A stretch of DNA of 64,000 nt, from positions 12,420 to 76,419 of the forward strand of contig JANWXW010000147.1 of NCBI GenBank assembly GCA_025057315.1. The letters are read 5' to 3'. The notes under the pieces are model-generated. The model did not search any database, had not been told where the DNA came from, and saw nothing but the letters and a program-made list of their open reading frames with translations. Positions 1-64,000 of this stretch are shown piece after piece (positions within the stretch are counted from its first letter, which is position 1; each line of letters opens with the position of its first letter). Origin of the DNA: Myxococcota bacterium (GTDB lineage Bacteria; Myxococcota_A; Polyangia; Palsa-1104; JAEUJZ01). The position numbers and the translations under genes are program-made.

Positions 1-997
1 GCAGGGGGACCTCTGCGGCTGGGTCCGGCTCTGGTTGGGCCTGCCCGGCGGCGCACACGAGGCGAAGCTGGCCGTAGACCCGCTCCAGCCGGCGGCGGCC
101 CGGCAGATCGATGGACCGCGTGCCGCCCCCCCGCTCCAGCAGCTGCAGCGCCGCGTCGATGTGACGGTGCCCCAGCGGCCCGAGCCACAGGCGCAGGATG
201 CGCGCCTGCAGCGCCCGAGGCTGCGCCTGCAGCCGCGCCACCTCCATCTCGCCCTCCCTCAGCAGGTCCGCCAGGGCCCGGGCAGCCAGCTCCTCCAGGC
301 AGTCGGCGTCCTGCCGCAGGCGCTCCGCCAGGTCCCCCAGGTGCGCGTCCAGGTCGGGCCGTTCCTGCCGGAGCCGGGGGAGCACCTGGTGGCGCAGCCG
401 GCTGCGCAGGTAGCGGGGGTCGTTGTTGCTTGGGTCGACCAGCGGGACCACGCCCGCCTCGGCCAGGAACGCGTCCACATCGGCCCGATCCAGCTGCAGC
501 AGCGGGCGCACGAGCTGCACCCCCTCGCCCAGCGGGCGTCTGGGGGGCATGCCACCCAGCCCCCGCAGCCCCGCTCCCCCCAGCAGGCGCATGATCACCG
601 TCTCGGCCTGATCGGTGCGCGTGTGGCCCACGGCCACCGCCTCGGCCCCCTGCCGTCGGGCCACCTCCAACAGCGCCGCATAGCGCGCCTGGCGGGCCAC
701 CCCCATGCGCGAGGGGCCTGTGGGCAGCACGACGCGGACCGCCTCCGCCCCCACCCCCTGCTGCGCGGCGAGCGCCCGCACGTGCTCTGCCTCGGCCGCC
801 GCGGCGGCGCGCAGCCCATGGTCCACATACACCGCATGCAGCCCCAGGGCCAGCTCCCCCCGCAGCGCGGCCAGGGCCAGCAGCAGGGCCGTGGAGTCCG
901 GCCCCCCGGAACAGCCCACCACCAGCCGAGCTCCCGCCCCAAGGCCGGCGGCACCCAGCCCAGCGCGCACCGCGGACAGAAACGACTCCCGGGGCAC
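1..997 (-). CDS. tilS: tRNA(Ile)-lysidine synthetase TilS, 3' portion (gene continues past window start). Start is tentatively GTG ~997 or ~970.
   Basis: Minus-strand translation gives LVVGCSGGPDSTALLLALAALRG (the PP-loop SGGxDS motif), followed by HTRTDQAETVIMRLLGG. This frame is the shadow of the listed 35..1108 + ORF. Confidence 0.75.
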   Translation of the reverse strand, partial: MPRESFLSAVRAGLGAAGLGAGARLVVGCSGGPDSTALLLALAALRGELALGLHAVYVDHGLRAAAAAEAEHVRALAAQQGVGAEAVRVVLPTGPSRMGVARQARYAALLEVARRQGAEAVAVGHTRTDQAETVIMRLLGGAGLRGLGGMPPRRPLGEGVQLVRPLLQLDRADVDAFLAEAGVVPLVDPSNNDPRYLRSRLRHQVLPRLRQERPDLDAHLGDLAERLRQDADCLEELAARALADLLREGEMEVARLQAQPRALQARILRLWLGPLGHRHIDAALQLLERGGGTRSIDLPGRRRLERVYGQLRLVCAAGQAQPEPDPAAEVPL

Positions 998-1127
998 CCC
1001 AGGACTGTGTCAGGGACGGGCCGGCCGGTCAACCCCCCTGGCCCCGTGCCGCCCCCCAGGCCCGCCCCTGCGATGTCAGAGACGGTCAGCCGGTCAACTG
1101 CCACCTAGCCACCCCAGGGCGGCCCCA

Positions 1128-1505
1128 TCAGCGCCTCATCAGGGCGCGCACATACTCCATCACCTCCGCCCGCTCGGCCTCTGACAGGTTGATGAACTTG
1201 ACCCCCACCCCCATCTGGAAGGGCGGGCGGCTGTTGTATGTCTTTTTCTTGGGCGCCGCCCAGACCACCTCCGCATCCACCTCCAGCGGTCGCAGACCGG
1301 GCAGGCTGAAACGGAGCCGGATGTGGTCTCCCACCGACAGCGGCTCCGGCGCCTGCAGGAACATCCCCCCCCCGCTGATGTTCTGTGCCAGCGCGGCAAA
1401 CATCTCGTCCCGCAGGACCATCTCTGCAGTCACCACCACGGGGCTGCGCTCCCACTGCCGCCGCTCCGATGGCGGGGCTGCCGGCGTTGCTCGGGCCTGG
1501 TTCAT
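1128..1505 (-). CDS. PilZ domain protein (c-di-GMP receptor-like)
   Basis: C-terminal 126 aa of ORF 1128..1769, starting at ATG 1505. PilZ-like motif spacing is present (RxxxR ... D/NxSxGG: RDEMF...NISGGGMF). Its ATG overlaps the TGA of the upstream HDOD gene (ATGA). Confidence 0.65.
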   Translation of the reverse strand: MNQARATPAAPPSERRQWERSPVVVTAEMVLRDEMFAALAQNISGGGMFLQAPEPLSVGDHIRLRFSLPGLRPLEVDAEVVWAAPKKKTYNSRPPFQMGVGVKFINLSEAERAEVMEYVRALMRR

Positions 1506-2365
1506 CCCTCGAACGCTCCCTTTTCTTCTTGAAAAATCTGATTCAGACGGGCGCCGATCTGATCGAGGTCGCGCGCCCGCAGCTCCAGCAGCGCGGCCGA
1601 AGGGAGCCCCGCCGGATCGAGGTCCTCTTGGCGGCGCGCCCCAATGCCGTGGAATCGGCACAGCGCATCGGCCAGCTCGATGGTCGCAGCACCGCGCGGA
1701 TCGAGCTGCGCCTGCTCGGGGCTGTGATGGTTGGCAATGACATCTTCCAGCTCGGCTGAGAAGTTCCACCGCCGGACGACCAGGGCCCCCACGTGCACGT
1801 GCGTAAAGCCCAGGCGCTCCATCTCCACCGCCACGATTGGCCGCTGTTCGTTGTAGGCCTCCTGAAAAATATCGGCATAGACCTCGGCCAGGTTCGCATT
1901 GAGCACGACCTTGCCAATGTCATGCAGCAGCCCGCCGACAAAGGCCGCCTCCTGCTCCTCCTGTCCCAGGTGCCGCGCCAGCAGGCGCGCCGCAATGCCG
2001 CAGCCCAGCGAGTGCTCCCACAGCAGCTGCTCCTTCAGGCCGTACTCGCCTGTCCGCGACCGGAACATCGAGCGCACCGAGGCGGCAATGACCAGGCTGC
2101 GGATGGTGGAAAAGCCCAGCATCAGGATGGCCTGGGACAGGGCCGTGATGGCCCGCACACGGCTGAACAGCGCGGAGTTGCTGACGCGGAGAATCTTGCT
2201 AACCAGCGCTGGGTCCGAGCCGATGACGCGCTGCAGATCGGCGGGTGTCGTCGCCTCGTCCGCAACCAGCTGCATCACCTTCTGCGCCACCGCCGGCATG
2301 GTGGGCAGGTCACCCGCTCGGGCCACCACCCGCTCCATATCCTCTGCCTGTGCGCTCACGTCCAT
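1502..2365 (-). CDS. HDOD domain signalling protein
   Basis: 287-aa ORF with an HDOD-like core (HDIGKVVL, a metal-dependent phosphohydrolase-like HD region without full catalytic residues). It is translationally coupled to the PilZ gene. Confidence 0.75.
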   Translation of the reverse strand: MDVSAQAEDMERVVARAGDLPTMPAVAQKVMQLVADEATTPADLQRVIGSDPALVSKILRVSNSALFSRVRAITALSQAILMLGFSTIRSLVIAASVRSMFRSRTGEYGLKEQLLWEHSLGCGIAARLLARHLGQEEQEAAFVGGLLHDIGKVVLNANLAEVYADIFQEAYNEQRPIVAVEMERLGFTHVHVGALVVRRWNFSAELEDVIANHHSPEQAQLDPRGAATIELADALCRFHGIGARRQEDLDPAGLPSAALLELRARDLDQIGARLNQIFQEEKGAFEG

Positions 2366-2610
2366 GGAATTCGCTCCCTCCCTGAATGCCCCTGGGGGGG
2401 ACGCTCAGTGGATGATCACAACAATCACAAATCGGTCTTCCATGCAAGATGACAAGTTTTGCCCACCTTGCCAGCTGGTTGGCTGTTTTCAGTCGCTGTG
2501 TGCAAGACAGAGATGGGATGCGCACTGCTTGCACATCTGCATCTGGAGCCTATGCGAAATGTTGCAAAAAATGCTTCCGTGAAGCCGGCACACCACGGTA
2601 CAAAAGAGCC

Positions 2611-3189
2611 ATGGACATGAGCATCAACAGCACCCTGGCGGCCATTGCCGAAAAGGCACCGCAGGTGGCCGAGCTGGTCCGGGCCCGAGAGGCTGCCCTG
2701 TGCGCCGAGCGGGATGCCGAGGCCGCCATCCTGGAGCGGGCGGTCAGCCTGATGCGGCCGGCGCTGGAGGTCCTGTGCGGACGCATCCCCGTGGCTGGCC
2801 GAGAGGTGGTCGGCAGCGCCCGACCCCCCGAGTACGTCTACTCGCAGACGGCCCGCGGTCTGTGCCTGGTGGATGGCTACGGCAAAGACTACAGCGAGGA
2901 GGACGGCGGCCAGTACTTCGGCGAGCGCCTGTACCTTCTGAGCGACGGGACCCTTGTGCAGATGCGGCGGCAAGGCCGCTGGAGCGAGGTGGAGGGCGCC
3001 ACCTGCGAATGGGAGGTGGTGGAGGAGCGGCCGCTGACGCCGCGGGAGGCAATGGATGAGTACACCCTGGCCGAGTGCCTGGAGCCGATGTTCAACGCCC
3101 TGGACCGGCCCCTGAAGGGCCTGGTCGACCCGATGCGCAGGACGCAGGAGCGGGTCGAGAAGCTGCGCGCCATCCTCACCCTGCTCTGA
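2611..3189 (+). CDS. hypothetical protein
   Basis: ORF 2449..3189, with the start moved to ATG 2611 (MDMSINST). The upstream part of the ORF lies in an atypically low-GC stretch that looks intergenic. Confidence 0.5.
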   Translation: MDMSINSTLAAIAEKAPQVAELVRAREAALCAERDAEAAILERAVSLMRPALEVLCGRIPVAGREVVGSARPPEYVYSQTARGLCLVDGYGKDYSEEDGGQYFGERLYLLSDGTLVQMRRQGRWSEVEGATCEWEVVEERPLTPREAMDEYTLAECLEPMFNALDRPLKGLVDPMRRTQERVEKLRAILTLL

Positions 3190-3455
3190 GGCGGGCGGCG
3201 GGGCCCTGTGCCGGGCTTCGGGGACTGGCTGGCGGTTGCGGGGCGTGCAGCCGGGCCCCCTCCAGGCGGGCTTCTGCGTCGCGTGCTGTCGCCCTACCCC
3301 AACTCCCCGCAAGCTGCGGGGCATGCAGTCGGCCCCCCTCCCCGCAGGGGGGCGAGCGCTCCTCCCTTCTGGACGGTCCAGGGGGGCACGTGGTCGGTTC
3401 CAGGCGGGGCGGCCCCGATGGCAAGACCGTCCGGGCCGCAGGGTCCAGGGCGGGC

Positions 3456-3794
3456 TCAGCCGGACGCTGGGTCCAGGTGGACGGCCAACCACAAGGCCCC
3501 GGTGCTGCAGCGCAGCACCCGGTGGGGGGTTCGTGCAGGCAAAAACACGTGGTCGCCCGGCCCCAGCTCCACGGTCTGGCCAGCCACCTCCAGCGTGGCC
3601 TCGCCGCGCAGCAGGGCCACCCACTCGTCCTGCTCCTGGCAGAAGTCCATCGGGGTGATGGCGGCCGAGCTGACGATGCGCTCGATGCGCAGGGGCCCAT
3701 GCTGCAGCAGCGTCTCGGTGCGCTCTCCGGCTGCGGGCGGCTCGGCATGGGCCAGCAGGTTGCCGATCGAAAGGGCAGGGGGGAGCATGGCCAC
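3456..3794 (-). CDS. cupin domain protein
   Basis: 112-aa small beta-barrel protein with a cupin_2-like core (GDHVFLPARTPHRV). Confidence 0.65.
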   Translation of the reverse strand: MAMLPPALSIGNLLAHAEPPAAGERTETLLQHGPLRIERIVSSAAITPMDFCQEQDEWVALLRGEATLEVAGQTVELGPGDHVFLPARTPHRVLRCSTGALWLAVHLDPASG

Positions 3795-3802
3795 ACCCTA
3801 CC

Positions 3803-5176
3803 ATGGTCCCCAGGGGCCGGTGGGGGCGGCTCGCGATGGGGGCTGCACCCTGGGCCAGCGCGCAGGGGCTGCCCCTTGCCCCTTGCTTGACGCTGCGCAG
3901 CCGCCAGTGGCAGCTTGCTGCCGTGCGTCTGTCCCGGCTGTTTCGCCACATTCGACCCTGGCCACCGGAGCAAGTCACCACCATCGCCCCCGGCGAGGTC
4001 GACCCGCGCGAGGCGGGCCTGCGCCGCGAGGACGTAGAGGCCATCTGGCGCGCTGTGGTGCACCTGTACCAGGGCGGCTTGCACCCGGCGGTGGCCCTGT
4101 GCCTGCGTCGCCGCGGCCTGGTGGTGCTCGACCGCGCCATCGGCCACGCCCGCGGCAACGCTCCGGACGACCCTCCCGACGCCGAGCGGGTGCTGGCCAC
4201 GCCCAACACCCTGTTCAATCTGTTTTCCGCCTCCAAGGCCGTGACCGCCATGATGATCCACCTGCTCGACGAGCGCGGGCTGGTGCATCTGGACGATCCG
4301 GTGGCTGAGTTCATCCCCGAGTTCGGGCGCCACGGCAAGGGCTGGATCACGCTCCGGCACCTGCTCACCCACCGCGCCGGCATCCCGGCCATGCCGCCCC
4401 ACGAGGATCCGCTGCGGCTGCTGGCCGAGCCCGACCGCCTCTTTGCCCTGCTGTGCGAGTGCACCCCGATCAAGCCCTTTGGCCGCCACCTGGGCTACCA
4501 TGCCGTCACCGGCGGCGCCATCCTGGGCGAGGTGGTGCGCCGCGTGACCGGAAAGGACCTGCGGGCCCTGTTGCACGAGTCGGTGCTCGCCCCGCTGGGC
4601 ATGCAGCACTTCAACTATGGCGTCCGCCCCGAGGAGGTCCACCTGGTGGCCCGCAACGCCGCCACCGGCCCCACAGCCCCACCCCCCTACTCGTGGATGC
4701 TCCGCCGCGCCCTGGGGGTGGATCTGGCCCGCGCCGTGGAGATCTCCAACCACCCGGCCTTTCTGACGGCGGTGGTGCCCTCGGGCAACATCATCGGCAC
4801 GGCCAACGAGGCCAGCCGCTTCTTTCAGCTGCTGCTCAACGACGGCTGCCTCGATGGCGTGCGCATCTTCGAGCGGCGCACCGTGCGCCGCGCCATTGCC
4901 GAGCAGACCTACCTGGAGGTGGACTCGATCATGGCCCTGCCGGTCCGCTACGGCATGGGCTTTATGCTCGGCCGCCGCCACCTGAGTCCCTTCGGGCCCG
5001 ACACGCCGCATGCCTTCGGCCACCTGGGCTTTACCGCCACCGTCGTGTATGCCGACCGCGAGCGGGACATCAGCGTGGCGCTGCTGACCAGCGGCAAGCC
5101 CTTCATCACGCCCGGGCAGCTGCGCTGGCTGGCGGTGCTGGAGACCATCGCCCGCCGCTGCAAGCAGGCCCGCTAG
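3803..5176 (+). CDS. serine hydrolase, beta-lactamase/PBP4-like family
   Basis: SxxK active-site motif (FSASKAV), YxN-like and HxG regions, ~450 aa. Divergent from the cupin gene. Exact start uncertain. Confidence 0.75.
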   Translation: MVPRGRWGRLAMGAAPWASAQGLPLAPCLTLRSRQWQLAAVRLSRLFRHIRPWPPEQVTTIAPGEVDPREAGLRREDVEAIWRAVVHLYQGGLHPAVALCLRRRGLVVLDRAIGHARGNAPDDPPDAERVLATPNTLFNLFSASKAVTAMMIHLLDERGLVHLDDPVAEFIPEFGRHGKGWITLRHLLTHRAGIPAMPPHEDPLRLLAEPDRLFALLCECTPIKPFGRHLGYHAVTGGAILGEVVRRVTGKDLRALLHESVLAPLGMQHFNYGVRPEEVHLVARNAATGPTAPPPYSWMLRRALGVDLARAVEISNHPAFLTAVVPSGNIIGTANEASRFFQLLLNDGCLDGVRIFERRTVRRAIAEQTYLEVDSIMALPVRYGMGFMLGRRHLSPFGPDTPHAFGHLGFTATVVYADRERDISVALLTSGKPFITPGQLRWLAVLETIARRCKQAR

Positions 5177-5332
5177 CCCCGCAGGCCTGCAGAGCCTCCA
5201 CGGATAGGGTCCGGACCCTCCCCCCCGGGGGACAGCAGCCTGGGGGGAATGGGTGCGCCGGCCCGCCCCGGGGCCTGGATCGGCTGCTCCCCGGGCCTTC
5301 AGAGCCCGCGGCAACGGCCCGATGTCCTGGGC

Positions 5333-6070
5333 ATGACCCTGACCGACCACGATGTGTACCGCTGCCTGGATGCCCTGGCTGCGGCCTCGGCGCCGCTGCC
5401 CGACATCGCGCTGCTGCCCGGCGAGCGCATGGCCCTGGCTGGATGCTGCTTCCGCCAGGGCTCGGACCTGGTGTACGCCGTGGCCGCGGCGCTGCGCGAG
5501 CAGCCCGAGCTGTTTGCCGACGTCTCGATCGATCCGGCCGAGCTGGTGGCGCGCTTTGAGCGGGGGGTGGCCTTTGGCTGCCTGGCCCAGCTGCTGGAGC
5601 AGCTGCTGCGCTGCGCGCGGGACGCCGAGCTGCTGGATCGGGGCACGGCGGTGCGGGATGCGCTGGCGGTGCTGGCGCAGGCGCGGGGCACGGCCCGGCT
5701 GCCCTTTGCTGCGGCCGAGCAGCAGCGGCGGCTGGACGCGCTGGCGCTGGCCGAGCAGGCGCTGCGCCGGCGGGTGGGACGAGCCTCGGCCCGCGGCGGA
5801 GCGAGCGGCAACCGGCGGCTCTCGCCCCAGGCCCGGTGCATGGCCGAGGCCCGGCGGGCCGCTGCGCGGGGGCAGGGACCGGAGGGGCTGCTGCCACCGC
5901 CGCGGCCGGTGCCAGCCGGGGAGAGCCAGCCCGCCAGGCCACCGGATGCGGCCGGGCCCGGGACCTGGACGCACCCCGCCCCGGAACCCCATTCCCCGGG
6001 GGAGCCCGGCCACCTCCCCCCCTGCGCCTCGGCCTCCGACGACCCCTGGACAGCCGGCGCAGCGGGCCTA
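5333..6070 (+). CDS. hypothetical protein. 3' end unresolved: the coding frame has no stop until 6475, and a TAG at 6069-6071 lies in the +1 frame.
   Basis: High GC3 coding signal runs from ATG 5333 (MTLTDHDVYRCLDALAAA) to about 6067. After that, third-position GC collapses in this frame, while the next gene (6126) shows strong coding signal in another frame. Confidence 0.45.
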
Positions 6071-6125
6071 GAGCAAGACAGCGAGGCAGCGCGCGCACCC
6101 CACGCGCGCACAGGAGGACAGGACC

Positions 6126-6785
6126 ATGTCGAGGCCCGAAGCAGCAAGCACCCTGGAGCCGGCCCAGGCCCTGGCCGCTCTGGCCGATCGAGAGACGCTG
6201 GCGCGACACAAGGCAGCCTTGGGGGCGATGCCCCGGCGCCTGGGTCTGGTGCGCCTGCGGCCGGCGGACCGCGCGGCGCTGGGGGTGACCTCCACGGCGG
6301 GCCAGCTGCGGCGGTCGCTGGCCTGCCTGCAGCTGCTGCAGGCCCGGCCCGAGCTGGCTGCGGCGCTGCCGGCCGGGATGGCCCAGGCGTGGGAGGAGGT
6401 GGTGGGGGCGCGGCTGCTGCTGGCCCAGCTGCGCCGCTGCCTGGAGCCGGTCCGGGCCGGGGCAGAGCGGGCTGAGCTGCTGCTGCGCGCCGCCATCACC
6501 GAGGACAACGACGCCATCGAGGACCACATGGCAGCCCAGATGGCCGGGGCGCCGCCTGAGGTGGCGCGGCGCCTGCGGGCCAAGTTCGAGGATCCCGGAC
6601 GGCTGCGTCAGCTGCTGCAAGAAAGTGCCGGGGCCCGGGCGCGGCGCCGGAGCCAGCGGGAGGCGGTCAAGGCCCGGGCGCGCGCCGAGGGCTGGCGCCT
6701 GGTGGCCCGCGAGCTGGGGGTGCAGCAGCTGCAGCAGGAGCCAGCCCCCGTGGGGCGGCCCGATGAGCGAAGGCGGACGCGATAA
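6126..6785 (+). CDS. hypothetical protein
   Basis: AGGAGG RBS 8 nt upstream of ATG 6126. Very high GC3 throughout. 219 aa, Ala/Leu/Arg-rich helical protein. Confidence 0.6.
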   Translation: MSRPEAASTLEPAQALAALADRETLARHKAALGAMPRRLGLVRLRPADRAALGVTSTAGQLRRSLACLQLLQARPELAAALPAGMAQAWEEVVGARLLLAQLRRCLEPVRAGAERAELLLRAAITEDNDAIEDHMAAQMAGAPPEVARRLRAKFEDPGRLRQLLQESAGARARRRSQREAVKARARAEGWRLVARELGVQQLQQEPAPVGRPDERRRTR

Positions 6786-6821
6786 CGAGGACGCGACAAC
6801 GAGGACGCCAAGGAGGACGCG
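6779..6821 (+). repeat. three imperfect tandem copies of a 12-14-nt unit (GCGATAACGAGGAC / GCGACAACGAGGAC / GCCAAGGAGGAC) spanning a stop codon and an RBS
   Basis: Read directly from the sequence. The last unit provides the AGGAGG for the 6822 gene. Confidence 0.6.
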
Positions 6822-7562
6822 ATGAAGATCAAGACCACCACCTGCCGGGGTGGCTCGGCCAGCCGCCGCGCCCGCCGGGCCAGGGTGCACGGACCGGCTC
6901 GGCTGGACCTGGCCCACATCCGCGCCTGCATCGGCGAGCTGGCGACAGCGCCCAGCCGGCTGGGACTGGAGGCGCTGTGCCAGGACGACGGCCCGGAGGT
7001 GGAGGCGGTGCTGGACCCAGATGCCCTGCCGGTGGCCCGGGCCTACCTGCGCGCGCTGGCCGGGGACCCGGACGCCACACCCCAGGTGGCAGCGATCGCC
7101 CGGCGCCTGGCCGCCCGCCTGGGACAGCAGCACGAGCTGGCCGGGATCTGCGCTGCCCTGGAGCAGCTGGACCGCGACGCGGCAGACACCGACCGGGAGC
7201 TGGGCCGGCGAGAGCAGGATATGCTCGCCACCCTGGACCGGGTGCTGGGCGGGCTGCTGGACGGAACGCTGGGGAGCCTGAGCCCGGTGGAGCGGGACCA
7301 GCTGCGCGTGGAGGCCGCCGAGGTGCTGGAGCTGCAGGCGGAGCAGCGGGCGCAGCGGGAGCAGGAGCGGCGCCTGACGATCGAGGCCGGACGGGAGGCA
7401 GAGACCCTGCGCCGGGAGGCCGCCCAGGAGGCCGAGATGCTGCGCACCCAGGCCGCGCTGCGGGCCGGACGTCGCGTGGACGAGGAGGCGCTGGACCGGG
7501 CCCTGGCGACCTTCGAGCGGCTCCGGGCGGCACGGACGGGGCCACCCCCCGCCCCGCTGTGA
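6822..7562 (+). CDS. hypothetical protein (coiled-coil, Glu/Arg-rich C-terminus)
   Basis: AGGAGG RBS formed by the last unit of a 3x tandem repeat. 246 aa. Co-oriented with 5333 and 6126 (possible operon). Confidence 0.6.
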   Translation: MKIKTTTCRGGSASRRARRARVHGPARLDLAHIRACIGELATAPSRLGLEALCQDDGPEVEAVLDPDALPVARAYLRALAGDPDATPQVAAIARRLAARLGQQHELAGICAALEQLDRDAADTDRELGRREQDMLATLDRVLGGLLDGTLGSLSPVERDQLRVEAAEVLELQAEQRAQREQERRLTIEAGREAETLRREAAQEAEMLRTQAALRAGRRVDEEALDRALATFERLRAARTGPPPAPL

Positions 7563-7580
7563 GCGCGGCCGCGGCGGCCG

Positions 7581-9152
7581 CTACCCCGCGGAGTCCAGCT
7601 GCGGCACCAGCTCCACCCGATGCAGCAGCTGGCCCTCTAGCCCGCGGTGGCTGACGGTCATGATGCCCGTGCGCCCATCGATGTGCACGTGCCCAAAGTG
7701 CAGGTAGCCGGCGCTCGGCGGCAGGTTGGGCTGCGGCGGACACCGCTGGTAGAGCAGCTGCGGGCCAAAGGTGGCATCGAGCTGGTTGGGGCCAAAGGGG
7801 CCGGCATGCAGCGGGCCAGAGACGAACTCGTAGAACGGGTCAAAGTCGGAAAAGCGGGCCCGACCCGGATCGAAGCGGTGGGTGGCGGCGTAGTGGACAT
7901 CTGCGGTCAGCCACACGACGTTGTAGATGCGGTGGCGGCGGAGGAAGCTGAGCAGCTCGGCGATCTCCAGCTCGCGGCCCAGCGCCTCGGGGTCGCCCTG
8001 GGCCACGCCGTCCACCGCGGTGGCGCGCCAGCCGTCGTCGGCCACGACCAGGCCCAGGGACATGTCCGCGGCAATTACCTTCCACAGCGCCGTCGAGGTG
8101 CGGAGCTGCTGCTTGAGCCACTCGGCCTGGGCCGCCCCCAGGATGCGCGCCTGCGGGGTCAGCACGCGCTGGCGCCCCGGGGAGTTGGGCCCCCGGAAGC
8201 TGCGCAGGTCGACCAGAAACAGGTCCAGCAGCGGCCCGCGGTGAAAGACCCGATGGATGCACGGGCGGTCGGGTGGCTGGGGCGTCAGGGGCGTAAACTC
8301 GGCAAAGGCCTGCCGCGCCCGCGGCACGAGCACCTCGCAGCGCCGCTCGGTGCGGCGCGGGTCGTCCAGGACGCGGCCCGGATACCAGTTGTTGCTGACC
8401 TCGTGGTCATCCCACTGCACATACTGCGGCACCTCGGCGCAAAAGCGGCGCAGGTGCTCGTCCATGAGGTTGTAGCGATAACAGCCGCGGAAGTCCTCCA
8501 GGGTCTGGGCCGGACGGCTCTTTTCCTCGGTGACCAGGTTGCGCCACAGACCCCCGCCCGGCAGCGGCACCTGGCGCTGCAGCGGGATGTCGGCATAGAT
8601 GAGATCGCCGCTGTGGATGAAAAAGTCCGGCTGCAGCCGGCGCATGGACTCGTAGATCTTCAGGCCGCCGAAGTCGGGGTTGATGCCCCAGCCCTGGCCC
8701 ACGGTGTCGCCAGACCAGAGGAAGCTCACGCTGCGTCGGTCGCGGGCCGGGGTGCGCAGCCGTCCGTACACCGGGTCGCTCACCGGGCGCCCGGTGTGGG
8801 GGTCGAGGAAGCGGACCTCGTAGAACACCTCCTGGCCTGGGGGCAGGCCGGTGAGCACGAGCTTGGCCGTGCCGCCGCTGGCCGGGGTGGCCAGGGGGCC
8901 GAGCCGGCGCTGGGCATCTCTGAGCCGCTCGTTGGTCGCGTAGCGGACGGCCATCTGGGCGGTCCGGTCGCATGCGCTCCACAGCACGGCGCTGTCATAG
9001 GTGACATCGCCTGCCTGCACCCCCAGGGGCACCCCGCGCGCGGCCGGGGCTCCCAGCAGCCGCCCGGCCCAGGGCGGCACCAGCAGACAGCACCCGGTGT
9101 AGGCCAGGCCGGAGACGAACCGGCGGCGACCGGCATCGATGCAGCTAGACAT
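7581..9152 (-). CDS. phoD: PhoD-family alkaline phosphatase/phosphodiesterase with Tat signal
   Basis: Twin-arginine motif at the N-terminus (GRRRFVSGLAYTG). PhoD-like metallophosphatase motifs (SGDLIYAD, WDDHEV, GDVHY). 523 aa. Confidence 0.8.
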   Translation of the reverse strand: MSSCIDAGRRRFVSGLAYTGCCLLVPPWAGRLLGAPAARGVPLGVQAGDVTYDSAVLWSACDRTAQMAVRYATNERLRDAQRRLGPLATPASGGTAKLVLTGLPPGQEVFYEVRFLDPHTGRPVSDPVYGRLRTPARDRRSVSFLWSGDTVGQGWGINPDFGGLKIYESMRRLQPDFFIHSGDLIYADIPLQRQVPLPGGGLWRNLVTEEKSRPAQTLEDFRGCYRYNLMDEHLRRFCAEVPQYVQWDDHEVSNNWYPGRVLDDPRRTERRCEVLVPRARQAFAEFTPLTPQPPDRPCIHRVFHRGPLLDLFLVDLRSFRGPNSPGRQRVLTPQARILGAAQAEWLKQQLRTSTALWKVIAADMSLGLVVADDGWRATAVDGVAQGDPEALGRELEIAELLSFLRRHRIYNVVWLTADVHYAATHRFDPGRARFSDFDPFYEFVSGPLHAGPFGPNQLDATFGPQLLYQRCPPQPNLPPSAGYLHFGHVHIDGRTGIMTVSHRGLEGQLLHRVELVPQLDSAG

Positions 9153-9158
9153 CCTACC

Positions 9159-10359
9159 CTATAGTGTAGCGCGTCTAGCCGCCAGCTCATCCAGCCGCTG
9201 CGCCACGGCGCGCGGGCTGAGGGTGCCCTTGTAGACATACAGGGCCGCCGGCAGGTGGTCGGGCAGGGCCTCCTGGCTGACGCGCAGCCGGCTGCTGAGG
9301 CAGAACAGCACCGGCTCGCGCAGCCCGCGCTCCACCAGCTCGATCCGCCGCCACACCGCCTCGCGGCTCCAGTAGCCGAGCACCTCCAGGTGGATGCGGG
9401 GCCCGTCCGGGCGCTCAAAGAGCAGGTCGGGCACGCACACGCCCACCCCGGGCAGGTGGAGCAAGGCCGGGGCCAGCTGGACCTGCCACGGGGTGCCCAG
9501 CGCGGGGAAGGCGCGCAGCAAGGCCTCCACCTCCTGGGGCAGCGGTGCCTCGGGCTGGTCCGCACCGGGGCCCTGTCCCTGGACGTGCAGCTGCAACGGC
9601 TGCCGCTCCTTGCCCCAGCGCACCTGGGCCGTCAGGCAGAAGCGATCGCAGGCCAGCAGCGCGGGCAGCGCCAGGGCCAGCTGGAGGCCATAGCGGGTCA
9701 CCGAATCGAACAAGCTGTAGGGGCCGTCCAGCTCGATGCGGTAGGCGCCGTCCTGGGCGGGGTGGATGCGAAACAGCAGGCGCAAAAACTTCAGCCAGCG
9801 GAACAGCTGGCGGTAGGTGGCGGCGCGGGCGCACTCGACCTCGACCACCACGCGCACGGCGCGCAGCAGCACGGCCTGCACCTGCGCCAGGTCGTAGCTG
9901 TCCACCAGGGCCTCGGCGGTCAGCGGCTCTAGGTCCACCAGCACGTGGGCCTCCCGCAGGTCGGCATACAGGCTGCGTAGCAGCGCCGCCGGATCCAGAC
10001 CGTGGGAGGCGGCCACCTCGGCCAGGATCTGCTCGCGGTCGAAGACGCCCTGCTGCCGTGCCGCCGCCGCGCGCAGAAACACCTCGCTGCGCAGCCTCTC
10101 GGGCGAGGGCCCCTGGGCTACGTCGAACCGACAGCGGTCCTCGATGAGCTTGCGCAGCCCCTCGGCCAAGCGCTGCTCGCGCGGGGCATACGCGACCTGG
10201 CCCAGCGCCTCCTGCAGCTCCTGACGGGTGCGGCCCAGGTGGGCGCGGGTGATCTCCAGGTAGGCCGCGGCCAGCTCCAGGGCACGGGCGCGCAGACGGG
10301 CATCCAGCGGCAGCACGTGCAGCTGGCCCGCCCGTCGATCCACCCGCACGCGCACCAGC

Positions 10360-10373
<14 letters not shown>
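9159..10373 (-). CDS. DUF790 / Bax1-like endonuclease (XPB-associated nuclease family)
   Basis: 404 aa, TTG start overlapping the XPB stop by 14 nt. The C-terminal region (LEVLGYWSREAV) resembles the Bax1 nuclease core. It is a partner of the adjacent XPB-like helicase. Confidence 0.5.
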
Positions 10374-11729
<1,356 letters not shown>

Positions 11730-11777
11730 TCTCAGAGGGGGGCGGGACCAGCGCGTGGTCTTTGCCGGCGCTTGTAG

Positions 11778-11889
11778 CAGAAGCGGGCCGCCGCCGCCAG
11801 GCCATCAGAGCGGGATCGACCCGCTGCGGGGCGCTGTGCACCTCCATCTTGATCGCCGAAGCGGGCCGCCGCCAGGCCATCAGAGCGGG
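11778..11889. repeat. two copies of a ~35-45-nt imperfect direct repeat (GAAGCGGGCCGCCGCC[GCC]AGGCCATCAGAGCGGG) with a 77-nt period. The second copy contains the stop codon of the GspE-like gene.
   Basis: Read directly from the sequence. Also visible as the duplicated LMAWRRPASA in the shadow ORF. Confidence 0.6.
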
Positions 11890-13616
11890 CAGGCGGCGCG
11901 GACCTCGCCCAGGTCGGTCAGGCCCTCTAGGGCCTTGGCGATGCCGTCCTGGCGCAGGGTGCGCATGCCGTCCTGACAGGCCTGGGCGTGCAGCTCGTTG
12001 ACTGGGGCGCGCCCCCGCAGCAGCCGGCGCAGCGCCGGGCTGCCCTGCAACAGCTCGTGCAGCGCCAGGCGCCCCTGAAAGCCGCTCCCCTGGCAGATCT
12101 CGCAGCCCACCGGGCGGTACAGGGGCGCATCCGGTGCCACGCCCAGCTCGGCCAGGCCAGGCTCGCCGTACTCGGCGGCCAGGGCCCGCCACTCCGCCTG
12201 CTGCAGCTCGTAGGGCTGCAGGCACGCCTCGCACAGCTTGCGCACCAGGCGCTGGGCCAGCACGCCGAGCAGCGCAGTGCCTAGGTGGTCGGGATCGCCC
12301 CCCAGCTCCAGCAGGACCTGCAGCGCCTCGGCCGCCCCGTGCGCGCGCAGCCCGGCCAGCACCAGATGCCCGCTCAAGGCTGCCTCCAGGGCCGCCCCAC
12401 AGGCCTGCCGGTCGCGCAGCTCGCCGATCATGATCACGTCGGGATCGGCCCGCAGCAGGCCGCGCACCGCGGCCGGCACGTCCAGGCCCGGCTGCAGCGA
12501 CACCTGGCGCAGTCCGGGCTGGACCCGCTCCACCGGGTCCTCGACGGTGCCAATCATCCGGTCGGGGCGATTGAGGTGGTTCAGGGCCGCATGCAGCGTG
12601 GTGGTGCGCCCTGAGCGGGGCGGACCCGCAACGAGCAGCAGCCCCCAGGGCCGCTCCAGCAGCTGCTGCAGGCCCACCAGGTTGCGCTCAGAGAACCGAA
12701 GCTGCTCCAAGGTCGGCGGCTGGCCGCCGGGCAGCACATGCAGCACCACGTCCTGCAGGCCGCCGTGCAGCGGCACGGTGGCCACCCGCAGCACGATGTC
12801 GCTGCCACCCTCGCGGCGGATGCGCAGCATCCCCTGGCGAGGCAGCGTCTCGTCCTGGGGCTCCAGGCTGCTCAGGCTCTTGATGCAGGACAGCATCGGC
12901 GGGTGGTACTCGGCGGGCAGGGTGCGGAACGGCCGCAGCCGACCATCCAGACGCAGGCGGACCTGAACCGGCCCCTGCTCGGCCGAAGGCTCGATGTGGA
13001 TGTCGGTGGCGCCGCGCTCGCAGGCCTCGCCGAGCAGGCCCGCCACCAGCGCGACCACCTGGTCCTCGTCCGGGGGCGGCTCGCGCACCTCCTCGATGAC
13101 CACCTCCACCGAGGGCTCCTCGGGCACCGGCTCGGTCGCCGGGGTGGCCGCCGGCGGGCTGGCCGCGGTCCCGTAGAGGTGCCCGTAGAAATGATCGATG
13201 AAGGCCTCGATGTCCTCGCGCAGGCCCACGCAGTACTCAATCTGCATCCCGGGCAGCAGCGCGCGCACCTCATCGCGCTTGATAAGGTGGTTGGGGTCAT
13301 CGATGAGCACCGTCACCCCATGGTCATGGGCCTTGATGGGCACCCAGCGATCCGTGCGCAGGTAGCCGGGCTTGAGGCTGCGCAGCACCGCCCGCGGCGG
13401 CGGCAGGCGGGGGTCAAAGGGAACATAGGGGCAGCCGTAGTAGTGGGCCAGCGCCGCGCCGATGTGGGCCTTGGGCACCCGGAAGCGCCGCATCAGGACC
13501 TGCTCGACGTCCAGCTGGAGCTCCTGGGCCTCGGCAGCGGCTTGGAGCAGATCCGCCTCGTTGATCAGCCCCTGCTCGATGAGCAGGTCGAACTTGGTGC
13601 GGATGCTCGCGGTCAT
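11880..13616 (-). CDS. GspE/PilB-family secretion-type ATPase homologue with degenerate nucleotide-binding motifs
   Basis: N-terminal GspII_E_N-like domain. Walker A reads GPPRSGRTT instead of the usual GPTGSGKTT. Asp box DPDVIMIGELRD is intact. His box is degraded (LAGLRAHG). Tetracysteine motif present (CEAC...CEIC). Confidence 0.8.
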   Translation of the reverse strand: MTASIRTKFDLLIEQGLINEADLLQAAAEAQELQLDVEQVLMRRFRVPKAHIGAALAHYYGCPYVPFDPRLPPPRAVLRSLKPGYLRTDRWVPIKAHDHGVTVLIDDPNHLIKRDEVRALLPGMQIEYCVGLREDIEAFIDHFYGHLYGTAASPPAATPATEPVPEEPSVEVVIEEVREPPPDEDQVVALVAGLLGEACERGATDIHIEPSAEQGPVQVRLRLDGRLRPFRTLPAEYHPPMLSCIKSLSSLEPQDETLPRQGMLRIRREGGSDIVLRVATVPLHGGLQDVVLHVLPGGQPPTLEQLRFSERNLVGLQQLLERPWGLLLVAGPPRSGRTTTLHAALNHLNRPDRMIGTVEDPVERVQPGLRQVSLQPGLDVPAAVRGLLRADPDVIMIGELRDRQACGAALEAALSGHLVLAGLRAHGAAEALQVLLELGGDPDHLGTALLGVLAQRLVRKLCEACLQPYELQQAEWRALAAEYGEPGLAELGVAPDAPLYRPVGCEICQGSGFQGRLALHELLQGSPALRRLLRGRAPVNELHAQACQDGMRTLRQDGIAKALEGLTDLGEVRAACPL

Positions 13617-13655
13617 GGGTCCCTGGGCAGCCCTGGGGCTCGAGGCAGCCGGGTG

Positions 13656-15158
13656 TCATTGTAACGCGGTTTGCGGGCGGTCGGTGGGCCCGATGACGGG
13701 AGCTGAGGGAGGCCGAGGGTCTTGGAGGGCGGCCGCCGCAGCACCGCCCCTGGGCGATGAACCATGGGGGCGGGCCTCCTGCTGGAGCGGGCCGTAGACG
13801 TAGACGCCGCGCTGCTGGCCCAGCAGCTGGTAGCGGGCGCGCGCCACGGCGAGGACCTCGGGCAGGAACCGCTCGTCGTGGCCGCCGCCGGGCGGCTCCT
13901 CCAGCGGGAAGTGCAGCACCAGGCGCTCGATCTGGCCGGCCCTCAGCGCCCGCAGCAGGGGCGAGGGATCCCACTGTCCCCGGCGCGCCAGGTTGGTGGC
14001 GAGGAAGGGCACGACCACCGGCGGCCGGCCCAGCGCGGTGGTGTACCAGGTGGACTCGGCCAGCACCGGACCCGAGCGGCCCTGCAGCTGGGCGCGGGTG
14101 TAGGCCATCTGCTGGCGTACCCCGGGCAGGCGCACCAGGGCCAAGTAGGCCGCCCCCCCGACGGCCATGCAGCAGGTGACCAGCAGGTGCAGCAGCACCG
14201 CACGCCGCCACCAGCAGCCTGCCATGGCGATGGTAAGATGCAGGCACATCGCCGTCAGCAGCTCCATCGTGTGGTTGGAGCCCGAGCCGCACCGGCCCAG
14301 CACCAGCGTCCAGGGCAGGCCCACCAGCAGCGCGCCGGCAAAGGGCCCGAGCACCTGCCGGGTGTGCGCCGGCAGCTGGGCCCAGCGACCTAGCAGCCGC
14401 ACGGCCACCGCGAGCCCGGCCCCCCAGGGCAGCACGAAGCGGGCGCACTGGCTCAGAAAGAACAGCGGGCTCCAGTCCGCCATCGTCCACAGGACCAGGG
14501 GGGCGAACAGGCCCTGGCGCCACAGGAGCCACCCGACCAGGCCCGCGGTGCCCAGGGCCAGCACCAGGCCCTGCCGGGGGGCCCGCCGCAGCGCCCAGGC
14601 CAGGGTGCCCAGCGGCAGGACCACCAGGCTGTGCTTCATCATGACCGCGGCCACAAAGGCCACCGGCGCCAGCAGGGGCCAGCCGCGCACCCGCAGCGCC
14701 ACCAGGGTGATGCCGCCCAGGCCCAGGGCCAGAGCGGGCGCATCGGGCAGGCAGGTGGCCGCATGGTAGGAGACAAACAGCGTGCCGCCCAGCAGCAGGG
14801 CCGCCACCCAGCCGAGCAGGCGCGAGCCGGTGGCGGCATGGGCACAGGCACCCAGCAGGGCCATGGCCAGCACAAAGCCGGCCAGGGACACCACCCCACC
14901 GGTGCGCACGATCTCGCTGTCCGAGGGGGCGAGCGCTGCCACCAGGTGTAGAAACAGGGGCGGATAGTTGGACTGCCACAGGGGCAGGCCGGTCGGCTCA
15001 GTGTATAGATTATAGCCTCGGCGGAGCAGCCAGATCCAGGTGGCGGTGTCTCCCTCGGCATAGCTGAGCGGCACCCGGCCGCCCAGGGTGATCAGCCACA
15101 GCAGGGCACAGGCGAGGAAGCTGGCGACGATAAGGGCAAGGTGAAACCGGGGCACCAT
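13656..15158 (-). CDS. polytopic membrane protein, GT-C-type glycosyltransferase-like (DUF2029/GT87-like)
   Basis: Start ATG 15158 (MVPRFHL). More than 10 predicted TM helices. YPPLF loop motif after TM1. Large C-terminal soluble domain. Confidence 0.5.
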   Translation of the reverse strand: MVPRFHLALIVASFLACALLWLITLGGRVPLSYAEGDTATWIWLLRRGYNLYTEPTGLPLWQSNYPPLFLHLVAALAPSDSEIVRTGGVVSLAGFVLAMALLGACAHAATGSRLLGWVAALLLGGTLFVSYHAATCLPDAPALALGLGGITLVALRVRGWPLLAPVAFVAAVMMKHSLVVLPLGTLAWALRRAPRQGLVLALGTAGLVGWLLWRQGLFAPLVLWTMADWSPLFFLSQCARFVLPWGAGLAVAVRLLGRWAQLPAHTRQVLGPFAGALLVGLPWTLVLGRCGSGSNHTMELLTAMCLHLTIAMAGCWWRRAVLLHLLVTCCMAVGGAAYLALVRLPGVRQQMAYTRAQLQGRSGPVLAESTWYTTALGRPPVVVPFLATNLARRGQWDPSPLLRALRAGQIERLVLHFPLEEPPGGGHDERFLPEVLAVARARYQLLGQQRGVYVYGPLQQEARPHGSSPRGGAAAAALQDPRPPSAPVIGPTDRPQTALQ

Positions 15159-15447
15159 GGGTTGCGCGTGCGGTTGGCAGGCAGGGCGCAGCTGGGGCCC
15201 GTGCCCATGCCGCAGGAGCAGCAGCTGACATCGCGTGCCGGACCACGTGGGGGGCTTGCTACGCATCGAGCGGGGCCGTCGGCGGCCATGCGCGCCAAGA
15301 AGCAAGATGCCAAGGAGCAAGATGCGTACCCGGAGCAGGTTGCGGCCCTGCCTCGAGGGGCCAGCGGGGGGCGCTGTCGAGTTTTCACCGCTGCAGACGG
15401 GGGCTGTGGACGTGCCGGGCCGGGGTCGGGCTTGCTAAGATGGCCCG

Positions 15448-16842
15448 ATGCGGGTTCGGCTGCGCGGGGCGGGCCCTCTGCTCCGACCGTTCTTTGCCAT
15501 CTTGATCACGTGTGGGCTGCTGGCCTGGTTCTGCAGCCGCGACGAGGAGGCCAGGCGGGCGATGCTGCGCGTGCGCGACACGGCGTCGCTGGTGCGCGAG
15601 GCGCCGACGCTGCTGTGGCCGCCGTGGCGGGCGCTGCGGCTCTACGTCTCGATCGACGACGACGTGAGCCTCTACTATGAGCTGTCGCGGGTGGTGTTGG
15701 GGGAGGCGGCGGACGCCGAGCAGATGCTGCGGTTTGACCACCGGCCGGATCCGGCCGAGGTGGCGGCGCTGCGGGCGCGGCTGGCCCAGGCGCGCGGCAG
15801 GCGGTGGCCGACGGGCCTGCAGCTGGGCTTCCCGCCGCTGTCGGTCCTGCTGATGGTGCTGCCGCGGCTGGCCGTGGACACGCTTGGGGCGTACCGGGTG
15901 GCGTTTGCGGTCCTGCTGGCCCTGCTGTACCTGGGGGCGTGGGGGGTGGCCGTGGCGGGGGCGGCAGGCCTGCCCCGGCGGGTGCTGTTGGGACGGATGG
16001 CGCTGGTGACGGCCTGCATGGGGCCGGTGCTGGTTGCCCGGCTGGATGTGCTGCCCGCGCTGCTGGTCGTCGCGGCGCTGGGGGCGCTGGCGCGGGGGTG
16101 GGCGCTGGCAGCGGGGCTGCTGCTGGTGCTGGGGGGGGCGGCCAAGCTCTACCCGTTGTTTTTGCTGCCGGTGTGGGCGGCGCTGCTGTGGGGCTGGGGG
16201 GGGGCGGCGCGCCGCCAGGCGGTGGCGCTGCTCGGTGGGCCGGCACTGCTCGGCGGGCTGGGCCTGCTGCTCGGCGGGCTGCCAGCGCTGGGGGAGCACC
16301 TGCGGCTGTTTGCCCGGCGGCCGGTGCAGATCGAGTCGGTGGTCGGGGCCGTGCTGCACGCTGCGGGCTGGCCGAGCGACTATGGGTTTGGCTCCAACAA
16401 CCTGCTGCTGCCCCCGTGGGTGCCCATGGCGCTGGACGGTCTGCTGGGGGGGGCGGTGCTGGCCCTGGCGGCCGGGGCAGGGCGGTGGGCGGCGCGGCAC
16501 CGCGATGGAGCGGCGCGGCGGCAGGCGCTAACCTGGTTTGCGGTGGCGACGGTGCTGGTGGTCATCACGACGAGCAAGGTGCTGTCGCCCCAGTATCTTG
16601 TCTGGCTGGTGCCGCCGGCGGCGATGCTGCCAGGCAGGGCCGGGCGCCTGGTGCTGCTGGGGGTGTGCGCGGCGATGTTGCTGACGCAGGTCTACGTGCC
16701 CTTTATGTACAGCTGGCTGATGGAGCGGCGGTGGCCGCTGCTGCTGCTGGTGCTGGTGCGCAACGGCCTGCTTGTGGGGCTGGCCGCGGGGGTGCTGGGC
16801 GTCCTGGTTCGCTCAGGGCGCCGGGACGAGGCCCTCGCGTAG
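15448..16842 (+). CDS. polytopic membrane protein, DUF2029/GT87-like glycosyltransferase
   Basis: 464 aa, multi-TM. AKLYPLFLLP motif. Paralogous architecture to 13656..15158, divergently transcribed. Confidence 0.5.
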   Translation: MRVRLRGAGPLLRPFFAILITCGLLAWFCSRDEEARRAMLRVRDTASLVREAPTLLWPPWRALRLYVSIDDDVSLYYELSRVVLGEAADAEQMLRFDHRPDPAEVAALRARLAQARGRRWPTGLQLGFPPLSVLLMVLPRLAVDTLGAYRVAFAVLLALLYLGAWGVAVAGAAGLPRRVLLGRMALVTACMGPVLVARLDVLPALLVVAALGALARGWALAAGLLLVLGGAAKLYPLFLLPVWAALLWGWGGAARRQAVALLGGPALLGGLGLLLGGLPALGEHLRLFARRPVQIESVVGAVLHAAGWPSDYGFGSNNLLLPPWVPMALDGLLGGAVLALAAGAGRWAARHRDGAARRQALTWFAVATVLVVITTSKVLSPQYLVWLVPPAAMLPGRAGRLVLLGVCAAMLLTQVYVPFMYSWLMERRWPLLLLVLVRNGLLVGLAAGVLGVLVRSGRRDEALA

Positions 16843-17979
16843 CAGAAACGCCGCCAGGCGCTGGGCCACCAGGTCGGCGGCAAAGGGGGTATGGTGGCAG
16901 TGGTCGTAGAAGAGGGGCCGGTGGGGAGCCTGCTGCCAGGCAGCGCGCAGGGCGGGCAGCAGGTCCTCGTGGGGCAGGTGGTGGCGGGTCATGAGGTCGC
17001 GGAAACGGCGCTGGGGCTCGTTGTGCACCTGGTGCGCCTCGACCTGATGGCGCACCGGCAACAAGGCTGCGGCGAGGCGGAAGCCGTGCTGGCGGCCGGC
17101 TTGCTCGATGCGTCCGAGCGCCGCCTCGATGCGCTGCCAGGCCGCCGGGGACCAGGCCGCCCCCCAGTCGCGCGCCTGGCGGACGATGAGGGCGTCGAAG
17201 GCCTCCGGATCGGTGCGCCAGTTGCCGGGGCGGAGCTGACGGCCGCGGGCAAACTCGTGCACCCAGGCCTGTCCCTCGGCGCGCAGCTCGGCCCAGTGGG
17301 TCCACTCGAACCACAGGCGCTGGGCGCTCTGGTAGACCAGGCCTGCCAGGTAGCTCTTGCCGAGCCAGCCAGACAGGGAGCGGGGGCGCATGCGCAGGGA
17401 CGGATAGCCGTCGTTCAGGTACATGGCCACCAGGACCAGGTCGGGCTGCATGGCCAGGCCGGCGTCGCGCAGGATGGCATACTCGGTCTCTGTGTCTGCG
17501 CTGCCGATGCCCAGGTTGATGACGCGGACCCGGCGCCCGCTGGCCTGCAGCAGCCGCTCCAGCCGGAAGGCGAAGGTTTCCTCGTCGGGCAGGTAGTCGG
17601 CCAGGGTAATGGAGTCGCCCAGAAGCAGCACGCGGAACTCGCCGGGCGGCTTGGGTCCTACCTCGGGCCCGCGGTAGCCGGCCGAGTTGGTGGTGAAGGT
17701 GATGTCCCGGCCAGAGACGAAGTGATGGCGGATGCGGATGCGCGCGCGCGGCACCAGGCCCACCGAGCCGGTGCGGCTGTAGCGGTAGGCCTCGTTGCCG
17801 AAGGCGTGTTGCTCCAGCTGGCGCGGGCCGGTGGCGGCCTGCAGGGAGTCCACCACGACCATCTGCGACTGGCCCAGACGGCGACAGAGCCACTCGCCCA
17901 GGCCTGTCAGGAGCAGCACCGTGACCAGCAGCAGGGCCAGGTTGGGCAGCAGCCTGCGCAGAAGGGGGGGCAGGCCCAT
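16813..17979 (-). CDS. SGNH/GDSL-family hydrolase (esterase/acyltransferase-like)
   Basis: Start ATG 17979 (MGLPPLL, N-terminal TM). GDS block VLLLGDSITLADY. Later DxxH-like region. Convergent 30-nt overlap with 15448..16842. Confidence 0.7.
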   Translation of the reverse strand: MGLPPLLRRLLPNLALLLVTVLLLTGLGEWLCRRLGQSQMVVVDSLQAATGPRQLEQHAFGNEAYRYSRTGSVGLVPRARIRIRHHFVSGRDITFTTNSAGYRGPEVGPKPPGEFRVLLLGDSITLADYLPDEETFAFRLERLLQASGRRVRVINLGIGSADTETEYAILRDAGLAMQPDLVLVAMYLNDGYPSLRMRPRSLSGWLGKSYLAGLVYQSAQRLWFEWTHWAELRAEGQAWVHEFARGRQLRPGNWRTDPEAFDALIVRQARDWGAAWSPAAWQRIEAALGRIEQAGRQHGFRLAAALLPVRHQVEAHQVHNEPQRRFRDLMTRHHLPHEDLLPALRAAWQQAPHRPLFYDHCHHTPFAADLVAQRLAAFLLREGLVPAP

Positions 17980-17980
17980 G

Positions 17981-18199
17981 CTAAAAGAGCATGTAGATGT
18001 AGCTGGAGATGGCGCTGCTGTTGGCCAGCACGATGAGGCCGCCGATGCTGACCAGCATGAGCACGGTGGGCAGCAGCCACCAGGCCTTGCGCTCCCTGAG
18101 GAAGCCCCACACGTCGGCCAGCAGCGTGCGGTTGCGCAGGGCCCGCAGGCGGGCCTCGCGACCAAGAAAGGAGTCGTGGGTGTTGTGCATGGTGGTCAC
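17981..18199 (-). CDS. DUF5989-like small membrane protein
   Basis: 72 aa, single TM (WWLLPTVLMLVSIGGLIVL). Sits immediately downstream of the carbamoyltransferase, as is typical for this family. Confidence 0.5.
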   Translation of the reverse strand: MTTMHNTHDSFLGREARLRALRNRTLLADVWGFLRERKAWWLLPTVLMLVSIGGLIVLANSSAISSYIYMLF

Positions 18200-18216
18200 T
18201 TACGTCACTTGGTCTT

Positions 18217-19978
18217 TTAGTCTTTGGCGTATGTTTCGCTGTCCCAGATGTGCTGGGGGTTGTCCTCGCGGCGGATGCAGTAGTCGCCCATGATGAGATA
18301 GTCGATGCCGGTGCCCATCATGCAGCGGTAGGCATCCAGGGGGGTGCACACGATGGGCTCACCGCGGATGTTAAACGAGGTGTTGACCAGCATCGGGACG
18401 CCTGTGCGTCGGCCGAAGGCGCGGATGGTATCGTAATAGAGCGGGTTGTTCTCCCGGCGGATGGTCTGCAGGCGGCCCGAGTCGTCCACGTGGCGCACGG
18501 CGGGCAACCGGTCGCGGTGGGCAGGCCGGATGGGGTAGACCATGAGCATGAAGTCACAGGGTGCGGGCAGCGGCGAGTCGCACTCGAAGTAGGTGTCGGC
18601 GTCCTCGGCGCACACGACGGGGGCGAAGGGGCGAAACCGCTCCCGGTGCTTGACCTTTTCGTTCAGGATGTCGCGCATCCGGGGGTTGAGCGGGTTGGCC
18701 AGGATGCTGCGGGCGCCGAGCGCGCGGGGGCCCCACTCCATGCGGCCCTGCATCCAGCCCACCACGTGGTCCTCGGCCACCAGGCGCGCCGTGGTCTCGA
18801 CGATCTCCTCGTCGCTGCGCAGCCGCTGGTAGCGGACGCCGTTCTGGTCCAAAAACGCGCCGATCTCGGCGGAGGAGAAGCTGGGGCCGAGGTAGGGGCT
18901 GCTTAGGGTCCAGTGGCGGGGCCGGCCCAGCAGGGTATGGTAGATGTAGGCCGCCGCGCCGATGCTGGTACCGGCGTCGCTGGCATTGGGCTGGATCCAG
19001 ACCCGGCGGAAGGGGGTCAGGCGGAGGATTTTGCCGTTGAAGACGCTGTTGAGCGCCACGCCACCCGCCATAACCAGGTTGTCGCAGCCGGTTTCGCGGT
19101 GCAGGTGGCACAGCATGCGACAGAGCACGTCCTCGGTAAGGAGCTGCACGGCCGCGGCGATGTCCTGCAGGCGCGGGGTCATGACCGAGTCGGGCGGCGC
19201 CGCTGGTCCGCCGAGCAGGTCACACAGCTTCTGCGACGGCATGCGCTCGGCATAGTGGTAGCAGAAATAGGACATGTCCAGGCGCAGACTGCCGTCCTCG
19301 CGCACCTGGACGACGTCGCGCAGCCGGGCATAGAAGGGGTTGGTGGCCCGGTCGCGGTTGCCATAGGCGCTCAGGCCCATCACCTTGTACTCGGAGTTGT
19401 TGACGCTGAAGCCGAGGTAGGCGGTGATGGTGGAGTAGAGCAGGCCCAGCGAGTGGGGAAAGCGGATGTCTTTGCGCAGGTGAATGCGGGTGCCCTCGCC
19501 GATGCCATAGGAGGCGGTGGTCCATTCGCCCACGCCGTCCACGGTCAGGATGGCAGCGCGCTCGAACGGGCTGACCAGGAAGGCGCTGGCTGCATGGGCC
19601 ATGTGGTGCTCCAGAAACAGCACGCTGCCGCGGTAGCCCAGGGCCTTGCGCAGCGTCCGGCGCAGCCGGATCTTTTCGTTCAGCCAGGACGGCAGCGAGG
19701 AGACAAAGGTCCGGTAGCTGCGCGGAAAGGACTCCAGGTGCTGACACAGCACGCGCTCGAACTTGAGCAGCGGCTTCTCGTAAAAGCCAATGTAGTCCAC
19801 ATCTTGGATGCGCAGGCCCTGGCTCTCTAGACAGTAGCGGATGGCGTGGATGGGGAACGACTGGTCGTGTTTGATGCGGGTAAAGCGCTCCTCTTCGGCA
19901 GCGGCGACGATGACACCGTCGCGCAGCAGGGCTGCTGCTGCGTCGTGGTAGTGGCAAGAGACGCCCAAGATGTTCATG
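18217..19978 (-). CDS. carbamoyltransferase, NodU/CmcH (HypF-like) family
   Basis: Start ATG 19978 (MNILGVSCHYHDAAAALL). Conserved N-terminal ASKHA-like and C-terminal YrdC-like carbamoyltransferase regions. About 587 aa. Confidence 0.85.
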
Positions 19979-19979
19979 G

Positions 19980-20510
19980 CTAGTACTGGCGAAAATAGGC
20001 ATCCAGCGAGCGCGCCTCTAGGTCGAGGTCCTGCCAGAACGTCTCCTTGTCGGGAGCCGGGGCCAGGTCCAGGAAGCGTCGGCGCAGCAGGCGCGCCACC
20101 AGCGCGGTGGGTCCCAGGGCGCCAAAGTAGATGATGGTCAGCAGGATCGCGTTGACGCCTAGGGCCACGTGGCGGCCGAAGGTACGCATGCCGTGCAGGA
20201 GGCTGCGCCAGAGCGGGCCTGCGCCGTCGTCCCGCGGCCGGCCTGGCAGCAGCCGCAGGGCATTGAGCAGCAGCACCACGCCCATCCCGCCCAGGATGTG
20301 GGGGATGCCGACGTGCTCGCGTACCAGCGCCACCTTGCGCGAGAGCATGTGGTGGGTCAGCAGCGCAAACACAAGCAGACCGAGGTGGTAGCCGACCAAC
20401 GCACCCACGCGGCCCGGCGGCAGCCGGTCCCCTGGGGGGCTGGGGGACGGGCTGGACCAGACGGACCGCAGGGGCGGCGGGGTGGCAGCAGGCGCCGTGG
20501 GCAGCCTCAT
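19980..20510 (-). CDS. SxtJ-like small membrane protein (hypothetical)
   Basis: Three predicted TM helices. Position immediately upstream of the carbamoyltransferase matches the SxtJ-like family context. Start uncertain. Confidence 0.4.
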   Translation of the reverse strand: MRLPTAPAATPPPLRSVWSSPSPSPPGDRLPPGRVGALVGYHLGLLVFALLTHHMLSRKVALVREHVGIPHILGGMGVVLLLNALRLLPGRPRDDGAGPLWRSLLHGMRTFGRHVALGVNAILLTIIYFGALGPTALVARLLRRRFLDLAPAPDKETFWQDLDLEARSLDAYFRQY

Positions 20511-20540
20511 GGACGGGTCTCTCCCCCGCTCGGCCAGGGC

Positions 20541-21737
20541 CTAGCCTTCGGCGGCCATGCGGGGTACAGGCTTGCCCAGCTGGATGACGGCAGGTCCTGT
20601 CCACCGCCGTAGGGGGGCCAGACCGGCCGACCTTGCGCAGCGCTCCTGCGCCATTTGGTAGACCCGTTCATGCCGCCAGATGACCTCATCCCATGCAAAG
20701 CGGTCGAGATCAAGTTTGGCCTCCTCGGCCATGCGATGCCGCAGCTCGGCATCGCACAGCAGGCGGACGATGTAGTCGATAAATTCCTCCCAGGTGTCGG
20801 CCAGAAACCCGTGCCGGCCGTGCACCAGCGCATCGCTGACCCCGCCGTGGTTGCGCGCCACGACCGGCAGGCCAACGCAGCGCGCCTCCAGGGTGGCGAT
20901 GCTCAGCGCCTCCTTGATGGTGGGCAGGACAAAGAGCGCAGACCGCGCCAGGATGTGCTTGATCTCCTGCCTGGACAGCAGGCCTGGCAGCTCCAGCAGG
21001 TCCTCAACGCCCAGCCGATGGGCCTCCCGCTCGACCCGTGGCCGCTCGGGGCCGTCTCCCACCAGCGTGAAGCGCGGACAGATGCCGGGGGGCAGACGGC
21101 GCATAATCTCCGGGATGGCGCGGACAAAGTCGGTGGGCCGCTTGCGGCGGGTAAAGCGCATCACGCTGGTGACGCGCAGCTCTGAGGTGGGTGGCCGCTG
21201 CACTCGCCAGGCGTCCAGGTCGATGCCGTTGGGCAGCACGACGATGTCGTCTCGGCGGTAGATGCGGCGCTGTTCCTGCACCACGTACCGGCTGACGCCG
21301 GACAGGACGTCTGGGCGGCCCAGCCAGCCTGACACCGAGTCCAGCAGACGCAGCAAAGTACGCTGGCCGCGCAGCACCGAATGCTCGGTGACCACCGACG
21401 GGATGCCAAGGCGGCGCGCGACGTGGACACCGCCGATGGCCAGGGGCGATAGGCCGGCGTGACAGTGCAGCAGGTCGAAGCGCTCCCGGCGCACGATCTC
21501 CTCCAGCACGTCGAGGGCACGGCGGTTGGCGATGGTTCGCAGCACGGGCAGCAAGGGAACCCGCAGCCGGTGCACGGGGAAGCCATCCTGCCCGGGTGGC
21601 CCCGGCGTGGCGGTGATGACGTGGGCCTCATGGCCGCGCCGGGTGAGCTCACGTGCCAGGTCGCGCATGTGCAGCTCCAAGCCGCCCACCCGGGGCAGGT
21701 ACCAGTCGCTGACCAGAGCTATCTTAAGGGACGGCAC
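20541..21737 (-). CDS. glycosyltransferase family 1 (GT-B, GT4-like)
   Basis: 398 aa. N-terminal GT4 domain (LVSDWYLPRVGG). C-terminal Glycos_transf_1 motif (EALSIATLEARCVGLPVVA, the E-x7-E region). Confidence 0.85.
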   Translation of the reverse strand: MPSLKIALVSDWYLPRVGGLELHMRDLARELTRRGHEAHVITATPGPPGQDGFPVHRLRVPLLPVLRTIANRRALDVLEEIVRRERFDLLHCHAGLSPLAIGGVHVARRLGIPSVVTEHSVLRGQRTLLRLLDSVSGWLGRPDVLSGVSRYVVQEQRRIYRRDDIVVLPNGIDLDAWRVQRPPTSELRVTSVMRFTRRKRPTDFVRAIPEIMRRLPPGICPRFTLVGDGPERPRVEREAHRLGVEDLLELPGLLSRQEIKHILARSALFVLPTIKEALSIATLEARCVGLPVVARNHGGVSDALVHGRHGFLADTWEEFIDYIVRLLCDAELRHRMAEEAKLDLDRFAWDEVIWRHERVYQMAQERCARSAGLAPLRRWTGPAVIQLGKPVPRMAAEG

Positions 21738-21821
21738 GCCGGCACCTGACGCAAGAACCGTTCCTCCCTCCTCGCGGCAGGGGGCCTCGCCGGCTGACAG
21801 TGGGGGTGTCGAGGATCTGAC

Positions 21822-22943
21822 TCAAGAGGCGTGTCGAATATCTGACGCAGGGGCAGGTTGGTCCTCGCCGCGTGGGCTTGACAGATTGGATGAACCACCG
21901 GACCTGAACCTGGCCATGCGCCGTCCGATTGAGAGTAGGGTTTGCGGACGGCGCCAGCTGTCCAGCGATGAGACGCGATGGACACAACCGATGGTGCAGG
22001 TGGGGGCACACTGCTTGGGCGTGTCAAACTCGCGCCGGATGTCCTCGATCGTGTACTCGTCCAGGGGAATGGCGGGGTAGCCGCGCTGCTGGGAGCAGTA
22101 GTGCACCAGGCCGAACTCGCAGATATATAGATAGCGAGCGCCGGCACGGCACTGCCAGTCGTTGGGCTCGCCGCGCACGAGCCTGTGCTGGAACCCATGC
22201 ACCCGGCTGTAGAGGCCCTGGCCGTAGGCCACGGCCTCCCGGTAGATGGCATGCTCCCGCGGGCTGAGCGGCCGGAGCTGGCCCGAACCGTCGTGGATGA
22301 TGCCCACCGAAGTGGTGAAGCCGAGCTCGGCGGCACGGCGGGCAATGATCACCGCGTCCTCCGGCCGGCGGACCCCGGAGCCCAGCACCGTGTTCACGTT
22401 GACGTGGAACTCGGCCAGCTCCGACAGATGTTGCAGCTTGCGGTCGAGCGTGCGCAGGCTCTTTTGGGACGCCTCGTCGGGCTCGACGTTGTCGATGCTG
22501 ATCTGGAGGTGGTCCAACCCCGCTTCGTTCAGGCGCCGGATGCGCTCCGGCCCGAGGAAGAAGCCGTTGGTGATGAGCCCGGCCATCATCCCCCGGGCGC
22601 GGATGTGGGCGATGATGGTATCGAGGTCAGGGTGCATCATGGGCTCGCCCCCGCTCAGGGTGACGATGGAGGTGCCCAGCGCCGCGAGCCGATCGATGCG
22701 CCGGCACACCTCGGCCACGGGAACGGGGTCGGAGACCTTGTCATACTCGTTGCAGTAGCTGCACGACAGGTTGCACCGGCGCATGGGAACGATGTGCGCC
22801 AGGATGGGGTGCGACTTGTGGAGCAGGGCCCACAGAATCAGCCGGGCCTCGCGCAGGGACCGGGTGAGCTTGCGTCTTCCGGGTCGCATCGGGGGTGTCC
22901 TCGCTGCCTGGTATGCGGGTTCAAGCAGGAGCTGTGCCATCAT
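21822..22943 (-). CDS. radical SAM protein with a C-terminal Cys cluster (HpnH-like / SPASM-like)
   Basis: CNLSCSYC (the CxxxCxxC radical-SAM motif) followed by a GGEP motif. C-terminal CAPTCTIGC cluster. Start is either ATG 22943 (23-nt overlap with the downstream gene) or ATG 22889. Confidence 0.8.
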   Translation of the reverse strand: MMAQLLLEPAYQAARTPPMRPGRRKLTRSLREARLILWALLHKSHPILAHIVPMRRCNLSCSYCNEYDKVSDPVPVAEVCRRIDRLAALGTSIVTLSGGEPMMHPDLDTIIAHIRARGMMAGLITNGFFLGPERIRRLNEAGLDHLQISIDNVEPDEASQKSLRTLDRKLQHLSELAEFHVNVNTVLGSGVRRPEDAVIIARRAAELGFTTSVGIIHDGSGQLRPLSPREHAIYREAVAYGQGLYSRVHGFQHRLVRGEPNDWQCRAGARYLYICEFGLVHYCSQQRGYPAIPLDEYTIEDIRREFDTPKQCAPTCTIGCVHRVSSLDSWRRPQTLLSIGRRMARFRSGGSSNLSSPRGEDQPAPASDIRHAS

Positions 22944-23799
22944 GGGCTGGACGGGGGGGGGATCGCACAGCCCGCCACAGCCTGCGGCCGCCCAGGGCCA
23001 GGACCACCAGGCCGCTGGCGGCCGTGGCCAGGACGTAGCTGATGGACCGATCGAGCAGCGCGATGGCCAGTGCGGTTTCGACCGGCACTCCGTAGAGACA
23101 CAGGGTGGCGGTCAGGCTCGCCTCCACCACGCCCAGGCCGCCCATCATCGGCACCGCAGCGCCGGCGGCCGCTGCAAAACACAGCCCGACCGCCTGCGAG
23201 GGCTTCAGCCACACGCCGAAAGCCGCCGCTGCGGCTGCCAGACGGAGGATGTCTGCAGCCCAGACCAGCAGCGAGATGCCCAGGGCCCGCAGCAGGGGCC
23301 CCCGCGGCAGATGCACGCGGGCCAGCTGGGCTCGCAGCCGCTGACGCCAGCCATGCTCCCCAGAGGCCGCACGCAGCAGCGCCAGCGCCGCGACCCCGGC
23401 TGCCAGGACAAGCGCCAGCGGGCCCAGGTGGCCGCGCCGGGCGACATCGGGCAGGGCCGGCAGGGCCAGGAGCAGAAACAGCGGCGCCGGCACCCAGTCG
23501 AGCAGGCGGTCGTAGGCTGCCGACGCGGCGGCTCGTCGCAAGTCCACCCGCGTGCGCAGCTGCAGCACCACGACGCGGCCGATCTCGCTGCCGAGGCGGC
23601 CAGGCGTGACGTTGTTGAGGAAGGTAAAGGCCAGGTTGGCCAGGATCGTCTCGCGCAGCCGCACCGCCTCCTCCAGGCCCAGCAGGAGCGTCTGCCAGCG
23701 ACGCCCACCCAGATAGACCCAGGCGGCATACAGGGCCGCCACCGCGAGCACCAGAGCGGGGTTGGCGCCGAGCAGCGCCTCCACAGAGCGCTGCAGCAT
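22921..23799 (-). CDS. UPF0104 / lysylphosphatidylglycerol-synthase-TM-like (flippase-like, HpnL-like) membrane protein
   Basis: Start ATG 23799 (MLQRSVEALL). 8 predicted TMs. Charged loop RLGSEIGRVV typical of UPF0104. 8 nt downstream of the MMPL gene. Confidence 0.65.
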   Translation of the reverse strand: MLQRSVEALLGANPALVLAVAALYAAWVYLGGRRWQTLLLGLEEAVRLRETILANLAFTFLNNVTPGRLGSEIGRVVVLQLRTRVDLRRAAASAAYDRLLDWVPAPLFLLLALPALPDVARRGHLGPLALVLAAGVAALALLRAASGEHGWRQRLRAQLARVHLPRGPLLRALGISLLVWAADILRLAAAAAAFGVWLKPSQAVGLCFAAAAGAAVPMMGGLGVVEASLTATLCLYGVPVETALAIALLDRSISYVLATAASGLVVLALGGRRLWRAVRSPPRPAHDGTAPA

Positions 23800-23807
23800 G
23801 TGCTGGA

Positions 23808-26294
23808 TCACGGCAGGCGTGCCTGGCGCCGCGCCAGGATCTGCGCCAGGATTGGCAGCACCAGCAGCGCCGCCATCAGGCAGGTCACCTCGCCCAGGTC
23901 CGCCAGCAGGCCAAAGGAGCGCAGCGCCCGGTTGTGCGACAGCAGCAGGGAGCTGTAGCCGATGATGGTCGTCAGCGAGCACAGCGCGACCGCCGAGCCG
24001 GTGTGGGTAATGACGTCCCGGACGCGGTCGCGGCCCTGGCGCAGCCGCGCCCAGATGTTGGCCGCATAGTCGGCGCCGATCCCCAGCGTGATTGGCAACC
24101 CGACGAAGTTCATAAAGTTAAGCTTCAAGCCAATGGCCCCCAGCAGCCCCCCTAGCCAGCACAGGCCCACGCTCAGCGACACCAGGACCGGCAGGGCGCC
24201 GGGCCAGCCGAACGACAGCAGCATCAGCAAGCTCACCCCGACCAGAGCCGCCAGCGTGATGCGCGGGCCGTCCTGGATGATGGTCGAGATCATGCCGGCA
24301 AAGACGGTGGCCGTGCTGGCAGCGACCCAGGTCTTGCCCTCTGCCTCCACCTGGAGCACCTCGGCGATGCGCAGCAGGTCCCGCCCATTCCAGGCATAGA
24401 AGGTAGTCGGGTCGGCGTCGATGCCGATGAGGCGGCCCCGGGTGCCATCGATCTCGGTGAACGCCTCGCGCACAATCTGCGGCAGGTCGTCCACACCGAT
24501 GCGGCGCAGGTAGTCGGGCGGACGGAAGCGATCGACCTCGCGGCGCTCCTCGTCCGTCATCAGGTGCATGTGGCGGTCGATCTTGCGGCGGATGCGGGCC
24601 AGGATCTCCAGCTTCTCGTCCTGCTCGGAGGGCAGCACGGAGTTGAGCGTCCGCACCACGCTGAGCACATGGCGGGCGCCCAGGGCTCGATCCTTGGCCC
24701 GGATCGCCTCGGCGACGACGTCGGCCTGCTCGGGGCGGTCGACCAGCAGCACGCCGTCGTTGCCGATGTGGCCGGCGCCCACCGCCCCCATGCCCATCAT
24801 CTCCATCCGTCCCCACAGGCGCTGCGCCTCGGTCTGCTCGCTGCGCAGGTTCTCGAAGTTCCACTCCAGCGGGTCGGCAGCGTAGCGGACCAGGGGCACA
24901 ATGGCCGCCACCACCAGGGCCAGGCTCGCCAGCCCGAGCCAGCCCGCGTAGCGTTCGGCCAGGCGGCCTACGGCGGCAAAGGGTCGCTCCCACAGGTTCA
25001 TGCGCGGCGTGAAGAGGCCCGGCCACCGCCGCTCGCCCCAGATGATCATGGGTGGCACGAGCAGGAAGGCCATCAGCCACACCAGCAGCATGCCGGCGCC
25101 GCCCACCAGCCCGAACTGGCTGAAGCCGCGGAAGCTGGTTCCCAGCAGGCAGCCATAGGCGATGCTGGCTGCAGCCACTGCCGTGATGGTCGCCAGCAGG
25201 GTGGAAGACATGGCTCGGGCCAGCGATGGCCCGACGGCCAGACCCCGACTGCGCTCCTCCCCGAAGCGCGCCACCAGGATGATCGGCGTGTTGATGCCGT
25301 TCCCCAGGATGATCGAGATGAGGAACGACGTGTTCATGTTCAGGTGCTGGATGGTAAAGCGCGCCAGGACCAGCGCCAACAGCAGCCCCAGCACGGCGGG
25401 TGCGCCCACCACCAGCAGCAGGGCCGGCCGGCGAAAGTAGGAGTAGATGGCCAAAAAGACCAGGGTGCCACACAGCAGGGTGGCCAGGGTGAGGTCGTTG
25501 CGAATCGCCTCGCTGTCATCCAGAACGTGGGCAATGTGGCCGGTGTAGCGGACGGTCAGCTTCGGGTGGAAGGAGGTCGGCCGGAGGCGGCGCACCTCAG
25601 AGCGCACGGCCGCCATGGTCTCGAAGTCGCCGGCGGTGGCCAGGCCATCGCGGCGCTTCCACAGCATGATGCCCAGGTAGTGGAGCCCGTCCTCGCTCGC
25701 CAGGAAGTAGTCCGTTTGCGAGCGCGGCGGCACCTTCTGCTCCAGCCCGCGGCGCAACTCGCTCAGCTCTTGCTCCGGATCGCCTTCCAGATCCACCAGG
25801 AAGGGGGAGGTGCGCCGGGCAATGATCCGGTCCAGCAGCGCCTCGGCGCGCTCCAAATCGGCCCGCTCCGCGTACAGCCACCGCCATCGGGCGGCAAACT
25901 CCGGCCCCTCCGTGTCCGGCCGCCACTGGATCTCGGTGAAGACGCGGGGGATCATCGCCTCCAGGCGGGGACGGAGGGCCTCTGCGAAGCGGCGGTTTGC
26001 CTCCTGGTCTGGACTCTCGATGATCATCACCAGGTTGGTGGCGCTTTTCTGCCGCGGCGTGACCGTACGGATCGCCCGCACAGCGGGGTGGTGCTCGGGG
26101 AGCAACTCGACCAGATCGGTGCGCAGCTCGAGCTGGCTAACCGGCACGAGCGCAGAGAGCGCCAGCAGCCCTAAGGCGCCGAGCACCAGGCTGGTTTTTC
26201 GCTCCGCAAACCGGACGTAGCCGGCAAAGAGGCGATCAAAGAGGCGATCGACGACGCGGTTTGGAACACCGTGCTGGCTGGGAAGACTGGTCAA
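23808..26294 (-). CDS. MMPL/RND-superfamily transporter (HpnN-like lipid exporter)
   Basis: 828 aa. Two 6-TM bundles, each followed by a large periplasmic loop (a 12-TM RND-like fold). MMPL-like conserved TM4/TM10 regions. Confidence 0.8.
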   Translation of the reverse strand: MTSLPSQHGVPNRVVDRLFDRLFAGYVRFAERKTSLVLGALGLLALSALVPVSQLELRTDLVELLPEHHPAVRAIRTVTPRQKSATNLVMIIESPDQEANRRFAEALRPRLEAMIPRVFTEIQWRPDTEGPEFAARWRWLYAERADLERAEALLDRIIARRTSPFLVDLEGDPEQELSELRRGLEQKVPPRSQTDYFLASEDGLHYLGIMLWKRRDGLATAGDFETMAAVRSEVRRLRPTSFHPKLTVRYTGHIAHVLDDSEAIRNDLTLATLLCGTLVFLAIYSYFRRPALLLVVGAPAVLGLLLALVLARFTIQHLNMNTSFLISIILGNGINTPIILVARFGEERSRGLAVGPSLARAMSSTLLATITAVAAASIAYGCLLGTSFRGFSQFGLVGGAGMLLVWLMAFLLVPPMIIWGERRWPGLFTPRMNLWERPFAAVGRLAERYAGWLGLASLALVVAAIVPLVRYAADPLEWNFENLRSEQTEAQRLWGRMEMMGMGAVGAGHIGNDGVLLVDRPEQADVVAEAIRAKDRALGARHVLSVVRTLNSVLPSEQDEKLEILARIRRKIDRHMHLMTDEERREVDRFRPPDYLRRIGVDDLPQIVREAFTEIDGTRGRLIGIDADPTTFYAWNGRDLLRIAEVLQVEAEGKTWVAASTATVFAGMISTIIQDGPRITLAALVGVSLLMLLSFGWPGALPVLVSLSVGLCWLGGLLGAIGLKLNFMNFVGLPITLGIGADYAANIWARLRQGRDRVRDVITHTGSAVALCSLTTIIGYSSLLLSHNRALRSFGLLADLGEVTCLMAALLVLPILAQILARRQARLP

Positions 26295-26531
26295 TGGAAC
26301 ACCTGCGGCCTGGCCCTCTGGACCCCGCCCAGAACAACGGCCGGGCGGCTTGCCCGATCCGGATCAGCTTGCGTGGACAAAGCATATGCATGCCCTTTGC
26401 GGCGTGCAACAAAGGAACAGCCCGAGGCCCTGTCGGACAGGTGTCAATTTTTCACCACCGGAGGTGAAGGTCTGGCACATGGTTGGGCGCAGCACGCTAC
26501 CACGAAGGCCGCTGGGTCGGATACAGTGCAG

Positions 26532-27776
26532 ATGATGATCCCCCCCGGCAAGGGAACCTATCTTCTCTGCATGCGGCTCCTCGGCCCCTCTGCCACCCTC
26601 CCCTGGCTGCTGCTTGTGCTTGGGCAGGTCGCTGGCAGGGTGTGGGCCATGCCTGTGCCAGCGACGCGGACCGTGCTGCCTGCAGACAGGGTGCTGAAGC
26701 TAGCGCCCCTGCTGACCACGGCCGAGTTGGTGCTGCTCGAGTCCGACGAGCGGCGCGCGCTGCGCCAGCTTACCACCCTCAGTTGGGTCGCCGCCCCGCC
26801 CGCCCTGGTGCGCGAGGTGGTGGCCCGCCCTGACCGCTACCCCGAGTTCGTGCGCAACATGACGATTTCCGAGGTGAAGCGGCTTCCCGATGGCAGCCTC
26901 GACCATCGCTACGAGCTGGGCTACTCGATCGCCACCATCGGCGGGATGAGCCGCTTCGTGTTCGACGCCGGGGCGTCGGGCAGCTGGCTGCCAGGCATTG
27001 ACATGTACGATCCGGAGCCCGGCGGCGCGCGCTGGCACCGCTGGGATTTTCTTCCCGCAGGTGGTGGTACGATCATTGTGTTGTCGGGCTACCCGGACGT
27101 CCATCACTCCGGAGAGCTGATCGATCGTCTGCTCAACGCCGTCCCGACCTTGGAGCACGGCCTGGCGCTGATGGGCCAGATGACGCTGCTGCTGGCCATG
27201 AAACATCGGGCCGAGCAGCTGGCCGCGGAACGCAAGCTGGATGTACAGCCCCCGCAGGGGCCAGCCACCGGCTACGAGTTCTTGCTCGCCCACGGCGTGC
27301 TCTCGCTGCTGCGTGGCAAACAGGGACGCCTGAGCGAGATGACCCTCATCGTGCACCTTCCGGCTGCTCCGGCGGCGGTCATGGAGGTTCTGGGGCGGCC
27401 GCAGCTGTGGTCGTCGTTCATTCCCTCCATCACCCGCAGCGTGGACCTGGGCGAGCGGGGCGGGGCGCCGGCAGTGGAGCTGGAGCAGGCCGTGCCGCTG
27501 CTGTCCTTCCGCACCGTTTACGCCCTGCACCGCACCCCGAGCGCGGTGGACATGCTGGGGCTGTCAGGCGACCTGCGCGGGGCGCGCCTGCGGTGGGACG
27601 TCCGACCGATTGGGGGAGGGGGGACCCGGCTGGTGTTGCGCACACGCCAGGAGTTCGATCGGGCCAGCGTGATTCTGCGCCAGCTTTATAAGCTGGAGCC
27701 GCTTTTCGAATACGGCGTCAACATGGGGCTCGGCCTGGTGCTGCTCTGGGGCATTGCCGCCCGGGTGGCCCCCTGA
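26532..27776 (+). CDS. secreted protein with two SRPBCC(START/Bet v1)-like lipid-binding domains (tentative)
   Basis: Start ATG 26532, or the signal-peptide-like MRLLGPSATLPWLLLVLG. Two roughly 150-aa repeats with polyketide_cyc2-like signatures (RYPEFV..., LWSSFIPS...). Confidence 0.4.
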   Translation: MMIPPGKGTYLLCMRLLGPSATLPWLLLVLGQVAGRVWAMPVPATRTVLPADRVLKLAPLLTTAELVLLESDERRALRQLTTLSWVAAPPALVREVVARPDRYPEFVRNMTISEVKRLPDGSLDHRYELGYSIATIGGMSRFVFDAGASGSWLPGIDMYDPEPGGARWHRWDFLPAGGGTIIVLSGYPDVHHSGELIDRLLNAVPTLEHGLALMGQMTLLLAMKHRAEQLAAERKLDVQPPQGPATGYEFLLAHGVLSLLRGKQGRLSEMTLIVHLPAAPAAVMEVLGRPQLWSSFIPSITRSVDLGERGGAPAVELEQAVPLLSFRTVYALHRTPSAVDMLGLSGDLRGARLRWDVRPIGGGGTRLVLRTRQEFDRASVILRQLYKLEPLFEYGVNMGLGLVLLWGIAARVAP

Positions 27777-27813
27777 GGCGCGCCTGCGGGCCCACGCTAG
27801 CATGGGAGCTCGC

Positions 27814-28530
27814 ATGGAGGTCTGCATCACCATCGACGTCGAGCAGGACTGCCCGCCCTACCTTGACAGCTACCGCGGCATCGAGGAGGGCATGCCCCAG
27901 CTGATGGCGCTGCTGCGTGAGGAGGGGGTGCCAGCCACCTTCTTTACAACGGGCGATGTCGCCCGCCGCTATCCTGCGGTGGTGCGCCGCATCGTGGCTG
28001 AAGGGCACGAACTCGGCGCCCATGGCGACACCCACCGCCGGTTCAGCGAGCTGGATGCTGCCCAAGCTCGCGCCGAGCTGGAGGCTGCCAGCGCCACCCT
28101 GCGTGCCTTTGCCCCGGTGGTTTCCTTCCGCGCGCCCAACCTCGACCTACCGGCCTGTGTTCTGCCCCTGTTGCGCCAGCACGGCTACCGCATCGACTCC
28201 TCCCAGGGCCGGCACAAACACGGTCTGTACTTCCGCCGCCCGCGCGTGCACCGAGAGGCAGGGCTGTGGCGCGTGCCGGCGTCCCTGCCACCGAGCGTGC
28301 TGCGGGCACCTGGTCCGCTGCCGAATCTGCTGTGCGCGCTGTGCGAGAGCCCCTTTGTGCCTTTTTACCACCCATGGGACTTTGTCGACCTGCGGGGCGC
28401 GCCGATCCCGCTGGACTGTCGCCTGCGCAGCGGGGAGGCGGCCCTGCGGCACCTGCGCCGCACGATCCGTTGGCTGCGGCGGCGGGGTGCGCGCTTTCTG
28501 CGCCTGGCCGACCTGTCCTTCCCCGATTGA
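27814..28530 (+). CDS. polysaccharide deacetylase (NodB homology, CE4)
   Basis: ITIDVEQD (the TFDD-like Asp motif), HELGAHGDTH (His-His metal site) and a RAPN motif. 238 aa. Confidence 0.8.
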   Translation: MEVCITIDVEQDCPPYLDSYRGIEEGMPQLMALLREEGVPATFFTTGDVARRYPAVVRRIVAEGHELGAHGDTHRRFSELDAAQARAELEAASATLRAFAPVVSFRAPNLDLPACVLPLLRQHGYRIDSSQGRHKHGLYFRRPRVHREAGLWRVPASLPPSVLRAPGPLPNLLCALCESPFVPFYHPWDFVDLRGAPIPLDCRLRSGEAALRHLRRTIRWLRRRGARFLRLADLSFPD

Positions 28531-28602
28531 CAGCGGGCCCGGCCTCCTGCACATTCGCCGGCTAGACCACGCAACCAGCCACGGAGCACAGGAGAGCATC
28601 CA

Positions 28603-28770
28603 TGGGCCGAGGAGACAGCCGCAACACCCCCAAGATGCGACGCCGAAAGAGGCAGCGGAAGCACAAAGAGCGCCTGAACCGCCGGCGGGAGGCAAGCCAG
28701 GCAGCGCGCGCCCAACAGAAACCCGCCCCTTCCTCTGCGCCGAAGCCCCCGCGCGAGAAGAAGACCTAGC
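28603..28770 (+). CDS. unannotated small, extremely basic protein (55 aa; MGRGDSRNTPKMRRRKRQRKHKERLNRRRE...)
   Basis: GGAG RBS (caggagagcatccATG). About 45% Lys/Arg. Below the size cut-off of the ORF track. Confidence 0.35.
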
Positions 28771-28784
28771 CCACCCCTGCAGCG

Positions 28785-29462
28785 CTAAAGCTGGTAGATG
28801 CTGCTCGACTCCCGCGGCTGCGCCCCGGGACGGCCGCCAAAACCGACCCGCAGCGGGCTCCGACCATAGGCGCCAATCTTCGCCACGAAGCACGTCAGCA
28901 GCGACGGCAGCACCGCCGCCTGAACGGCGGCTGGCAGCGCCCACAGCTCGTCTCTGCCTTCGATTATCACTTCGGTCAGAGTGTCGGTGTTGATGGCCGC
29001 CATCTGGCCCACCAGGCGGTTCCCCTGCTGGATGAGGTGAAAGTGCCGGTACCCTGAGGTGCCAACCAACTCGTTGGAGCGCAGGTGCAGGTCCACCACA
29101 GCATGGTGTAGGGAGCCGGTGATCAGCCGCTCTCCACCGTGGTCACGGACCTGGATCTGCGACTGGAGCCTCATGTCCAGGAAGCCAACCAGCTGCACGT
29201 GATCGCCCAGGTGTTGCACCTGGTAGTCGATGTCCATGCCGCAGACCTGACCGGTGATCTTTCCTCCATGGTCGCGAAGCCCGCTGGAGGGCCCACCAGG
29301 CTGGGGGTGAGCGGCTGTGTGGCGAACCAGGTACGGCTGCCCCGCATACTCAAGGGTCAGCCGCGGGACGGTGACCCCTTGGACCACCGCCGTCGTCGGC
29401 AGCGGGGCACAACCCAGGACCAGGGGAAGGCTCAGCGCAGCACAGCAAGCAAGGGAGCGCAT
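28785..29462 (-). CDS. hypothetical lipoprotein
   Basis: Start ATG 29462 (MRSLACCAALSLPLVLGCAPL: signal peptide plus LVLGC lipobox). 225 aa. Confidence 0.5.
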   Translation of the reverse strand: MRSLACCAALSLPLVLGCAPLPTTAVVQGVTVPRLTLEYAGQPYLVRHTAAHPQPGGPSSGLRDHGGKITGQVCGMDIDYQVQHLGDHVQLVGFLDMRLQSQIQVRDHGGERLITGSLHHAVVDLHLRSNELVGTSGYRHFHLIQQGNRLVGQMAAINTDTLTEVIIEGRDELWALPAAVQAAVLPSLLTCFVAKIGAYGRSPLRVGFGGRPGAQPRESSSIYQL

Positions 29463-29579
29463 GGCGACCTCCGGGCTCTGACAGGGTCGGTGCGTCAGCC
29501 AGCCTAGCGCCCGCATCCGCAGCGCACAAGGGGCAGCGATGTCGCGCTGCAGCAAGCCAAGCCCCGCAGGGAGTCGATC

Positions 29580-29665
29580 AGGGCAGGGCCAAGAAGAAGA
29601 TTAAATTTGTAATTTATACACCATGATAAAATCATGCTGATTGAACTATCGACCGAGGTAATGAC
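29580..29665 (+). promoter_or_regulatory. AT-rich (about 30% GC) island, likely promoter of the 29666 gene
   Basis: aagaagattaaatttgtaatttatacaccatgataaaatcatgctgattgaa. A sharp GC drop in a 70% GC genome, with TATA-like hexamers. Confidence 0.4.
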
Positions 29666-32578
29666 ATGCGGCCAGGTCTGTTTTTCATCGTTCTCGGATG
29701 GGTCCTCGCGATGGTTCCACCGAGGGCAGCGGCGGCCCCCATCGACATCGAAGCGAACCGGGCTAGCGCTCCCCCGCGGAGCGATCAAGGACACGGCATT
29801 TGCACCACGGCCGTCCATTTGAACCAGGACGATCTGCTCACGGGCGTGGAGGTCGCTGAGGCCTACCTGGCACAGTCTGTCGGCATGAACCGCGTGGACG
29901 GCAAGGTAAGCTTCCCCTACGCCACCATCGATTTCCGCAACAGTGCTCCCACGGCGGGGGGGGACTACCCTGACAACCGTCCGTTGCCCTTTACCGCGCT
30001 GCCTGGTACCCCCCAGGTCGGCAACGAACGCAACATCGCCATGCGGGTGCGCGGCTACATCAATATCTATCGTCCGGGCATCTTCACCTTCGCCGTGCTG
30101 GCAGATGATGGCTACCGCCTCCGCATCGGTGGCAAGGACATCCTCAGCTCGGTGGGGTTTGCGTCGCTACGCGACAGCCGACAGGTGCGCTTCGCCGCAC
30201 AGGGCCTGTATCCAATTGAACTAGTTTACTTTCAGAACACAGGTCCGGCGATGTTGGAACTGTCCTATGCCGACCGCGAAGACCTGGAGGTGCAGCACTC
30301 GCCGACGCCGCTCGGCGGGGGGTTCAGTCTGGTCCCCCAGGCTGCACTCTTTTCGGCCGTGGCCGGCCGCAGCGACTGCACCGAGTGCAACGACGACGCC
30401 ACCTGTGGGCCCACCATGGGCCGCTATTGCCGCGATGGCCTCTGCCAGCCCTGCATCGTGCCTGCCCGCTGCGGCCAGAACTGCCAGCCCTGTCCTGCCA
30501 GCCAGCCGGTGTGCAACGGCAGCGCCTGCGTCGAGTGCAGCGCAAGCGACACCAGCGTCTGCGACCGAAAGGGCTTTGTCTGCGAGCTGAACACTTGCCG
30601 TCCGTGCCTGGCCGACTCCGAGTGCGGCAATGGCCGCATCTGTGACATTGCGTTCGGACAGTGCATTCCCCGGCCGAACCTGCGCTATGCCGGCGGCTGC
30701 AGCGTGGCGCCCGGCGGGCAGGAGCCTGCTCTGGTGGTACCGCTGCTGTTGCTCGCCCTCGGCCTGCTGATCGTGGGCGCGCAGCGGCTTCGCTCTCGCT
30801 CCGCGCTGGCTGCGCTGGTGTTGCTGGTGGGGGCGGGCCAGGCCCGTGCGCAGCAGTCGCTCGAGGTGGCCCGGTTCAATGCCCAGACGTTTCGCCCAGC
30901 GATGGGCCCCGGCAACGTGTTTACCGTCGAGGGGACCCTTATGCCGCGCCGGCTTTTTCCCTTCGGTGGTCTCTTCTTTCAGTACGCCCACCACCCGCTG
31001 CGTCTGGTGGTGGAGGGTACCGGCGAAACCTATGCCTACCCCGTCTCGCTGATGTTGACCGCACACCTGATGCCTGGCTTCGGCATCACGCGCTGGTGGT
31101 CGGTGGGCCTCGACCTGCCCGTGGTCATGTACCAAGGCTTTGACGAGCGCACGCCCGCAGCAGACACCAACTTTACCATCCCCGCAGCTGGCGGAGTCGG
31201 CGATCTGCGCCTGATGACCAAGTTCCGCATTCTCAACAACGAGGGCGGCGGCTTCGGCCTGGCGGCGGTGCCTCAGTTTGTCTTTCCCACCGGTGCCGCC
31301 GCATCGCCCAACTCGTTTCGCAGCGAGGACACCGTTGGCATCGAGCCACGCATCGCCGCCGACTACCGCTTTCGCAACGGCATCTTCATTGCGCTGAACC
31401 TTGGCTACTGGCTCCGCACCTACAACCGCAACGTGGACTTCGGCGTGGTCCGCGTGGCCGATCAGATCCGTTATGCATTGGGCATGGGGGCACCCATCCT
31501 GAAGGGATTTGGCGTGGCCGGCGAGATGAGCGGCGCGATCAGCCTCAGCCGTCTGGATGGCGGGCCGCTCTACTCGCCGCTGGAGGGCTTTGCGGGCCTG
31601 CGCTACACGCACTCCTCAGGCCTGGAGGCAAGCGTGGGCGGCGGTGGCGCCTTTGTCTCTGCCGTCGGAATACCGCTGTTTCGCGCTTTCGCCAGCATCG
31701 CCTTCGTGCCCACCGGCAAGCGGCCGGAGCGCAGGGTCGAGCCCCGGCCTGAACTGCAAGACCTGGATCCCGATGGCGATGGCGTACAGGGCGTAGAGGA
31801 CGAGTGCCCCAGCAAGGCCGGGCCGCGTGAAAACCGCGGTTGTCCAGACAAGGACCAGGACCGAGACGGCATCGTGGACCGCCTCGACCGGTGCCCGACG
31901 GAGGCCGGCCCGAGCGAAAACGAGGGCTGCCCGGACACCGATAGCGACCGAGACGGCATTGTGGATCGGCTCGACAAGTGCCCCACCGAAAGCGGTGTGG
32001 CGCAACACGATGGCTGCCCCGAGCTTGACACCGACAAGGACGGTATCCTTGACAAGGACGACCGGTGCCCGGCCCAGCCCGGCGTCGCTGACAACCAGGG
32101 CTGCCCGGACACCGACGAGGACAAGGACACCATTGTGGACCGGCTCGACCGGTGCCCGAAGGAGGCCGGCCCGCGTGAGACGAGTGGCTGCCCCGTGCTC
32201 CAGGTCAGCGACAACCGCGTGAGGCTGGTGCTGCCCATCCGCTTTGCTCCAGGCAAAGACACACCGCAGAAGGAGTCCGACCAGGTGATCATGGCCCTGG
32301 CCCAGCTTATGGCCCAGGACAGCTCGATCAAGAAGCTCCAGATCGAGGTCCCAGCCAGCGGTGACAAGAAGACAGCCAAGAAGCTGGCCGGCAAGCGGGC
32401 CAAGAACCTGCTCGGCTTGCTGGTGGATGCCGAGGTGTCCAAGAAGCGGCTGGCCATCAAGGCGGCCAAGAGGCTGGAGGGCGACGAGATCACCGAGGTC
32501 ACTCTCAACAGGGGCAAGGTCAAGGACAAGAAGGGCAAAAAGGCCAAAGCGGGTAAAAAGGGCAAAAAGGCCAAATAG
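29666..32578 (+). CDS. 970-aa ORF. N-terminal part: signal peptide, PA14-like domain, Cys-rich repeats and a MYXO-CTERM-like GC...hydrophobic...RLRSR segment. It continues in frame into an OmpA-family outer-membrane protein (second signal peptide, beta-barrel, 5x thrombospondin type-3 Ca-binding repeats, divergent OmpA-like C-domain, poly-Lys tail).
   Basis: PA14-like GYINIYRPGIFTFAVLADDGYRLRIGG. CxxC-rich repeats at aa 238-333. AGGCSVAPGG...LLLALGLLIVGAQRLRSR at aa 342-378. Then ALAALVLLVGAGQARAQQ. DxDxDGxxDxxDxCP repeated five times. Tail KDKKGKKAKAGKKGKKAK. Confidence 0.7.
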   Translation: MRPGLFFIVLGWVLAMVPPRAAAAPIDIEANRASAPPRSDQGHGICTTAVHLNQDDLLTGVEVAEAYLAQSVGMNRVDGKVSFPYATIDFRNSAPTAGGDYPDNRPLPFTALPGTPQVGNERNIAMRVRGYINIYRPGIFTFAVLADDGYRLRIGGKDILSSVGFASLRDSRQVRFAAQGLYPIELVYFQNTGPAMLELSYADREDLEVQHSPTPLGGGFSLVPQAALFSAVAGRSDCTECNDDATCGPTMGRYCRDGLCQPCIVPARCGQNCQPCPASQPVCNGSACVECSASDTSVCDRKGFVCELNTCRPCLADSECGNGRICDIAFGQCIPRPNLRYAGGCSVAPGGQEPALVVPLLLLALGLLIVGAQRLRSRSALAALVLLVGAGQARAQQSLEVARFNAQTFRPAMGPGNVFTVEGTLMPRRLFPFGGLFFQYAHHPLRLVVEGTGETYAYPVSLMLTAHLMPGFGITRWWSVGLDLPVVMYQGFDERTPAADTNFTIPAAGGVGDLRLMTKFRILNNEGGGFGLAAVPQFVFPTGAAASPNSFRSEDTVGIEPRIAADYRFRNGIFIALNLGYWLRTYNRNVDFGVVRVADQIRYALGMGAPILKGFGVAGEMSGAISLSRLDGGPLYSPLEGFAGLRYTHSSGLEASVGGGGAFVSAVGIPLFRAFASIAFVPTGKRPERRVEPRPELQDLDPDGDGVQGVEDECPSKAGPRENRGCPDKDQDRDGIVDRLDRCPTEAGPSENEGCPDTDSDRDGIVDRLDKCPTESGVAQHDGCPELDTDKDGILDKDDRCPAQPGVADNQGCPDTDEDKDTIVDRLDRCPKEAGPRETSGCPVLQVSDNRVRLVLPIRFAPGKDTPQKESDQVIMALAQLMAQDSSIKKLQIEVPASGDKKTAKKLAGKRAKNLLGLLVDAEVSKKRLAIKAAKRLEGDEITEVTLNRGKVKDKKGKKAKAGKKGKKAK

Positions 32579-32644
32579 CCAATAGATTCAGAGGGAGTGC
32601 GCGCGGCAGCGGATTATAGTAGGGGCCCTCCCTAGCTCCGGAGG

Positions 32645-33610
32645 TTGCTCATGCGCGCACCCCCTCTCTTGCTCGCCTTGCTGGCGTCCTGCTCTCTTTC
32701 CTCCCTCGACGATGAATCCCCTCCATCCGGCCAGGACCGCACGGAGGGCACCATCCGGCTGGAGGCCGAGCCGATCACCTTGCAGCCAGGGCAGGAGGTC
32801 ACCCGCTGCATCACGGCGCGGCTGCCGACCCACGCGCCGGTGGATGTGGTGCGCATCCAAGCGCGCCAGTCAGGCACCCATCACGTCGTGTTCTACCGAG
32901 AGGAGCAGGACGTCCCCCCCAGCCCGACGCGCGACTGCCGGCCCCTGGACATCCTCGGGGAAGGTGTTCGCATCGAGCGCGTGCCCCTATTTATCGGCGA
33001 GACGCCGGAGGCCGAGCTGACCATGCCCCCAGGCGTTGCCTACCGCCTGCGCCCCGGGGCCGCCTACACCATTGAGGGCCACTACATGAATGCCACGCCT
33101 GCGCCGCTGACCACAAGCGCGGTGATCTTGCTTCACACCGCTCCTGCTGGCGCCCAAGTCGTCGAGGCTGATATGTTGTTTTATGCTTCCGTAAGCGCGC
33201 TCAACAAGGTCTACGATGGCCGCCAGCGAGGGTTGCCGCCCGGTGTCACAACCACCATCAGCCCACCCGGCTTCCGCGCGCCGCGTGAGGGGATCAAGCT
33301 CTTCGCGCTGACCTCCCACCAGCACCGAACGGGCATAGATTTTGTCATCAGCAAATCCCGTGGGCGGGACGACCCGGGGCAGCTGCTGTACCGCAACCAG
33401 GACTGGGCCCATCCTCCGCTGCTGCGCTTTCCCGATGAGGCGCTGATCACGTTTGACAGCAGCAAGGGAGAGGGCCTGCGCTGGGAGTGCACCTACCACA
33501 ACACAAACGACTTTTACCTGACCTTTGGGCAGTCAGCGGTACGCAACGAGATGTGCATCCTGTGGGGGTACTACTTCCCAGGACGCGGCTTCGACCTCCA
33601 CTTCGAATAA
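32645..33610 (+). CDS. lipoprotein with a copper type II ascorbate-dependent monooxygenase (PHM/DBH)-like fold
   Basis: Signal peptide plus LASC lipobox. HH (GTHHVV), H (GHYMNA), HxH (SHQHRTG) and M (NEMC), with inter-ligand spacings of 62/76/75 aa, close to the PHM CuH (H107/H108/H172) and CuM (H242/H244/M314) sites. Confidence 0.5.
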   Translation: MLMRAPPLLLALLASCSLSSLDDESPPSGQDRTEGTIRLEAEPITLQPGQEVTRCITARLPTHAPVDVVRIQARQSGTHHVVFYREEQDVPPSPTRDCRPLDILGEGVRIERVPLFIGETPEAELTMPPGVAYRLRPGAAYTIEGHYMNATPAPLTTSAVILLHTAPAGAQVVEADMLFYASVSALNKVYDGRQRGLPPGVTTTISPPGFRAPREGIKLFALTSHQHRTGIDFVISKSRGRDDPGQLLYRNQDWAHPPLLRFPDEALITFDSSKGEGLRWECTYHNTNDFYLTFGQSAVRNEMCILWGYYFPGRGFDLHFE

Positions 33611-33630
33611 GGGACCAGGGGCGCCCGTCC

Positions 33631-34341
33631 TTAGCGGTAGCGAAGCAAGGCCACCCGACCGGCCAGCTCCGCGATGTCAGAAGGCAGCTGGCCGCCGCCC
33701 TCCAGGTGCTGGATCAGCAGCTGGAGCGAGGTGCGGGCGAAGGCACAGAGGATATCGCCCGCGCTGACGCCAGGGGCTGAGGTGGGCGACTGGAGGGGCG
33801 CCGGGGCAGCTGCAGCGGGAGAGGGCGGGGCCGGGGGAGGCGGGGCTGGTTTTGGCTCGGCCTCGATCTGCGCCGGTAACGCGCCGCCATCCTTGGCGAT
33901 CTGTGCGTCGATGACCTGCAGGACATCCTGGGCATGGGTGTAGACGTTCGCCCGGGGGAAGATGTGGCAGATGGTGCCCTTCTGGTTCAGGATGAACGTA
34001 GAGCGCATCTGACCGCGCTCGCTCCACGTCCCCCACTGCGTGGCGACCGCATGGTCTTGGTCGGAGCAGAGATCGAAGGGGATGTTGTTGTCCTTGACAA
34101 ATTGCGCCAGCGCCGACACCGAATCCGGCGAGATGCCGACGATACCGACGCGGCGCTTCTGGAACTCGCCGTACAGGTCCCGGAACCCGTTCACCTGCCG
34201 GGTACAGCCCGGGCTGCCCGCCACCAGGAAGAAAAACACGACCACGTAGTCGTTCTTCGCTTGCAGCTGGGACAGGCGGGTCATCCCGTGGTCGTGGCAC
34301 GAGAGCACAAAATCAGGGCCGTGGGTGCCAACTTCCAGCAT
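33631..34341 (-). CDS. peroxiredoxin (Bcp/AhpC-TSA family) with an 80-aa C-terminal extension
   Basis: Thioredoxin-fold Prx core with peroxidatic Cys in PGCT (AGSPGCTRQ). Followed by a Pro/Ala-rich linker and an extra C-terminal module of about 50 aa. Confidence 0.7.
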   Translation of the reverse strand: MLEVGTHGPDFVLSCHDHGMTRLSQLQAKNDYVVVFFFLVAGSPGCTRQVNGFRDLYGEFQKRRVGIVGISPDSVSALAQFVKDNNIPFDLCSDQDHAVATQWGTWSERGQMRSTFILNQKGTICHIFPRANVYTHAQDVLQVIDAQIAKDGGALPAQIEAEPKPAPPPPAPPSPAAAAPAPLQSPTSAPGVSAGDILCAFARTSLQLLIQHLEGGGQLPSDIAELAGRVALLRYR

Positions 34342-34382
34342 GGCGCCTCCTGAACGTTAGGGCCGATGACGGTCCAGCAGGA

Positions 34383-34883
34383 TCATACCCTAGGGGAGCG
34401 TCTTGCATCCAGGACCTTCCGACGGGAGGGCGGGGGCGGAATGCGCCATGGCCGGGGCGGCTTCGGCCAGACCACCAAGGGCTCCAGCACCCGCACCAGC
34501 ACCGGCTGAAGACCGTTCAGGCGCAGACGGTTGGCCACGGGGGGCAGCAGATCGAGGATGCCGCGCCAGGTGCCCGGGTCACCAGCCCGGCGCTTGATCA
34601 GCCAGCGTCCCTGATGCAGGGCCCCATAGGGGCCGCGATCCACGACGGTGCAGGTGGCGCCTCTGCCGGTGGTGCCGCTGACAATCAGGAGCTGCGTTCC
34701 ACAGGGCAGCCAACGGTGGGCACAACCCTGGGCGACGGCACTCAGGAAGGCTGGTCTGGCCATGTGGCGTCGGCACATCAACGTATAGCCAGCCAGCCTG
34801 TCGCCGGGTTCGCCAAAGCGGGAGGCCATCCCGAACTGGACGGTCGCGAGCAGTCCCGACAGACATGTGAGTGTACCGACCAT
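34383..34883 (-). CDS. RlpA-like double-psi beta-barrel (DPBB) protein
   Basis: YTLMCRRHMARPA...LPCGTQLLIVSGTTGRGATCTVVDRGPYGA...GRWLIKRRAGD matches the RlpA/expansin-like DPBB core. Confidence 0.6.
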   Translation of the reverse strand: MVGTLTCLSGLLATVQFGMASRFGEPGDRLAGYTLMCRRHMARPAFLSAVAQGCAHRWLPCGTQLLIVSGTTGRGATCTVVDRGPYGALHQGRWLIKRRAGDPGTWRGILDLLPPVANRLRLNGLQPVLVRVLEPLVVWPKPPRPWRIPPPPSRRKVLDARRSPRV

Positions 34884-35000
34884 GGTGCAGGGCTCTCACA
34901 GTCCTGCTTGCATCTTAGACGGTGACAAGTCCCTCTGGGAAGCAGCGCCTCGGTCTACAATGCTTCTGGCACGTTAGCAGCAGGTACAATCAGAAAGGTC

Positions 35001-35582
35001 ATGAACGCAGACGCACAGCACGAGGCCCTGTGTCGGCGCTGCGGCATTTCCTGCCACTTCGCCGTGCGGGTGAACGGTCTGGCGGTGGTGGTGGACGAGC
35101 TGCACTGTCGCTTTTTGGCTCGCGCCGCGGATGGGAGGTTCCACTGTACCGTCTACGAGCGGCGCTTCGAGGTCGCCCCGTGGTGCCACAGCGCGGCCCA
35201 GGCAGCCTCTCAGGGGCTGCTGGCCCAGGACTGTCCCTACACCCACGGCATGCGGGGCTACCGGGGCAAGGTGCGCCTTGGCGCGAGCCTGCTGCGGCAG
35301 GTGCTGCCGGCCATCTGCGCCGAGGTGGTACGAGTTGGTGTTCCCATTGGCGCAGACCCGGAGCACGCGCTGGCCTTGGTGGCGCAGCTGGGCGGCGATT
35401 GGGACTACTGCATCAGCGAGGACGGCACGCGCTACCTATTCTTCCGACGGGACGCGGCGCCCTCTCCCCGTGCCGCGGCGCCAGCGTCGGGTCAGCTCGG
35501 GCAGGCCGGAGCGCCCGCGGATGCCCTGCCTGACGCGTCCCCGAGTCCGAGCCAGAGCAAGGCTCCTGGGGCGCCGAAATGA
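35001..35582 (+). CDS. hypothetical Cys-rich (putative metal-binding) protein
   Basis: RBS gaaaggtcATG. N-terminal CRRCGISCHF...HC...HC Cys/His cluster. Ala/Pro-rich C-terminal tail. Confidence 0.5.
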   Translation: MNADAQHEALCRRCGISCHFAVRVNGLAVVVDELHCRFLARAADGRFHCTVYERRFEVAPWCHSAAQAASQGLLAQDCPYTHGMRGYRGKVRLGASLLRQVLPAICAEVVRVGVPIGADPEHALALVAQLGGDWDYCISEDGTRYLFFRRDAAPSPRAAAPASGQLGQAGAPADALPDASPSPSQSKAPGAPK

Positions 35583-35604
35583 GCCAGGCAAGGCCAGCGC
35601 TGCC

Positions 35605-37071
35605 TCAGAGAGCTCCCAAGACCTCGCTGCAGCCAGGCTCGCGCACGCCATAGCGGGGGAAGGCCACCTGGGCCCGCTCCCCGTCCAGTTCTAGGCGCAC
35701 AAAGCCGTGGCCGCGGCCGTTGCGGCGCCAGGCAAACGTGGTGTGCGCGGCCGCCTGGGCCGTGATCAGGGCCGCCAGACCGGCGATCTCGCGAGGGCAC
35801 GGGGACACATCGCGGGCGGGCCAGCGCTCAAAGCGCAAGCCCCGGGGCCCGGGCCGCGCCTCGTGCAGATCGGCCCAGTGGGTGTGGCCGGACAGGTGCA
35901 GCACCCGCAGCCCTGCTGCTGCCCCGTCGAGCAGCAGCTGTTCGAACCCCTGCGCCCCAGTGCGCATGCGGCCGAAGAAGCCGCGTCCGGTCCGCCCCCC
36001 GCTCGACAGCACGTGAGCCCGTGGTGGCGCATGGCTGAACAGCACCACGCCGCGGCGTCCCTTCTGCCGCGCCCGGTCTAGCGCACTGCGCATCCGCTCC
36101 AGCGTCTCGGGGAGCAGGCCACGGGTCAGGATGCGAAACGAGGGCACGCTCGGTCCGCTGTCGAAGCCGATGAAGTCCCAGCCGCCCAGCGTCACGGTGA
36201 ACAGCGGGTAGGGATGGAAGCCGCGGGCGAAGGTCAGGTACCCTTTGCTGCTACCCGTGCCGAACAGCGCCTTGGGCCCAAAGCCGTGGTCATGGTTGCC
36301 TGGCACCACCAGCAGGGGCGCTTGGATGCGCAGCAGCATCTGCTGGGCCCGCCGCAGCTGCGCCCCGTTGCCGCCCCGATCGACCACGTCGCCGGTGATG
36401 AGGACCACGTCGGGCCGCAGGGCGTTTACATCGGCCAACACGCGTTCCAGGTTCTGCTCCAGACGACGCTGGTGGCGCTTGCCGATGTGGATGTCGCTGA
36501 GCTGGACAACACGCAGCGGCCGTGGCAGGGTCGGGTCCTGGGCGAGCAGCCACACAGCATGGGGGGCCCGCTCCGGCGGGTGAGCACCGGATGCGAAGTA
36601 AAGATCGTAGCCCCCCGGCGGGGGCAAAGAGAGCGGCCGGGCAGACAGGCGCACGCGCCGCAGGTTGTCTGCGATGGCCTCCCTCGCCTCAAGCAGGAGC
36701 TCCAGCGCGTGGCAGCCATCCCGCGATGCCTCGCCCTGCAGGCAGCGCGCAGCTTGCTCTGCCGACCAGTTTGGCCGTGTCAGCACGGCGCGCCAGGGCG
36801 CTGGCCGGCCCCGCTCTAGTACCTCCACAACGAACGGCGCGCCGGCCTGCACCACTGCTGGATAGCCCAGCCGGGGGCGCAGCAGCAGCGCATCGCGGCC
36901 GGGATCTGGATCGGTCTCTGCTGGTGCAAAGCGCCTGTAGCTGGCGACCAGTTCGCGGAGCATGCGGCCTTCTGCCAGCGGCACCGGAGGGGCGCAGGCC
37001 CCAGCAGCCAGCACAAGAGGCAACCAGCACCGGTGCAGGCAGCGCATGGGGGGCCGCTGCCAAGCATCCAT
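35605..37071 (-). CDS. calcineurin-like metallophosphoesterase lipoprotein
   Basis: Start ATG 37071 (MDAWQRPPMRCLHRCWLPLVLAAGAC: signal peptide plus lipobox). MPE motifs (VQLSDIHIG, ITGDVVDRG, GNHDH). Confidence 0.75.
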   Translation of the reverse strand: MDAWQRPPMRCLHRCWLPLVLAAGACAPPVPLAEGRMLRELVASYRRFAPAETDPDPGRDALLLRPRLGYPAVVQAGAPFVVEVLERGRPAPWRAVLTRPNWSAEQAARCLQGEASRDGCHALELLLEAREAIADNLRRVRLSARPLSLPPPGGYDLYFASGAHPPERAPHAVWLLAQDPTLPRPLRVVQLSDIHIGKRHQRRLEQNLERVLADVNALRPDVVLITGDVVDRGGNGAQLRRAQQMLLRIQAPLLVVPGNHDHGFGPKALFGTGSSKGYLTFARGFHPYPLFTVTLGGWDFIGFDSGPSVPSFRILTRGLLPETLERMRSALDRARQKGRRGVVLFSHAPPRAHVLSSGGRTGRGFFGRMRTGAQGFEQLLLDGAAAGLRVLHLSGHTHWADLHEARPGPRGLRFERWPARDVSPCPREIAGLAALITAQAAAHTTFAWRRNGRGHGFVRLELDGERAQVAFPRYGVREPGCSEVLGAL

Positions 37072-37236
37072 CCCCCTCCGGCGCCTGGCAAACCACCCTC
37101 TGGCCCGTGTCCGACTCGGCCGGCGGTCTTCTCGCCCGTCAGCAGGGGACCCGCCTTGGTTGCACGGTACGTACCTGCAGAGCAACTCCGCCATCACCAC
37201 GGACATGCAGCAGGGGGCCTCCTGGGTTGCAGGGGG

Positions 37237-38886
37237 CTAGGTGGGCGCCAGGGGGGGCAGGCTCACCTGGTACACCCGCTCCACGGGCGGCAGGGCGCGG
37301 AGCTGCTCCAGCACCCCCTCCTGCACCTCGGCATCCAGCTTGAGCAGCATCATGGCGCGGCTGCCCTGCCGTGACAGCGTCATGTCGGCGATGTTGACGC
37401 GGTGACGCCCGAGCAGCGTGCCGACCAGCCCGACCACACCCGGCTCGTCGCGGTTGAACAGCAACAGCAGCGGCCCCTCCGGCACCAGGTCCATGCGATA
37501 GCCAGCCACCGACAGCAGCCTGGGGCGGTTGTCCACCTGGTGGTAAACTGCGCCCTCGCAGCACAGCGACCCGCCTGACTCACCCTCTGGCCCGCCCTCC
37601 TGCTCCACGATCAGCATCAGCCGCTCCCCCCCCTGCTCGCCCGCTGGTCGCCACTCGTGTGACAGCGTCAGCCCGCGTGCTTGGGCAAACAGCGGCGCGT
37701 TGATGAGATTAGGTGGGGTGTCCAGGCCCGGGCGAAGCAGCTCGACGAGCGCGGCGCGGGCCAGCGTGCTGGCCAGCGGCTCCAGTCCTTGCCCTGCCGC
37801 CACCAGCCGCACGCTGCGCAGTCGCCCCGAAGACAGCACTGCAGCCAAACGGCCCAAACGCCGGGCTAGGTCCAGATGCCGCCGGTCGTGGTCGGAGAGG
37901 CTAGCCTTGAGGTCCGGCGCGTTGACGGCGTTGCGGATGCGGTCCGCTAGCAGGTAGTCCAGCAGCAGGTCCGCAGCCTCGACCGCCACGGCGCTCTGCG
38001 CCTCCTCCGTGCTGGCACCCAGGTGCGATGTAAGCACGACATTGTTTGCTCTCAGCAAGGGATGGTCGGGCGGCGGCGGTTCTTGCTCAAAGACATCCAC
38101 CGCAGCGCCGGCGATCAGGCCCTCGGCCAGGGCCGCAGCCAGTTCGGCCTCGTGCACCAGCCCGCCGCGGGCCACGTTGAGCAGCCGCGCCGTACGCTTC
38201 ATGCGCTGAAGCTGCGCGCGGCCAATCATGTGCCGTGTCCCCTCTGACAGGGGCGTATGCAGCGTCAGGTAGTCCACCTGGGGCAGCAGCTCATCCAGCG
38301 AGGGCAGCAGCGGCACGCGCTCGCCCGAGGGCAAATCGACTGCCTCCCCGGAGTAGTAGGGGTCGTAGCCCAGCACCTTCATCTCCAGACCCAGGGCCCG
38401 CTGGGCCACCGCCCGGCCGACGCGTCCCAGCCCAACGATACCAAGGACCTTGCCGGCGAGCTGGGCGCCCATGCAGGTCTTGCGCGCCTCGGCGAAGCGG
38501 CCGGCACGCACCAGAGCATCAGCCGTCGGCACGTGACGCGACAGGGCCAGCATGAGCGCCAGCGTGTGCTCGGCCGTGGTGATGGTGTTGCCATCGGGCG
38601 TATTCATGACCAGGATGCCGCGCTGGGTGGCTGCCTCCAGGTCCACGTTGTCCACGCCCACGCCGGCGCGCACCACGGCACGCAGGCGGCCGGGCCGCTC
38701 CAGCACTCGGGCCGTGACCCGCACGCCAGAGCGGATGATGAGCCCATCCGCACCACGGACAGCCTCAGCCAGCGCCTCCTCCGACAGGCCAGGCCGGACA
38801 CTGACAGTCACGCCGCCGCGGGCGCGCAGGCGGGCCAGGCCCTCCTCGGCCAGCGGGTCGGCAACCAGGACATGTATCGCAGGCAT
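37237..38886 (-). CDS. serA: D-3-phosphoglycerate dehydrogenase (long form with ASB and ACT domains)
   Basis: 2-hydroxyacid dehydrogenase NAD-binding motif (GIVGLGRVGRAVA). Catalytic R/E/H. C-terminal ACT domain. 549 aa. Confidence 0.9.
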   Translation of the reverse strand: MPAIHVLVADPLAEEGLARLRARGGVTVSVRPGLSEEALAEAVRGADGLIIRSGVRVTARVLERPGRLRAVVRAGVGVDNVDLEAATQRGILVMNTPDGNTITTAEHTLALMLALSRHVPTADALVRAGRFAEARKTCMGAQLAGKVLGIVGLGRVGRAVAQRALGLEMKVLGYDPYYSGEAVDLPSGERVPLLPSLDELLPQVDYLTLHTPLSEGTRHMIGRAQLQRMKRTARLLNVARGGLVHEAELAAALAEGLIAGAAVDVFEQEPPPPDHPLLRANNVVLTSHLGASTEEAQSAVAVEAADLLLDYLLADRIRNAVNAPDLKASLSDHDRRHLDLARRLGRLAAVLSSGRLRSVRLVAAGQGLEPLASTLARAALVELLRPGLDTPPNLINAPLFAQARGLTLSHEWRPAGEQGGERLMLIVEQEGGPEGESGGSLCCEGAVYHQVDNRPRLLSVAGYRMDLVPEGPLLLLFNRDEPGVVGLVGTLLGRHRVNIADMTLSRQGSRAMMLLKLDAEVQEGVLEQLRALPPVERVYQVSLPPLAPT

Positions 38887-38941
38887 GCGCGTAGCATAGC
38901 AGAGGCTGCGGCCGACTCAGAACCAGAGCAACCCAGGCCCG

Positions 38942-39613
38942 CTACTTTCTGAGCAGCACATAGACCGCGCCTGCCCCGCCGTCTATTGGCCGGGCGGTGG
39001 TGAAGCAGAGCACGCTGCGCGCAATGCGCCCGCGCAGCAGCCACACCCGTACGCGCTCCTTGAGCACTGGAATCTGGTCCTTGGAGTTAAGACCACGGCC
39101 ATGGATGATGAGGACACACCGATGGCGCCGCCGCCGCGCCTGCTCGATGAAGGTCTCGACCCGCTCGCGCGCCTCCTCGCTCCGCAGGCCGTGCAGGTCC
39201 AGGTGCGCTTGGACCGCAAAGTCTCCGCGGCGGAGGCGCGTCAGCAGGCGCCGGTCCAGTCCAGGGGCAATGCCCTCGATGTACTCGTCCGTGTCGGCGA
39301 TGTCCCATGCTCCGTGGCCCTGCACCAGATCGGCCAGCGCGGCCATCACCTCCGCGTCCTCCGAGCGCCGCACCGGCGGTGGGACCGCCTGCGGCACAAC
39401 GGCGCGACGCCCACCACCTGGCAGCGGCTGCACACCCGCCATTTCGCGGGCAAAGATCTCTTCATCCGTCTCGCCACAGGCAGGCGGGGGCGGCGGAGGC
39501 ACTGCCGGCGGGGCGACGCGCACCAGCGCCTCCAACCGCTCACGAGCGGCCTGGAACGGGTTGTAGAACGACAGCGGACGAGCTGGCTTTTTTGGACGGG
39601 GGGGCATCGACAC
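38942..39613 (-). CDS. Smr domain protein (MutS2-C-like nuclease domain)
   Basis: C-terminal Smr domain with LDLHGLRSEEA and IIHGRG motifs. Pro-rich N-terminus. Confidence 0.75.
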   Translation of the reverse strand: MSMPPRPKKPARPLSFYNPFQAARERLEALVRVAPPAVPPPPPPACGETDEEIFAREMAGVQPLPGGGRRAVVPQAVPPPVRRSEDAEVMAALADLVQGHGAWDIADTDEYIEGIAPGLDRRLLTRLRRGDFAVQAHLDLHGLRSEEARERVETFIEQARRRRHRCVLIIHGRGLNSKDQIPVLKERVRVWLLRGRIARSVLCFTTARPIDGGAGAVYVLLRK

Positions 39614-39644
39614 AGGGACTATAACCTGCCTGTCGCCCCTCGCC

Positions 39645-39660
39645 GTGGCGCGGTCGCCAC
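39645..39660. promoter_or_regulatory. perfect 6-bp inverted repeat GTGGCG-cggt-CGCCAC immediately upstream of a TATAAT box (39668-39673) in the hrcA promoter region
   Basis: Read directly from the sequence. No CIRCE (TTAGCACTC-N9-GAGTGCTAA) element found nearby. Confidence 0.3.
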
Positions 39661-39703
39661 AGGCATGTATAATTAAAATGTTTACCGCAGTTGACGATGT
39701 CCA

Positions 39704-40753
39704 ATGCCTGAGCTAAACAGCCGCGCCCGCAAAATCCTGTCCGCCATCACGCAAGAGTATCTTGTCACGGGCCAGGCGGTGGGCTCGCGCCGGATCACCC
39801 GGCGCTACGGGGTGGATCTATCGCCGGCGACGGTACGCAACGTGATGAGCGACCTGGAGGAACTGGGTCTGCTGCGGCAGCCCCACACCTCAGCCGGACG
39901 CATCCCCACGACCCAGGGCCTGCGTTTTTTTGTGGACTCCTTGCTCAAGGTCCGGCAGCTAAGCCAAAAGGAACGGGAGGATTTGGCCAACCGCTATTCG
40001 TTCTCCTCGACGGAGCTCGACACCGCGCTGCGCGAGGCCGGCAAGGTCCTCTCCGAGCTTAGCACGCACACGGTGGTGGTGGTTGCACCGCGCGTGGAGC
40101 TGGATGTGCTGCAGCACATCGAGTTTGTGCGCCTGCCCGACGGCAGCATCCTGGCGGTGCTGGTCAACAAAAGCGGCCGTGTGTTCAACAAGATCATCCG
40201 GCCAGAGAGCCCCATCAGCGACGACGAGCTGGAGCGGATCCATACCTATCTGAACCAGCGGCTCGATGGCAAATCGCTCAGCGAGGTGCGTGCCCTGGTG
40301 GCCAAAGAGCTGTCGGATGAGCGGACGCGCTATGACGCGCTGGCACAGCGGGCGCTGCTGCTGCAGGCACAGGCGCTGTCGGCAGTACCGCAGGAAAAAG
40401 CCGAGGTCATCGTCGAGGGGCAGGCCAACTTGCTAGGCCACCTCCTGGAGGACGGTCAGCCCCCCGATCCGGACCGGCTCAAGGCGCTCTTCCGCACCTT
40501 GGAGGACCGGGCGGTGCTGCTGCGGCTGCTGGAGCAGACCGAAGCGGCCACCGGGATTCAGATCTTCATCGGCGCCGAGTCGGCCATTCCGGAACTGGCC
40601 GACCACAGTGTGGTGGCCTCGACGTTCGAGGCCGGCGATATGGCGGTCGGCGTGCTGGGGGTCATCGGCCCCACACGCATGAACTACGCACGCATCATCT
40701 CGCTGGTAGATTTTACGGCCCAGCTCTTGACCTCCGTGGTTGGAAGACGGTAG
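39704..40753 (+). CDS. hrcA: heat-inducible transcription repressor HrcA
   Basis: N-terminal winged-helix (LSAITQEYLVTGQAVGSRRI). Full-length HrcA architecture, 349 aa. Confidence 0.9.
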   Translation: MPELNSRARKILSAITQEYLVTGQAVGSRRITRRYGVDLSPATVRNVMSDLEELGLLRQPHTSAGRIPTTQGLRFFVDSLLKVRQLSQKEREDLANRYSFSSTELDTALREAGKVLSELSTHTVVVVAPRVELDVLQHIEFVRLPDGSILAVLVNKSGRVFNKIIRPESPISDDELERIHTYLNQRLDGKSLSEVRALVAKELSDERTRYDALAQRALLLQAQALSAVPQEKAEVIVEGQANLLGHLLEDGQPPDPDRLKALFRTLEDRAVLLRLLEQTEAATGIQIFIGAESAIPELADHSVVASTFEAGDMAVGVLGVIGPTRMNYARIISLVDFTAQLLTSVVGRR

Positions 40754-40822
40754 GCCAGCGCACTGATGGAATCACCACGCAATTTCCACCCCAACCAAGA
40801 CGAAAATCTGGAGAGAACACAC

Positions 40823-41521
40823 ATGAGCGATACGGAATGCACCCAGAGGCAGGCCGAGGAACAGGAGCCGGCTGCTCAGGGCGTGAAGGCCGCCGAGGCC
40901 GTGCAGCTGGATGCGCCGCTCGCCGGGACAGACGCTCCGGCCCCGGCTCAGCCGGCTGCGGCGCCAGTCGACGGGGAGGCGGGCCCTGTGGACCTGAAGA
41001 CCGAGATCGCCCGTCTCGAGGCCGACAAGCGCGACCTGACCGATCGCATGTTGCGCATCGCCGCCGACTTTGAGAACTACCGCAAGCGCGTGCGACGCGA
41101 GATGGAGGAGGCCGGGCTGCGCGGCATGGAGGGGCTGCTGAAGGAGCTTCTGCCAGTGCTGGACAACCTGGACCGCGCCCTAGAGGCGGCCTCTACCGTG
41201 CCCCAGGCCGGCTCCCAAACGGCAGCCTTGGTGGAGGGCGTGCGTCTAGTGCAAAAGCAGTTCCTGGGGGTCTTGGAGAAGTTCCAGGTCAAGACCTTTG
41301 ACGCTCTGGGCAAGCCCTTTGACCCCAACGTGCACGAAGCCGTGCAGCAGGTGGACAGTGACTCCCTGCCGCCGGGCACGGTGGCCGCTGTCTTTCAGCG
41401 GGGATACACCGCTGGGCAACGCCTGCTGCGGCCGGCGCTGGTGGCGGTGGTACGGGCACGGCCCGAAGCCGCCCCGACGCAAGCAAAGAGCGAGCAGGGC
41501 GAGGAGGCAAGCCCGAGCTAA
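40823..41521 (+). CDS. grpE: nucleotide exchange factor GrpE
   Basis: Start ATG 40823 with GGAG RBS. GrpE signature (RIAADFENYRKRVRRE, then four-helix and beta-sheet arm). Confidence 0.9.
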   Translation: MSDTECTQRQAEEQEPAAQGVKAAEAVQLDAPLAGTDAPAPAQPAAAPVDGEAGPVDLKTEIARLEADKRDLTDRMLRIAADFENYRKRVRREMEEAGLRGMEGLLKELLPVLDNLDRALEAASTVPQAGSQTAALVEGVRLVQKQFLGVLEKFQVKTFDALGKPFDPNVHEAVQQVDSDSLPPGTVAAVFQRGYTAGQRLLRPALVAVVRARPEAAPTQAKSEQGEEASPS

Positions 41522-41590
41522 TTCGGAACAGATCGCGCCTTGTGCCGCTGCCTGGGCCAGGCGCCACAGGATGACAGGAGCAGCGTATCG

Positions 41591-43453
41591 ATGGGCCGGG
41601 TCGTCGGGATCGATCTCGGGACTACCAACAGCTGTGTGGCCTTTATGGACGGGGATAGACCCGTGGTCATTCCCAACGAGGAGGGGAGCCGCACCACCCC
41701 CTCGGTGGTGGCTTTCGCCGAGGGAGGGGAGCGGCTGGTGGGGCACATCGCCAAGCGGCAGGCGCTGACCAACCCTGAAAACACGATCTATGCGGTCAAG
41801 CGGCTCATCGGCCGCAAGCGGAACGACCCTTCCATTGCCGAGCACATCGCCGCCTGCCCTTACAATGTGGTCGCTGCCAGCAACGGCGACGCGGTGGTAC
41901 GCATCCGGGGCCGAGATTACTCGCCCACCGAAACCTCGGCCATCATCCTGCGGAAGATGAAGGAGATTGCGGAGGAGTATCTGGGCGAGGAGGTGGACCG
42001 GGCTGTGATCACCGTGCCGGCCTACTTCGACGATGCGCAGCGTCAGGCGACCAAGGATGCGGGCCGCATTGCGGGCTTGGAGGTGCTGCGCATCCTGAAT
42101 GAGCCCACTGCCGCAGCGCTGGCGTATGGCCGGGAGGTGGAGAAGCAGGGCCTGGTGGCCGTCTACGACCTGGGCGGGGGCACGTTCGACATCTCGATCT
42201 TGGAGATGCACGAGGGCGTCTTCCAGGTCCGCGCCACCAACGGCGACTCGTACCTGGGCGGCGAGGATTTCGACCGCCGCATCATCGACTGGCTGGCCAA
42301 CGGGTTCGAGGCGGAGCATGGCATCGACCTGCGCCGGGACAAGATGACGCTGCAGCGCCTCAAAGAGGCGGCCGAGCGTGCCAAGCACGAGCTGTCTTCG
42401 TCGCTGGAAACCTCCATCAACCTGCCCTTCATCGCCAGCGACGCCTCCGGCCCCAAGCACCTGATTACCACCCTGACGCGAGGGAAGCTGGAGACCCTGG
42501 TAGAGGACCTGGTGCAAAAGACGCTCAAGCCATGTGAGCTGGCCCTGGCCTCGGCGCGCATCCGGCCGGAGCAGCTCGATCAGGTCATCCTGGTGGGGGG
42601 CCAGACGCGCATGCCGCGGGTGCAGGAGGTGGTCGAGAAATTCTTCGGCAAAAAGCCCAGCCGCCGCGTCAACCCCGACGAGGTGGTCGCCGTGGGGGCC
42701 GCCATTGAGGCCGCCATGCTGACAGGCGAAGTCGGCGAGGTGCTGCTGCTGGACGTGACGCCCCTGTCGCTGGGCGTGGAGACGGCAGGCGGCCGGTTTA
42801 CCCGCATCATCCCGCGCAACACCACCATCCCGACCAGCAAGTCGCAGATCTTCTCGACGGCCGTGGACAATCAGTCCTTCGTCGAGGTGCACGTGCTCCA
42901 AGGCGAGCGTGAGATGGCGGCCGACAACAAGTCGCTCGCCAAATTTCAGCTTCTGGGTATTCCGCCGGCCCCGCGCGGCGTGCCACAGATCCAGGTCACC
43001 TTCGAGATCGATGCCAATGGCATCATGAGCGTATCGGCCAAGGACCTTGGCACAAACAAGGTCCAGGCTGTGCGGGTCATGCCCACCTCCGGCCTCACCG
43101 AAGCGGAGATCGAACGCCTGGTGATGGAGGCGGAGGCACACAAAGAGTCCGATGCGCGCAAGCGCGAGCTGGCGGACTTGAAGCAGAAGCTGGAGGGGCT
43201 CATCTATGTCACCGAGCAGTCCCTCAAGGAGTACGGCCATGTGCTGGGCATCGCTGAGCGCAACGAGATCGATGAAGCGCTGGCCGCGGCCAAGCAGAAC
43301 AAGGACACAACCGAGATAGACCAGGTGCGCGTGCTGGCAGACCAACTCGAGCGGGCGGCGCAGCGCATCGGCGACGCCATCTATGCTAACGTCGTCGTCC
43401 CCATCGACACCGAAGGGGCCAGCCAGGAGTCGGGGAAAGGAGCGGGCCCGTAG
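41591..43453 (+). CDS. dnaK: molecular chaperone DnaK (Hsp70)
   Basis: Start ATG 41591 ([17 protein letters not shown]). All three Hsp70 signatures present ([30 protein letters not shown]). Confidence 0.95.
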
Positions 43454-43489
43454 CCTCCCCACGGCGTAAGAGAGACGATTGAGGACCGC

Positions 43490-44608
43490 GTGCCAGCCGG
43501 AGCCGGGAAGAAGCGCGACTATTACGAGGTGCTGGGCGTCCCCCAGTGCGCGGGGCCGGAGGAGCTGAAGCGCGCCTACCGCAAGCTGGCCCTACGTTAT
43601 CATCCGGACCACAACAACAATGACAAGGTAGCTGAGGAGCGGTTCAAGGAGGTCTCCGAGGCCTATGCGGTGCTGTCCGATCCGGACAAGCGCAGGCGCT
43701 ACGACCGCCTCGGCCACCTGGGGCTGGAGCCCGGCCTGGCCGATGTGCCCGTACCGCCGGTGGACCTGGAGCGGTTCAAGGAACTGTTCGACACCGTCGT
43801 AGGGGATCTGTTTGGTCGCAAAAAGGCATCCAAGGGCGGCGCGGACCTGCGCTATACCCTCGAGTTATCACTGGAGGAAGCCGCGCTGGGCGCGCGTAAG
43901 ACGATCCGTTTTCCCGCACGGGTGCGCTGCCAGCGATGTGATGGTCTCGGCGGACGGGAAGGGGCCGCTGGCCTGCGTGCCTGCCCGGCCTGCCACGGCA
44001 AGGGCGAGGTCAGGCCGGGGAGCGGGCTGTTCTCGCTGCGTCGCTCCTGCAGTGTTTGCCACGGCAGTGGCCGTGTGGTGGCCGAGCCATGCGAGGGCTG
44101 CCGCGGCGAGGGCCTGGTCGACACGGTGCGCGAATTCGAGGTCACCATCCCCCCCGGCACCGAGGATGGCGGAGTCCGCCGGGTACCCGGACAGGGGGAT
44201 GCCGGGCGCTACGGGGGGCCGCCGGGGGACCTGCATGTCATCGTGCGCGTGCGGCCGCATCCCCTGCTGCGGCGTGAGGGGCAGCTGATTACCACGGAGG
44301 TGCCGATCACCTTCGTGCAGGCCGCACTGGGAGCCAACATCGCGGTGCCGACCCTGGATGGGCGGGCAGAGCTGCGCATCCCCCCCGGCACCCAGTCTGG
44401 TGCGGTGTTTCGCTTGCGCGGCCGGGGCTTCCCCCTGGGCCTGGGCTCCAGCCGCCGGGGCGACCAGCATGTGCGGGTGATCGTCGAGACACCGCAGGAT
44501 CTGGATGCAAGGCAGAAAGCCCTCCTGCAAGAGGCGGCGTTGACCGAACAGAACCACCCGCAGATTCGTGCCTTTGCGGAGCAGATGAGCCGCCTGTACG
44601 AAAGATGA
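43490..44608 (+). CDS. dnaJ: molecular chaperone DnaJ
   Basis: GTG start. J domain with HPD (YHPDHN). Gly-rich linker. Four CxxCxGxG zinc-finger repeats. C-terminal substrate-binding domains. Confidence 0.9.
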
Positions 44609-44721
44609 CCTCCCTGCGCTGGGACGGCTCAGACAGGGCAACCGCCCCCCCGCAGGCCGCTCGATGGCCCAGGCCAGAGGGTGGCCACTGGAGGTCGTGG
44701 CGACAGGTCCACCCGCCCCGC

Positions 44722-45123
44722 TCAGCTCGCCGCCGGAGCCTGGCTGCTGCCGCTTAGGATGCGCAACATGAGCGGCCGCGCCCGCCGCACGCGGACCCGC
44801 ACCTGCCCCGCATCGGTGCGGTCGTCGAAGAGCACGAGCAGCAGGGCCCGATCCGCCAGGGGTGCGGCACACACCTGAAAGCGACCTACCCGCGTGTAAC
44901 GATCTTCGATAGGAACGGCACCTTCGGCCTGCTGGGCCTCGACGAGGACTTGGGCGACCAAATCCGCCAGCTCGGAGCTGACCGGACCACTGAACAGACC
45001 CTGATCGCCGGCATGGGCCAGGATCGACCCGTCTTCGCCGCACACCAACACCTTGCGGGCCGAGGCCGCCCGGGCAAGCTGGTCGCACAGGACATCCAGC
45101 GACGCAGATGCGTCAAAGCTCAT
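44722..45123 (-). CDS. roadblock/LC7 (MglB-like) domain protein
   Basis: 133 aa. Alpha-beta-beta-alpha profile typical of roadblock/LC7 (VLVCGEDGSILAHAG...LLLVLFDDRTD). No adjacent small GTPase gene. Confidence 0.55.
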   Translation of the reverse strand: MSFDASASLDVLCDQLARAASARKVLVCGEDGSILAHAGDQGLFSGPVSSELADLVAQVLVEAQQAEGAVPIEDRYTRVGRFQVCAAPLADRALLLVLFDDRTDAGQVRVRVRRARPLMLRILSGSSQAPAAS

Positions 45124-45216
45124 ATTAGCTATCTTGGCACAGTCGGGATTTGCTGCAAACAGGGATCATGGCATACTTTGGCTAGCAGACCGCGGCGGTG
45201 ACCGGGGTGGTGTCCC

Positions 45217-45660
45217 ATGAGCGACGTCTGTCCGAAGTGCTGTAGACCCGCAGGAGCCGCTGAGGCTGCCTGCCCGCGCTGCGGCCTGCTGCGCACGCGC
45301 TGGGCCGATTTCGATGCCCAGCCGGTGCGCCATCCAGTGCTGGACCCCCTGTGGGAGCACGCTGAGGCCAACTGGCAGGACGAGGGCAGGCATCAGGCGC
45401 TGGTCGCCGCCGTCACAGCGGACTGGACGGCGCTGTCAGCCCTGTCCCAGCGCTACGGCGCCGTGCTCCGCCGCAACCCAGAGGATGCCATGGCTAGAGC
45501 CGCCATGGACCAGCTGATTCAAATCGCGCTGCTGCTGCCCGGTCCTCGACGGGATCCCGGTCCTACCAGGGCCGCCCGCCTGCTGCGAGCCCTGCTCGTA
45601 GCCATGCTGTTTGCAGCCTTGCTGGGCATGCTCTTGTCCCTGGGGCGCAAGCTGGGATAA
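45217..45660 (+). CDS. hypothetical protein with N-terminal zinc ribbon (CPKCC...CPRCG) and C-terminal TM helix
   Basis: 147-aa ORF with good GC3. Cys pairs at aa 5-9 and 19-22. Hydrophobic C-terminal segment LLVAMLFAALLGMLLSLG. Confidence 0.5.
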   Translation: MSDVCPKCCRPAGAAEAACPRCGLLRTRWADFDAQPVRHPVLDPLWEHAEANWQDEGRHQALVAAVTADWTALSALSQRYGAVLRRNPEDAMARAAMDQLIQIALLLPGPRRDPGPTRAARLLRALLVAMLFAALLGMLLSLGRKLG

Positions 45661-45669
45661 GGTCCCCTC

Positions 45670-45831
45670 ATGATTCCATTTGACGAGCTGGTCATGGCCC
45701 TGGAGCGGTTCAGACGGCGCCAGGCAGGACAGGATGTGCCGGCGACCGAGCGCCGGGAAGATCCGGCGCAGCGACGTTGGCGCGAGGAACCCTCGGCGGA
45801 GATCAACCTGGACGAGGTCGAGGCGGAGTAG
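45670..45831 (+). CDS. possible small acidic/basic protein (53 aa, MIPFDELVMALERFRRRQAG...)
   Basis: ATG preceded by aagg. Ends 12 nt before the next gene start. Mixed codon bias. Below the ORF-track cut-off. Confidence 0.3.
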   Translation: MIPFDELVMALERFRRRQAGQDVPATERREDPAQRRWREEPSAEINLDEVEAE

Positions 45832-45842
45832 ACGCCGCCACC

Positions 45843-46829
45843 ATGGGGCCTGCTGAAGTGGCAGTTTGCGTCCACGGCTCAGCGCTGGGCGCCCATCCGG
45901 GCGCCGAGGTCGCTGGCGTGGTGGAGGAGGCGGGTGAAGCAGCCCGCGAGTGGCTGGGACGGGCCGTGGTGGTGCCACGGCTGCTTCCGTGTGGAGAGTG
46001 CGGCCTGTGTGTGCGAGGGCAGGTGGCCTCGTGTCCAGCACAGCAGAGACGGGGCAGGCTGGAGGAGTACGAAAGGGTGCCAGTGCGGTACCTGCTGCCG
46101 CTGGGGCCACCGCTGCTGACCGAGGCCATACCGGCCGGCGAGGTATGGCGCTATGCAGCGCTGGCCGATGCTCTGGCAGCGCCCTATGCAGGGCTGTGCC
46201 GGGCCGGGATCTCACCGGGCGAGATGTGTGTGGTGATCGGCGGCGGCTGGCGTGCAGGCGCGGCGGTGGCCGTGATCCGGGCTCTAGGGTGCCACGCCGT
46301 GGTGCTGGCCCCACGTCCCGAGGACCGCGAGCGGCTCTGTGCGCCCCCCTTCGGTGCCGTGGCGGCGCTTGACAGCACCACCCTCGACCCAGAGGGAGCC
46401 CGGGACGAACTGCGCGGAATCGCGATGCGGCTGGAGGTGCCCGCGCCGCGGCTGTGTGTGCTGGAGACCACGGGCACCGATGCCGGCCGGGCACGGGCCG
46501 TGGCCCTGCTGGCTGAAGGTGGCACTGCGGTGCTGCTGGATCGCAGTACCCCGCCTGGTCTGGCGGCGCCACTGCCCGCAGGGCCAGCCCTAGGCGGTCC
46601 CGCGGTGCTGCAGCGGCTGTGCGAGGAGCAGGCCGCTGTGCTCGGCGCCGGGGCGGCCCATCCCGATCTGCTGCCAGAGCTGCTTGCGCTGGTGGTACGC
46701 GGGGCCCTAGAGCTCAGTGCCTTGACCATTGCCATTCCCCCGGAGGAACTAGAAGCCGTGCTGGCGCGCCGACGGTGTGGCCTGCCCGGCAAGGAAGGGC
46801 TGCTGCTCCCTGTCGTGCGGTTTCACTGA
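45843..46829 (+). CDS. medium-chain dehydrogenase/reductase (zinc-binding alcohol dehydrogenase-like) family protein, divergent
   Basis: Start ATG 45843. CGECGLCVRG resembles the structural-zinc loop. Rossmann-like GGGWRAGAAVAV region. Short N-terminus relative to canonical MDR. Confidence 0.5.
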   Translation: MGPAEVAVCVHGSALGAHPGAEVAGVVEEAGEAAREWLGRAVVVPRLLPCGECGLCVRGQVASCPAQQRRGRLEEYERVPVRYLLPLGPPLLTEAIPAGEVWRYAALADALAAPYAGLCRAGISPGEMCVVIGGGWRAGAAVAVIRALGCHAVVLAPRPEDRERLCAPPFGAVAALDSTTLDPEGARDELRGIAMRLEVPAPRLCVLETTGTDAGRARAVALLAEGGTAVLLDRSTPPGLAAPLPAGPALGGPAVLQRLCEEQAAVLGAGAAHPDLLPELLALVVRGALELSALTIAIPPEELEAVLARRRCGLPGKEGLLLPVVRFH

Positions 46830-46952
46830 ATCGAACTCCAAGTGGTTCTCTAGACAGTCTTGTGGCTTGTGCGCCTCCCTCCTCTTTCTCTACTAGACCG
46901 TGTGCTCTTTGGCGTTGTTGTTAAAGAGTCGTTGAGAATCGTTCTTCCTGTC

Positions 46953-48275
46953 ATGAAGAGGGTTCCATTCTCCTGCCGCAGCGGTGCGTGGGGCGGAGGC
47001 CTTCTGCTGCTGACCGCGGCCATGCTGGCCGGGTGGGGAGCGGCCAGGGCGCAGGGACAGGATCCCCCTCCGCTGACCTTGACCATGGAGGAGGCCTTGC
47101 GCCGGGGCGAAGAGAACGTCCCGCTGCTGGTGCGCGCCCGCAACGAGCAGCTCTTGGTGGAAGCTCGCCGGGCCGGCGCCGCTGTGCTGCAGCAGTTCAA
47201 CCCACTGGTGACCTTCATGGGAGGCTACCGGTACGAGGAGACGTCCACGCCGCCGGCCTCCGGGTTCCAATATCAGCTCCATGTGGAGCAGATGCTGGAG
47301 ATGGCCGGACAGCGCGGCACCCGCCTGCGCGCCGTGGAGGCAGCGGTGGCCGTGGCGCGGGCCAGCACTGAGTATGCTCGCACGCTGATGCGGGCGATTG
47401 TCGGGGGCTTTTATGTTCGCGCCGTTGTCGGTGAGCAGCGGCTGGCCGTGTCGCGCAGCCGAGAGGAGACTGCGCGCCGGCTGCTGGAGTCCGCACGGGC
47501 CCGGCGGGATCTGGGTGCCTCCAGCGAGATCGAAGTCAACCTGGCCCGGATCGAGGAGGGGCGGGTGGCCGCGGAGGTGACGGCGGCCAAGGTGGCGTTG
47601 GAGGCACAGCTCAACGAGCTGCGTGTGCTCTGCGCCATTCCGGCCGGCACGCCGCTGCACCTGCCGTCCTACCAGGGCGAGCCGCCGCCGCTCCCCCCGG
47701 CGTACCGGTCCGTCTCCGCTTTGCTGGATCTGGCCCTGAAGCAGCGCGCGGATCTTCTGGCCATCCGTCGACAGCGCGCGGCGCTGGAGGCCGACCGGCA
47801 ACGCTTGATCCGCGAGGCGCTTCCCAACCCCATCCTGGCCTTTGACCACCAGCGCGACCTGCCGGGTCAGGACTTTTACGGCGGGACCGTGGGCCTCCAG
47901 ATCCCCCTGTGGAACCGCAACCAGGGACCGCTGGCACTGGTCCAGGCCGCCGAGACAGCACGCCGCAACGAGGAGCGGCTGCTGCGGCTCCGCCTCGAAG
48001 CGGAGGTGTCGTTGGCGCTCAATCGACTGATGCTGCTGTCTGAACAGGCGCAGAGCTTTCGCTTGCGGGCACTGCCCCCTGCGGAACAGAATCTGGAGCT
48101 GCTTCAGCGCGGCTGGCAGGCAGGCAAGTTCGATCTGTTCCGGGTCATCGTCGCCTCGCGCGAGCTAGCCGAGACGCGCCTGCGCTACCTGGACATTCTG
48201 GATGACCTTTGGGAGGCGGCCATCGAGCTGGAGCGGTCCGTGGGCCAGCCCCTGTTTTCAGGAGGGTCGAAATGA
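46953..48275 (+). CDS. TolC-like outer membrane efflux protein (CusC/CzcC-like)
   Basis: Start ATG 46953 with signal peptide. Two OEP-like repeats. TGA overlaps the ATG of the next gene (ATGA). Confidence 0.75.
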   Translation: MKRVPFSCRSGAWGGGLLLLTAAMLAGWGAARAQGQDPPPLTLTMEEALRRGEENVPLLVRARNEQLLVEARRAGAAVLQQFNPLVTFMGGYRYEETSTPPASGFQYQLHVEQMLEMAGQRGTRLRAVEAAVAVARASTEYARTLMRAIVGGFYVRAVVGEQRLAVSRSREETARRLLESARARRDLGASSEIEVNLARIEEGRVAAEVTAAKVALEAQLNELRVLCAIPAGTPLHLPSYQGEPPPLPPAYRSVSALLDLALKQRADLLAIRRQRAALEADRQRLIREALPNPILAFDHQRDLPGQDFYGGTVGLQIPLWNRNQGPLALVQAAETARRNEERLLRLRLEAEVSLALNRLMLLSEQAQSFRLRALPPAEQNLELLQRGWQAGKFDLFRVIVASRELAETRLRYLDILDDLWEAAIELERSVGQPLFSGGSK

Positions 48276-49453
48276 GCTTCCCCCGGGTCGCACAGCTCGT
48301 GCAGGCAGCGCTGTGCCTCTGTGTCGGACTGGCTCTGGGGTGGTATCTTGCCCGCCGCAGCAGCGTGGCCGTCCCGCGGCCGCCGAGCGACCCCACCTGC
48401 AACGAGATGCGTCGCGTCTCGCTATCTCCAGCCGCGCTCAAGCACAACCCCATCGAGACCGCGGTGGTTACACGGGTGAAGCTAGCCCGGGACGTCGAGG
48501 TGGTCGGCTCCGTCAGCTACAATGCCAACCATCACGCCGAAGTCGGGCCGCTCATCGCTGGGCGCATCGTCAGCCTGCGGGTGGGCATTGGCGATCGCGT
48601 GAAGGCCGGACAGGTGCTGGCCGAGCTGGAGAGTGCCGAGGTGGGCCAGGCCCAGGCGGCGTACCTGACAGCGAGGGCGACCTCGATGGCAGCGCAGGCC
48701 AACCTGCGGCGCGAGCGCGAGTTGGCGGAGCGCAAAGTATCGTCCGAGCGCGAGAGGGAGCTGGCCGAGGCTCAGGCGGCCACGGAGCAGGCCAACCTGC
48801 TGGCGGCCACCCAGCGGTTGCGGGCACTCGGCCTGCGTCTGGAAGACATCCGTGAGCTGGAGCGCAACGGCGGACGTCCCGGCCGGGTGCCATTGGTTAG
48901 CCCCATCGACGGCACGGTGCTGACCCGGGAGGTGACCCTGGGTCAGGCTGTGCAGCCGGCCACCGATGCCTTCAAGGTGGCGGACCTGGCTCATCTGTGG
49001 GTGCTGCTGGACCTGTTCGAGAAGGACCTGCCCTACGTCCACCGGGACCAAAAGGTCGTGCTGCGCACCGAGGTGTATCCAGGGCGGACCTTCCCTGCCC
49101 GCGTGGCCTATGTCGGGCAGGAGGTGGACGAGCGCACGCGCACCACCCCGGTACGCATCGAGTTCGAAAACGAAGAGGGCCTGTTCAGGCCGGGGCAGTT
49201 CGTAACCGCCACGCTGCTGGGCGATGAGAGCCGTGCGGTGCGTGAAGTTCTGGCCGTGCCGCGTCGTGCCGTGCTGACCGTGGAGGGCAAGCCGCTGGTC
49301 TTCGTCGCCGAGAGCGACGGGACGTTCTCGCGCCGCTCGGTCGAGCTGGGCATCTCGGGCGGGGGGCTGGTCGAAATCCGCGCTGGCCTGGTCGAGGGCG
49401 AGCGCGTTGCCAGCGATGGGGGCTTTCTGCTCAAGAGCGAGCTGCTGAGGTAA
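48272..49453 (+). CDS. cusB: efflux RND periplasmic adaptor (membrane fusion protein, CusB/CzcB-like)
   Basis: N-terminal TM. HlyD_D23 / biotin-lipoyl-like and beta-barrel regions (VGSVSYNANHHAEVGPLIAGRIVSLRV). Confidence 0.75.
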   Translation: MSFPRVAQLVQAALCLCVGLALGWYLARRSSVAVPRPPSDPTCNEMRRVSLSPAALKHNPIETAVVTRVKLARDVEVVGSVSYNANHHAEVGPLIAGRIVSLRVGIGDRVKAGQVLAELESAEVGQAQAAYLTARATSMAAQANLRRERELAERKVSSERERELAEAQAATEQANLLAATQRLRALGLRLEDIRELERNGGRPGRVPLVSPIDGTVLTREVTLGQAVQPATDAFKVADLAHLWVLLDLFEKDLPYVHRDQKVVLRTEVYPGRTFPARVAYVGQEVDERTRTTPVRIEFENEEGLFRPGQFVTATLLGDESRAVREVLAVPRRAVLTVEGKPLVFVAESDGTFSRRSVELGISGGGLVEIRAGLVEGERVASDGGFLLKSELLR

Positions 49454-49456
49454 CCG

Positions 49457-52400
49457 GTGCTGGAGGACCTCGTCCGTTTTTCCGTCCGTCGGCGCGGTGT
49501 CGTCGTCATCCTGGCGATCCTGGTCGCTGCCATCGCTGCCGGGGCCGTGAGCAAGCTCTCTATCGACGCCGTGCCCGACGTGACCAACGTGCAGGTGTCA
49601 ATCCTCACCTCGGCCCCGGGGCTGTCGCCAGCGGAGGTGGAGCAATACATCACCTACCCCATCGAGACGGCCATGAACGGGCTGCCCGATGTGACCGAAA
49701 TTCGCTCCGTTAGCCGGACAGCCGTCTCGTCGGTGACGGTGATCTTCCGCGACCATGTAAACGTGTGGTTTGCGCGCCAGCTAGTCTCCGAGCGGCTGAA
49801 GCTGGCCGAGCTGGACATCCCGCCTGGCTATGGTCACCCCGAGCTGGCACCGGTCAGCACGGGCGTGGGTGAGATTTACGAGTTCTACCTGGAGTCCACC
49901 GATGGACGCCACAGCCCCATGGACCTGCGCACCCTGCTTGATTGGGTGGTGGCCTACAAGCTCCGCTCCGTACCCGGGGTCATCGAGGTAAACGCCATGG
50001 GGGGCGAGGCCAAGCAGTATCAGGTCATCGTTGACCCGAAGCGCCTGGCGGCGTACCGCGTCACGCTCGGGACGATCTACGAGATGCTGCGGCGCAACAA
50101 TGCCAACATCGGCGGTGGCTACATTGAGAAGAACCGCGAGTCCTACGTCATCCGCGGCGAGGCGCAATATCAGGACCCGCGCGACATCGGCAACACCGTC
50201 ATCACCACTGACGAGGACGGGACGCCCGTGCTGCTCAAGCAGCTGGCCACGGTCAAGCTCGGACCGGCGCTTCGGTTTGGCACCGTCACCATGCACGGCC
50301 GCGGCGAGATTGTCGCCGGGACGGTCATGATGCTCATCGGGCAAAACTCGCGCGAGGTGGTCAAAAACGTCAAGAAGAAGCTCAAGGAGATCGAGCAAGA
50401 TCTGCCTGCGGGCGTGAAGCTGCGCTCCTACTACGACCGCGCCGACTTCATCAACCGGATGCTCAAGACGGTGTTCATCAACTTGGCCGAGGGCGCGGCG
50501 CTGGTGGTGCTGGTGCTGTTCCTGACGCTGGGTACGCTGCGCGGTAGCATCATTGCGGCGCTGGCCATTCCGCTCAGCATGGGCGTGGCGGTGCTGGGCA
50601 TGGTGCAGCTAGAGGTCACCGGCAACTTGATGTCGCTGGGGGCCATCGACTTCGGCCTGCTGGTCGATGGTTCCATCGTGATGCTCGAGGCGGCCATGGT
50701 GCAGCTGATCGCGGCACAGGAGCGCCATTCCGTAGACGTGCCAGCGACGGTGGCTTATGCCATGTCGCGCTCGGCGCGGGCCGTCACCTTTGCAGTGGCC
50801 ATCATCATGCTGGTCTATCTGCCGCTGATGGCCCTAGAGGGCGTCGAGGGGCGCATGTTCAAGCCCATGGCCATCACCGTGGCGCTGGCGCTGTTTGGTG
50901 CGGTGGTGTTTTCGCTGACGGTGTTCCCGGCGCTGTCGGCCTTCTTCCTGCGGCCGCCCAAGCACGCGGCGGGCCACCACGAAGCAGGATTCTGGGGCTG
51001 GCTCAGCAAAGGGTACAGCCACCATCTGGAACGCGCGCTGAAGCGTCCGCTCGTGGTGACATCGCTGGCGGTAGGGCTGCTGGCCCTTACGGCCGTGGCA
51101 GGATCGACCCTGGGGGCAGAGTTCGTGCCGCGGCTGGAGGAGGGCCAGCTATCGCTGGACATTCGGCGCTTGCCATCCATCTCTATCAGCGAAGCGCAGC
51201 GCCTGGGCGTGCAGGTCGAGCAGGTGCTGGCTCGCTTCCCCGAGGTCAACTCGATTGTCACCCGCACCGGCCGTCCGGAAGTGGCCACCGAGCCGGTGGG
51301 GCCGGATGAGACCGAGGTCATGGTGCAGCTCAAGGAGAAGGAGGAATGGCAGACGGCTCATGATCTCGACGGGCTGGGCGAGAAGATCAAGGAAGCCGTG
51401 GAGCGCGAAGTGCCGGGCACCTTTGTGTCTGTGTCGCAGCCGATCGAGGACCGCGTGAATCAGCTGCTGGCTGGCTCCCGCGCCGACGTGGTGGTCAAGG
51501 TGTTTGGTCCCGATCTGGCTGTGTCCAAGGGGCTGGCGGACCGCATCGGCGAGATCATGCGTTCGGTGCCGGGCACTGGTGACCTGCGGGTGCAACGAGT
51601 TTTGGGACTTCCTCTGCTCAACGTCAAGGTCGACAGGCTACGCCTGGCACGCTACGGCATCCCCGCGGACGAGGTGCTGGCCATCGTCGAGGCATCGCGC
51701 GTCGGGCGAAATGTCGGCTGGGTGTTCGAAGGGCCACGGCGCTTTGACCTGACGCTCTTGCTCCCCCCTGCACAGCTTACGCCCGAGTCGTTTGGCGAGC
51801 TGCTGGTGGGCACCAGCCAGGGCCAACTCGTCCCTCTGGCGCAAGTTGCTGACATTCGAGAGAGCGAGGGTCCGGCCGTCATCAACCGCGAGGGCCTGGA
51901 GCGGCGCGTGATGGTGGAGGCGAACATCCGCGGTCGCGACCTGGTCAGCTACGTCCACGAGGCGCAGATGCGGGTGCACTCGCAGCTCAAGCTGCCGCAG
52001 GGCTATCATCTGGAATGGGGTGGTCAATTCGAGAACTTCACGCGTGCCAAAAACCGCCTGAAGTTGGTGGTGCCAATGGCTCTAGGCATCATCTTTGGCA
52101 TGCTGTTTCTCATGTTCGGGGATGCCCGCTACGCCGTCGCGGTGTTTGCTTGCGTTCCGCTGGGCGTGGTCGGTGGGGTGTTCTCGCTGCTGGTGCGCGG
52201 GCTGCCCTTCTCCATCCCAGCGGCAGTCGGCTTCATCGCGCTGTGCGGCGTGGCCGTGCTAAACGGCGTCGTGATGGCCTCCGACCTCAAGCGCCGTCTG
52301 GACGATGGCCTTCACCTGGATGAGGCGCTGCACGGCGCAGCGCAGGGCTCCCTGCGGCCGATCATGACCACGGCCCTGGTTGCTGCCATTGGCTTTGTCC

Positions 52401-52573
52401 CCATGGCCATCTCGACGCGTGCGGGGGCCGAAGTTCAGCGTCCGCTGGCCACCGTGGTCATCGGCGGCATCATATCCTCGACGGCGCTCATGCTGTTCGT
52501 GCTGCCGGTTGTACTGCGAAAGCTGGTTCGGCCCTCGGCGCAAGGGAGCCCCGCGCTGAGCACTATGGAGTGA
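49457..52573 (+). CDS. cusA: heavy-metal efflux RND pump, CusA/CzcA family
   Basis: 1038 aa. GTG start ([13 protein letters not shown]). 12-TM HME-RND architecture. Conserved TM4 region ([16 protein letters not shown]). Confidence 0.9.
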
Positions 52574-54053
52574 ACGTACCCAGCAGACAGGCAGCTCCCC
52601 CTTCGGGTAACCCCTTGCGCAAGGGGCGGGTGGTGATGTCGATGCCTGGACGGTGCTGGCTGACGATGGTGGCGGTGTGCACCCGGCCCCGCTCCAGCAG
52701 GCCAGGGGGCAGGGTGATGCTGGTGTTCGCGGTGCGCAGCGTTGCGACCAACGTCCGCCGGGTGTTGCCGTTGTCCTCGAAGAGACGATAGAGAAAGATG
52801 TGATAGCCGGTGGCCCTTCCCGTCGTCGGTGGGCTCCAGCTCAGGGTCGGCGTGTCGCCCACACCGGTCAGGTTCATAAACGCGTCGCGGCCGGCGAGTT
52901 GGGGCCGGACCACGGGACCAACCAGTGGCACGACGGTAGCACCGACGCGGTCCTGTTGAATCGTAAAGATGGCTCCTCGAGCCTGCCCCGCCGCGGCGCC
53001 GGGGAGCTGATAGCTGACCAAGTAGGTGCTGCCGGTGCTCGTCACCACCGTCCAGTCGGGGGAGAAGGGATGGCCATGGACCATCTCGCCGGTCTCAAGG
53101 TCGGTGGCCTCTGGCGAGGGATAGACAGCGGCCAGGATGGCGTGGGCACCGAGGTCACCATGCGCGGCGAGCTTGGGTGCGGTGAGCACCTCGTGGCTCT
53201 GCGAGAACAGGGTCGCCGATGGGTTGACCAGGGTGCGCAGCGCCTCGAACTGCGAGCGCTGCCAGGTGGCGCTGCTGCGGCGGTCCTGGGGCACCGCCCG
53301 GAAGCTGCCCGTGAGCGTCACCTGCTGGCCATCGCCCAGCGAGAAGGACGGCGCGGTATAGATCTGGCCGAGCGCCTGGTAGGCTCTCCCCTGCTGGTTG
53401 ATCCGACCAACCAGGTGGAGCAGGTGCAGCCGGTCGCCCTTGATTCCATCGATCAGATAAGGCTCGCGCGCCCGCGCCCAGTTGACCGACATGCGCAGCG
53501 ACGTCGCGCCAGGGGCCGGCGGATCCACGGCGAAGGCGTCCGTGAACTGGTCCATAGCGCCCAAGGCAGGAACATAGATGGCCAGGTTGTGGCTGGCCTG
53601 CCACGGCTGCATCTGGTCCACCTGGAACGTGATGAGGGTCGGGCTGATGGTCGGCCGGACACGATCGGGGCGGCCAAGCAGGACCTGGCCAAGATCGAGC
53701 ATGCGCGCGGACGTGACGATGTAGGTCGTGCCAAATTTGAGATAATAAGTAGTCATCGGCACGCCCAAGATCCGGAACGTCCCGTCCGCTGTCCCGCTGC
53801 CAGCGATGCGCCTGAACCCGCCACCTTCCACGGGCACCAGGGCCGCGATGTCCACCGAGCGGAGGTCGCGCGGCAGCTCGACGTCGCCCTCGAGGGTGAT
53901 GTAGGTGTCGATGGCGGTGCCGCTGACCTGCTGCAGTTCGCCGCCGCCGTCGGGCTCGCCGCCGCCATCGGGTTCGCCGCTGCCCTCGGACGGCGGGGGA
54001 CAGCCGGTAAGGCCGAGCAGCATCCCAGCCAGAGCACAGCACAGGGGCCTCAT
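52563..54053 (-). CDS. hypothetical lipoprotein
   Basis: Signal peptide plus lipobox (LLGLTGC). Gly/Glu/Pro/Asp linker. 496 aa, mostly beta-rich. 11-nt convergent overlap with cusA. Confidence 0.5.
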
Positions 54054-54101
54054 CTGCAGGTCTCCTGGGGGTCCAACCCCATTTTATCCTGTCAGGCTCT
54101 G

Positions 54102-57100
54102 TCAGGGAGACAGGGGAATCACGGCCGCGCTCTCCTCGGCGGCATCGACCTGGCGAGCGTAGGCCACAAACTCGTCGTATTCAGCCGGCTCAACCCGCCG
54201 GGCGGGCAGGAAAAACTCGACATGGAGGCGCAGCGTGCTGCCCTCCAGCACCACTTGCTGGCAGAAGCGACCGAAGGTCGACAGGCGAACCTCGGGCCCT
54301 GCCCGCACTGGGCCCACGCCCCGGGGGAGCTCGACGCGTGCCTCCAGCACTACGGGCACGACGTAGCCAAGTTGGAGGGGAGAGCGGCGCGTCGGGACAC
54401 CCACATACCTTTTGGCCAGCAGCGCGGGAAAGGGCGCCGGCAGGACCAGCTCGGTCCGTCCCTGGGCCATGCGGCGCCGCGCCAGCCGGGGCGCACGGAA
54501 GGCGTACTCGACGACAAGCGGCGCGTCGTCCTCCCGCGGGCCATGGCGCAGCTGCTCCAGTGTGGCCCCCGGAAAGAAAAAGCCCAGCAAGCGCTGCTCC
54601 ACCTCCTTGTGGAACTGGTCGGCAGAGAGGCGGTCCAGTCCCTCTCGCCACTCCAGGGCCGGCCAGCCCGTGAGCCGCTCGCGCACCTGGACCTCCCCGC
54701 CCCCGTCCAGCCCCAGGCGCATGGTCATTTCAATCTGGCGACCGTCCCGCGGGATCGACAGCCCCGGCACCAGGCCGCCACCCTCCTCGGGCAGTGCCAC
54801 CTTGCCCAGCAGCGCAGCGGGTGGTCTGCTCTGCCCCAGCTGGCCGATGCGCAGGGCCGTGCCGCCACGCAGCAAGGGCCGCACCAGTCCCGTCGGAGCA
54901 TGACGGTACGCGGGATCCAGCCACAGGAGGGGATGGCCATCCGGGCCCTGGCCCGGCGCCACGGCAAGCAGCACCTCGCTGTACAGCTCGGTGGGAGGCA
55001 ACGGTCCGTCCAGACGGGGCGCGGTCACGGGACGTACGAGCCACAGCTCGACGGGAATCCCGGCCAGACGCAGCAGCGCCGCGGTCAGCAGGTGAGCGTT
55101 GCCTTCGCGCCGTGCCAGGATCGACGTTGCTGCCTCGTCCATGTCGCCGCCTGGCTTGATGGCGCGCCGCACCCAAGCGTCGATGCGTCGGACCTGCGAC
55201 ACCACACCGGCGATCCCCGTCGGTCCCACGGGACCAATGGCCTCGGCAGCAGCACGGCGCAGCTCGGCGTTGGCGCGCAGGCTCAGAAACCACCGGTCGC
55301 GCAGATAGTCGCGCCAGCCCTGGAGCGTCACGCCAGAGGCCACCCGCACAGACGGGACCCACTCTGCCAGCAGCGCCTCCGCCTGGGGCAGGTCAAGCTG
55401 AAGCCGCGGCACGCCCCGACGTGCCCAAAGGCTATGGCGCAGGTCTCCGTGTCGCTCCACCTGAGCCTGGGGTGGATCGGGCCCGCGCAGGTCGATCTGC
55501 AGCGGCATCTCCCAGGGCGTCACCAGCAGGTACTCGGTCCGGTCGAGCGCCGCATCCACCGAGGCAAAATAAAAGCGCTCGGCGAGGAACCCACCGCCGA
55601 AGGCTGCAGCTGGCTCCTCGCGGTCGATGTACTCGAACTCGACGTAGTCGCCGGCTTCTAGATCGGGTGCCGAGATGCTGTCCTTGTCTGCAAATTCCTC
55701 GGGCTCGCGGGTGGTGCCATCGGCCTTCACCGTGCGCAGGGTCAGCACCTCGGCCCCCTCAGGGAGCCGCACCTCGCCGAATCGGTCGATGCCGTCCTTG
55801 GACAGCACATGCACGATGTTGTGCGTGAGCGTCCATCGCGTCCCGTCGGGAAAGACACGGACCACCGTGCGATCGAGGACGATGACGGCGGCATCCTGCG
55901 GTGCCGTCGCCGAGCGCCGCTGGTGGTACTGTTGGATGACCTCCTGCCCGTCGATGCGGTATGCTTCCATAGGCGGTGGCACACCGAGCACCTGCAGGGC
56001 CCGATGGAGATCCTGGGATGCAGGGGCATCAGCCAAGCCCGCCCGCAGCACCGCCTCTGCCTCCTGGGATCGGCCCTGGTCGAGCAGAACATTGGCGAGG
56101 TGGACACGGTAGCCAGGGGTGGAGGGCGAACGACCGACCAGGCGCCGCAGGCACCGCTCGGCTGCAGCCAGCTCCCGCCGGGCCACGAGCACCTCGACCA
56201 ACGATACCAGAAGAGCCTCGTCATCTGGCCGGAGGCGGAGCAGACGCTCGTATTCGGCGCGCGCCTCGACGAGCCGGCCCGCGGCGCGCAGCTCCTCGGC
56301 GTATCGCTCGGTGTAAGGGTTGCATGCTGCCAGCTGGCGCGCTGCCTGCAGCGCGCCGCGTTCGTCTTTGATATCCCGGCGCGCTTCGATGCGTGCCTCC
56401 CAGGTCTCGCACGCCGATGGGGCCAGGGCCAGCGCCTCGTCCAGGGCCTGCTCTGCCTCCAGCGTCCAACCCCGTGACCGCAAGATGTGGTGTCGCAGGA
56501 GCAGCGCTTGCCAGGCCCGTTGCTGGCTGGCCGGTCTTGCATCGAGAATCTCGAGCGCCAGCTCGTCGTGATCGTCGTCGTGCTCCAGACGAGCGAGCTG
56601 GATGCGCGCCCGCAGCAGGGCGGGGTCGGCCTCCAGGGTGGCGCCCAGCAGGCGGCGGATCTGATCGCGTACGATGCGGGCCGGGCGACTGCTGTCCTCG
56701 GCAAGCAGGGCCGCCTCCAGCAGGCGCAGGGAGCTCAGGCCCGGTGCACCAGCGCGCTCGGCAGCGCTCAGACCTGCCTCGATGGCTCCCCGGATGTAGG
56801 CCTGCTGCGTCTGGAGCAGGGCGTGCGTGATCACCTCAGCTCGCTGGCGCGGCCTGGGCAGGGCCGACAGCTCCCTGGGCCACACCTGCACGGGGCCGGT
56901 GCTGGCAGCCGGCGCCCGCTCTGGCGGACCATCAAAAAAGCGCGCACCTGGCAGCGACAGCTGCAACCGCGCCCGGCCCCAGGGCATAGAGACCTTGAAG
57001 GCCAGGGCATGCCAGCCACGGGGCGCTCGGATCCACAGCATTCGCCGGCGCTCGGGCTCGGTGTCTACATACCGGATCACCCCGTCCACCGACAGGGCCC

Positions 57101-57890
57101 ACGTCTCGTTTCCGGTCTCTACCGTCAGGGGGAGGGCGCCTCCCGGGAACCAGGTCCAGGCCACGGCATAGACGACACCCCGGCGGCCGAGCGGTCCCTG
57201 CAGCGTCAGCTCGCAGCCGCGGACCTGGTGCCGCACATACCGGATGCGGGACGGGTCACGAGCCGGATCGTCCGGGGCAAAATGCCGCATGAGGTCCACC
57301 CGTGGCAGGTGTCCGTGCGGGCCGGTGCTAAATAGCACCTGTGGGCAGCCGCGGGCAGCATCCACGGCCTCGGCCTCCGCCTCGCGTCGGGCCAGCCGCA
57401 GCAGCTGCGCCGCAAGGGCCGCAAGCAGCTGTCGCGCTTCGATCGGCAGGTGAGATGAACGCCGCCACAGCCGCAGGACGCGCTCCAGATGGTCTCGTTC
57501 TTCGGCTGCCGAGCCGGGCGGCTCGCTGACCAGGGCCAATAGCCGGTGGGCGGCCATCTCCGCCGCGGCAGGTGCCCACGGATCAGCAGCACGGACGCTC
57601 TCCAGCAGACGCAGCCACCCCTGTCGGGCTAGGGCCACCTGCGCGGTATCGTGCGCCCGCAGCGCCAGACCCAGCAGGGTGCGGGCGTCCCGCAGGCCCA
57701 GAGACTCGGCCTGTCGCAGCGCTTCCTCACCAGCCTCTGGTTTGCCCAGAGAAAACTGAATCCAGCCGGCGTCTCGTAGCTCGGCGGGCGAGCCGGCATG
57801 GCGCGAGCCCTGCGGCGCCCGGTCCCTGAGCGACACCGCGGCGCAGCCGCACAGGAACAGAAGAAGCAGGCCCAGGCCGGCTCTACTCAT
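54102..57890 (-). CDS. giant TPR-repeat lipoprotein with DUF3857-like, transglutaminase-like (catalytic Cys lost) and DUF3858-like domains
   Basis: Start ATG 57890 (MSRAGLGLLLLFLCGC), 8-nt overlap with the upstream paralogue. The TGase-core position reads ARREGNAHLLTAALL instead of GDCKDKA. Confidence 0.65.
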   Translation of the reverse strand: MSRAGLGLLLLFLCGCAAVSLRDRAPQGSRHAGSPAELRDAGWIQFSLGKPEAGEEALRQAESLGLRDARTLLGLALRAHDTAQVALARQGWLRLLESVRAADPWAPAAAEMAAHRLLALVSEPPGSAAEERDHLERVLRLWRRSSHLPIEARQLLAALAAQLLRLARREAEAEAVDAARGCPQVLFSTGPHGHLPRVDLMRHFAPDDPARDPSRIRYVRHQVRGCELTLQGPLGRRGVVYAVAWTWFPGGALPLTVETGNETWALSVDGVIRYVDTEPERRRMLWIRAPRGWHALAFKVSMPWGRARLQLSLPGARFFDGPPERAPAASTGPVQVWPRELSALPRPRQRAEVITHALLQTQQAYIRGAIEAGLSAAERAGAPGLSSLRLLEAALLAEDSSRPARIVRDQIRRLLGATLEADPALLRARIQLARLEHDDDHDELALEILDARPASQQRAWQALLLRHHILRSRGWTLEAEQALDEALALAPSACETWEARIEARRDIKDERGALQAARQLAACNPYTERYAEELRAAGRLVEARAEYERLLRLRPDDEALLVSLVEVLVARRELAAAERCLRRLVGRSPSTPGYRVHLANVLLDQGRSQEAEAVLRAGLADAPASQDLHRALQVLGVPPPMEAYRIDGQEVIQQYHQRRSATAPQDAAVIVLDRTVVRVFPDGTRWTLTHNIVHVLSKDGIDRFGEVRLPEGAEVLTLRTVKADGTTREPEEFADKDSISAPDLEAGDYVEFEYIDREEPAAAFGGGFLAERFYFASVDAALDRTEYLLVTPWEMPLQIDLRGPDPPQAQVERHGDLRHSLWARRGVPRLQLDLPQAEALLAEWVPSVRVASGVTLQGWRDYLRDRWFLSLRANAELRRAAAEAIGPVGPTGIAGVVSQVRRIDAWVRRAIKPGGDMDEAATSILARREGNAHLLTAALLRLAGIPVELWLVRPVTAPRLDGPLPPTELYSEVLLAVAPGQGPDGHPLLWLDPAYRHAPTGLVRPLLRGGTALRIGQLGQSRPPAALLGKVALPEEGGGLVPGLSIPRDGRQIEMTMRLGLDGGGEVQVRERLTGWPALEWREGLDRLSADQFHKEVEQRLLGFFFPGATLEQLRHGPREDDAPLVVEYAFRAPRLARRRMAQGRTELVLPAPFPALLAKRYVGVPTRRSPLQLGYVVPVVLEARVELPRGVGPVRAGPEVRLSTFGRFCQQVVLEGSTLRLHVEFFLPARRVEPAEYDEFVAYARQVDAAEESAAVIPLSP

Positions 57891-60800
57891 GGCCCACCAC
57901 CAGCTCCTGCGCCACCGCCGCATCCACCTCGGTGCAGAAGCGCCGGAATGCCTCGTAGTCGGCCCTGGCGATGCGATGGCGCTCGACCTGCAGGTCAGCG
58001 GTGATGACCACCTCGATGCCCTGCCTGCTGCGCTGGCTCGCCACCTCCAGCCAGAAGCGACCAAAGGGCGACTCCAGCCGCTGTGCCACGGGCAGACGCT
58101 TGGGCTGCAGGCCCGGTGGCAGCTGGAGCTTGACCACCTCGATGCTCCGCCACGGAAAGCCCAAAATCAGGTCATGGCTCCGGCGCGACAGGCGGGCGAA
58201 GTTACGCAGTAGCTCCGGGTCTCGGCCCAGGGGCCGCAGCACCAGCTCAGGGCGCCGGTTCGGATCCATAGGGCTGGGCTGCCCCCAGCTTGGTGCGTGG
58301 ACCATCCCTCGCAGCACCACCGGGCGCTCCAGGTCCTCCACGCCGGACAAGCTGACCCGCCTAACCTGTACGCTGGGAAAGTGCTCATTCCATGCCTTCT
58401 CGTAGCGCTCTGCCCGCTCCGCCTCCACCTCGTAATGCTCCCGCCACCGCTGCGCCTCCTGCCCGGCCACCTGCGTCGTCTCAGACACCTCTGCACTGCC
58501 GTCCGGGTGGAGCGCCACGTGCAGTTCCCTCCGCACGACGTTGCGGGCGGCCGGCAGCACCGGAGTTCGGGCCAGGTGGCCCCGTCCGTTCCAGGGCGGC
58601 CGTGGGTCCGACAAGATGAGCACAACAATGTCTTGGTCCTGCTCGGGAAGCTCCTCCGAGCCTGAGAACTCGGCCGTGCCGTCCAAGTACAGTTCCAGCG
58701 CAGGGACAAACACCAGAGCATGGTCGAAGGCGGCCAGCGAGGCCGGTGCCGGCTCGATGTCGCCAGCGCGCCGCGTCCGGGCCAGCACCAGCGAGCTGTC
58801 GATGCCCACCTCACGCAGCATTACCTTGAGCAGCACCGCCTTGTCTTTGCAGTCGCCAAACTTCCGGGCAAACACCTGCGTAGCCTTGTAGGGCTTGTAT
58901 CCGTGGATGCCGAACTCCAGGCCCACATAGCGGGTCTTGCGGACCACCAAGTTGTAGATCGCGCGGACCTTGGCTCGGGCGTCTCGCAACCCGGCCACGG
59001 CAGCCCTGGCGGCAGCTGCGATCTCAGGGCTGCTGCGGAGCTGCTCCTCGACGAGCCCCAAGTACCAGCGGGCGAGGTCCTCCCAGCTCCGCCAGGTCGA
59101 GACGTGCACGAACGAGGCAACCTCTGTGGGGCCGGGCATGTCAGGCTCGTTCTCGATGCGCGGCACACCCCGGGCGCGGAAGCAGTACTCGCGCTCCTTG
59201 CCACCGGCCAGGAGGCGCTCGCTGCGCTCGACGGTCCAGCCCGGCCCCGAACGCGGCGTGTTAAAGTAAAGAGGTCGGCGCTTCACGCTCGGCTCGGACA
59301 CCAGCACCACGTACCGGCTGTCCAGGCGCGGCACCTCCTCTTGCAGCAGGTGAAGGTCGCCAAAGTAGTCTGCCAGCAGGTTGCGCCGGCCGATGTCGGC
59401 GACCACGTACTCGATGTCGATCACGTCGCCGGGCTGCAGGCCAGCAAAGTGCAGAGTCAGGGCGCGCACGTCATAGTAGAGCCGATACCAGGGCTCCGAG
59501 GCGTCTTGCTCCTCCTGCTGCGCCGTCTGCTGCACTTGGCCGTCGGCCTTGTACACCTTGGCTGCCTTGACCTGCACCGACTGGGTCTCTGGAGTGTAGC
59601 GGATCTCGTAGCTGGCGTACTCGCGGGCACCCTGCTCGTCCAGAATTTGCACCACGCGCTGGGTGAAGACCTCCGAGAGGCCGTTGTCATGCACCCGGGT
59701 CACCCTCTGGTCGAGAAGGACCCGCGCCGGGTCCCCTGTGGGGGTGTTTGCTGCTGCCTCGCGAATGAGTCGCCGTACGTCCTCGCGGTAGGCCTGCACC
59801 AGGTCCTCTCCCTGCCGGGCCGCGGGCACAAGGTGGGCCAGGTAGGTGCGCAGCTCGGGGTTTTGCGGGCGCAGCTCCAGCGAGCGCTGCAGCGATGCCA
59901 GGGCCTCCTCGGTGCGACCGAGTCGGCGCAGCAGACGCGCCCGCAGCTCGTGCAGCTCTGGCTCACCAGGGAGGGCCTCCAGAAGGGCGTCCAGCTCGGC
60001 CAACGCCTTGGCCAGCCGGCCAGCCCCCTCTAGGAGCTCGACCCGCTGCTGATGGGCCCAGAGGAGCTCAGGCCAGCGCTGCAGGATGCGCTCCAGCCAC
60101 CCCAGTGCTCCGTCGGTGTCGCCGCGGCTGAGGCTGCGATCCAGCAGCTGCCGGTGCGCCTCCAGATCGTCCGGCTCCAGCTCCATCAGCCGCAGATATC
60201 CTTGCTCCACCTCTTGCATCCGCCCCCGCTGCATGGCCAGCGCCAGGCGTGCCCGCAGCAGCCGCAGCGACCGACCAGGCAACTCGGCCAGCATCCGCTC
60301 CGCCGCGGCGGGCAGGCCCCGATCGGCTTGCAGCTGCGCGAGCTGGATGACCGCTGGATGCAAACTAGGATCCAGCTGCACCGCCTCGCGATAGGCCTGC
60401 TCCGCCAGCCCTTCGCGCTGGGCACTTTCATAGACCTGTCCGAGGGCCAGAAACAGCCGCGCCCACTCTTCAGCGGAGCCACCCGGCAGCGTACGAGCCC
60501 CCTCTAGCACCCATCGGCGATAGTCTAAATCCGCATTGGCCATCGCCAGCAGCCACGCCCCCTCCAGCGTCGGGTCCAACCGCTGCGCCTCGGCAAGCAA
60601 AGCCTCGTGCTGCCGATCCGACTCGTCTTGCGGCATTATATAGAGAAGATAAATTCCCAAATCTCGCAACGCCTGTGACCGCTCTGCATGGGGTGCAGCC
60701 CCAAGTGCGGCGCGCAGCTGGTGCAGCAGGCTCGAGGGACGCACGCGGGCGGGCAGGGCCCGGGGGATGCGCCAGCCCACCTGCGGGGGGCGCTCTGAGA

Positions 60801-61638
60801 AGATCAGACCAGGCATGGGCCTGCCGTCAGGGGTCGTGAGGCGCAGCAGGAACGACAGCGGGCCCTCCCCGCTGGAGATCTTGACCAGGATGCGGTTCCA
60901 GCCCGGAAGCAACGTCGCGCCGCCTACGTCCTGATCGATGCGCAGCGGGCGGTAGACATCGTGGTCGATGACCGGCGGGCCGCGATTTACCCACACCTTG
61001 ATCGGACCGGCCGAGCCGACGCGGACGGCCACGGCGGCCGGTTGCGAGCGATCGCTGCGCACGTAGCAGGCGGCATAGGCCGTGACCCAGCTGTTGGGAC
61101 GGAAGGCGTTGTCGAGCAGAATTCGGCCATCGCGGGCCAGCGCGATCCGGGGCACAGGCCGCCAGGTCGGGGGCAGGACCCGGTTGCGTCCCTCATACGT
61201 GACCCCTGCGCCTGGGATGGCTTCCTCCTGTTCCGGTGGGTAGACCGTGCTGTGGCCGCGCCGGCCCTCGTTGTCGAAGGGACCTATGATCTCGCAGGCC
61301 TGGACCAGGCCCAAGGTGGCGTCAGATGCCGTGCGGGCATCGGGTCCGGCGGGGCGCCATTGCCATAGCAGCGCGTGGGCATAAGCACGCACATCTGGGG
61401 ACAACCTGGGGTTGTCTGCCGCCGCCGCGACCATCTTCCAAAGGGCCTCCCTGTCGTCGACCAGCTCCCATAGTTCCGACAGCCCCAGCAGCGGCACCAG
61501 CCCGGCCGCAGCGTGCGGACGGGAGGTGGCCAGGTGATGCAGGCGCGCCGCTCGGGCTGCCACCTCTCGATCATAGGCAGAGGCACTCGCGGCCACCGGG
61601 ACGAGCAAGGCCAGCAGGGCCAGGGCACGGCGGGGCAT
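57883..61638 (-). CDS. giant TPR-repeat secreted protein with DUF3857-like, transglutaminase-like (intact Cys, KFGDCKDKAVLL) and DUF3858-like domains
   Basis: Start ATG 61638 (MPRRALALLALLVPVAASASA, a signal peptide). Multiple TPR repeats. Transglutaminase-like core with Cys in GDCKDKA. Confidence 0.7.
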   Translation of the reverse strand: MPRRALALLALLVPVAASASAYDREVAARAARLHHLATSRPHAAAGLVPLLGLSELWELVDDREALWKMVAAAADNPRLSPDVRAYAHALLWQWRPAGPDARTASDATLGLVQACEIIGPFDNEGRRGHSTVYPPEQEEAIPGAGVTYEGRNRVLPPTWRPVPRIALARDGRILLDNAFRPNSWVTAYAACYVRSDRSQPAAVAVRVGSAGPIKVWVNRGPPVIDHDVYRPLRIDQDVGGATLLPGWNRILVKISSGEGPLSFLLRLTTPDGRPMPGLIFSERPPQVGWRIPRALPARVRPSSLLHQLRAALGAAPHAERSQALRDLGIYLLYIMPQDESDRQHEALLAEAQRLDPTLEGAWLLAMANADLDYRRWVLEGARTLPGGSAEEWARLFLALGQVYESAQREGLAEQAYREAVQLDPSLHPAVIQLAQLQADRGLPAAAERMLAELPGRSLRLLRARLALAMQRGRMQEVEQGYLRLMELEPDDLEAHRQLLDRSLSRGDTDGALGWLERILQRWPELLWAHQQRVELLEGAGRLAKALAELDALLEALPGEPELHELRARLLRRLGRTEEALASLQRSLELRPQNPELRTYLAHLVPAARQGEDLVQAYREDVRRLIREAAANTPTGDPARVLLDQRVTRVHDNGLSEVFTQRVVQILDEQGAREYASYEIRYTPETQSVQVKAAKVYKADGQVQQTAQQEEQDASEPWYRLYYDVRALTLHFAGLQPGDVIDIEYVVADIGRRNLLADYFGDLHLLQEEVPRLDSRYVVLVSEPSVKRRPLYFNTPRSGPGWTVERSERLLAGGKEREYCFRARGVPRIENEPDMPGPTEVASFVHVSTWRSWEDLARWYLGLVEEQLRSSPEIAAAARAAVAGLRDARAKVRAIYNLVVRKTRYVGLEFGIHGYKPYKATQVFARKFGDCKDKAVLLKVMLREVGIDSSLVLARTRRAGDIEPAPASLAAFDHALVFVPALELYLDGTAEFSGSEELPEQDQDIVVLILSDPRPPWNGRGHLARTPVLPAARNVVRRELHVALHPDGSAEVSETTQVAGQEAQRWREHYEVEAERAERYEKAWNEHFPSVQVRRVSLSGVEDLERPVVLRGMVHAPSWGQPSPMDPNRRPELVLRPLGRDPELLRNFARLSRRSHDLILGFPWRSIEVVKLQLPPGLQPKRLPVAQRLESPFGRFWLEVASQRSRQGIEVVITADLQVERHRIARADYEAFRRFCTEVDAAVAQELVVGHE

Positions 61639-61748
61639 AGATGGTGCAGAATAGCGGCAAAGCGCTGCGCCGTCGATGGCTCTAGGGCAAAGAGCCGGTG
61701 GACATGCAAGCCATGCCAGCGGACCGAAGCGGGACAGCAGCGGCTCCC

Positions 61749-64000
61749 TTACGCGCAGCAACGAACGCCGCTCAGAGGGCTCCGTCCCGTGGGAGGGACC
61801 TTGAGCCGAACTGAACATCGCCCATCGGTCTCGCCCTGAGCGGAGCCGCCGCGCAGGCTGCCGGCCTGGGTCCACTCGGAGACGTTGCCAGACATGTCGA
61901 CGGCCCCGGAAGCGGACGTACAGCCAGGACGCGCGCCCGCGGGTAGGAGGACCCCTCCGCGGATGTTACAGATGGCCTCGCGGACGTCGTGGCCGTAGGG
62001 GTAACTGGCGCGGCCCTTACCACGGCAGGCCAGCTCCCACTCGGCATCGGTGCACAGGCGGCGGCCCAGCTTCTGGCAGTGGGCCTCTGCTTCCTTGTGG
62101 CTGAGCCCGGCCAGCGGCCGCTGACCTGCCCCTGGCTGCTCGTAGCGATCGATGCAGAAGGGCTTCGGCCCGGCAACCGCTACCATCCCCTCTGGGCAGC
62201 TGCTCGGAGGGGATGGTGCCGCAGCAACAGGGGCTGGCTGGTGCGAGGGGGCCGGCGTCGGCACAGCAGGGGGGGCAGGGGGCGCATCCGAACGAGAGGC
62301 CGGACTCGAGACGGGGGCTCCAGAGGGGCCGGCAGCCTGGCGAACGGGCGGTCCCTTCAGTAGGGTGACCACCAGGGTCGCACCGAGTGCTCCCACCAGG
62401 GTGGCGATGAGGAAGGCGGCGATGACCACGCGCCGTTGCTGCCGGATGGCCGCCTGCTGGGCCAGCGCCGCCCCTGCCGGGCCGGGGAGGCGGCTGGGCC
62501 TTGCGGGCTCCTGTCCAGCCCGGCGTGGGGGAGCCTCCGGAGTCGGCCGGGCTGCCTCCGCAGCGGGGGGATGTCCGCCAGGCCGGGCCTTGGCATCAGG
62601 CGGGGAAGGGCTGCTGGACCATGCATCCACGGCAGCCTCGCGCTGCCTCGTCGGCGGTGGGGTGTACAGGCCCGTGGCCGCCTCCTCATCATCATTGCGG
62701 TCATTGGGGTCGGGGCCTGGCCGTTGCGAACGTTCCTCCACTGCGGGCATCAGCGGGGGCAACTCGCGGAACGCCAGCACCGGCGCGACCTCCGGATGGG
62801 CTGGCTCGCTCGGGCTGGCCTCCCCGATGAGATCCACCGGTGGGGGGGCCTTCAGGGTGGGCTGGGCGTCGACCATCGTCTCGTCGGACGACAGCCGCGG
62901 CATGGCTGTGCTCGACAGCTCCTCGGGGTCCAGCCGGCTCTGGTCGATCGTAGAGTCGAGGACCTCGGTGCCCTCGCGCGGGGGCACGGCCGGAAGGGGA
63001 GGGGGGCCCACCTGGGCCCCCTCGATGCGCCCAACCGGTATGGTGTGTTGCTCACCGATGTCACTGGGCTCGTCCCGGACGGGCTGCTGCGAGGGCAGCT
63101 TCTCATCGGCTCGCCGGGCTGGCCGGCTGGCCTGCTGCCGGTTGTCTTCTTGCAGTGCCCTGGGCGGCGACGAGGACCGAGGACCCCGAGGCGGCACCGA
63201 GATGCGTGCCGACGGAGAGGAGACCAGCGGCGTCAGCACCACCCCTGCCGGCTCGACGCCCTGGCCTGGCTCCTGAGGGGGGCGGCTCAGTTCCTCCACC
63301 GGCAAACGTCCGGCGGCCACTGCCAGGGCCACTGGCGTGGGGGAGTGACGGCGACGCACCGGCGCGCCCGTCAGAGCCACCGCTTCCACGTCCGCCACCA
63401 GCCCCTCCACCGAGGGGAAGCGCTGCTGGGGATCCGGCTCCAGGGCGCGTTCCAGAACGGACACCAGCGCCGCCTTGTCCTGCTGGAACGACTCCCAGGC
63501 GGCCTCCTCACCCAAGGTCAGCAGGTACCGATACAGCGCAGCGAGGCTGTATACATCCGAACGGGCATCGGGTGGGCGGCCGGTGCGCACCTCGGGGGCC
63601 AGCAGGTGCAGCTCCCCGGCCTTCTGCACGGAGTCCAGGTAGGGCCCGCGCGGCAGGGCGCGTCCCAGGCCCACATCCCACAGCTTGACCCCCTCTGGCC
63701 GCAGCAGGATCGACTCCAGACGCAGGTCGCCGTGGCACAGCAGCTGCCCGTGGATGTAGCTGAGCGCCGAGGCCAGCTGCACACCGATGCGCCGCACCTC
63801 CTCCAATGCAAACGGCTCCCCCTGGGCACGGCGCAGGGCGACCCGGTGGCTGAGCAGCTGTTCCGGGCTTGTGCCTGGGTGCAGCGGTTCCACCAGCACC
63901 ACCTCGGTGCGTCCATCCGGCACGAAGACCTCGGTGGGACGAATCACGCCCGGGTGCTGCAGGATGCGAACCCGCGTCAGCTCTCGCAGCACGTAGGCTC
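61749..64000 (-). CDS. Ser/Thr protein kinase (partial; N-terminus beyond window) with Pro-rich linker, TM helix and C-terminal FGE-sulfatase (SUMF1/EgtB-like) domain
   Basis: Kinase catalytic loop HGDLRLESILL, then DVGLG and APE regions. TM VVIAAFLIATLVGALGATLVV. The C-terminal DMSGNVSEWT is characteristic of the FGE family. Confidence 0.75.
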   Translation of the reverse strand, partial: AYVLRELTRVRILQHPGVIRPTEVFVPDGRTEVVLVEPLHPGTSPEQLLSHRVALRRAQGEPFALEEVRRIGVQLASALSYIHGQLLCHGDLRLESILLRPEGVKLWDVGLGRALPRGPYLDSVQKAGELHLLAPEVRTGRPPDARSDVYSLAALYRYLLTLGEEAAWESFQQDKAALVSVLERALEPDPQQRFPSVEGLVADVEAVALTGAPVRRRHSPTPVALAVAAGRLPVEELSRPPQEPGQGVEPAGVVLTPLVSSPSARISVPPRGPRSSSPPRALQEDNRQQASRPARRADEKLPSQQPVRDEPSDIGEQHTIPVGRIEGAQVGPPPLPAVPPREGTEVLDSTIDQSRLDPEELSSTAMPRLSSDETMVDAQPTLKAPPPVDLIGEASPSEPAHPEVAPVLAFRELPPLMPAVEERSQRPGPDPNDRNDDEEAATGLYTPPPTRQREAAVDAWSSSPSPPDAKARPGGHPPAAEAARPTPEAPPRRAGQEPARPSRLPGPAGAALAQQAAIRQQRRVVIAAFLIATLVGALGATLVVTLLKGPPVRQAAGPSGAPVSSPASRSDAPPAPPAVPTPAPSHQPAPVAAAPSPPSSCPEGMVAVAGPKPFCIDRYEQPGAGQRPLAGLSHKEAEAHCQKLGRRLCTDAEWELACRGKGRASYPYGHDVREAICNIRGGVLLPAGARPGCTSASGAVDMSGNVSEWTQAGSLRGGSAQGETDGRCSVRLKVPPTGRSPLSGVRCCA

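What the first reader, a model, noticed from the sequence alone, without database searches (positions are those of the whole stretch)
7581..13616. Operon-like run: degenerate GspE-like ATPase, XPB helicase, Bax1/DUF790 nuclease and Tat-exported PhoD
**Seen in sequence:** Four co-oriented minus-strand genes with 7-nt (PhoD/Bax1), -14-nt (Bax1/XPB overlap) and about 150-nt (XPB/ATPase, filled with direct repeats) spacing.

**Established knowledge:**
- XPB and Bax1 form a helicase-nuclease pair in archaea and some bacteria.
- PhoD is a periplasmic phosphodiesterase.
- GspE/PilB ATPases normally power T2SS/T4P.

**Inference:** A cytoplasmic helicase-nuclease repair pair flanked by a secretion-ATPase pseudo-enzyme and an exported phosphodiesterase is unusual. 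Two readings are possible: coincidental packing, or a nucleic-acid processing/defence or DNA-uptake-related module (the pseudo-ATPase as a regulator, PhoD degrading extracellular nucleic acid).
Basis: partly seen in the sequence, partly recalled or inferred. Interest (0 to 1): 0.65.

Follow-up and report, generated by a model that had tools for sequence, protein, structure and literature searches.

The report
XPB-Bax1 repair pair with chance neighbours
The four genes are real and tightly packed, but only the XPB helicase and Bax1 nuclease form a conserved module; the exported phosphatase sits beside them in just one other related lineage and the crippled secretion-type ATPase in none, so the run is mostly ordinary gene packing.

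Summary
Four co-oriented minus-strand genes are present:
- PhoD-like phosphatase with a twin-arginine signal, 7581-9152
- Bax1/DUF790, 9159-10373
- XPB, 10360-11730
- MshEN-T2SSE ATPase, 11880-13616, with a degenerate Walker A (GPPRSGRT) and no His-box histidine

The gaps are 6, -14 and 149 nt.

Conservation does not support a four-gene module. In 160 XPB-Bax1 loci from Myxococcota genomes and metagenomes, XPB sits directly upstream of Bax1 in nearly all. PhoD follows Bax1 in 0 of 117 loci with enough flank. A related ATPase precedes XPB in 0 of 99. The three nearest full-length Bax1 relatives also have other neighbours.

There is one exception. Contigs L092/L093, from a syntenic relative, carry Bax1 overlapping PhoD, so that adjacency is lineage-specific and inherited.

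The ATPase is an orphan. The 64-kb window has no T2SS or T4P partner genes, and its nearest relatives have other neighbours where these can be seen.

Each unit has its own AT-rich -10-like element. The one before XPB is conserved across Myxococcota. No defence-system model matched beyond generic helicase similarity, and the window is core chromosome.

Verdict: a known helicase-nuclease cassette with incidental neighbours. Low interest.

The parts
7581..9152 (-). PhoD-like metallophosphatase with a twin-arginine (Tat) signal motif (GRRRFVSGLAY, residues 8-18).
   Evidence: Pfam PhoD 3.4e-80 and PhoD_N 1.7e-18. It aligns to B. subtilis PhoD 2YEQ with the GDxIY, WDDHEv.NN and DVH motifs kept. It scores far below the NCBIfam PhoD equivalog cut-off, 74 against 1000 bits. 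The RRRF motif is conserved in homologues L092, L098 and L096.
9163..9170 (-). AT-rich -10-like element (GCTACACT; TACACT at -16..-11 from the PhoD ATG), embedded in the last codons of Bax1.
   Evidence: Read directly from the sequence. Five of the last six Bax1 sense codons end in A or T, although AT3 for the whole gene is 0.084. L092 has TAAAAT at -17..-12 in the same position. PhoD homologues in unrelated contexts also carry a -10-like hexamer at about -20..-13. Promoter function is inferred, not shown.
9159..10373 (-). Bax1/DUF790 nuclease, the partner of XPB.
   Evidence: Pfam DUF790 7.3e-84 over positions 1-386 of 387. PDB matches are archaeal Bax1 chains 6P66_B and 6P4F_B. D316 and E330 align to AfBax1 D305 and E318, which PMC7293015 gives as nuclease active-site residues. 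The start overlaps the XPB stop by 14 nt.
10360..11730 (-). XPB-type SF2 helicase (456 aa).
   Evidence: Pfam XPB_DRD 8.7e-15, ResIII and ERCC3_RAD25_C. E = 1e-105 to AfXPB (2FWR/6P66_A), aligned over residues 27-452. Walker A PTGAGKT and DECHH are present. The RED motif reads RSD.
11771..11814 (-). Repeat copy 2, which is the XPB promoter-like region and contains TGCTACAAG (11771-11779, 49 nt upstream of the ATG).
   Evidence: It aligns with the XPB upstream regions of the nearest relatives L091 and L088: TGGCGGCGnCGnCC...TGCTA.AAG. TGCTA occurs in 28/74 XPB upstream regions against 1.1% of background windows.
11846..11889 (-). Repeat copy 1, a duplicate of the XPB upstream segment. It overlaps the last two codons and the stop of the ATPase. 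Its -10-like part is degenerate (GGCGATCAAG).
   Evidence: There are 2 matches in the window against 0 expected. An independent assembly (GCA_033578775.1) ends at window position 11794, inside copy 2.
11880..13616 (-). Orphan PilB/GspE-like protein (MshEN + T2SSE) with a degenerate Walker A (R337 in place of Lys, nt 12606-12608) and a His box lacking His (R424, nt 12345-12347).
   Evidence: Pfam T2SSE 9.6e-79 and MshEN 2.2e-12. Motif comparison with the 40 closest homologues and with PilF 6F8L. The nearest relatives are only 53% and 51% identical.
13658..13663 (-). -10-like hexamer TACAAT, 42-47 nt upstream of the ATPase ATG. It overlaps the rare terminal codons TTA CAA TGA of the upstream gene.
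   Evidence: ATPase homologues L004 (TATAAT at -15..-10) and L003 (TACGAT at -20..-15) also carry one. Promoter function is inferred.
13656..15320 (-). Co-oriented upstream gene: a multi-pass membrane protein with no Pfam hit. It forms a divergent pair with ORF6 (15448-16842, +).
   Evidence: The pair is conserved in L092 at 53% and 49% identity. In L092 it lies on the PhoD side of the XPB-Bax1-PhoD block rather than the XPB side, which shows an inversion between the two genomes.

Best explanation
The run consists of three independent units that happen to be packed head to tail on a core-chromosome segment of a Myxococcota MAG.

(1) XPB-Bax1 is the only conserved functional module. It is a two-gene cassette with a 14-nt stop/start overlap. 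By homology to the archaeal complex, XPB opens or translocates on DNA and positions the Bax1 PD-(D/E)xK-type nuclease to cut at a single-strand/double-strand junction. The cassette appears to have its own extended -10-like promoter (TGCTA...), which is conserved across Myxococcota.

(2) PhoD is a Tat-exported PhoD-family phosphatase, presumably for phosphate scavenging. It became the downstream neighbour of Bax1 in one narrow lineage. It probably keeps its own promoter inside the 3' end of Bax1, though some read-through from XPB-Bax1 is possible.

(3) The MshEN-T2SSE protein is an orphan, catalytically compromised PilB/GspE paralogue with its own -10-like element. It abuts XPB only in this genome. 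The junction carries a 44-nt duplication of the XPB promoter region, which looks like the scar of a local rearrangement.

Shown: gene identities, motif states, spacing, and the conservation counts. Inferred: the promoters, the transcription units, and the biochemical roles.
For: XPB-Bax1 as the conserved unit:
- XPB lies immediately upstream of Bax1 in essentially all 80 genome loci and in 75/80 metagenome loci; the few loci lacking an XPB match have Bax1 near a contig end.
- Its neighbours are highly variable. The largest neighbour family occurs in only 9 of 80 loci.

PhoD:
- Downstream of Bax1 in 0/69 and 0/48 loci.
- Absent next to the three closest full-length Bax1 relatives, which have a methyltransferase, an RCC1-repeat gene or a histidine kinase instead.
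- PhoD homologues P0246, P0257 and P0243 sit in unrelated contexts.
- Bax1-PhoD adjacency is kept only in L092/L093, a syntenic relative in which the block is inverted relative to the ORF5mem-ORF6 pair.

ATPase:
- A related copy upstream of XPB in 0/61 and 0/38 loci.
- Its 51% homologue is followed by a different ORF (L004).
- The window has no GspF/PilC or other T2SS/T4P genes.

Promoter-like elements:
- TGCTA in 28/74 XPB upstream regions against 1.1% background, peaking at -15..-19. The window's copy is conserved with L091 and L088.
- AT-rich hexamers with rare codons lie at the ends of Bax1 and ORF5mem, with matching elements in L092, L098, L003 and L004.

Context:
- PADLOC gave only generic helicase hits for XPB and nothing for the other proteins.
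- The window holds core genes: hrcA-grpE-dnaK-dnaJ, a D-3-phosphoglycerate dehydrogenase (serA-type) gene, an RND efflux system, tilS and ftsH.
Against: - No intrinsic terminator was found in any of the three junctions, so read-through across all four genes cannot be excluded.
- The 6-nt gap in the window and the 17-nt overlap in L092 between Bax1 and PhoD are typical of co-transcribed, even translationally coupled, genes.
- That adjacency survived an inversion between two lineages that are only about 60-66% identical in protein sequence. This is more than random packing would predict.
- The promoter calls rest on short AT-rich motifs, and some of the motif definitions were derived from the sites themselves.
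- Upstream of XPB in the L092 organism is unseen because the contig starts inside Bax1. The ATPase contig from the same sample (L003) ends 29 nt after the ATPase stop. ATPase-XPB adjacency in that relative is therefore neither shown nor excluded.
Confidence: 0.78

Rival explanations
1. XPB-Bax1-PhoD is a genuine lineage-specific three-gene operon with a shared function. One version: under phosphate limitation or DNA damage the cell couples DNA processing to phosphate recovery. Another: PhoD dephosphorylates or degrades extracellular nucleic acid while XPB-Bax1 handles incoming or damaged DNA.
For: Bax1 and PhoD are 6 nt apart in the window and overlap by 17 nt in L092/L093. The adjacency is retained although the block is inverted relative to the ORF5mem-ORF6 pair. 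No terminator lies between the two genes.
Against: - The adjacency is absent from 117 other XPB-Bax1 loci with enough flank, and from comparably close relatives.
- In sample DRR438492 a 61% PhoD homologue follows a P450 gene, while the XPB-Bax1 contig from the same sample is followed by an RCC1-repeat gene.
- PhoD is Tat-exported and XPB-Bax1 is cytoplasmic.
- A -10-like element precedes PhoD at the same distance in both lineages and in unrelated contexts.
- Close PhoD homologues (55-63% identity) occur in several other phyla with unrelated neighbours.
Confidence: 0.1
2. All four genes form a nucleic-acid defence or DNA-uptake module. The degenerate ATPase acts as a regulator or sensor, possibly through its MshEN domain, XPB-Bax1 acts as the effector, and PhoD acts outside the cell.
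For: The genes are co-oriented and tightly spaced. The XPB helicase core resembles the helicases of Pbe and Dnd restriction systems (PbeA 3.8e-52, dnd_restrict_1 2.3e-39). The ATPase is catalytically degenerate, as pseudo-enzyme regulators often are.
Against: - No PADLOC model matches Bax1, PhoD or the ATPase. The XPB hits cover only the helicase core.
- The ATPase is found next to XPB in no other locus, 0 of 99.
- Its 51% relative (L004) has a different downstream gene; the other relative's contig (L003) ends too soon after the ATPase stop to tell.
- The surroundings are housekeeping and envelope-biosynthesis genes, with no integrases, transposases or other defence genes.
- The ATPase/XPB junction carries a duplication that looks like a rearrangement scar, and it contains XPB's own conserved promoter-like element.
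Confidence: 0.03
3. The ATPase-XPB adjacency is an assembly artefact, a misjoin through the 25-nt exact repeat in a MAG contig.
For: An independent assembly of the same population (GCA_033578775.1, contig JAVQWY010000030.1) ends at window position 11794, inside repeat copy 2. The exact ATPase product is on record from only one contig.
Against: Both repeat copies are present, separated by 43 nt of unique sequence. That is what a real tandem duplication looks like; a collapsed misjoin would leave a single copy. The repeat occurs nowhere else in the window. GC content and codon bias are uniform across the junction.
Confidence: 0.07

Closest known systems
Archaeal XPB-Bax1 helicase-nuclease complex (A. 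fulgidus 6P66, S. tokodaii 6P4F/6P4O; Rouillon & White 2010; DuPrez et al. 2020, PMC7293015)
   Same: The gene pair is the same and is adjacent. XPB has a DRD domain plus two RecA-like helicase domains and matches AfXPB at E = 1e-105. Bax1 is a full-length DUF790 protein in which D316 and E330 align to the AfBax1 nuclease residues D305 and E318.
   Different: The host is a bacterium (Myxococcota). The RED motif reads RSD here and RxD across the clade. The second acidic residue of the N-terminal Bax1 site (Af E135) is Arg here. The archaeal Bax1 NCBIfam equivalog cut-offs are not reached (108 and 95 bits against 500). No biochemistry exists for this clade.
Bacterial DUF790 co-occurring with ResIII/helicase genes (Steczkiewicz et al. 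2012, PMC3424549), and mycobacterial XPB (PMC3353954)
   Same: The helicase plus DUF790 pairing in prokaryotes is already noted in the literature. XPB also exists and is active in a bacterium.
   Different: The 2012 M. tuberculosis paper states that no XPB-Bax1 complex had been identified in bacteria at that time. The window's XPB is far below the NCBIfam XPB equivalog cut-off (216 against 610 bits), while it matches archaeal XPB structures strongly.
PilB/GspE/PilF secretion and pilus-assembly ATPases with MshEN domains (e.g. T. thermophilus PilF 6F8L, M. xanthus PilB 3JC8)
   Same: The domain order is the same: MshEN, N-terminal domain, then the T2SSE core. The Asp box, Walker B (DPDVIMIGELRD) and the tetracysteine motif are all kept.
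   Different: The Walker A Lys is Arg and two further P-loop residues are changed. The His-box His is Arg. No partner platform, pilin or secretin genes occur within 64 kb. The protein belongs to a small clade (P0001, P0002, P0007) that lacks the His-box His.
B. subtilis PhoD (2YEQ), a Tat-exported phosphodiesterase/alkaline phosphatase
   Same: It has the PhoD_N and PhoD domains, a twin-arginine signal motif, and conserved metal-site motifs.
   Different: The match to 2YEQ is only remote (E = 2.7e-20). It is far below the NCBIfam equivalog cut-off (74 against 1000 bits). The stretch aligned to the 'ASC' segment of 2YEQ reads 'SGD' here. From memory, and not checked here, that cysteine is a metal ligand in B. 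subtilis PhoD. The substrate is unknown.

Membership tests
XPB (SF2 helicase, ERCC3/RAD25 family) | N-terminal damage-recognition domain (DRD) | tested here: met
   Pfam XPB_DRD scores 54.8 bits against a cut-off of 26, over residues 7-64.
XPB (SF2 helicase, ERCC3/RAD25 family) | Helicase motifs I (GxGKT) and II (DExH), plus the C-terminal RecA-like domain | tested here: met
   PTGAGKT and FDECHH are present. ERCC3_RAD25_C and Helicase_C hits. The alignment to AfXPB has few gaps over residues 27-452.
XPB (SF2 helicase, ERCC3/RAD25 family) | RED motif | tested here: inconclusive
   The motif reads RSD, aligned to the RED of AfXPB. Across 75 Myxococcota XPBs the motif is RxD, with RED in only 2. 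The Arg and Asp are kept and the Glu is not.
XPB (SF2 helicase, ERCC3/RAD25 family) | NCBIfam equivalog score (NF045503) | tested here: not met
   216 bits against a cut-off of 610. The protein matches archaeal XPB structures strongly but does not reach this curated threshold.
Bax1 (DUF790 nuclease, XPB partner) | Full-length DUF790 domain | tested here: met
   282 bits, positions 1-386 of 387.
Bax1 (DUF790 nuclease, XPB partner) | Acidic nuclease triad (AfBax1 E275, D305, E318) | tested here: met
   D316 and E330 align to D305 and E318 and are invariant in the 32-sequence alignment A2. The first Glu is either E281 (nearly invariant in A2) or E283, because the alignments differ by two residues there.
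Bax1 (DUF790 nuclease, XPB partner) | Encoded next to XPB | tested here: met
   A 14-nt overlap in the window. The same arrangement holds in nearly all of the 160 related loci.
Bax1 (DUF790 nuclease, XPB partner) | Forms a complex with XPB and cleaves DNA | not testable with these tools
   This needs biochemistry.
GspE/PilB secretion or pilus ATPase | T2SSE core with Asp box, Walker B and tetracysteine motif | tested here: met
   Pfam T2SSE 265 bits. TVEDPVE, DPDVIMIGELRD and C462/C465/C505/C508 are present.
GspE/PilB secretion or pilus ATPase | Walker A lysine (GPTGSGKT) | tested here: not met
   The motif reads GPPRSGRT, with Arg at the Lys position. Most of the 40 closest homologues I inspected have GPTGSGKT.
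GspE/PilB secretion or pilus ATPase | His-box histidine (TLHTN) | tested here: not met
   The motif reads GLRAHGA. The histidine is also lost in the two nearest relatives, P0002 and P0007.
GspE/PilB secretion or pilus ATPase | Genomic partners (GspF/PilC platform protein, pilins, secretin) | tested here: not met
   No T2SS/T4P family was found among about 30 window ORFs scanned against Pfam, which cover most of 3.8-52.6 kb.
PhoD-family Tat-exported phosphatase | PhoD_N and PhoD metallophosphatase domains | tested here: met
   67 and 270 bits.
PhoD-family Tat-exported phosphatase | Twin-arginine signal peptide | tested here: met
   The RRRFVSGLAY motif is followed by a hydrophobic stretch. It is conserved in L092 and L098. 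This is by motif inspection only; no signal-peptide predictor was available.
PhoD-family Tat-exported phosphatase | Orthology to B. subtilis PhoD (NCBIfam NF058638) | tested here: not met
   74 bits against a cut-off of 1000.
Anti-phage defence system (PADLOC models) | Component proteins match the models of one system | tested here: not met
   Only XPB hits helicase-containing models (PbeA, mREase_IV and others), over its helicase core. Bax1, PhoD, the ATPase and five neighbouring proteins have no hit.
Conserved operon (four genes) | The same gene order recurs in related genomes | tested here: not met
   ATPase in 0 of 99 loci and PhoD in 0 of 117 loci. The Bax1-PhoD adjacency recurs only in L092/L093.

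The most novel reading that the evidence does not exclude
In this narrow Myxococcota lineage, XPB-Bax1-PhoD has become a real co-transcribed unit, and possibly the His-box-less MshEN-T2SSE pseudo-ATPase is part of it too. Such a unit would link a cytoplasmic helicase-nuclease to an exported phosphatase, for example for phosphate-starvation-driven DNA turnover or handling of extracellular DNA, with the degenerate ATPase acting as a nucleotide- or c-di-GMP-sensing regulator. The Bax1-PhoD adjacency survives an inversion between two diverged genomes. ATPase-XPB adjacency in the second genome could not be seen either way, because both relevant contigs end at the critical junctions.
Probability: 0.07. 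Interest if true: 0.5.

Novelty: new member of a known kind. Interest (0 to 1): 0.2.

Why it matters
It matters little as a system. The result shows how a striking-looking run (repair helicase-nuclease, secretion-ATPase pseudo-enzyme, exported phosphatase) reduces to one known two-gene cassette plus incidental neighbours once neighbourhood conservation is counted.

Three points are modestly useful:
- XPB-Bax1 is a widespread, invariant two-gene cassette in Myxococcota. It has a conserved extended -10-like, often leaderless-type, promoter signature. No bacterial XPB-Bax1 complex appears to have been characterised biochemically, so this clade is a candidate for that work.
- A small clade of orphan PilB/GspE-like proteins has lost the His-box histidine, and here also the Walker A lysine. 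These are candidate pseudo-ATPases.
- The Bax1-PhoD adjacency is an example of a lineage-specific gene juxtaposition that persists through an inversion.

Tried and rejected
- PADLOC scan of nine proteins. Only generic helicase hits for XPB, so the defence reading was rejected.
- Sigma-70 and terminator consensus scan of 7000-15600. No promoters by the two-hexamer rule. Seven terminator-like sites, all inside genes and none in a junction, so the scan is uninformative for operon structure.
- Contexts of the ATPase's nearest homologues (L003, L004). The contigs are too short. L004 shows a non-XPB ORF downstream; L003 ends 29 nt after the stop.
- Exact look-up of the ATPase product: not on record.
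- Homology between the L003 upstream fragment and the window's ORF5mem or orf246, to reconstruct the rearrangement: none found.
- Possible link between the window's ORF5mem and GDSL genes and the PMT_2 and GDSL genes near XPB-Bax1 in L091: no sequence similarity, so this is coincidence.
- MshEN c-di-GMP motif, inspected by eye. The hydrophobic and Gly positions fit, but the leading 'RLG' reads 'TKF'. Left undecided.
- Structure prediction, fold search and the representative-protein search were not used. Sequence matches to solved structures already settled the identities.

Full report
**1. What is there**

The region has about 72-75% G+C. Reading frames were assigned by third-position GC.

- PhoD-like phosphatase, 7581-9152, 523 aa. 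Pfam PhoD 3.4e-80 and PhoD_N 1.7e-18.
- Bax1/DUF790, 9159-10373, 404 aa, TTG start. Pfam DUF790 7.3e-84 over the whole model.
- XPB, 10360-11730, 456 aa. Pfam XPB_DRD, ResIII, ERCC3_RAD25_C and Helicase_C.
- A PilB/GspE-like protein, 11880-13616, 578 aa. Pfam MshEN and T2SSE 9.6e-79.

The long ORF 10360-12234 is not the XPB gene. The homologous N-terminus MSAIALDF... begins at the ATG at 11730.

Spacing is 6 nt (Bax1 to PhoD), a 14-nt overlap (XPB/Bax1) and 149 nt (ATPase to XPB). A fifth co-oriented gene, a multi-pass membrane protein without Pfam hits (13656-15320), ends 39 nt before the ATPase start.

**2. State of the proteins**

XPB matches Archaeoglobus fulgidus XPB (2FWR/6P66_A) at E = 1e-105 over residues 27-452. 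It has PTGAGKT and DECHH. The RED motif reads RSD, and across 75 Myxococcota XPBs the motif is RxD.

Bax1 matches the archaeal Bax1 structures. D316 and E330 align with AfBax1 D305 and E318. PMC7293015 names these, together with E275, as the nuclease-domain metal site. The first Glu is E281 or E283, depending on the alignment. Both D316 and E330 are invariant in a 32-sequence alignment.

PhoD aligns remotely with B. subtilis PhoD (2YEQ) and keeps the GDxIY, WDDHE and DVH motifs. It scores 74 bits against the 1000-bit NCBIfam PhoD equivalog cut-off, so it is a PhoD-family enzyme of unknown substrate. Its N-terminus carries RRRF followed by a hydrophobic stretch, and this motif is conserved in homologues.

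The ATPase keeps the Asp box, Walker B and the four zinc-motif cysteines. Its P-loop reads GPPRSGRT where most of the 40 closest homologues I inspected have GPTGSGKT. Its His box reads GLRAHGA instead of TLHTNSA. Its only near relatives are P0002 (53%) and P0007 (51%). They keep the Walker A lysine but also lack the His-box histidine. All other hits are 46% identical or less and are canonical, usually carrying an extra GAF or TPR domain. 'Degenerate GspE-like ATPase' is therefore correct.

**3. Is the run conserved?**

I built a Bax1 alignment (A2) and fetched 80 loci from species-representative genomes, all Myxococcota-type MAGs. I fetched 80 more from metagenomes. I then searched them with the window's proteins.

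- XPB lies immediately upstream of Bax1 in essentially every genome locus, mostly with the same short overlap, and in 75/80 metagenome loci. The few loci lacking an XPB match have Bax1 near a contig end.
- PhoD occurs in 0 of 69 and 0 of 48 loci that have at least 1.7 kb downstream of Bax1.
- A relative of the ATPase occurs in 0 of 61 and 0 of 38 loci that have at least 2 kb upstream of XPB. Only three distant (31-32% identical) T2SSE genes were seen, each several kilobases from the XPB-Bax1 pair.
- The neighbours of XPB-Bax1 are very variable. The largest neighbour family occupies 9 of 80 loci.
- The three closest full-length Bax1 proteins in the 5.8-billion-protein collection (61-62% identity; their XPBs are 78-81% identical) have other downstream genes: a methyltransferase (10-nt gap), an RCC1-repeat gene and a histidine kinase. 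Where the upstream side is visible (L088, L091), the gene before XPB is also unrelated.

**4. The exception**

The best PhoD homologue is P0242 (66% identity; the next best is 61-63%). It lies on contigs L092/L093 directly after a Bax1 C-terminal fragment (60% identity), and the two genes overlap by 17 nt.

The same contig carries homologues of the window's ORF5mem (53%) and ORF6 (49%), so it comes from a syntenic relative. There, Bax1-PhoD points towards ORF5mem, with a PhoD paralogue and a methyltransferase in between. In the window the block points away from ORF5mem, with the ATPase in between. The Bax1-PhoD adjacency is therefore inherited within a narrow lineage and has survived an inversion.

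It is not general, even at this phylogenetic depth. In sample DRR438492 a 61% PhoD homologue follows a P450 gene (L098), while the XPB-Bax1 contig from that sample is followed by an RCC1-repeat gene. Two further PhoD homologues sit beside thiamine-biosynthesis genes and nitrile-hydratase genes.

Whether the ATPase precedes XPB in the L092 organism cannot be seen. L092 starts inside Bax1. The ATPase contig from the same sample (L003) ends 29 nt after the ATPase stop. The other ATPase relative, L004, is followed by a different ORF.

**5. Signals in the junctions**

No intrinsic terminator lies in any junction, and the two-hexamer promoter scan found nothing.

Comparison of the 200 nt upstream of XPB in 74 loci shows TGCTA in 28 of 74, against 1.1% of background 75-nt windows. 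The occurrences peak sharply at 15-19 nt before the start codon. That is the geometry of an extended -10 element driving a leaderless or near-leaderless mRNA.

The window has TGCTACAAG at 11771-11779, 49 nt upstream of the ATG. This sits in a segment that aligns with the XPB upstream regions of its nearest relatives. The segment is copy 2 of the spacer repeat. Copy 1 (11846-11889) overlaps the last two codons and the stop of the ATPase, and its -10-like part is degenerate. The junction therefore looks like a duplication scar from the event that brought the ATPase next to XPB.

An independent assembly of the same population ends inside copy 2, at window position 11794. For that reason I keep a small probability that the join is an assembly artefact.

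Upstream of PhoD, the last Bax1 codons (GCT AGA CGC GCT ACA CTA TAG) are strikingly AT-ending for a gene whose AT3 is 0.084. They form TACACT at -16..-11. L092 has TAAAAT at -17..-12, and PhoD homologues elsewhere have similar hexamers.

Upstream of the ATPase, the rare codons TTA CAA TGA at the end of ORF5mem form TACAAT. L004 has TATAAT and L003 has TACGAT before their ATPase genes.

These are sequence inferences. Part of the motif definition came from the sites themselves. Only transcript mapping can settle the transcription units.

**6. Context**

The window is ordinary chromosome. It holds tilS and ftsH (via L001), a beta-lactamase-fold gene, and an envelope glycan or lipid cluster (GDSL, carbamoyltransferase, GT4, radical SAM, MMPL). 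It also holds a D-3-phosphoglycerate dehydrogenase (serA-type) gene, hrcA-grpE-dnaK-dnaJ and an RND efflux system.

There are no T2SS or T4P partner genes, no integrases or transposases, and no defence genes. PADLOC matched only the helicase core of XPB, to PbeA, type IV restriction and similar models.

**7. Conclusion**

XPB-Bax1 is a known kind of helicase-nuclease cassette. [quoted passage not shown] A 2012 paper noted that no such complex had then been identified in bacteria (PMC3353954). By homology to the archaeal complex, the mechanism is XPB-driven DNA opening with Bax1 incision at the junction. This is inferred, not tested here.

PhoD is a lineage-specific downstream neighbour. It probably has its own promoter, and some read-through from XPB-Bax1 is possible. 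The degenerate ATPase is an orphan paralogue whose adjacency to XPB is unique to this genome so far.

The module or defence reading is not supported for the ATPase, and for PhoD it remains only a low-probability lineage-specific possibility.

Noticed in passing
XPB upstream regions of L005-L091; window 11771-11779: TGCTA (an extended -10-like TGnTAnnnn element) occurs in 28/74 Myxococcota XPB upstream regions against 1.1% of background windows. It peaks sharply at -15..-19 from the start codon, which suggests that XPB-Bax1 is commonly expressed as a leaderless mRNA.
   Followed up: partly
L016:3-3260 (-) and 7 other loci: A 1086-aa fusion protein (Toprim + Topoisom_bac + DEAD + Helicase_C, i.e. 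a type IA topoisomerase fused to a helicase) lies upstream of XPB on the opposite strand in 8 loci, immediately adjacent in 6 of them. A His_Phos_1 phosphatase lies co-oriented upstream in 8 others, for example L015:684-1622.
   Followed up: no
window 11771-11889: The 44-nt imperfect duplication of the XPB promoter-like segment supplies the last two codons and the stop of the ATPase gene. The independent assembly GCA_033578775.1 breaks inside it, at window position 11794.
   Followed up: partly
window 13656-16842; L092:4452-7357: The divergent pair ORF5mem and ORF6 (a multi-pass membrane protein and a 464-aa protein, neither with a Pfam hit here) is conserved in L092 at 53% and 49% identity. 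The ORF6 homologue there has a weak GT87 hit, so the pair is probably envelope glycosyltransferases next to the GDSL/carbamoyltransferase/GT4/radical-SAM/MMPL cluster.
   Followed up: no
P0001, P0002 and P0007 (window 11880-13616; L003; L004): A small clade of MshEN-T2SSE proteins lacks the His-box histidine. Only the window's member has also lost the Walker A lysine. All three carry a -10-like hexamer upstream of their start codon.
   Followed up: partly
L092:2178-3677 (-): A second, divergent PhoD paralogue (about 29% identical to the window's PhoD) lies convergent to PhoD in the relative that keeps the Bax1-PhoD adjacency.
   Followed up: no
window 18217-20604 (-) and 19980-20510 (-): The carbamoyltransferase ORF as listed (795 aa, GTG start) has its Pfam domains starting only at residue 212. 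It also overlaps a separate high-GC3 ORF at 19980-20510. The true start is probably further downstream and the upstream part is probably a separate small gene.
   Followed up: no
window 35605-37206 (-): Another secreted-type phosphoesterase candidate (Metallophos, 533 aa) lies about 26 kb from PhoD. It is unrelated to the run.
   Followed up: no

Follow-up and report, generated by a model that had tools for sequence, protein, structure and literature searches.

The gene at 11880–13616 on the minus strand of the window (the whole 64-kb stretch of DNA analysed herein) is a complete ORF of 578 aa, and its product, P0001, is on balance best read as a folded, selectively maintained and catalytically dead PilB/GspE derivative, which most likely serves as a non-motor regulator or adaptor. 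Judged from its sequence, P0001 very probably does not function as a motor ATPase. The chemistry of the power stroke is gone and the fold, the zinc site, R456/R459 and the N1 domain are kept, and hence a non-motor subunit is the most likely assignment. To our knowledge, PilB/GspE ATPases have been treated as obligate motors, with the one hint of signalling coming from engineered M. xanthus PilB mutants.

The database entry identical to P0001 is a GspE/PulE family protein from a Myxococcota MAG. Its first residues already belong to the N1 domain (GSPII/MshEN-type; aa 1–146, minus strand 13179–13616), and neither Pfam nor alignment reveals a GAF or TPR sensor ahead of it. This is followed by a disordered, poorly conserved linker rich in Pro, Glu and Ala (aa 147–182, minus strand 13071–13178; pLDDT below 50 at residues 149–178), and then by the N2 domain, the carrier of the arginine fingers (aa 183–300, minus strand 12717–13070), as defined by alignment to PilF/PilB/GspE structures. 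Pfam matches comprise MshEN (PF05157, aa 60–146; 47.2 bits, cut-off 23.1) and T2SSE (PF00437, aa 183–572; 265 bits). The AF2 model has a pLDDT of 90, and N1 is modelled with confidence (pLDDT around 95), in keeping with the preliminary description, which had called the N-terminal domain intact. The best Foldseek match of the model is PilF (5oiu_B; TM 0.93, rmsd 2.3 Å), and the protein aligns over its full length to PilF, PilB and GspE structures, with 34–38 % identity to PilB/PilF, whilst MshE (5HTL) aligns at E = 0.73 only. Fold and architecture are thus predicted to be intact. Scores against the NCBIfam equivalogs for PilB (TIGR02538, 324.6; cut-off 675.65) and GspE (TIGR02533, 321.4; cut-off 630.25) reach about half of the required values, which counts against P0001 as the motor of a local machine.

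The catalytic motifs, all read on the minus strand, have been altered in a pronounced manner. The Walker A motif (12600–12626) reads GPPRSGRTT and is degenerate relative to GPTGSGKTT, with changes T333P, G334R and K337R; it lies within LVAGPPRSGRTTTL (aa 327–340, window 12597–12638), which the preliminary description had placed, correctly to within a few bases, at 12598–12642. The family form GPTGSGKTT is found in 115 of the 120 best matches, with the same 115 also bearing LHTN. As the codon of R337 is CGC, three substitutions away from both lysine codons, K337R is not a single-base error, and G334R is a second P-loop change, at an otherwise invariant glycine. The His box, GHLVLAGLRAHG (12336–12371), is similarly rewritten from the family sequence GHLV(L/F)STLHTNS, with H417 kept alongside the substitutions H424R, S421A, T422G, T425A and N426H; H417 and H424 are presumably the equivalents of the His-box residues H413 and H420 of G. 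metallireducens PilB. Both the Walker A sequence and the LAGLRAHG His box had been pointed out previously, and both are confirmed in the 578-aa ORF.

Further losses, beyond those in the preliminary description, are found in N2. The second arginine finger, at position 293 (12738–12740), is a histidine in P0001 and Gln or His in the two relatives discussed below, such that an arginine present in 100 % of 166 canonical relatives is absent from all three members of the clade. In addition, the family alignment shows TLPRQGM (12828–12848) replacing the family-invariant RLPQDGK (R257T, Q260R, D261Q and K263M). Roles for these residues are taken from work on G. metallireducens PilB (McCallum 2017, PMC5424180), in which R286, the counterpart of position 293, touches the gamma-phosphate, and R257 forms a salt bridge with the Asp-box glutamate; the pairing of P0001 K263 with that R257 is assigned by numbering offset only, and the two arginine fingers are matched to R271 and R286 via the family alignment together with the numbering offset. 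T333 and T415, corresponding to T327 and T411 of the same protein, are both lost. Among the elements kept are the first arginine finger, R277 (12786–12788; equivalent to R271, role from PMC5424180), and the Asp box TVEDPVE (aa 357–363; 12528–12548), in which E363 corresponds to the Mg-coordinating E357 of G. metallireducens PilB (PMC5424180). The Asp box is therefore retained, as had been proposed, but the sequence given that name, DPDVIMIGELRD (12411–12446), was mislabelled and is the atypical Walker B with the catalytic glutamate, E399, also kept. The tetracysteine zinc site likewise persists as described, with both the first CxxC (C462 and C465; 12222–12233) and the second (C505 and C508; 12093–12104) invariant in the family, as do the conserved arginines R456/R459 of the QRLxR element C-terminal to the His box. 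That the K-to-R change would permit nucleotide binding, as was suggested earlier, is doubtful given that Gly334 is also an arginine and that two to three phosphate-contacting basic residues of N2 are gone.

Only two close relatives of P0001 are found, P0002 and P0007 (51–53 % identity), and the three proteins are 51–55 % identical to one another, with alignments that run their whole length and contain no indel out of frame. When 5.8 billion clusters are searched by profile for additional members, three sequences are obtained in total, HMMER run exhaustively on 1.84 billion representatives returns P0001 as the sole representative, and with two GTDB genome scans and a JGI metagenome scan the clade remains P0001, P0002, P0007 and a fragment, P0211. 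Common to the three full sequences is the loss of the gamma-phosphate histidine of the His box, the position-293 arginine finger, T333 and T415. Private losses comprise the Walker A lysine and glycine in P0001, the catalytic glutamate (to Asp), H417 and R277 in P0002, and K263 and T339 in P0007. As each lineage has lost different catalytic residues, catalysis is not what the clade conserves. The Walker A lysine is kept in both P0002 and P0007 and replaced in P0001 alone, making K337R private to this lineage; inactivation thus appears to be clade-wide and older, with the lysine change a later step. The preliminary description had considered P0001 a pseudo-ATPase with the K-to-R substitution as the key event, and had looked to orthologues for its conservation. 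The substitution does not hold that position, with P0002 and P0007 keeping GK(T), yet the pseudo-ATPase assignment stands on the broader grounds of clade-wide catalytic losses.

The clade derives from an ‘orphan’ GAF-MshEN-T2SSE branch, the GAF domain having since been lost. Members of this family (P0003, P0008 and the Myxococcales P0391) are the closest canonical relatives of P0001, at 40–46 % identity over the full 578 aa (99 % coverage), and share with it the N1 signature DDPNHLIKRD and EDIxxFID, as well as not being encoded with pilus machinery. In contrast to P0001, they begin with a GAF (or TPR) domain, and their active site is canonical throughout. The neighbourhoods of the family are signalling in nature rather than pilus operons, with the Myxococcales genes sitting in a module of PatA_N-REC, CheW, MCP and CheA together with two Ser/Thr kinases; this PatA_N-REC/CheW/MCP/CheA and Ser/Thr-kinase neighbourhood is absent around the P0001 gene. 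Within the parent family dead-site variants have arisen repeatedly, with several other degenerate representatives each adjoining a different canonical sequence. Compared with PilB/PilF (T. thermophilus PilF 5OIU/6F8L; G. metallireducens PilB 5TSG/5TSH), P0001 has in common the N1-N2D-CTD architecture, the tetracysteine zinc site, the Asp box, the atypical Walker B with its catalytic glutamate and the first arginine finger, but lacks the Walker A lysine and glycine, the gamma-phosphate histidine and the second arginine finger, and its gene has no neighbouring pilC, pilM-Q or pilin genes in the 64-kb window.

Whether such a protein is retained for a function or is a decaying relic, i.e. a redundant paralogue freed from selection, randomly damaged in its motifs and nearing pseudogenisation, can be weighed from the pattern of constraint. 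Invariance of at least 97 % among 166 canonical relatives defines 150 columns, of which P0001 keeps 106, P0002 108 and P0007 119, such that some 21–29 % of family-invariant positions are lost, as decay would have it. Identity within the clade is 0.67–0.73 at family-invariant columns vs 0.36–0.39 at variable ones, a conservation gradient much flatter than that of canonical pairs and one in which formerly invariant sites are much less constrained. This weakened constraint, alongside a nominal dN/dS of 0.62–0.74 inside the clade, is compatible with drift toward gene loss, although the ratio is an upper bound and is overestimated because a GC3 of 0.92–0.97 compresses dS. Also in favour of decay are the extreme rarity of the clade, the lack of conserved synteny, and the ease with which open frames are kept at high GC; with 27 stop-free stretches of at least 500 aa in the window, at 69–76 % GC, the intact ORF by itself carries limited weight. 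Against this, three lineages at 51–55 % identity are all full-length and free of frameshifts, and their losses cluster on the gamma-phosphate network, sparing the zinc cysteines, Asp box, Walker B and R456/R459. Coding periodicity is maintained, with GC by codon position of 0.80/0.46/0.92 in the P0001 frame and a single stop vs 3–13 in the other frames, and the AF2 model is confident. N1 is the best-conserved domain of the clade, with an intra-clade identity of 0.59–0.66 vs 0.37 ± 0.04 in canonical pairs that have diverged equally overall, more than 5 SD above expectation, whilst N2 falls to 0.38–0.54 vs 0.58 in canonical pairs and the CTD core drops too. Constraint therefore appears to have moved from the catalytic core to N1, and the gene seems, from these comparisons, to be still under selection. 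A relic is accordingly an unlikely explanation, albeit that a lineage as rare as this (three sequences) could be short-lived.

Less likely again would be a still-active, unconventional NTPase, with R337 standing in for the Walker A lysine and R424 for the gamma-phosphate histidine, an explanation we regard as very unlikely. It draws on the retention of the Mg-coordinating T338 and E363, the catalytic E399, H417 and the arginine finger R277, and on the replacement of H424 by a basic arginine in P0001, P0002 and most of the P0276 family (see below), which could be compensatory; indeed, with E363, E399, T338 and R277 remaining, P0001 may have residual activity. It is countered by the bulky arginine at the invariant Gly334, by the absence of the position-293 arginine finger, R257 and K263, and by the clade relatives, which instead lost the catalytic glutamate or other residues. 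Precedent also weighs against it, as P-loop K-to-R changes (e.g. RecA K72R) abolish or greatly slow hydrolysis. A different possibility arises from the genomic surroundings. None of the approximately 37 large ORFs of the 64-kb window is a pil, gsp, T2SS or T4P gene, as was first reported, and no platform protein (PilC/GspF), pilin, pseudopilin or secretin is found within it. Immediately upstream and co-directional is a gene for a polytopic membrane protein without family assignment (minus strand 13656–15320), which stops 39 bp before the ATPase start, with an AGGGA Shine–Dalgarno-like element and no terminator-like site in between; DNA this GC-rich, however, makes scans for promoters and terminators uninformative. 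The two genes are possibly co-transcribed. PilB docks on PilC, and P0001 might by analogy be a dedicated partner that docks on this membrane protein to regulate glycan or polysaccharide modification. Such a role would sit well with the glycan-type cluster upstream (13.6–28.5 kb), comprising SGNH hydrolase, carbamoyltransferase, GT4, radical SAM, MMPL and deacetylase genes, and with the regulation of EPS by M. xanthus PilB (PMC5544727). The membrane protein, however, has no PDB or Pfam match and no similarity to PilC/GspF, giving a sub-threshold mannosyltransferase hint only. Moreover, this linkage is not a conserved one: P0002 is preceded by a non-homologous gene, no fetched locus contains a homologue, and the window and the contexts of L001 and L002 have nothing in common (the relatives' contigs being 2.0–2.3 kb). 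As the co-directional run also continues into unrelated XPB, DUF790 and PhoD genes, a dedicated partnership appears improbable. A role of the ATPase in a defence system was also considered and rejected, there being no PADLOC match.

Returning to P0001 as a non-motor derivative, the losses can be arranged in order. All clade members lack the inter-subunit network that senses the gamma-phosphate (the T333/T415 contact, the His-box histidine and the position-293 arginine finger). Each lineage subsequently eroded further catalytic residues independently, in the case of P0001 the Walker A lysine, the P-loop glycine and RLPQDGK. The resulting protein would be a non-motor subunit whose partners are bound through N1, the hexamer surface or both. 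It may imitate the nucleotide-free state in which M. xanthus PilB is known to signal, or else join or rival an active paralogue whose gene lies outside the window. The apo-like K327A form of M. xanthus PilB signals to EPS independently of pilus assembly (PMC5544727; PMC11656802), and so a non-hydrolysing PilB can have a function. This is one likeness to the proposal, namely a myxobacterial PilB-type protein with regulatory output in a Walker-A-dead form (Black et al. 2017, PMC5544727), with the difference that K327A is an engineered version of a true pilus motor, whilst P0001 is natural, more diverged and carries many additional losses. A literature search for natural inactive PilB paralogues, or for the GAF-PilB/Che/STPK module, returned nothing specific. 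The scaffold or regulator role put forward in the preliminary description is thus plausible, with the shift of conservation to N1 and the signalling context of relatives lending it indirect strength.

The c-di-GMP motif of MshE, which we take to be RLGxx(L/V/I)(L/V/I)xxG(L/V/I)(L/V/I)xxxxLxxxLxxQ (24 residues), was sought as a regular expression, using as control a PilF segment with an artificially added leading RLG; this segment matched, which tests the expression rather than being an authentic positive. The canonical MshEN motif occurs in none of the three clade members and in 1 of 169 members of the parent family; a c-di-GMP receptor of the canonical-motif type, the idea raised at the outset, is therefore rejected. 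It is conceivable, if quite unlikely, that P0001 is a natural ‘apo-locked’ hexameric PilB, fixed in the nucleotide-free signalling conformation that is only transient in M. xanthus PilB, and that its strongly conserved N1 activates a pathway further down, of which the neighbouring glycan or polysaccharide-modification cluster is one possibility, with no pilus involved. Were this so, P0001 would, along with the P0276 family, represent a recurrent and previously unrecognised class of signalling pseudo-ATPases in the Myxococcota. More generally, if natural dead PilB-like proteins are maintained, as exemplified by the three-member clade, the scattered degenerate representatives and the lysine-less P0276 family, this fold would have been turned into a non-motor regulator more than once in evolution, and such proteins would offer ready-made ‘locked’ states in which to study how signalling conformations are read out. 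In practical terms, an annotation of ‘GspE/PulE family’ in MAGs is not evidence for a working T2SS or T4P.

The P0276 family, with the Walker A lysine stably absent across 16 clusters, gives the non-motor reading a precedent amongst related proteins. At around 565 aa and 40 % identity to P0001, its members similarly have no GAF domain, a P-loop that begins GPP, and small residues at 421–422 ahead of a GA(A/P)E tail, with most clusters also sharing the H424-to-Arg change. They branch in the same part of the tree as the clade, but the NJ bootstrap lends no support to an exclusive common ancestry (0 % for the clade with the P0276 family, 4 % with P0193 added), values to be read with long branches in mind. 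Unlike P0001, they keep the position-293 arginine finger and Gly334, and have replaced the lysine with T, A or V rather than R. A further difference lies in their strictly conserved Che/STPK neighbourhood (L010, L011 and a third contig), which is the same Che/Ser-Thr-kinase module that surrounds the canonical Myxococcales P0391.

The gene for P0001, a 578 aa PilB/GspE-like protein, occupies window positions 11880–13616 (−), with Pfam assigning an MshEN/GSPII-type N-terminal domain (N1, aa 60–146) and, over aa 183–572, a T2SSE ATPase domain at full length (265 bits). Structure–sequence alignment, proposed in the preliminary description for PilB, GspE and MshE, matches P0001 end to end with PilB, GspE and PilF. 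Its P-loop motif, LVAGPPRSGRTTTL (aa 327–340, window 12597–12638), contains a Walker A reading GPPRSGRTT where 115 of the 120 top database matches have GPTGSGKTT, which bears out the reported replacement of lysine by arginine. A base-calling slip is excluded for Arg337, because its codon (CGC) lies three substitutions from either lysine codon. A second P-loop change converts Gly334, invariant in the family, to Arg. The His box is indeed degraded, reading GHLVLAGLRAHG rather than the family GHLV(L/F)STLHTNS, and the tetracysteine site retains its two CxxC pairs, as described. The Asp box (TVEDPVE, aa 357–363) is also retained as claimed, but its label had been given to DPDVIMIGELRD, which is an atypical Walker B with the catalytic glutamate, itself retained. 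The original sequence observation is confirmed; its interpretation is only partly supported.

A protein identical to P0001 is recorded for a Myxococcota MAG. Its nearest relatives number just two, both metagenomic: P0002 (53 % identity) and P0007 (51 %), beneath which sits a large family at 40–46 % identity to P0001. Searching 5.8 billion clusters with a profile built from these three turned up no fourth clade member, with scores falling from 1019 to 759 bits, and amongst 1.84 billion representatives scanned exhaustively with HMMER, P0001 was the sole one of its group (1091 bits; next 620). GTDB genomes, scanned twice, and JGI metagenomes, scanned once, likewise yielded no additional members. 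The Walker A lysine is still present in each of the two relatives (GPAGAGKTT in P0002 and GPEGSGKTM in P0007), so that K→R, which the preliminary description had proposed to check in orthologues, is by its own measure a private variant of the P0001 lineage.

Within an intact fold, catalytic residues have been lost cumulatively across the clade. Of the 150 alignment positions at which 166 canonical relatives are invariant to 97 % or more, P0001 retains 106, P0002 108 and P0007 119. All three have lost His-box residues S421, T422, H424, T425 and N426, together with T333 (Thr of the Walker A GPT), T415 and R293, a shared set that is not random. For the equivalent residues of G. metallireducens PilB, McCallum et al. 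(PMC5424180) describe these roles: the gamma-phosphate is contacted by H420 and has R286 as its arginine finger, T327 and T411 make a contact between chains that the His box sandwiches, Mg is coordinated by E357 of the Asp box, and E395 is the catalytic glutamate; H420, E357 and E395 were placed on P0001 by motif identity, and T327, T411 and R286 by family alignment and numbering offset. Additional catalytic losses are K337R, G334R, R257T and K263M in P0001, the catalytic Glu399→Asp, H417R and R277Q in P0002, and K263T and T339M in P0007. Such lineage-specific losses are the signature of catalysis having dropped from selection in the clade ancestor, after which the remaining catalytic residues drifted independently in each lineage; K→R in P0001 is a late symptom of inactivation, not its cause. 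Shared and lineage-specific losses therefore make the pseudo-ATPase conclusion stronger than the argument first offered for it, whilst K→R does not survive as the key event.

Several features indicate that P0001 is still a functional protein. The three clade members align over their full length, with all indels in-frame, and GC at codon positions 1/2/3 of P0001 (0.80/0.46/0.92) maintains a coding pattern. Its AF2 model (mean pLDDT 90) is confident except in linker 149–178, and matches T. thermophilus PilF with a TM of 0.93 at 2.3 Å. Identity amongst clade members is 67–73 % at family-invariant columns and only 36–39 % at variable columns; as canonical pairs at equal overall identity show ~99 % versus 6–20 %, constraint in the clade is clearly relaxed. 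The nominal dN/dS of 0.62–0.74 is an upper bound, because a GC3 of 0.92–0.97 leaves synonymous sites nearly two-state and pS (0.38–0.44) is near its ceiling. Most telling as to continued function is conservation by domain. Conservation in canonical pairs descends from the CTD core (0.74) through N2D (0.58) to N1 (0.37±0.04), whereas in the clade N1 is best (0.59–0.66), with N2D (0.38–0.54) and the CTD core (0.56–0.61) both lowered. Purifying selection is thus maintained but redistributed, and has moved from the catalytic machinery to N1 as an N-terminal interaction domain. The canonical MshEN c-di-GMP motif is missing from N1 of the clade, and likewise from the parent family.

Judged by sequence, P0001 is probably a rare pseudoenzyme derivative of PilB/GspE ATPases, and we lean modestly towards a functional pseudo-ATPase. 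On that reading it would be a subunit with a regulatory or adaptor role instead of a motor one, binding partners through N1 and/or the hexamer surface. An experimental precedent for a regulatory role is M. xanthus PilB K327A, a Walker A mutant that assembles no pili yet signals EPS production (PMC5544727), acting upstream of the Dif chemosensory pathway, with the apo form proposed as the signalling state (PMC5544727; review PMC11656802). For Synechocystis, binding of the PilB motor by PATAN-domain response regulators is reported in a preprint (bioRxiv 10.1101/2021.06.11.447907). A decaying relic is unlikely; a residually active unconventional NTPase is more doubtful still.

Equally improbable as residual activity is that P0001 is the dedicated partner of a neighbouring membrane protein: upstream lies a polytopic membrane protein that fits no known family, where a glycan-type cluster begins, but no gene neighbours are common to the window and the relatives' contigs. 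It is one of two divergently transcribed polytopic membrane proteins (~510–554 aa and 464 aa) at 13656–16842, with no Pfam, NCBIfam or PDB match and only sub-threshold mannosyltransferase hints; the cluster (SGNH hydrolase, carbamoyltransferase, GT4, radical SAM, MMPL and polysaccharide deacetylase) extends to ~28.5 kb. Downstream are an XPB-type helicase (XPB_DRD, ResIII and ERCC3 C-terminal domain) and a DUF790 (Bax1-like) protein (9159–11727, −), along with PhoD. The helicase also matches PADLOC PbeA models (E=3.7e-52). The 150 bp spacer between the P0001 and helicase genes holds a direct repeat of ~38 nt (minus-strand sequence CCCGCTCTGATGGCCTGGCGGCGG..CCCGCTTC; 11777–11814 and 11855–11889), one copy of which overlaps the P0001 stop codon and encodes its last residues. 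Pfam annotation of ~37 large ORFs revealed no pilus or type II secretion genes in the 64 kb, in agreement with the earlier statement that none lie nearby. Elsewhere, 54105–61965 (−) contains two adjoining ~1355 aa paralogues with TPR repeats and DUF3857, the second also bearing transglutaminase-core and DUF3858 domains, and adjoining these is a protein that combines a Ser/Thr kinase with an FGE-sulfatase domain (61752–63998).

The more promising lead is that natural inactivation recurs in a PilB-like family associated with signalling. This large and apparently uncharacterised family, in which a GAF (sometimes TPR) domain is fused to MshEN-T2SSE, comprises the nearest canonical relatives, and its members, like P0001, lie outside pilus operons. 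One such gene comes after two PilT-like genes, and another after PilZ-FHA, AAA_22 and sigma-54 activator genes. The canonical Myxococcales member P0391 (L013 1–18298, GCA_022184915.1) is flanked by a divergent PatA_N-REC/CheW/MCP/hybrid-CheA cluster and, on its other side, by two large (~900 aa) Ser/Thr kinases, surroundings unlike those of P0001. When catalytic columns were read after HMM alignment of all ATPase domains retrieved, ~17 full-length proteins had broken sites, a share biased upward by a search profile built from degenerate sequences; most are nearest to different canonical sequences, implying that inactivation occurred repeatedly and independently. Seven proteins of ~1000 aa (P0170, P0182, P0196, P0201, P0202, P0256 and P0171) carry two tandem T2SSE domains, the second with an NP(N/D)I Walker B and a 'HAN' His box; the first domain of P0171 lacks the Walker A lysine (GPTGSGTTT).

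One of these inactivated lineages, the lysine-less P0276 family, comprises 16 clusters at 74–80 % identity with stable motifs, GPPGAG(T/A/V)TT and AAM(R/H)(T/S)RGAPE. In three metagenomes it fills exactly the P0391-type Che/kinase locus (L010, L011 ~4650–17200), with an overlap between its stop and the start of the kinase gene downstream. It looks as if an ATPase had been turned into a pseudo-ATPase in place, inside a signalling module, a case for which no describing paper was found. The P0001 clade resembles this family in several derived traits (absence of GAF, a P-loop beginning with GPP, H424R and the tail GA(A/P)E), and an NJ tree puts both in one region with P0193; P0001 is kept out of the P0276 family, however, because exclusive common ancestry received 0–4 % bootstrap. 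P0193 itself is GAF-bearing; its core is intact and its His box (LHCAGAEEA) has drifted halfway. The P0193 gene (L012) lies just downstream of a Ser/Thr kinase gene whose end overlaps its start (2–721 and 708–3101), a third instance of kinase linkage amongst GAF-MshEN-T2SSE and P0276-type proteins.

What the first reader, a model, noticed from the sequence alone, without database searches (positions are those of the whole stretch)
16813..28530. Composite glycoconjugate/lipid modification and export neighbourhood: carbamoyltransferase cassette plus HpnH/HpnL/HpnN-like trio, with no cyclase in view
**Seen in sequence:**
- About 12 kb of mostly minus-strand genes, separated by 1-40-nt gaps or short overlaps: SGNH hydrolase, DUF5989, NodU/CmcH carbamoyltransferase, SxtJ-like, GT1, radical SAM (CNLSCSYC plus C-terminal Cys cluster), UPF0104 flippase-like, MMPL/RND.
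- On the plus strand, diverging from the MMPL gene: a tandem-SRPBCC secreted protein and a NodB-type deacetylase.
- Immediately upstream, two paralogous DUF2029/GT-C membrane glycosyltransferases.

**Established knowledge:**
- Radical SAM HpnH, UPF0104 HpnL and RND HpnN co-occur in hopanoid side-chain and export clusters.
- The GT / SxtJ / carbamoyltransferase / DUF5989 / SGNH cassette is widespread with no assigned product.

**Inference:** Together these would build, carbamoylate, (de)acylate and export a lipid-anchored glycan or modified polycyclic/isoprenoid lipid. No squalene-hopene cyclase or squalene synthase is present in the window, so the substrate may not be a hopanoid. I know of no described system that combines these modules.
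Basis: partly seen in the sequence, partly recalled or inferred. Interest (0 to 1): 0.8.

Follow-up and report, generated by a model that had tools for sequence, protein, structure and literature searches.

The report
Carbamoylated amino-glycolipid synthesis and export operon
This uncultured myxobacterium carries a gene cluster that most likely builds a glucosamine-type membrane glycolipid, decorates it (including with a carbamoyl group) and ships it to the outer membrane; it is not a hopanoid cluster, and it extends a recently described kind of amino-glycolipid pathway.

Summary
Pfam and NCBIfam confirm the carbamoyltransferase, DUF5989, GT4, radical SAM, UPF0104, MMPL/RND and NodB genes. Profile comparison supports the SxtJ-like ORF (C-terminal half only) and the tandem SRPBCC. 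The SGNH assignment rests on sub-threshold Pfam hits plus a GDS motif.

The HpnH/HpnL/HpnN label fails every curated cut-off. The better frame is the synthase-deacetylase-flippase ("SDF") operon type shown to make cationic amino-glycolipids (GpgSDF in P. aeruginosa, HexSDF in C. difficile).

In this window that triad is joined by:
- an HpnN-like RND pump and a secreted tandem lipid-binding protein;
- two GT-C-type membrane proteins (GT-C fold modelled for one);
- a radical SAM enzyme of unknown function.

This core recurs, in shuffled gene orders, in about ten independent uncultured-bacterium (probably Myxococcota) contigs. That argues for one pathway.

The carbamoyltransferase/SxtJ/DUF5989/SGNH cassette matches SxtI/J/K/L of saxitoxin clusters. 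Elsewhere it sits in exopolysaccharide (EPS) loci. Among the loci I fetched, it joins this core only here.

No cyclase or squalene gene is in the 64 kb. The acceptor lipid, the sugar and the radical SAM chemistry remain inferred.

Verdict: a new variant of a known kind, of moderate interest.

The parts
13656..15158 (-). GTC_A: polytopic membrane glycosyltransferase with a GT-C fold, from a rare family with no Pfam model. Proposed periplasmic glycosyl transfer from a polyprenyl-phosphate sugar.
   Evidence: The AF2 model has pLDDT 89. The top 21 Foldseek PDB hits are all GT-C enzymes: STT3/AglB/PglB, ArnT (TM 0.55), ALG12/9/6, AftA. Only 10 homologues were found, at 42-53% identity. Homologues lie inside the module in L098, L160 and L161.
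15448..16842 (+). GTC_B: polytopic membrane protein (about 12 hydrophobic segments), probably a GT87/MptA_B-type GT-C glycosyltransferase.
   Evidence: It has no direct Pfam hit (best is PIG-M, E=0.06). It is 49% identical to an L162 protein with a weak GT87 hit, which sits next to a GTC_A homologue. hhalign against the MptA_B family gives Prob 53%, E=1.4e-4.
16813..17979 (-). SGNH/GDSL-type esterase or acyltransferase with one N-terminal membrane anchor (SxtL-like member of the carbamoyl cassette).
   Evidence: Lipase_GDSL_2 E=4.6e-5 and ALGX E=7e-4, both below gathering score. NCBIfam LA_2490-family GDSL E=8.7e-7. GDS motif present. 27% identity to the SGNH gene next to a carbamoyltransferase in Leisingera. 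One TM segment.
17981..18190 (-). DUF5989 small single-pass membrane protein (SxtK-sized partner of the carbamoyltransferase).
   Evidence: PF19451 66 bits against a cut-off of 27. 35-50% identical to DUF5989 genes beside carbamoyltransferases in Planctomycetes, Ensifer and Gemmatirosa.
18217..19977 (-). NodU/CmcH/SxtI-type carbamoyltransferase (cytoplasmic, no TM segment).
   Evidence: PF02543 271 bits and PF16861 233 bits. The NodU equivalog scores only 160 bits against a cut-off of 1000. 48-50% identical to cassette carbamoyltransferases on plasmids.
19980..20510 (-). Small membrane protein with an SxtJ-like C-terminal half. The N-terminal ~95 residues are Pro/Ser-rich and unmatched.
   Evidence: No Pfam or NCBIfam hit. 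Self-hit only. BLASTP against an annotated SxtJ gives E=1e-5. hhalign against SxtJ alignment A3 gives Prob 94%, E=1.2e-7 over 71 columns.
20541..21737 (-). GT4 retaining glycosyltransferase, proposed HexNAc (GlcNAc) transferase onto a membrane-lipid acceptor (the 'synthase').
   Evidence: Glyco_transf_4 99 bits and Glycos_transf_1 94 bits, plus a PIGA hit. The closest NCBIfam model is BshA at 106 bits, below its cut-off of 274. The closest solved relatives are BshA and MshA. An E-x7-E motif is present in the sequence. The gene is co-conserved with NodB, with or without UPF0104, in about 35 loci.
21822..22889 (-). Radical SAM enzyme of SPASM/twitch type, from an uncharacterised and very conserved family. 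Proposed modification of a lipid-linked sugar.
   Evidence: PF04055 80 bits. No equivalog: HpnH scores 45.6 against a cut-off of 225. Relatives are 58-73% identical. AF2 + Foldseek gives SkfB, BlsE, PqqE, AbmM, viperin and DesII at TM about 0.5. Relatives are fused to PpgS/ArnC-like GT2, DedA/VTT and NodS-like methyltransferase domains.
22921..23799 (-). UPF0104 / LPG_synthase_TM flippase-like membrane protein (GpgF/HexF/MprF-flippase type).
   Evidence: PF03706 123 bits. TIGR00374 76 bits against a cut-off of 43; no HpnL hit. 7 TM-like segments.
23808..26294 (-). MMPL-domain RND transporter, HAE3/HpnN-like at family level. Proposed extraction and export of the glycolipid from the inner membrane.
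   Evidence: PF03176 85 bits. HpnN models score 170 (cut-off 752) and 109 (cut-off 1100), HAE3 130 (cut-off 352), BstA 123 (cut-off 1400). The nearest solved structures are HpnN 5khn and 6wu0 at 55-58 bits. 11 TM segments and two large loops.
26295..26531 (.). 237-nt divergent intergenic region between the MMPL operon and the SRPBCC-NodB pair. Presumed to hold the promoters.
   Evidence: Gene coordinates. No Rfam family. The consensus promoter scan was uninformative.
26532..27776 (+). Secreted protein made of two SRPBCC/START-like domains. Proposed periplasmic lipid carrier.
   Evidence: Polyketide_cyc2 37 bits on the C-terminal half. hhalign of N-half against C-half gives Prob 96%, E=4e-9. 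N-termini look like signal peptides in all homologues. 41-45% identical orthologues sit in the module in L001, L085, L098 and L160.
27802..28530 (+). NodB-type (CE4) deacetylase without a signal peptide. Proposed de-N-acetylation of the HexNAc-lipid.
   Evidence: PF01522 71 bits. The best NCBIfam model is the XrtA-system polysaccharide deacetylase at 70 bits; NodB scores 59. No TM segment. 54-64% identical orthologues lie next to rSAM/GT4 in relatives.

Best explanation
The locus is one pathway for an envelope amino-glycolipid. It is built on the synthase-deacetylase-flippase ('SDF') logic known from GpgSDF and HexSDF.

**Proposed steps**
1. At the cytoplasmic face, the GT4 enzyme puts an N-acetyl-hexosamine, probably GlcNAc from UDP-GlcNAc, on a membrane-lipid acceptor of unknown identity.
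2. The cytoplasmic NodB-type deacetylase frees the amine.
3. The carbamoyltransferase, held at the membrane by the small SxtJ-like and DUF5989 proteins, adds a carbamoyl group from carbamoyl phosphate.
4. The radical SAM enzyme makes a further, unknown change to the lipid-linked sugar.
5. The UPF0104 protein flips the product to the periplasmic leaflet.
6. There the two GT-C-type enzymes extend it from polyprenyl-phosphate sugars. The membrane-anchored SGNH protein edits ester or carbamate groups.
7. The HpnN-like RND pump and the secreted tandem-SRPBCC carrier move the finished lipid towards the outer membrane.

**Shown:** the gene families, operon-like packing, predicted topology classes, co-conservation of the core in relatives, and the GT-C fold of one membrane protein.

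**Inferred:** the sugar, the acceptor lipid, the order of steps, the site of carbamoylation, the radical SAM chemistry and the destination.
For: **Families and packing**
- The eight minus-strand genes are separated by 1-84 nt.

**The core triad matches characterised SDF systems**
- GT4 + deacetylase + UPF0104 is the architecture of GpgSDF, where it is sufficient for GlcN-PG synthesis in E. coli (PMC12713373).
- It is also the architecture of HexSDF (PMC10128005).
- The nearest characterised GT4s are BshA and MshA. Both are UDP-GlcNAc transferases whose products are then deacetylated.
- The GT4-NodB pair or the UPF0104-GT4-NodB triad recurs in about 35 metagenome loci, down to 25% GT4 identity.

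**The extended core is co-conserved with shuffled gene order**
- L001/L085: GT-C | NodB | rSAM | GT4 | SRPBCC | GNAT | UPF0104 | MMPL.
- L098: MMPL, UPF0104, GTC_A, GT4, methyltransferase, NodB, SRPBCC.
- L160: all members contiguous.
- L161, L163 and L164 show further permutations.

**Individual components**
- GTC_A has a GT-C fold.
- The SRPBCC protein is a tandem repeat with a signal-peptide-like N-terminus.
- The RND's nearest solved relatives are HpnN lipid exporters.
- The carbamoyl cassette equals SxtI/J/K/L. In other genomes it lies in glycan loci, next to a GT4 or a sugar O-acetyltransferase.
- rSAM relatives are fused to polyprenyl-P-HexNAc-synthase-like GT2, DedA/VTT and NodS-like methyltransferase domains. 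The nearest folds include the sugar-modifying rSAMs BlsE, DesII and AbmM.
- Hydropathy puts GT4, NodB, CT and rSAM as soluble proteins and the other members, except the secreted SRPBCC carrier, in the membrane.
Against: - No enzyme reaches any curated equivalog cut-off. GpgS (NF053787) scores only 24 bits against 480. Sugar and acceptor are therefore guesses.
- The characterised SDF systems have no RND, GT-C, rSAM or carbamoyl genes.
- The rSAM is missing from some module loci (L098, L161). It is a solitary gene in Acidobacteriota, so its role may be separable from this pathway.
- The carbamoyl cassette was found with the core only in this MAG, and in none of the roughly 22 fetched loci whose GT4 is at least 45% identical to the window's. 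Its coupling to the core rests on operon packing alone.
- No polyprenyl-P-sugar synthase (GT2) for the GT-C enzymes is in the window.
- All comparison loci are metagenomic. No product or phenotype is known.
Confidence: 0.5

Rival explanations
1. Carrier-lipid aminosugar transfer, as in the Arn/Lgm/Flm lipid A modification pathways. The glycosyltransferase would load HexNAc on polyprenyl phosphate. The NodB/ArnD-type enzyme would deacetylate it and UPF0104 would flip it. An ArnT-like GT-C enzyme would then transfer the aminosugar, possibly carbamoylated or rSAM-modified, to a periplasmic acceptor such as lipid A, another outer-membrane lipid or a protein.
For: - GTC_A's best-superposing structural hits include ArnT (TM 0.55).
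- The NodB protein weakly hits ArnD (NF011923, E=4.9e-5).
- rSAM relatives are fused to PpgS/ArnC/DPM1-like GT2 domains and to a DedA/VTT domain. From general knowledge, DedA proteins are linked to polyprenyl-phosphate handling.
- Two GT-C genes belong to the conserved module.
Against: - From general knowledge, known polyprenyl-P sugar synthases are GT2. Here the conserved transferase is a GT4 closest to BshA/MshA.
- The flippase is the UPF0104 type used by GpgSDF and HexSDF, not ArnE/F.
- The ArnD score is 22.7 bits against a cut-off of 382.
- A dedicated RND pump plus a periplasmic lipid carrier is not needed for Arn-type modification, yet both are co-conserved here.
Confidence: 0.2
2. Two or more unrelated modules that merely sit side by side. 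The carbamoyltransferase/SxtJ/DUF5989/SGNH cassette would decorate some other glycan, for example an exopolysaccharide made elsewhere in the genome. The rSAM would have its own housekeeping role.
For: - The cassette is absent from every other module locus fetched.
- Elsewhere it sits in exosortase/EPS or Yjb-type polysaccharide loci.
- The rSAM is solitary in about 80 Acidobacteriota loci and absent from L098 and L161.
Against: - The cassette lies inside the minus-strand string, 30 nt after GT4. Internal gaps are 1-26 nt and codon usage is host-like, with GC3 0.88-0.94.
- No terminator-like site falls in an intergenic gap of the string.
- rSAM and GT4 are adjacent or overlapping in at least 12 independent loci.
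Confidence: 0.12
3. A secreted or capsular polysaccharide, or O-antigen-like glycan, locus. A lipid-linked oligosaccharide would be assembled by GT4, deacetylated, carbamoylated, flipped, and then polymerised or transferred by GT-C enzymes.
For: - The top NCBIfam hits of NodB and GT4 include XrtA/PEP-CTERM-system EPS enzymes.
- The carbamoyl cassette is typical of EPS loci.
- GT-C enzymes include glycan polymerases and ligases.
Against: - The cluster has no initiating phosphoglycosyltransferase, Wzx/Wzy, Wza/Wzc or ABC exporter.
- The conserved partners are instead lipid-transport proteins: MMPL RND and secreted SRPBCC.
- The flippase-like protein is the UPF0104 type linked to lipid head-group systems.
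Confidence: 0.1
4. One reading: a hopanoid-like or other polycyclic/isoprenoid lipid side-chain pathway (HpnH adenosylation, HpnL, HpnN export) with glycosyl and carbamoyl tailoring.
For: - HpnN is the best-scoring named family and the nearest solved structure for the RND.
- From general knowledge, hopanoid clusters also combine a GT (HpnI), a deacetylase (HpnK), an rSAM (HpnJ), UPF0104 (HpnL) and an RND (HpnN).
Against: - HpnH scores 45.6 against a cut-off of 225, and lower than PqqE or MoaA. There is no HpnL hit. HpnN scores 170 (cut-off 752) and 109 (cut-off 1100).
- There is no shc, squalene synthase or other hpn gene in the 64 kb, nor among the genes with Pfam hits in the relatives' modules examined.
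- The rSAM family is ubiquitous in acidobacterial groups, including Pyrinomonadaceae and Vicinamibacterales. From general knowledge, these are not hopanoid producers.
Confidence: 0.05

Closest known systems
GpgSDF of Pseudomonas aeruginosa (glucosaminyl-phosphatidylglycerol synthase, deacetylase, flippase; PMC12713373)
   Same: Three-component logic with the same protein classes: a cytoplasmic GT4 synthase, a cytoplasmic deacetylase and a UPF0104 (COG0392) flippase-like membrane protein.
   Different: - The window GT4 scores 24 bits on the GpgS model against a cut-off of 480.
- The deacetylase is NodB/CE4, not COG3233.
- Genes are split over two divergent transcription units.
- An RND pump, an SRPBCC carrier, two GT-C proteins, an rSAM and a carbamoyl cassette are added.
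- The acceptor lipid is unknown.
HexSDF of Clostridioides difficile (aminohexosyl-hexosyl-diradylglycerol; PMC10128005)
   Same: Glycosyltransferase + polysaccharide (NodB-type) deacetylase + MprF-like flippase domain. An acetylated intermediate is deacetylated to a cationic amino-glycolipid.
   Different: - HexS is annotated as an MGDG-synthase-type GT, not BshA/MshA-like.
- The host is Gram-positive, so no outer-membrane export is needed.
- There is no tailoring by carbamoyl, rSAM or GT-C enzymes.
SxtI/SxtJ/SxtK/SxtL of cyanobacterial saxitoxin clusters (PMC2679770), and the carbamoyltransferase / SxtJ / DUF5989 cassettes annotated in Planctomycetes, Ensifer and Gemmatirosa
   Same: The same four gene types: an O-carbamoyltransferase of about 600 aa, a small SxtJ-type membrane protein, a membrane protein of about 55-70 aa (DUF5989) and a GDSL/SGNH protein.
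   Different: - Here the substrate is presumably a glycolipid, not an alkaloid or EPS.
- The gene order is J-I-K-L.
- The SxtJ-like protein matches only in its C-terminal half.
- The roles of J and K are unknown in every system.
Hopanoid-associated HpnH / HpnL / HpnN (and HpnI/J/K)
   Same: Same superfamilies: radical SAM, UPF0104 and HAE3-type RND. HpnN is the nearest solved relative of the RND. The overall logic of a tailored lipid plus a dedicated RND exporter is similar.
   Different: All three fail the curated cut-offs. There are no cyclase or squalene genes nearby. The rSAM belongs to a different, SPASM/twitch-type family.
Arn / Lgm / Flm lipid A aminosugar modification pathways (ArnC-ArnD-ArnEF-ArnT)
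   Same: The sequence GT, then NodB-family de-acylase, then flippase, then GT-C transferase. GTC_A superposes on ArnT.
   Different: The GT is GT4, not GT2. The flippase is UPF0104, not ArnE/F. ArnD similarity is marginal. The added RND and SRPBCC export pair has no counterpart.
GPI-anchor / PIM logic (PIG-A GT4, PIG-L deacetylase, flip, PIG-M-type GT-C mannosyltransferases)
   Same: A GT4 with a PIGA-domain hit, de-N-acetylation, translocation, then GT-C enzymes of MptA_B/GT87 or PIG-M-like type.
   Different: The deacetylase is NodB, not the PIG-L/LmbE family. There are no inositol-lipid genes in view. The resemblance is in logic only.

Membership tests
HpnH (adenosyl-hopene transferase, TIGR03470) | Score at or above the curated equivalog cut-off (225 bits) | tested here: not met
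   45.6 bits, covering the radical SAM core only. PqqE (73.5) and MoaA (71) score higher.
HpnL (TIGR03476) | A match to the HpnL subfamily model (cut-off 195.65 bits) | tested here: not met
   No HpnL hit at E<=0.01. Only the generic flippase-like TIGR00374 (76 bits) and MprF (33 bits) match.
HpnN (TIGR03480 / NF052374) | Score at or above the curated cut-offs (751.85 / 1100 bits) | tested here: not met
   170.5 and 109.1 bits. The nearest PDB relatives are HpnN, but at 55-58 bits.
Hopanoid biosynthesis cluster | Squalene-hopene cyclase and squalene synthesis genes (shc, hpnCDE) in the genome, usually nearby | tested here: not met
   None is present in the 64-kb window, nor among the genes with Pfam hits in the relatives' loci examined. 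Genome-wide absence is not testable here.
SDF-type amino-glycolipid operon (GpgSDF / HexSDF) | Co-located glycosyltransferase + deacetylase + UPF0104/MprF-like flippase-domain protein | tested here: met
   GT4, NodB and PF03706 proteins lie within 8 kb of each other. The triad or pair is conserved in many loci. The architecture is as described in PMC12713373 and PMC10128005.
SDF-type amino-glycolipid operon (GpgSDF / HexSDF) | Synthase orthologous to GpgS (NF053787, cut-off 480 bits) | tested here: not met
   24.4 bits. This is the same kind of system, not the same enzyme or product.
SDF-type amino-glycolipid operon (GpgSDF / HexSDF) | Product is a HexNAc-lipid that is deacetylated to a HexN-lipid | not testable with these tools
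   Needs lipidomics of a heterologous host or a cultured relative.
SxtI/J/K/L-type carbamoylation cassette | Carbamoyltransferase with N- and C-terminal CT domains | tested here: met
   PF02543 271 bits and PF16861 233 bits.
SxtI/J/K/L-type carbamoylation cassette | Adjacent DUF5989 (SxtK-size) protein | tested here: met
   PF19451 66 bits. It lies 26 nt downstream of the carbamoyltransferase.
SxtI/J/K/L-type carbamoylation cassette | Adjacent SxtJ-family membrane protein | tested here: inconclusive
   Only the C-terminal ~75 residues match (hhalign Prob 94%, E=1.2e-7). There is no library hit.
SxtI/J/K/L-type carbamoylation cassette | Adjacent GDSL/SGNH protein (SxtL-like) | tested here: met
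   GDS motif present. Lipase_GDSL_2 E=4.6e-5, below the gathering score. It is homologous to the cassette SGNH of Leisingera. SxtL is a GDSL protein per PMC2679770.
NodU (NF041651) | Score at or above the equivalog cut-off (1000 bits) | tested here: not met
   159.6 bits.
GT-C fold glycosyltransferases | Polytopic membrane protein with a GT-C fold | tested here: met
   For GTC_A: AF2 pLDDT 89, and the top 21 Foldseek hits are GT-C enzymes at probability 1.0. GTC_B was not modelled.
DUF2029 / GT87 (PF09594) | Pfam match for both upstream membrane proteins, and paralogy between them | tested here: not met
   Neither has a PF09594 hit. A versus B gives BLASTP E=8 and hhalign Prob 0.6%. The only link is that GTC_B's 49%-identical homologue carries a weak GT87 hit.
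SPASM/twitch radical SAM enzymes | CX3CX2C motif plus a conserved C-terminal Cys cluster for auxiliary Fe-S cluster(s) | tested here: met
   CNLSCSYC is present, and six invariant C-terminal Cys fit CX12GX4C ... CX3CX3C. The nearest folds are SkfB, BlsE and PqqE. Cluster binding itself is not testable here.

The most novel reading that the evidence does not exclude
The locus specifies an undescribed class of outer-membrane lipid in uncultured Myxococcota: a glucosaminyl lipid that is carbamoylated, rSAM-modified and extended by GT-C enzymes. It would have its own LPS-independent export route, an HpnN-like RND pump plus a periplasmic tandem-START carrier. Two further consequences would follow. 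It would give the first substrate context for the long-unexplained SxtJ/SxtK(DUF5989) partners of carbamoyltransferases. It would also give a functional handle on a highly conserved radical SAM family that is near-universal in the Acidobacteriota loci I sampled.
Probability: 0.3. Interest if true: 0.65.

Novelty: new variant of a known kind. Interest (0 to 1): 0.45.

Why it matters
- **Scope of SDF systems.** If the reading is right, the recently discovered SDF amino-glycolipid systems are the minimal form of a much more elaborate envelope-lipid pathway, found across several phyla. That larger pathway has its own tailoring enzymes and its own inner-to-outer-membrane transport machinery.
- **A test bed for SxtJ and SxtK.** Carbamoyltransferases travel with SxtJ and DUF5989 proteins, whose roles have been listed as unknown in sxt cluster descriptions since at least 2009 (PMC2679770). 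This locus offers a tractable place to ask what they do.
- **An uncharacterised radical SAM family.** It is about 60% identical between Myxococcota and Acidobacteriota. Its fusion partners point to lipid-linked sugar chemistry.
- **Annotation hygiene.** The locus shows that 'HpnH/HpnL/HpnN-like' calls made from superfamily membership can mislabel non-hopanoid lipid clusters.

Tried and rejected
1. **Hopanoid reading.** Rejected on curated cut-offs and on the absence of cyclase or squalene genes.
2. **rSAM as the missing acidobacterial iso-diabolic-acid (membrane-spanning lipid) synthase.**
   - Acidobacteria lack mss (PMC13159169), and this family is ubiquitous there.
   - I set the idea aside as unsupported. 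Fusions of relatives are to GT2/PpgS-like, DedA and methyltransferase domains.
   - The nearest folds are peptide-, sugar- and nucleotide-modifying rSAMs, not Tes.
   - The idea is not excluded.
3. **Conserved neighbours of the rSAM in Acidobacteriota.** None is general. There is only a lineage-specific LolA/LolD-like context.
4. **Low-molecular-weight thiol (BshA/MshA) or aminoglycoside-like (BtrM/BtrD/BtrN) pathways.** The GT4 is below the BshA and MshA cut-offs. The partners are membrane and lipid-transport proteins.
5. **Paralogy of the two upstream membrane proteins.** Not detectable.
6. **A second example of core plus carbamoyl cassette.** None was found in about 160 fetched loci.
7. **Recent horizontal acquisition of the cassette.** Codon usage is host-like.
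8. **Regulatory RNA or clear promoters and terminators.** Nothing informative.
9. **Large word-based protein search on the SxtJ-like ORF.** It returned only the ORF itself.

Full report
**1. What is there**

The window is about 70% G+C, so I called genes by third-position GC.

Between 13.6 and 28.5 kb there are twelve genes.
- Eight sit head-to-tail on the minus strand, with gaps of 8, 31, 84, 30, 2, 26 and 1 nt:

| Coordinates | Gene |
|---|---|
| 26294-23808 | MMPL/RND |
| 23799-22921 | UPF0104 |
| 22889-21822 | radical SAM |
| 21737-20541 | GT4 |
| 20510-19980 | small membrane protein (SxtJ-like) |
| 19977-18217 | carbamoyltransferase |
| 18190-17981 | DUF5989 |
| 17979-16813 | SGNH |

- Across a 237-nt spacer, a secreted SRPBCC protein (26532-27776) and a NodB-type deacetylase (27802-28530) run on the plus strand.
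- Upstream lie two polytopic membrane proteins: 13656-15158 on the minus strand (GTC_A) and 15448-16842 on the plus strand (GTC_B).

NCBI holds the same proteins from a 'Myxococcales bacterium' MAG, with consecutive accession numbers that match these gene models.

**2. Check of the observation**

Pfam confirms the carbamoyltransferase (271 + 233 bits), DUF5989 (66), GT4 (99/94), radical SAM (80), LPG_synthase_TM/UPF0104 (123), MMPL (85) and Polysacc_deac_1 (71).

- **SGNH.** The hits are sub-threshold (E=4.6e-5). The GDS motif is present, and the protein is homologous to an SGNH gene next to a carbamoyltransferase in Leisingera.
- **Tandem SRPBCC.** The two halves align at hhalign Prob 96%, E=4e-9. 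All homologues start with a signal-peptide-like segment.
- **'SxtJ-like' ORF.** It has no library hit and only a self-hit in the large protein search. Its C-terminal ~75 residues are homologous to annotated SxtJ-family proteins: BLASTP E=1e-5 and hhalign Prob 94%, E=1.2e-7.
- **'Two paralogous DUF2029' proteins.** Not confirmed.
  - The two proteins show no detectable similarity and have no DUF2029/GT87 hit.
  - GTC_A has a confident AF2 model (pLDDT 89). Its top 21 PDB matches are all GT-C glycosyltransferases, with ArnT superposing best.
  - GTC_B is 49% identical to a protein with a weak GT87 hit. It aligns weakly to the MptA_B family (Prob 53%).
- **No cyclase.** No cyclase, squalene synthase or other hopanoid gene is present among the ORFs of the 64 kb.

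**3. The Hpn label fails**

Against NCBIfam:
- The rSAM scores 45.6 bits on HpnH (cut-off 225), below its scores on PqqE and MoaA.
- The UPF0104 protein has no HpnL hit.
- The RND scores 170 (cut-off 752) and 109 (cut-off 1100) on the two HpnN models.

HpnN is nevertheless the nearest named family and the nearest solved structure, at 55-58 bits. The transporter is HpnN-like only in the sense of belonging to the same broad RND branch.

**4. Related loci**

*The rSAM family.*
- It is very conserved: 64-73% identity in the best 120 hits, and 341 clusters at E<=1e-30.
- A scan of one genome per species returned more than 560 relatives. The best 80 are almost all Acidobacteriota.
- There the gene is solitary. 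None of the other window proteins lies within 10 kb, and there is no general conserved neighbour.

*The core module.* In uncultured-bacterium (probably Myxococcota) contigs, the rSAM sits in the same company as in the window, but in different gene orders.

| Locus | Arrangement |
|---|---|
| L001, L085 | GT-C(MptA_B), NodB, rSAM, GT4, SRPBCC, FemAB-like GNAT, UPF0104, MMPL |
| L084, L086, about ten soil contigs | NodB, rSAM, GT4, with or without SRPBCC |
| L098 | MMPL, UPF0104, GTC_A, GT4, methyltransferase, NodB, SRPBCC; no rSAM |
| L160 | every core member contiguous |
| L161, L163, L164 | further permutations |

Retention of the set through rearrangement is good evidence of one pathway.

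*Wider reach.* A GT4-NodB pair, or a UPF0104-GT4-NodB triad, persists down to 25% GT4 identity. This includes contigs that look archaeal.

*The cassette.* None of these loci carries the carbamoyl cassette.

**5. What the pieces resemble**

*The triad.*
- GT4 + deacetylase + UPF0104 is the architecture of two characterised operons.
  - gpgSDF of P. aeruginosa makes GlcNAc-PG and then GlcN-PG, and is sufficient in E. coli (PMC12713373).
  - hexSDF of C. difficile makes an aminohexosyl glycolipid through an acetylated intermediate (PMC10128005).
- The window GT4 is not GpgS: 24 bits against a cut-off of 480.
- Its nearest characterised relatives are BshA and MshA. These are UDP-GlcNAc transferases whose products are deacetylated next.

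*The carbamoyl cassette.*
- It equals sxtI/J/K/L of saxitoxin clusters. There J and K are of unknown function, and L is a GDSL protein proposed to decarbamoylate (PMC2679770).
- In Planctomycetes, Ensifer, Gemmatirosa and Leisingera the same cassette lies in polysaccharide loci. Its neighbours there are a GT4 or a sugar O-acetyltransferase.
- It is therefore a glycan-decoration module.

*The rSAM.*
- It is a SPASM/twitch-type enzyme.
- Its nearest folds are SkfB, BlsE, PqqE, AbmM, viperin, MoaA and DesII, at TM about 0.5.
- Relatives at 41-55% identity are fused to a PpgS/ArnC/DPM1-like GT2, to a DedA/VTT membrane domain, or to a NodS-like methyltransferase.
- This ties the family to membrane-associated sugar chemistry.

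**6. Most likely mechanism (confidence about 0.5)**

1. A cytoplasmic GT4 adds HexNAc to a membrane lipid.
2. NodB removes the acetyl group.
3. The carbamoyltransferase, tethered by the SxtJ-like and DUF5989 proteins, and the rSAM tailor the head group.
4. UPF0104 flips the product to the periplasmic leaflet.
5. The GT-C enzymes extend it in the periplasm, and the anchored SGNH protein edits it.
6. The RND pump plus the secreted tandem-SRPBCC carrier deliver it outward.

Topology predictions fit this split.

*Shown:* families, packing, co-conservation of the core, the GT-C fold of GTC_A.

*Inferred:* sugar, acceptor, order of steps, carbamoylation site, rSAM chemistry and destination.

**7. 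Rivals**

- **Arn/Lgm-type carrier-lipid route (0.2).** Favoured by the ArnT-like fold and by the GT2 and DedA fusions. Disfavoured by the GT4 class, the UPF0104 flippase type and the co-conserved lipid-export pair.
- **Juxtaposed but functionally separate modules (0.12).** Favoured by the cassette's uniqueness to this MAG and by the rSAM's solitary life elsewhere. Disfavoured by the operon packing and by rSAM-GT4 adjacency in at least 12 loci.
- **EPS locus (0.1).** There are no initiating, polymerising or export genes of that kind.
- **Hopanoid reading (0.05).**

**8. Novelty**

The core is a member of a known kind of system (SDF). The extended, exported, GT-C/rSAM-tailored version is conserved but undescribed. 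Its fusion with an SxtIJKL-type cassette has so far been seen only in this MAG. I rate it a new variant of a known kind, with interest 0.45.

Noticed in passing
window 21822-22889 (-); loci L003-L083: The radical SAM family is a solitary gene, 58-65% identical, in nearly all Acidobacteriota loci fetched (Acidobacteriaceae, Bryobacteraceae, Pyrinomonadaceae, Vicinamibacterales). It has no NCBIfam family of its own. Relatives are fused to PpgS/ArnC-like GT2, DedA/VTT and NodS-like methyltransferase domains. Acidobacteria lack the known membrane-spanning-lipid synthase (PMC13159169), but the fusions point to sugar chemistry rather than acyl-tail chemistry.
   Followed up: partly
L115 9153-11906; L154 9147-11852: A UPF0104 -> GT4 -> NodB-deacetylase triad also occurs on contigs that look archaeal (next to a thermosome gene in L115). 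The synthase-deacetylase-flippase core may therefore be very old or widely transferred.
   Followed up: partly
L001 13997-15127; L085 13403-14548; L160 5239-6381; L162 839-2140: A FemAB-like GNAT (Acetyltransf_6) gene belongs to the module in relatives but is absent from the whole window. The carbamoyl cassette shows the opposite pattern: present only in the window. This may be a swap of the decoration put on the freed amine or on a hydroxyl.
   Followed up: partly
window 7581-13616 (-): Directly downstream of GTC_A, on the same strand and tightly packed, are four genes: a T2SS-E-type ATPase with an MshEN domain, an XPB-like helicase, a DUF790 protein and a PhoD phosphatase. Two PhoD genes also flank the GTC_A homologue in L162. 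Whether PhoD is linked to the pathway is unknown.
   Followed up: no
window 29666-32578 (+): A 970-aa protein just downstream of the cluster. It has a PA14 domain, a Cys-rich stretch, a predicted membrane/beta-barrel-like middle (Phenol_MetA_deg hit), thrombospondin type 3 repeats and a Lys-rich tail.
   Followed up: no
L098 11204-11863; L162 6261-6935: In some relatives, a class I SAM methyltransferase (NodS-like in L162) sits where the window has the rSAM or the cassette. Tailoring enzymes of the module appear to be interchangeable.
   Followed up: no
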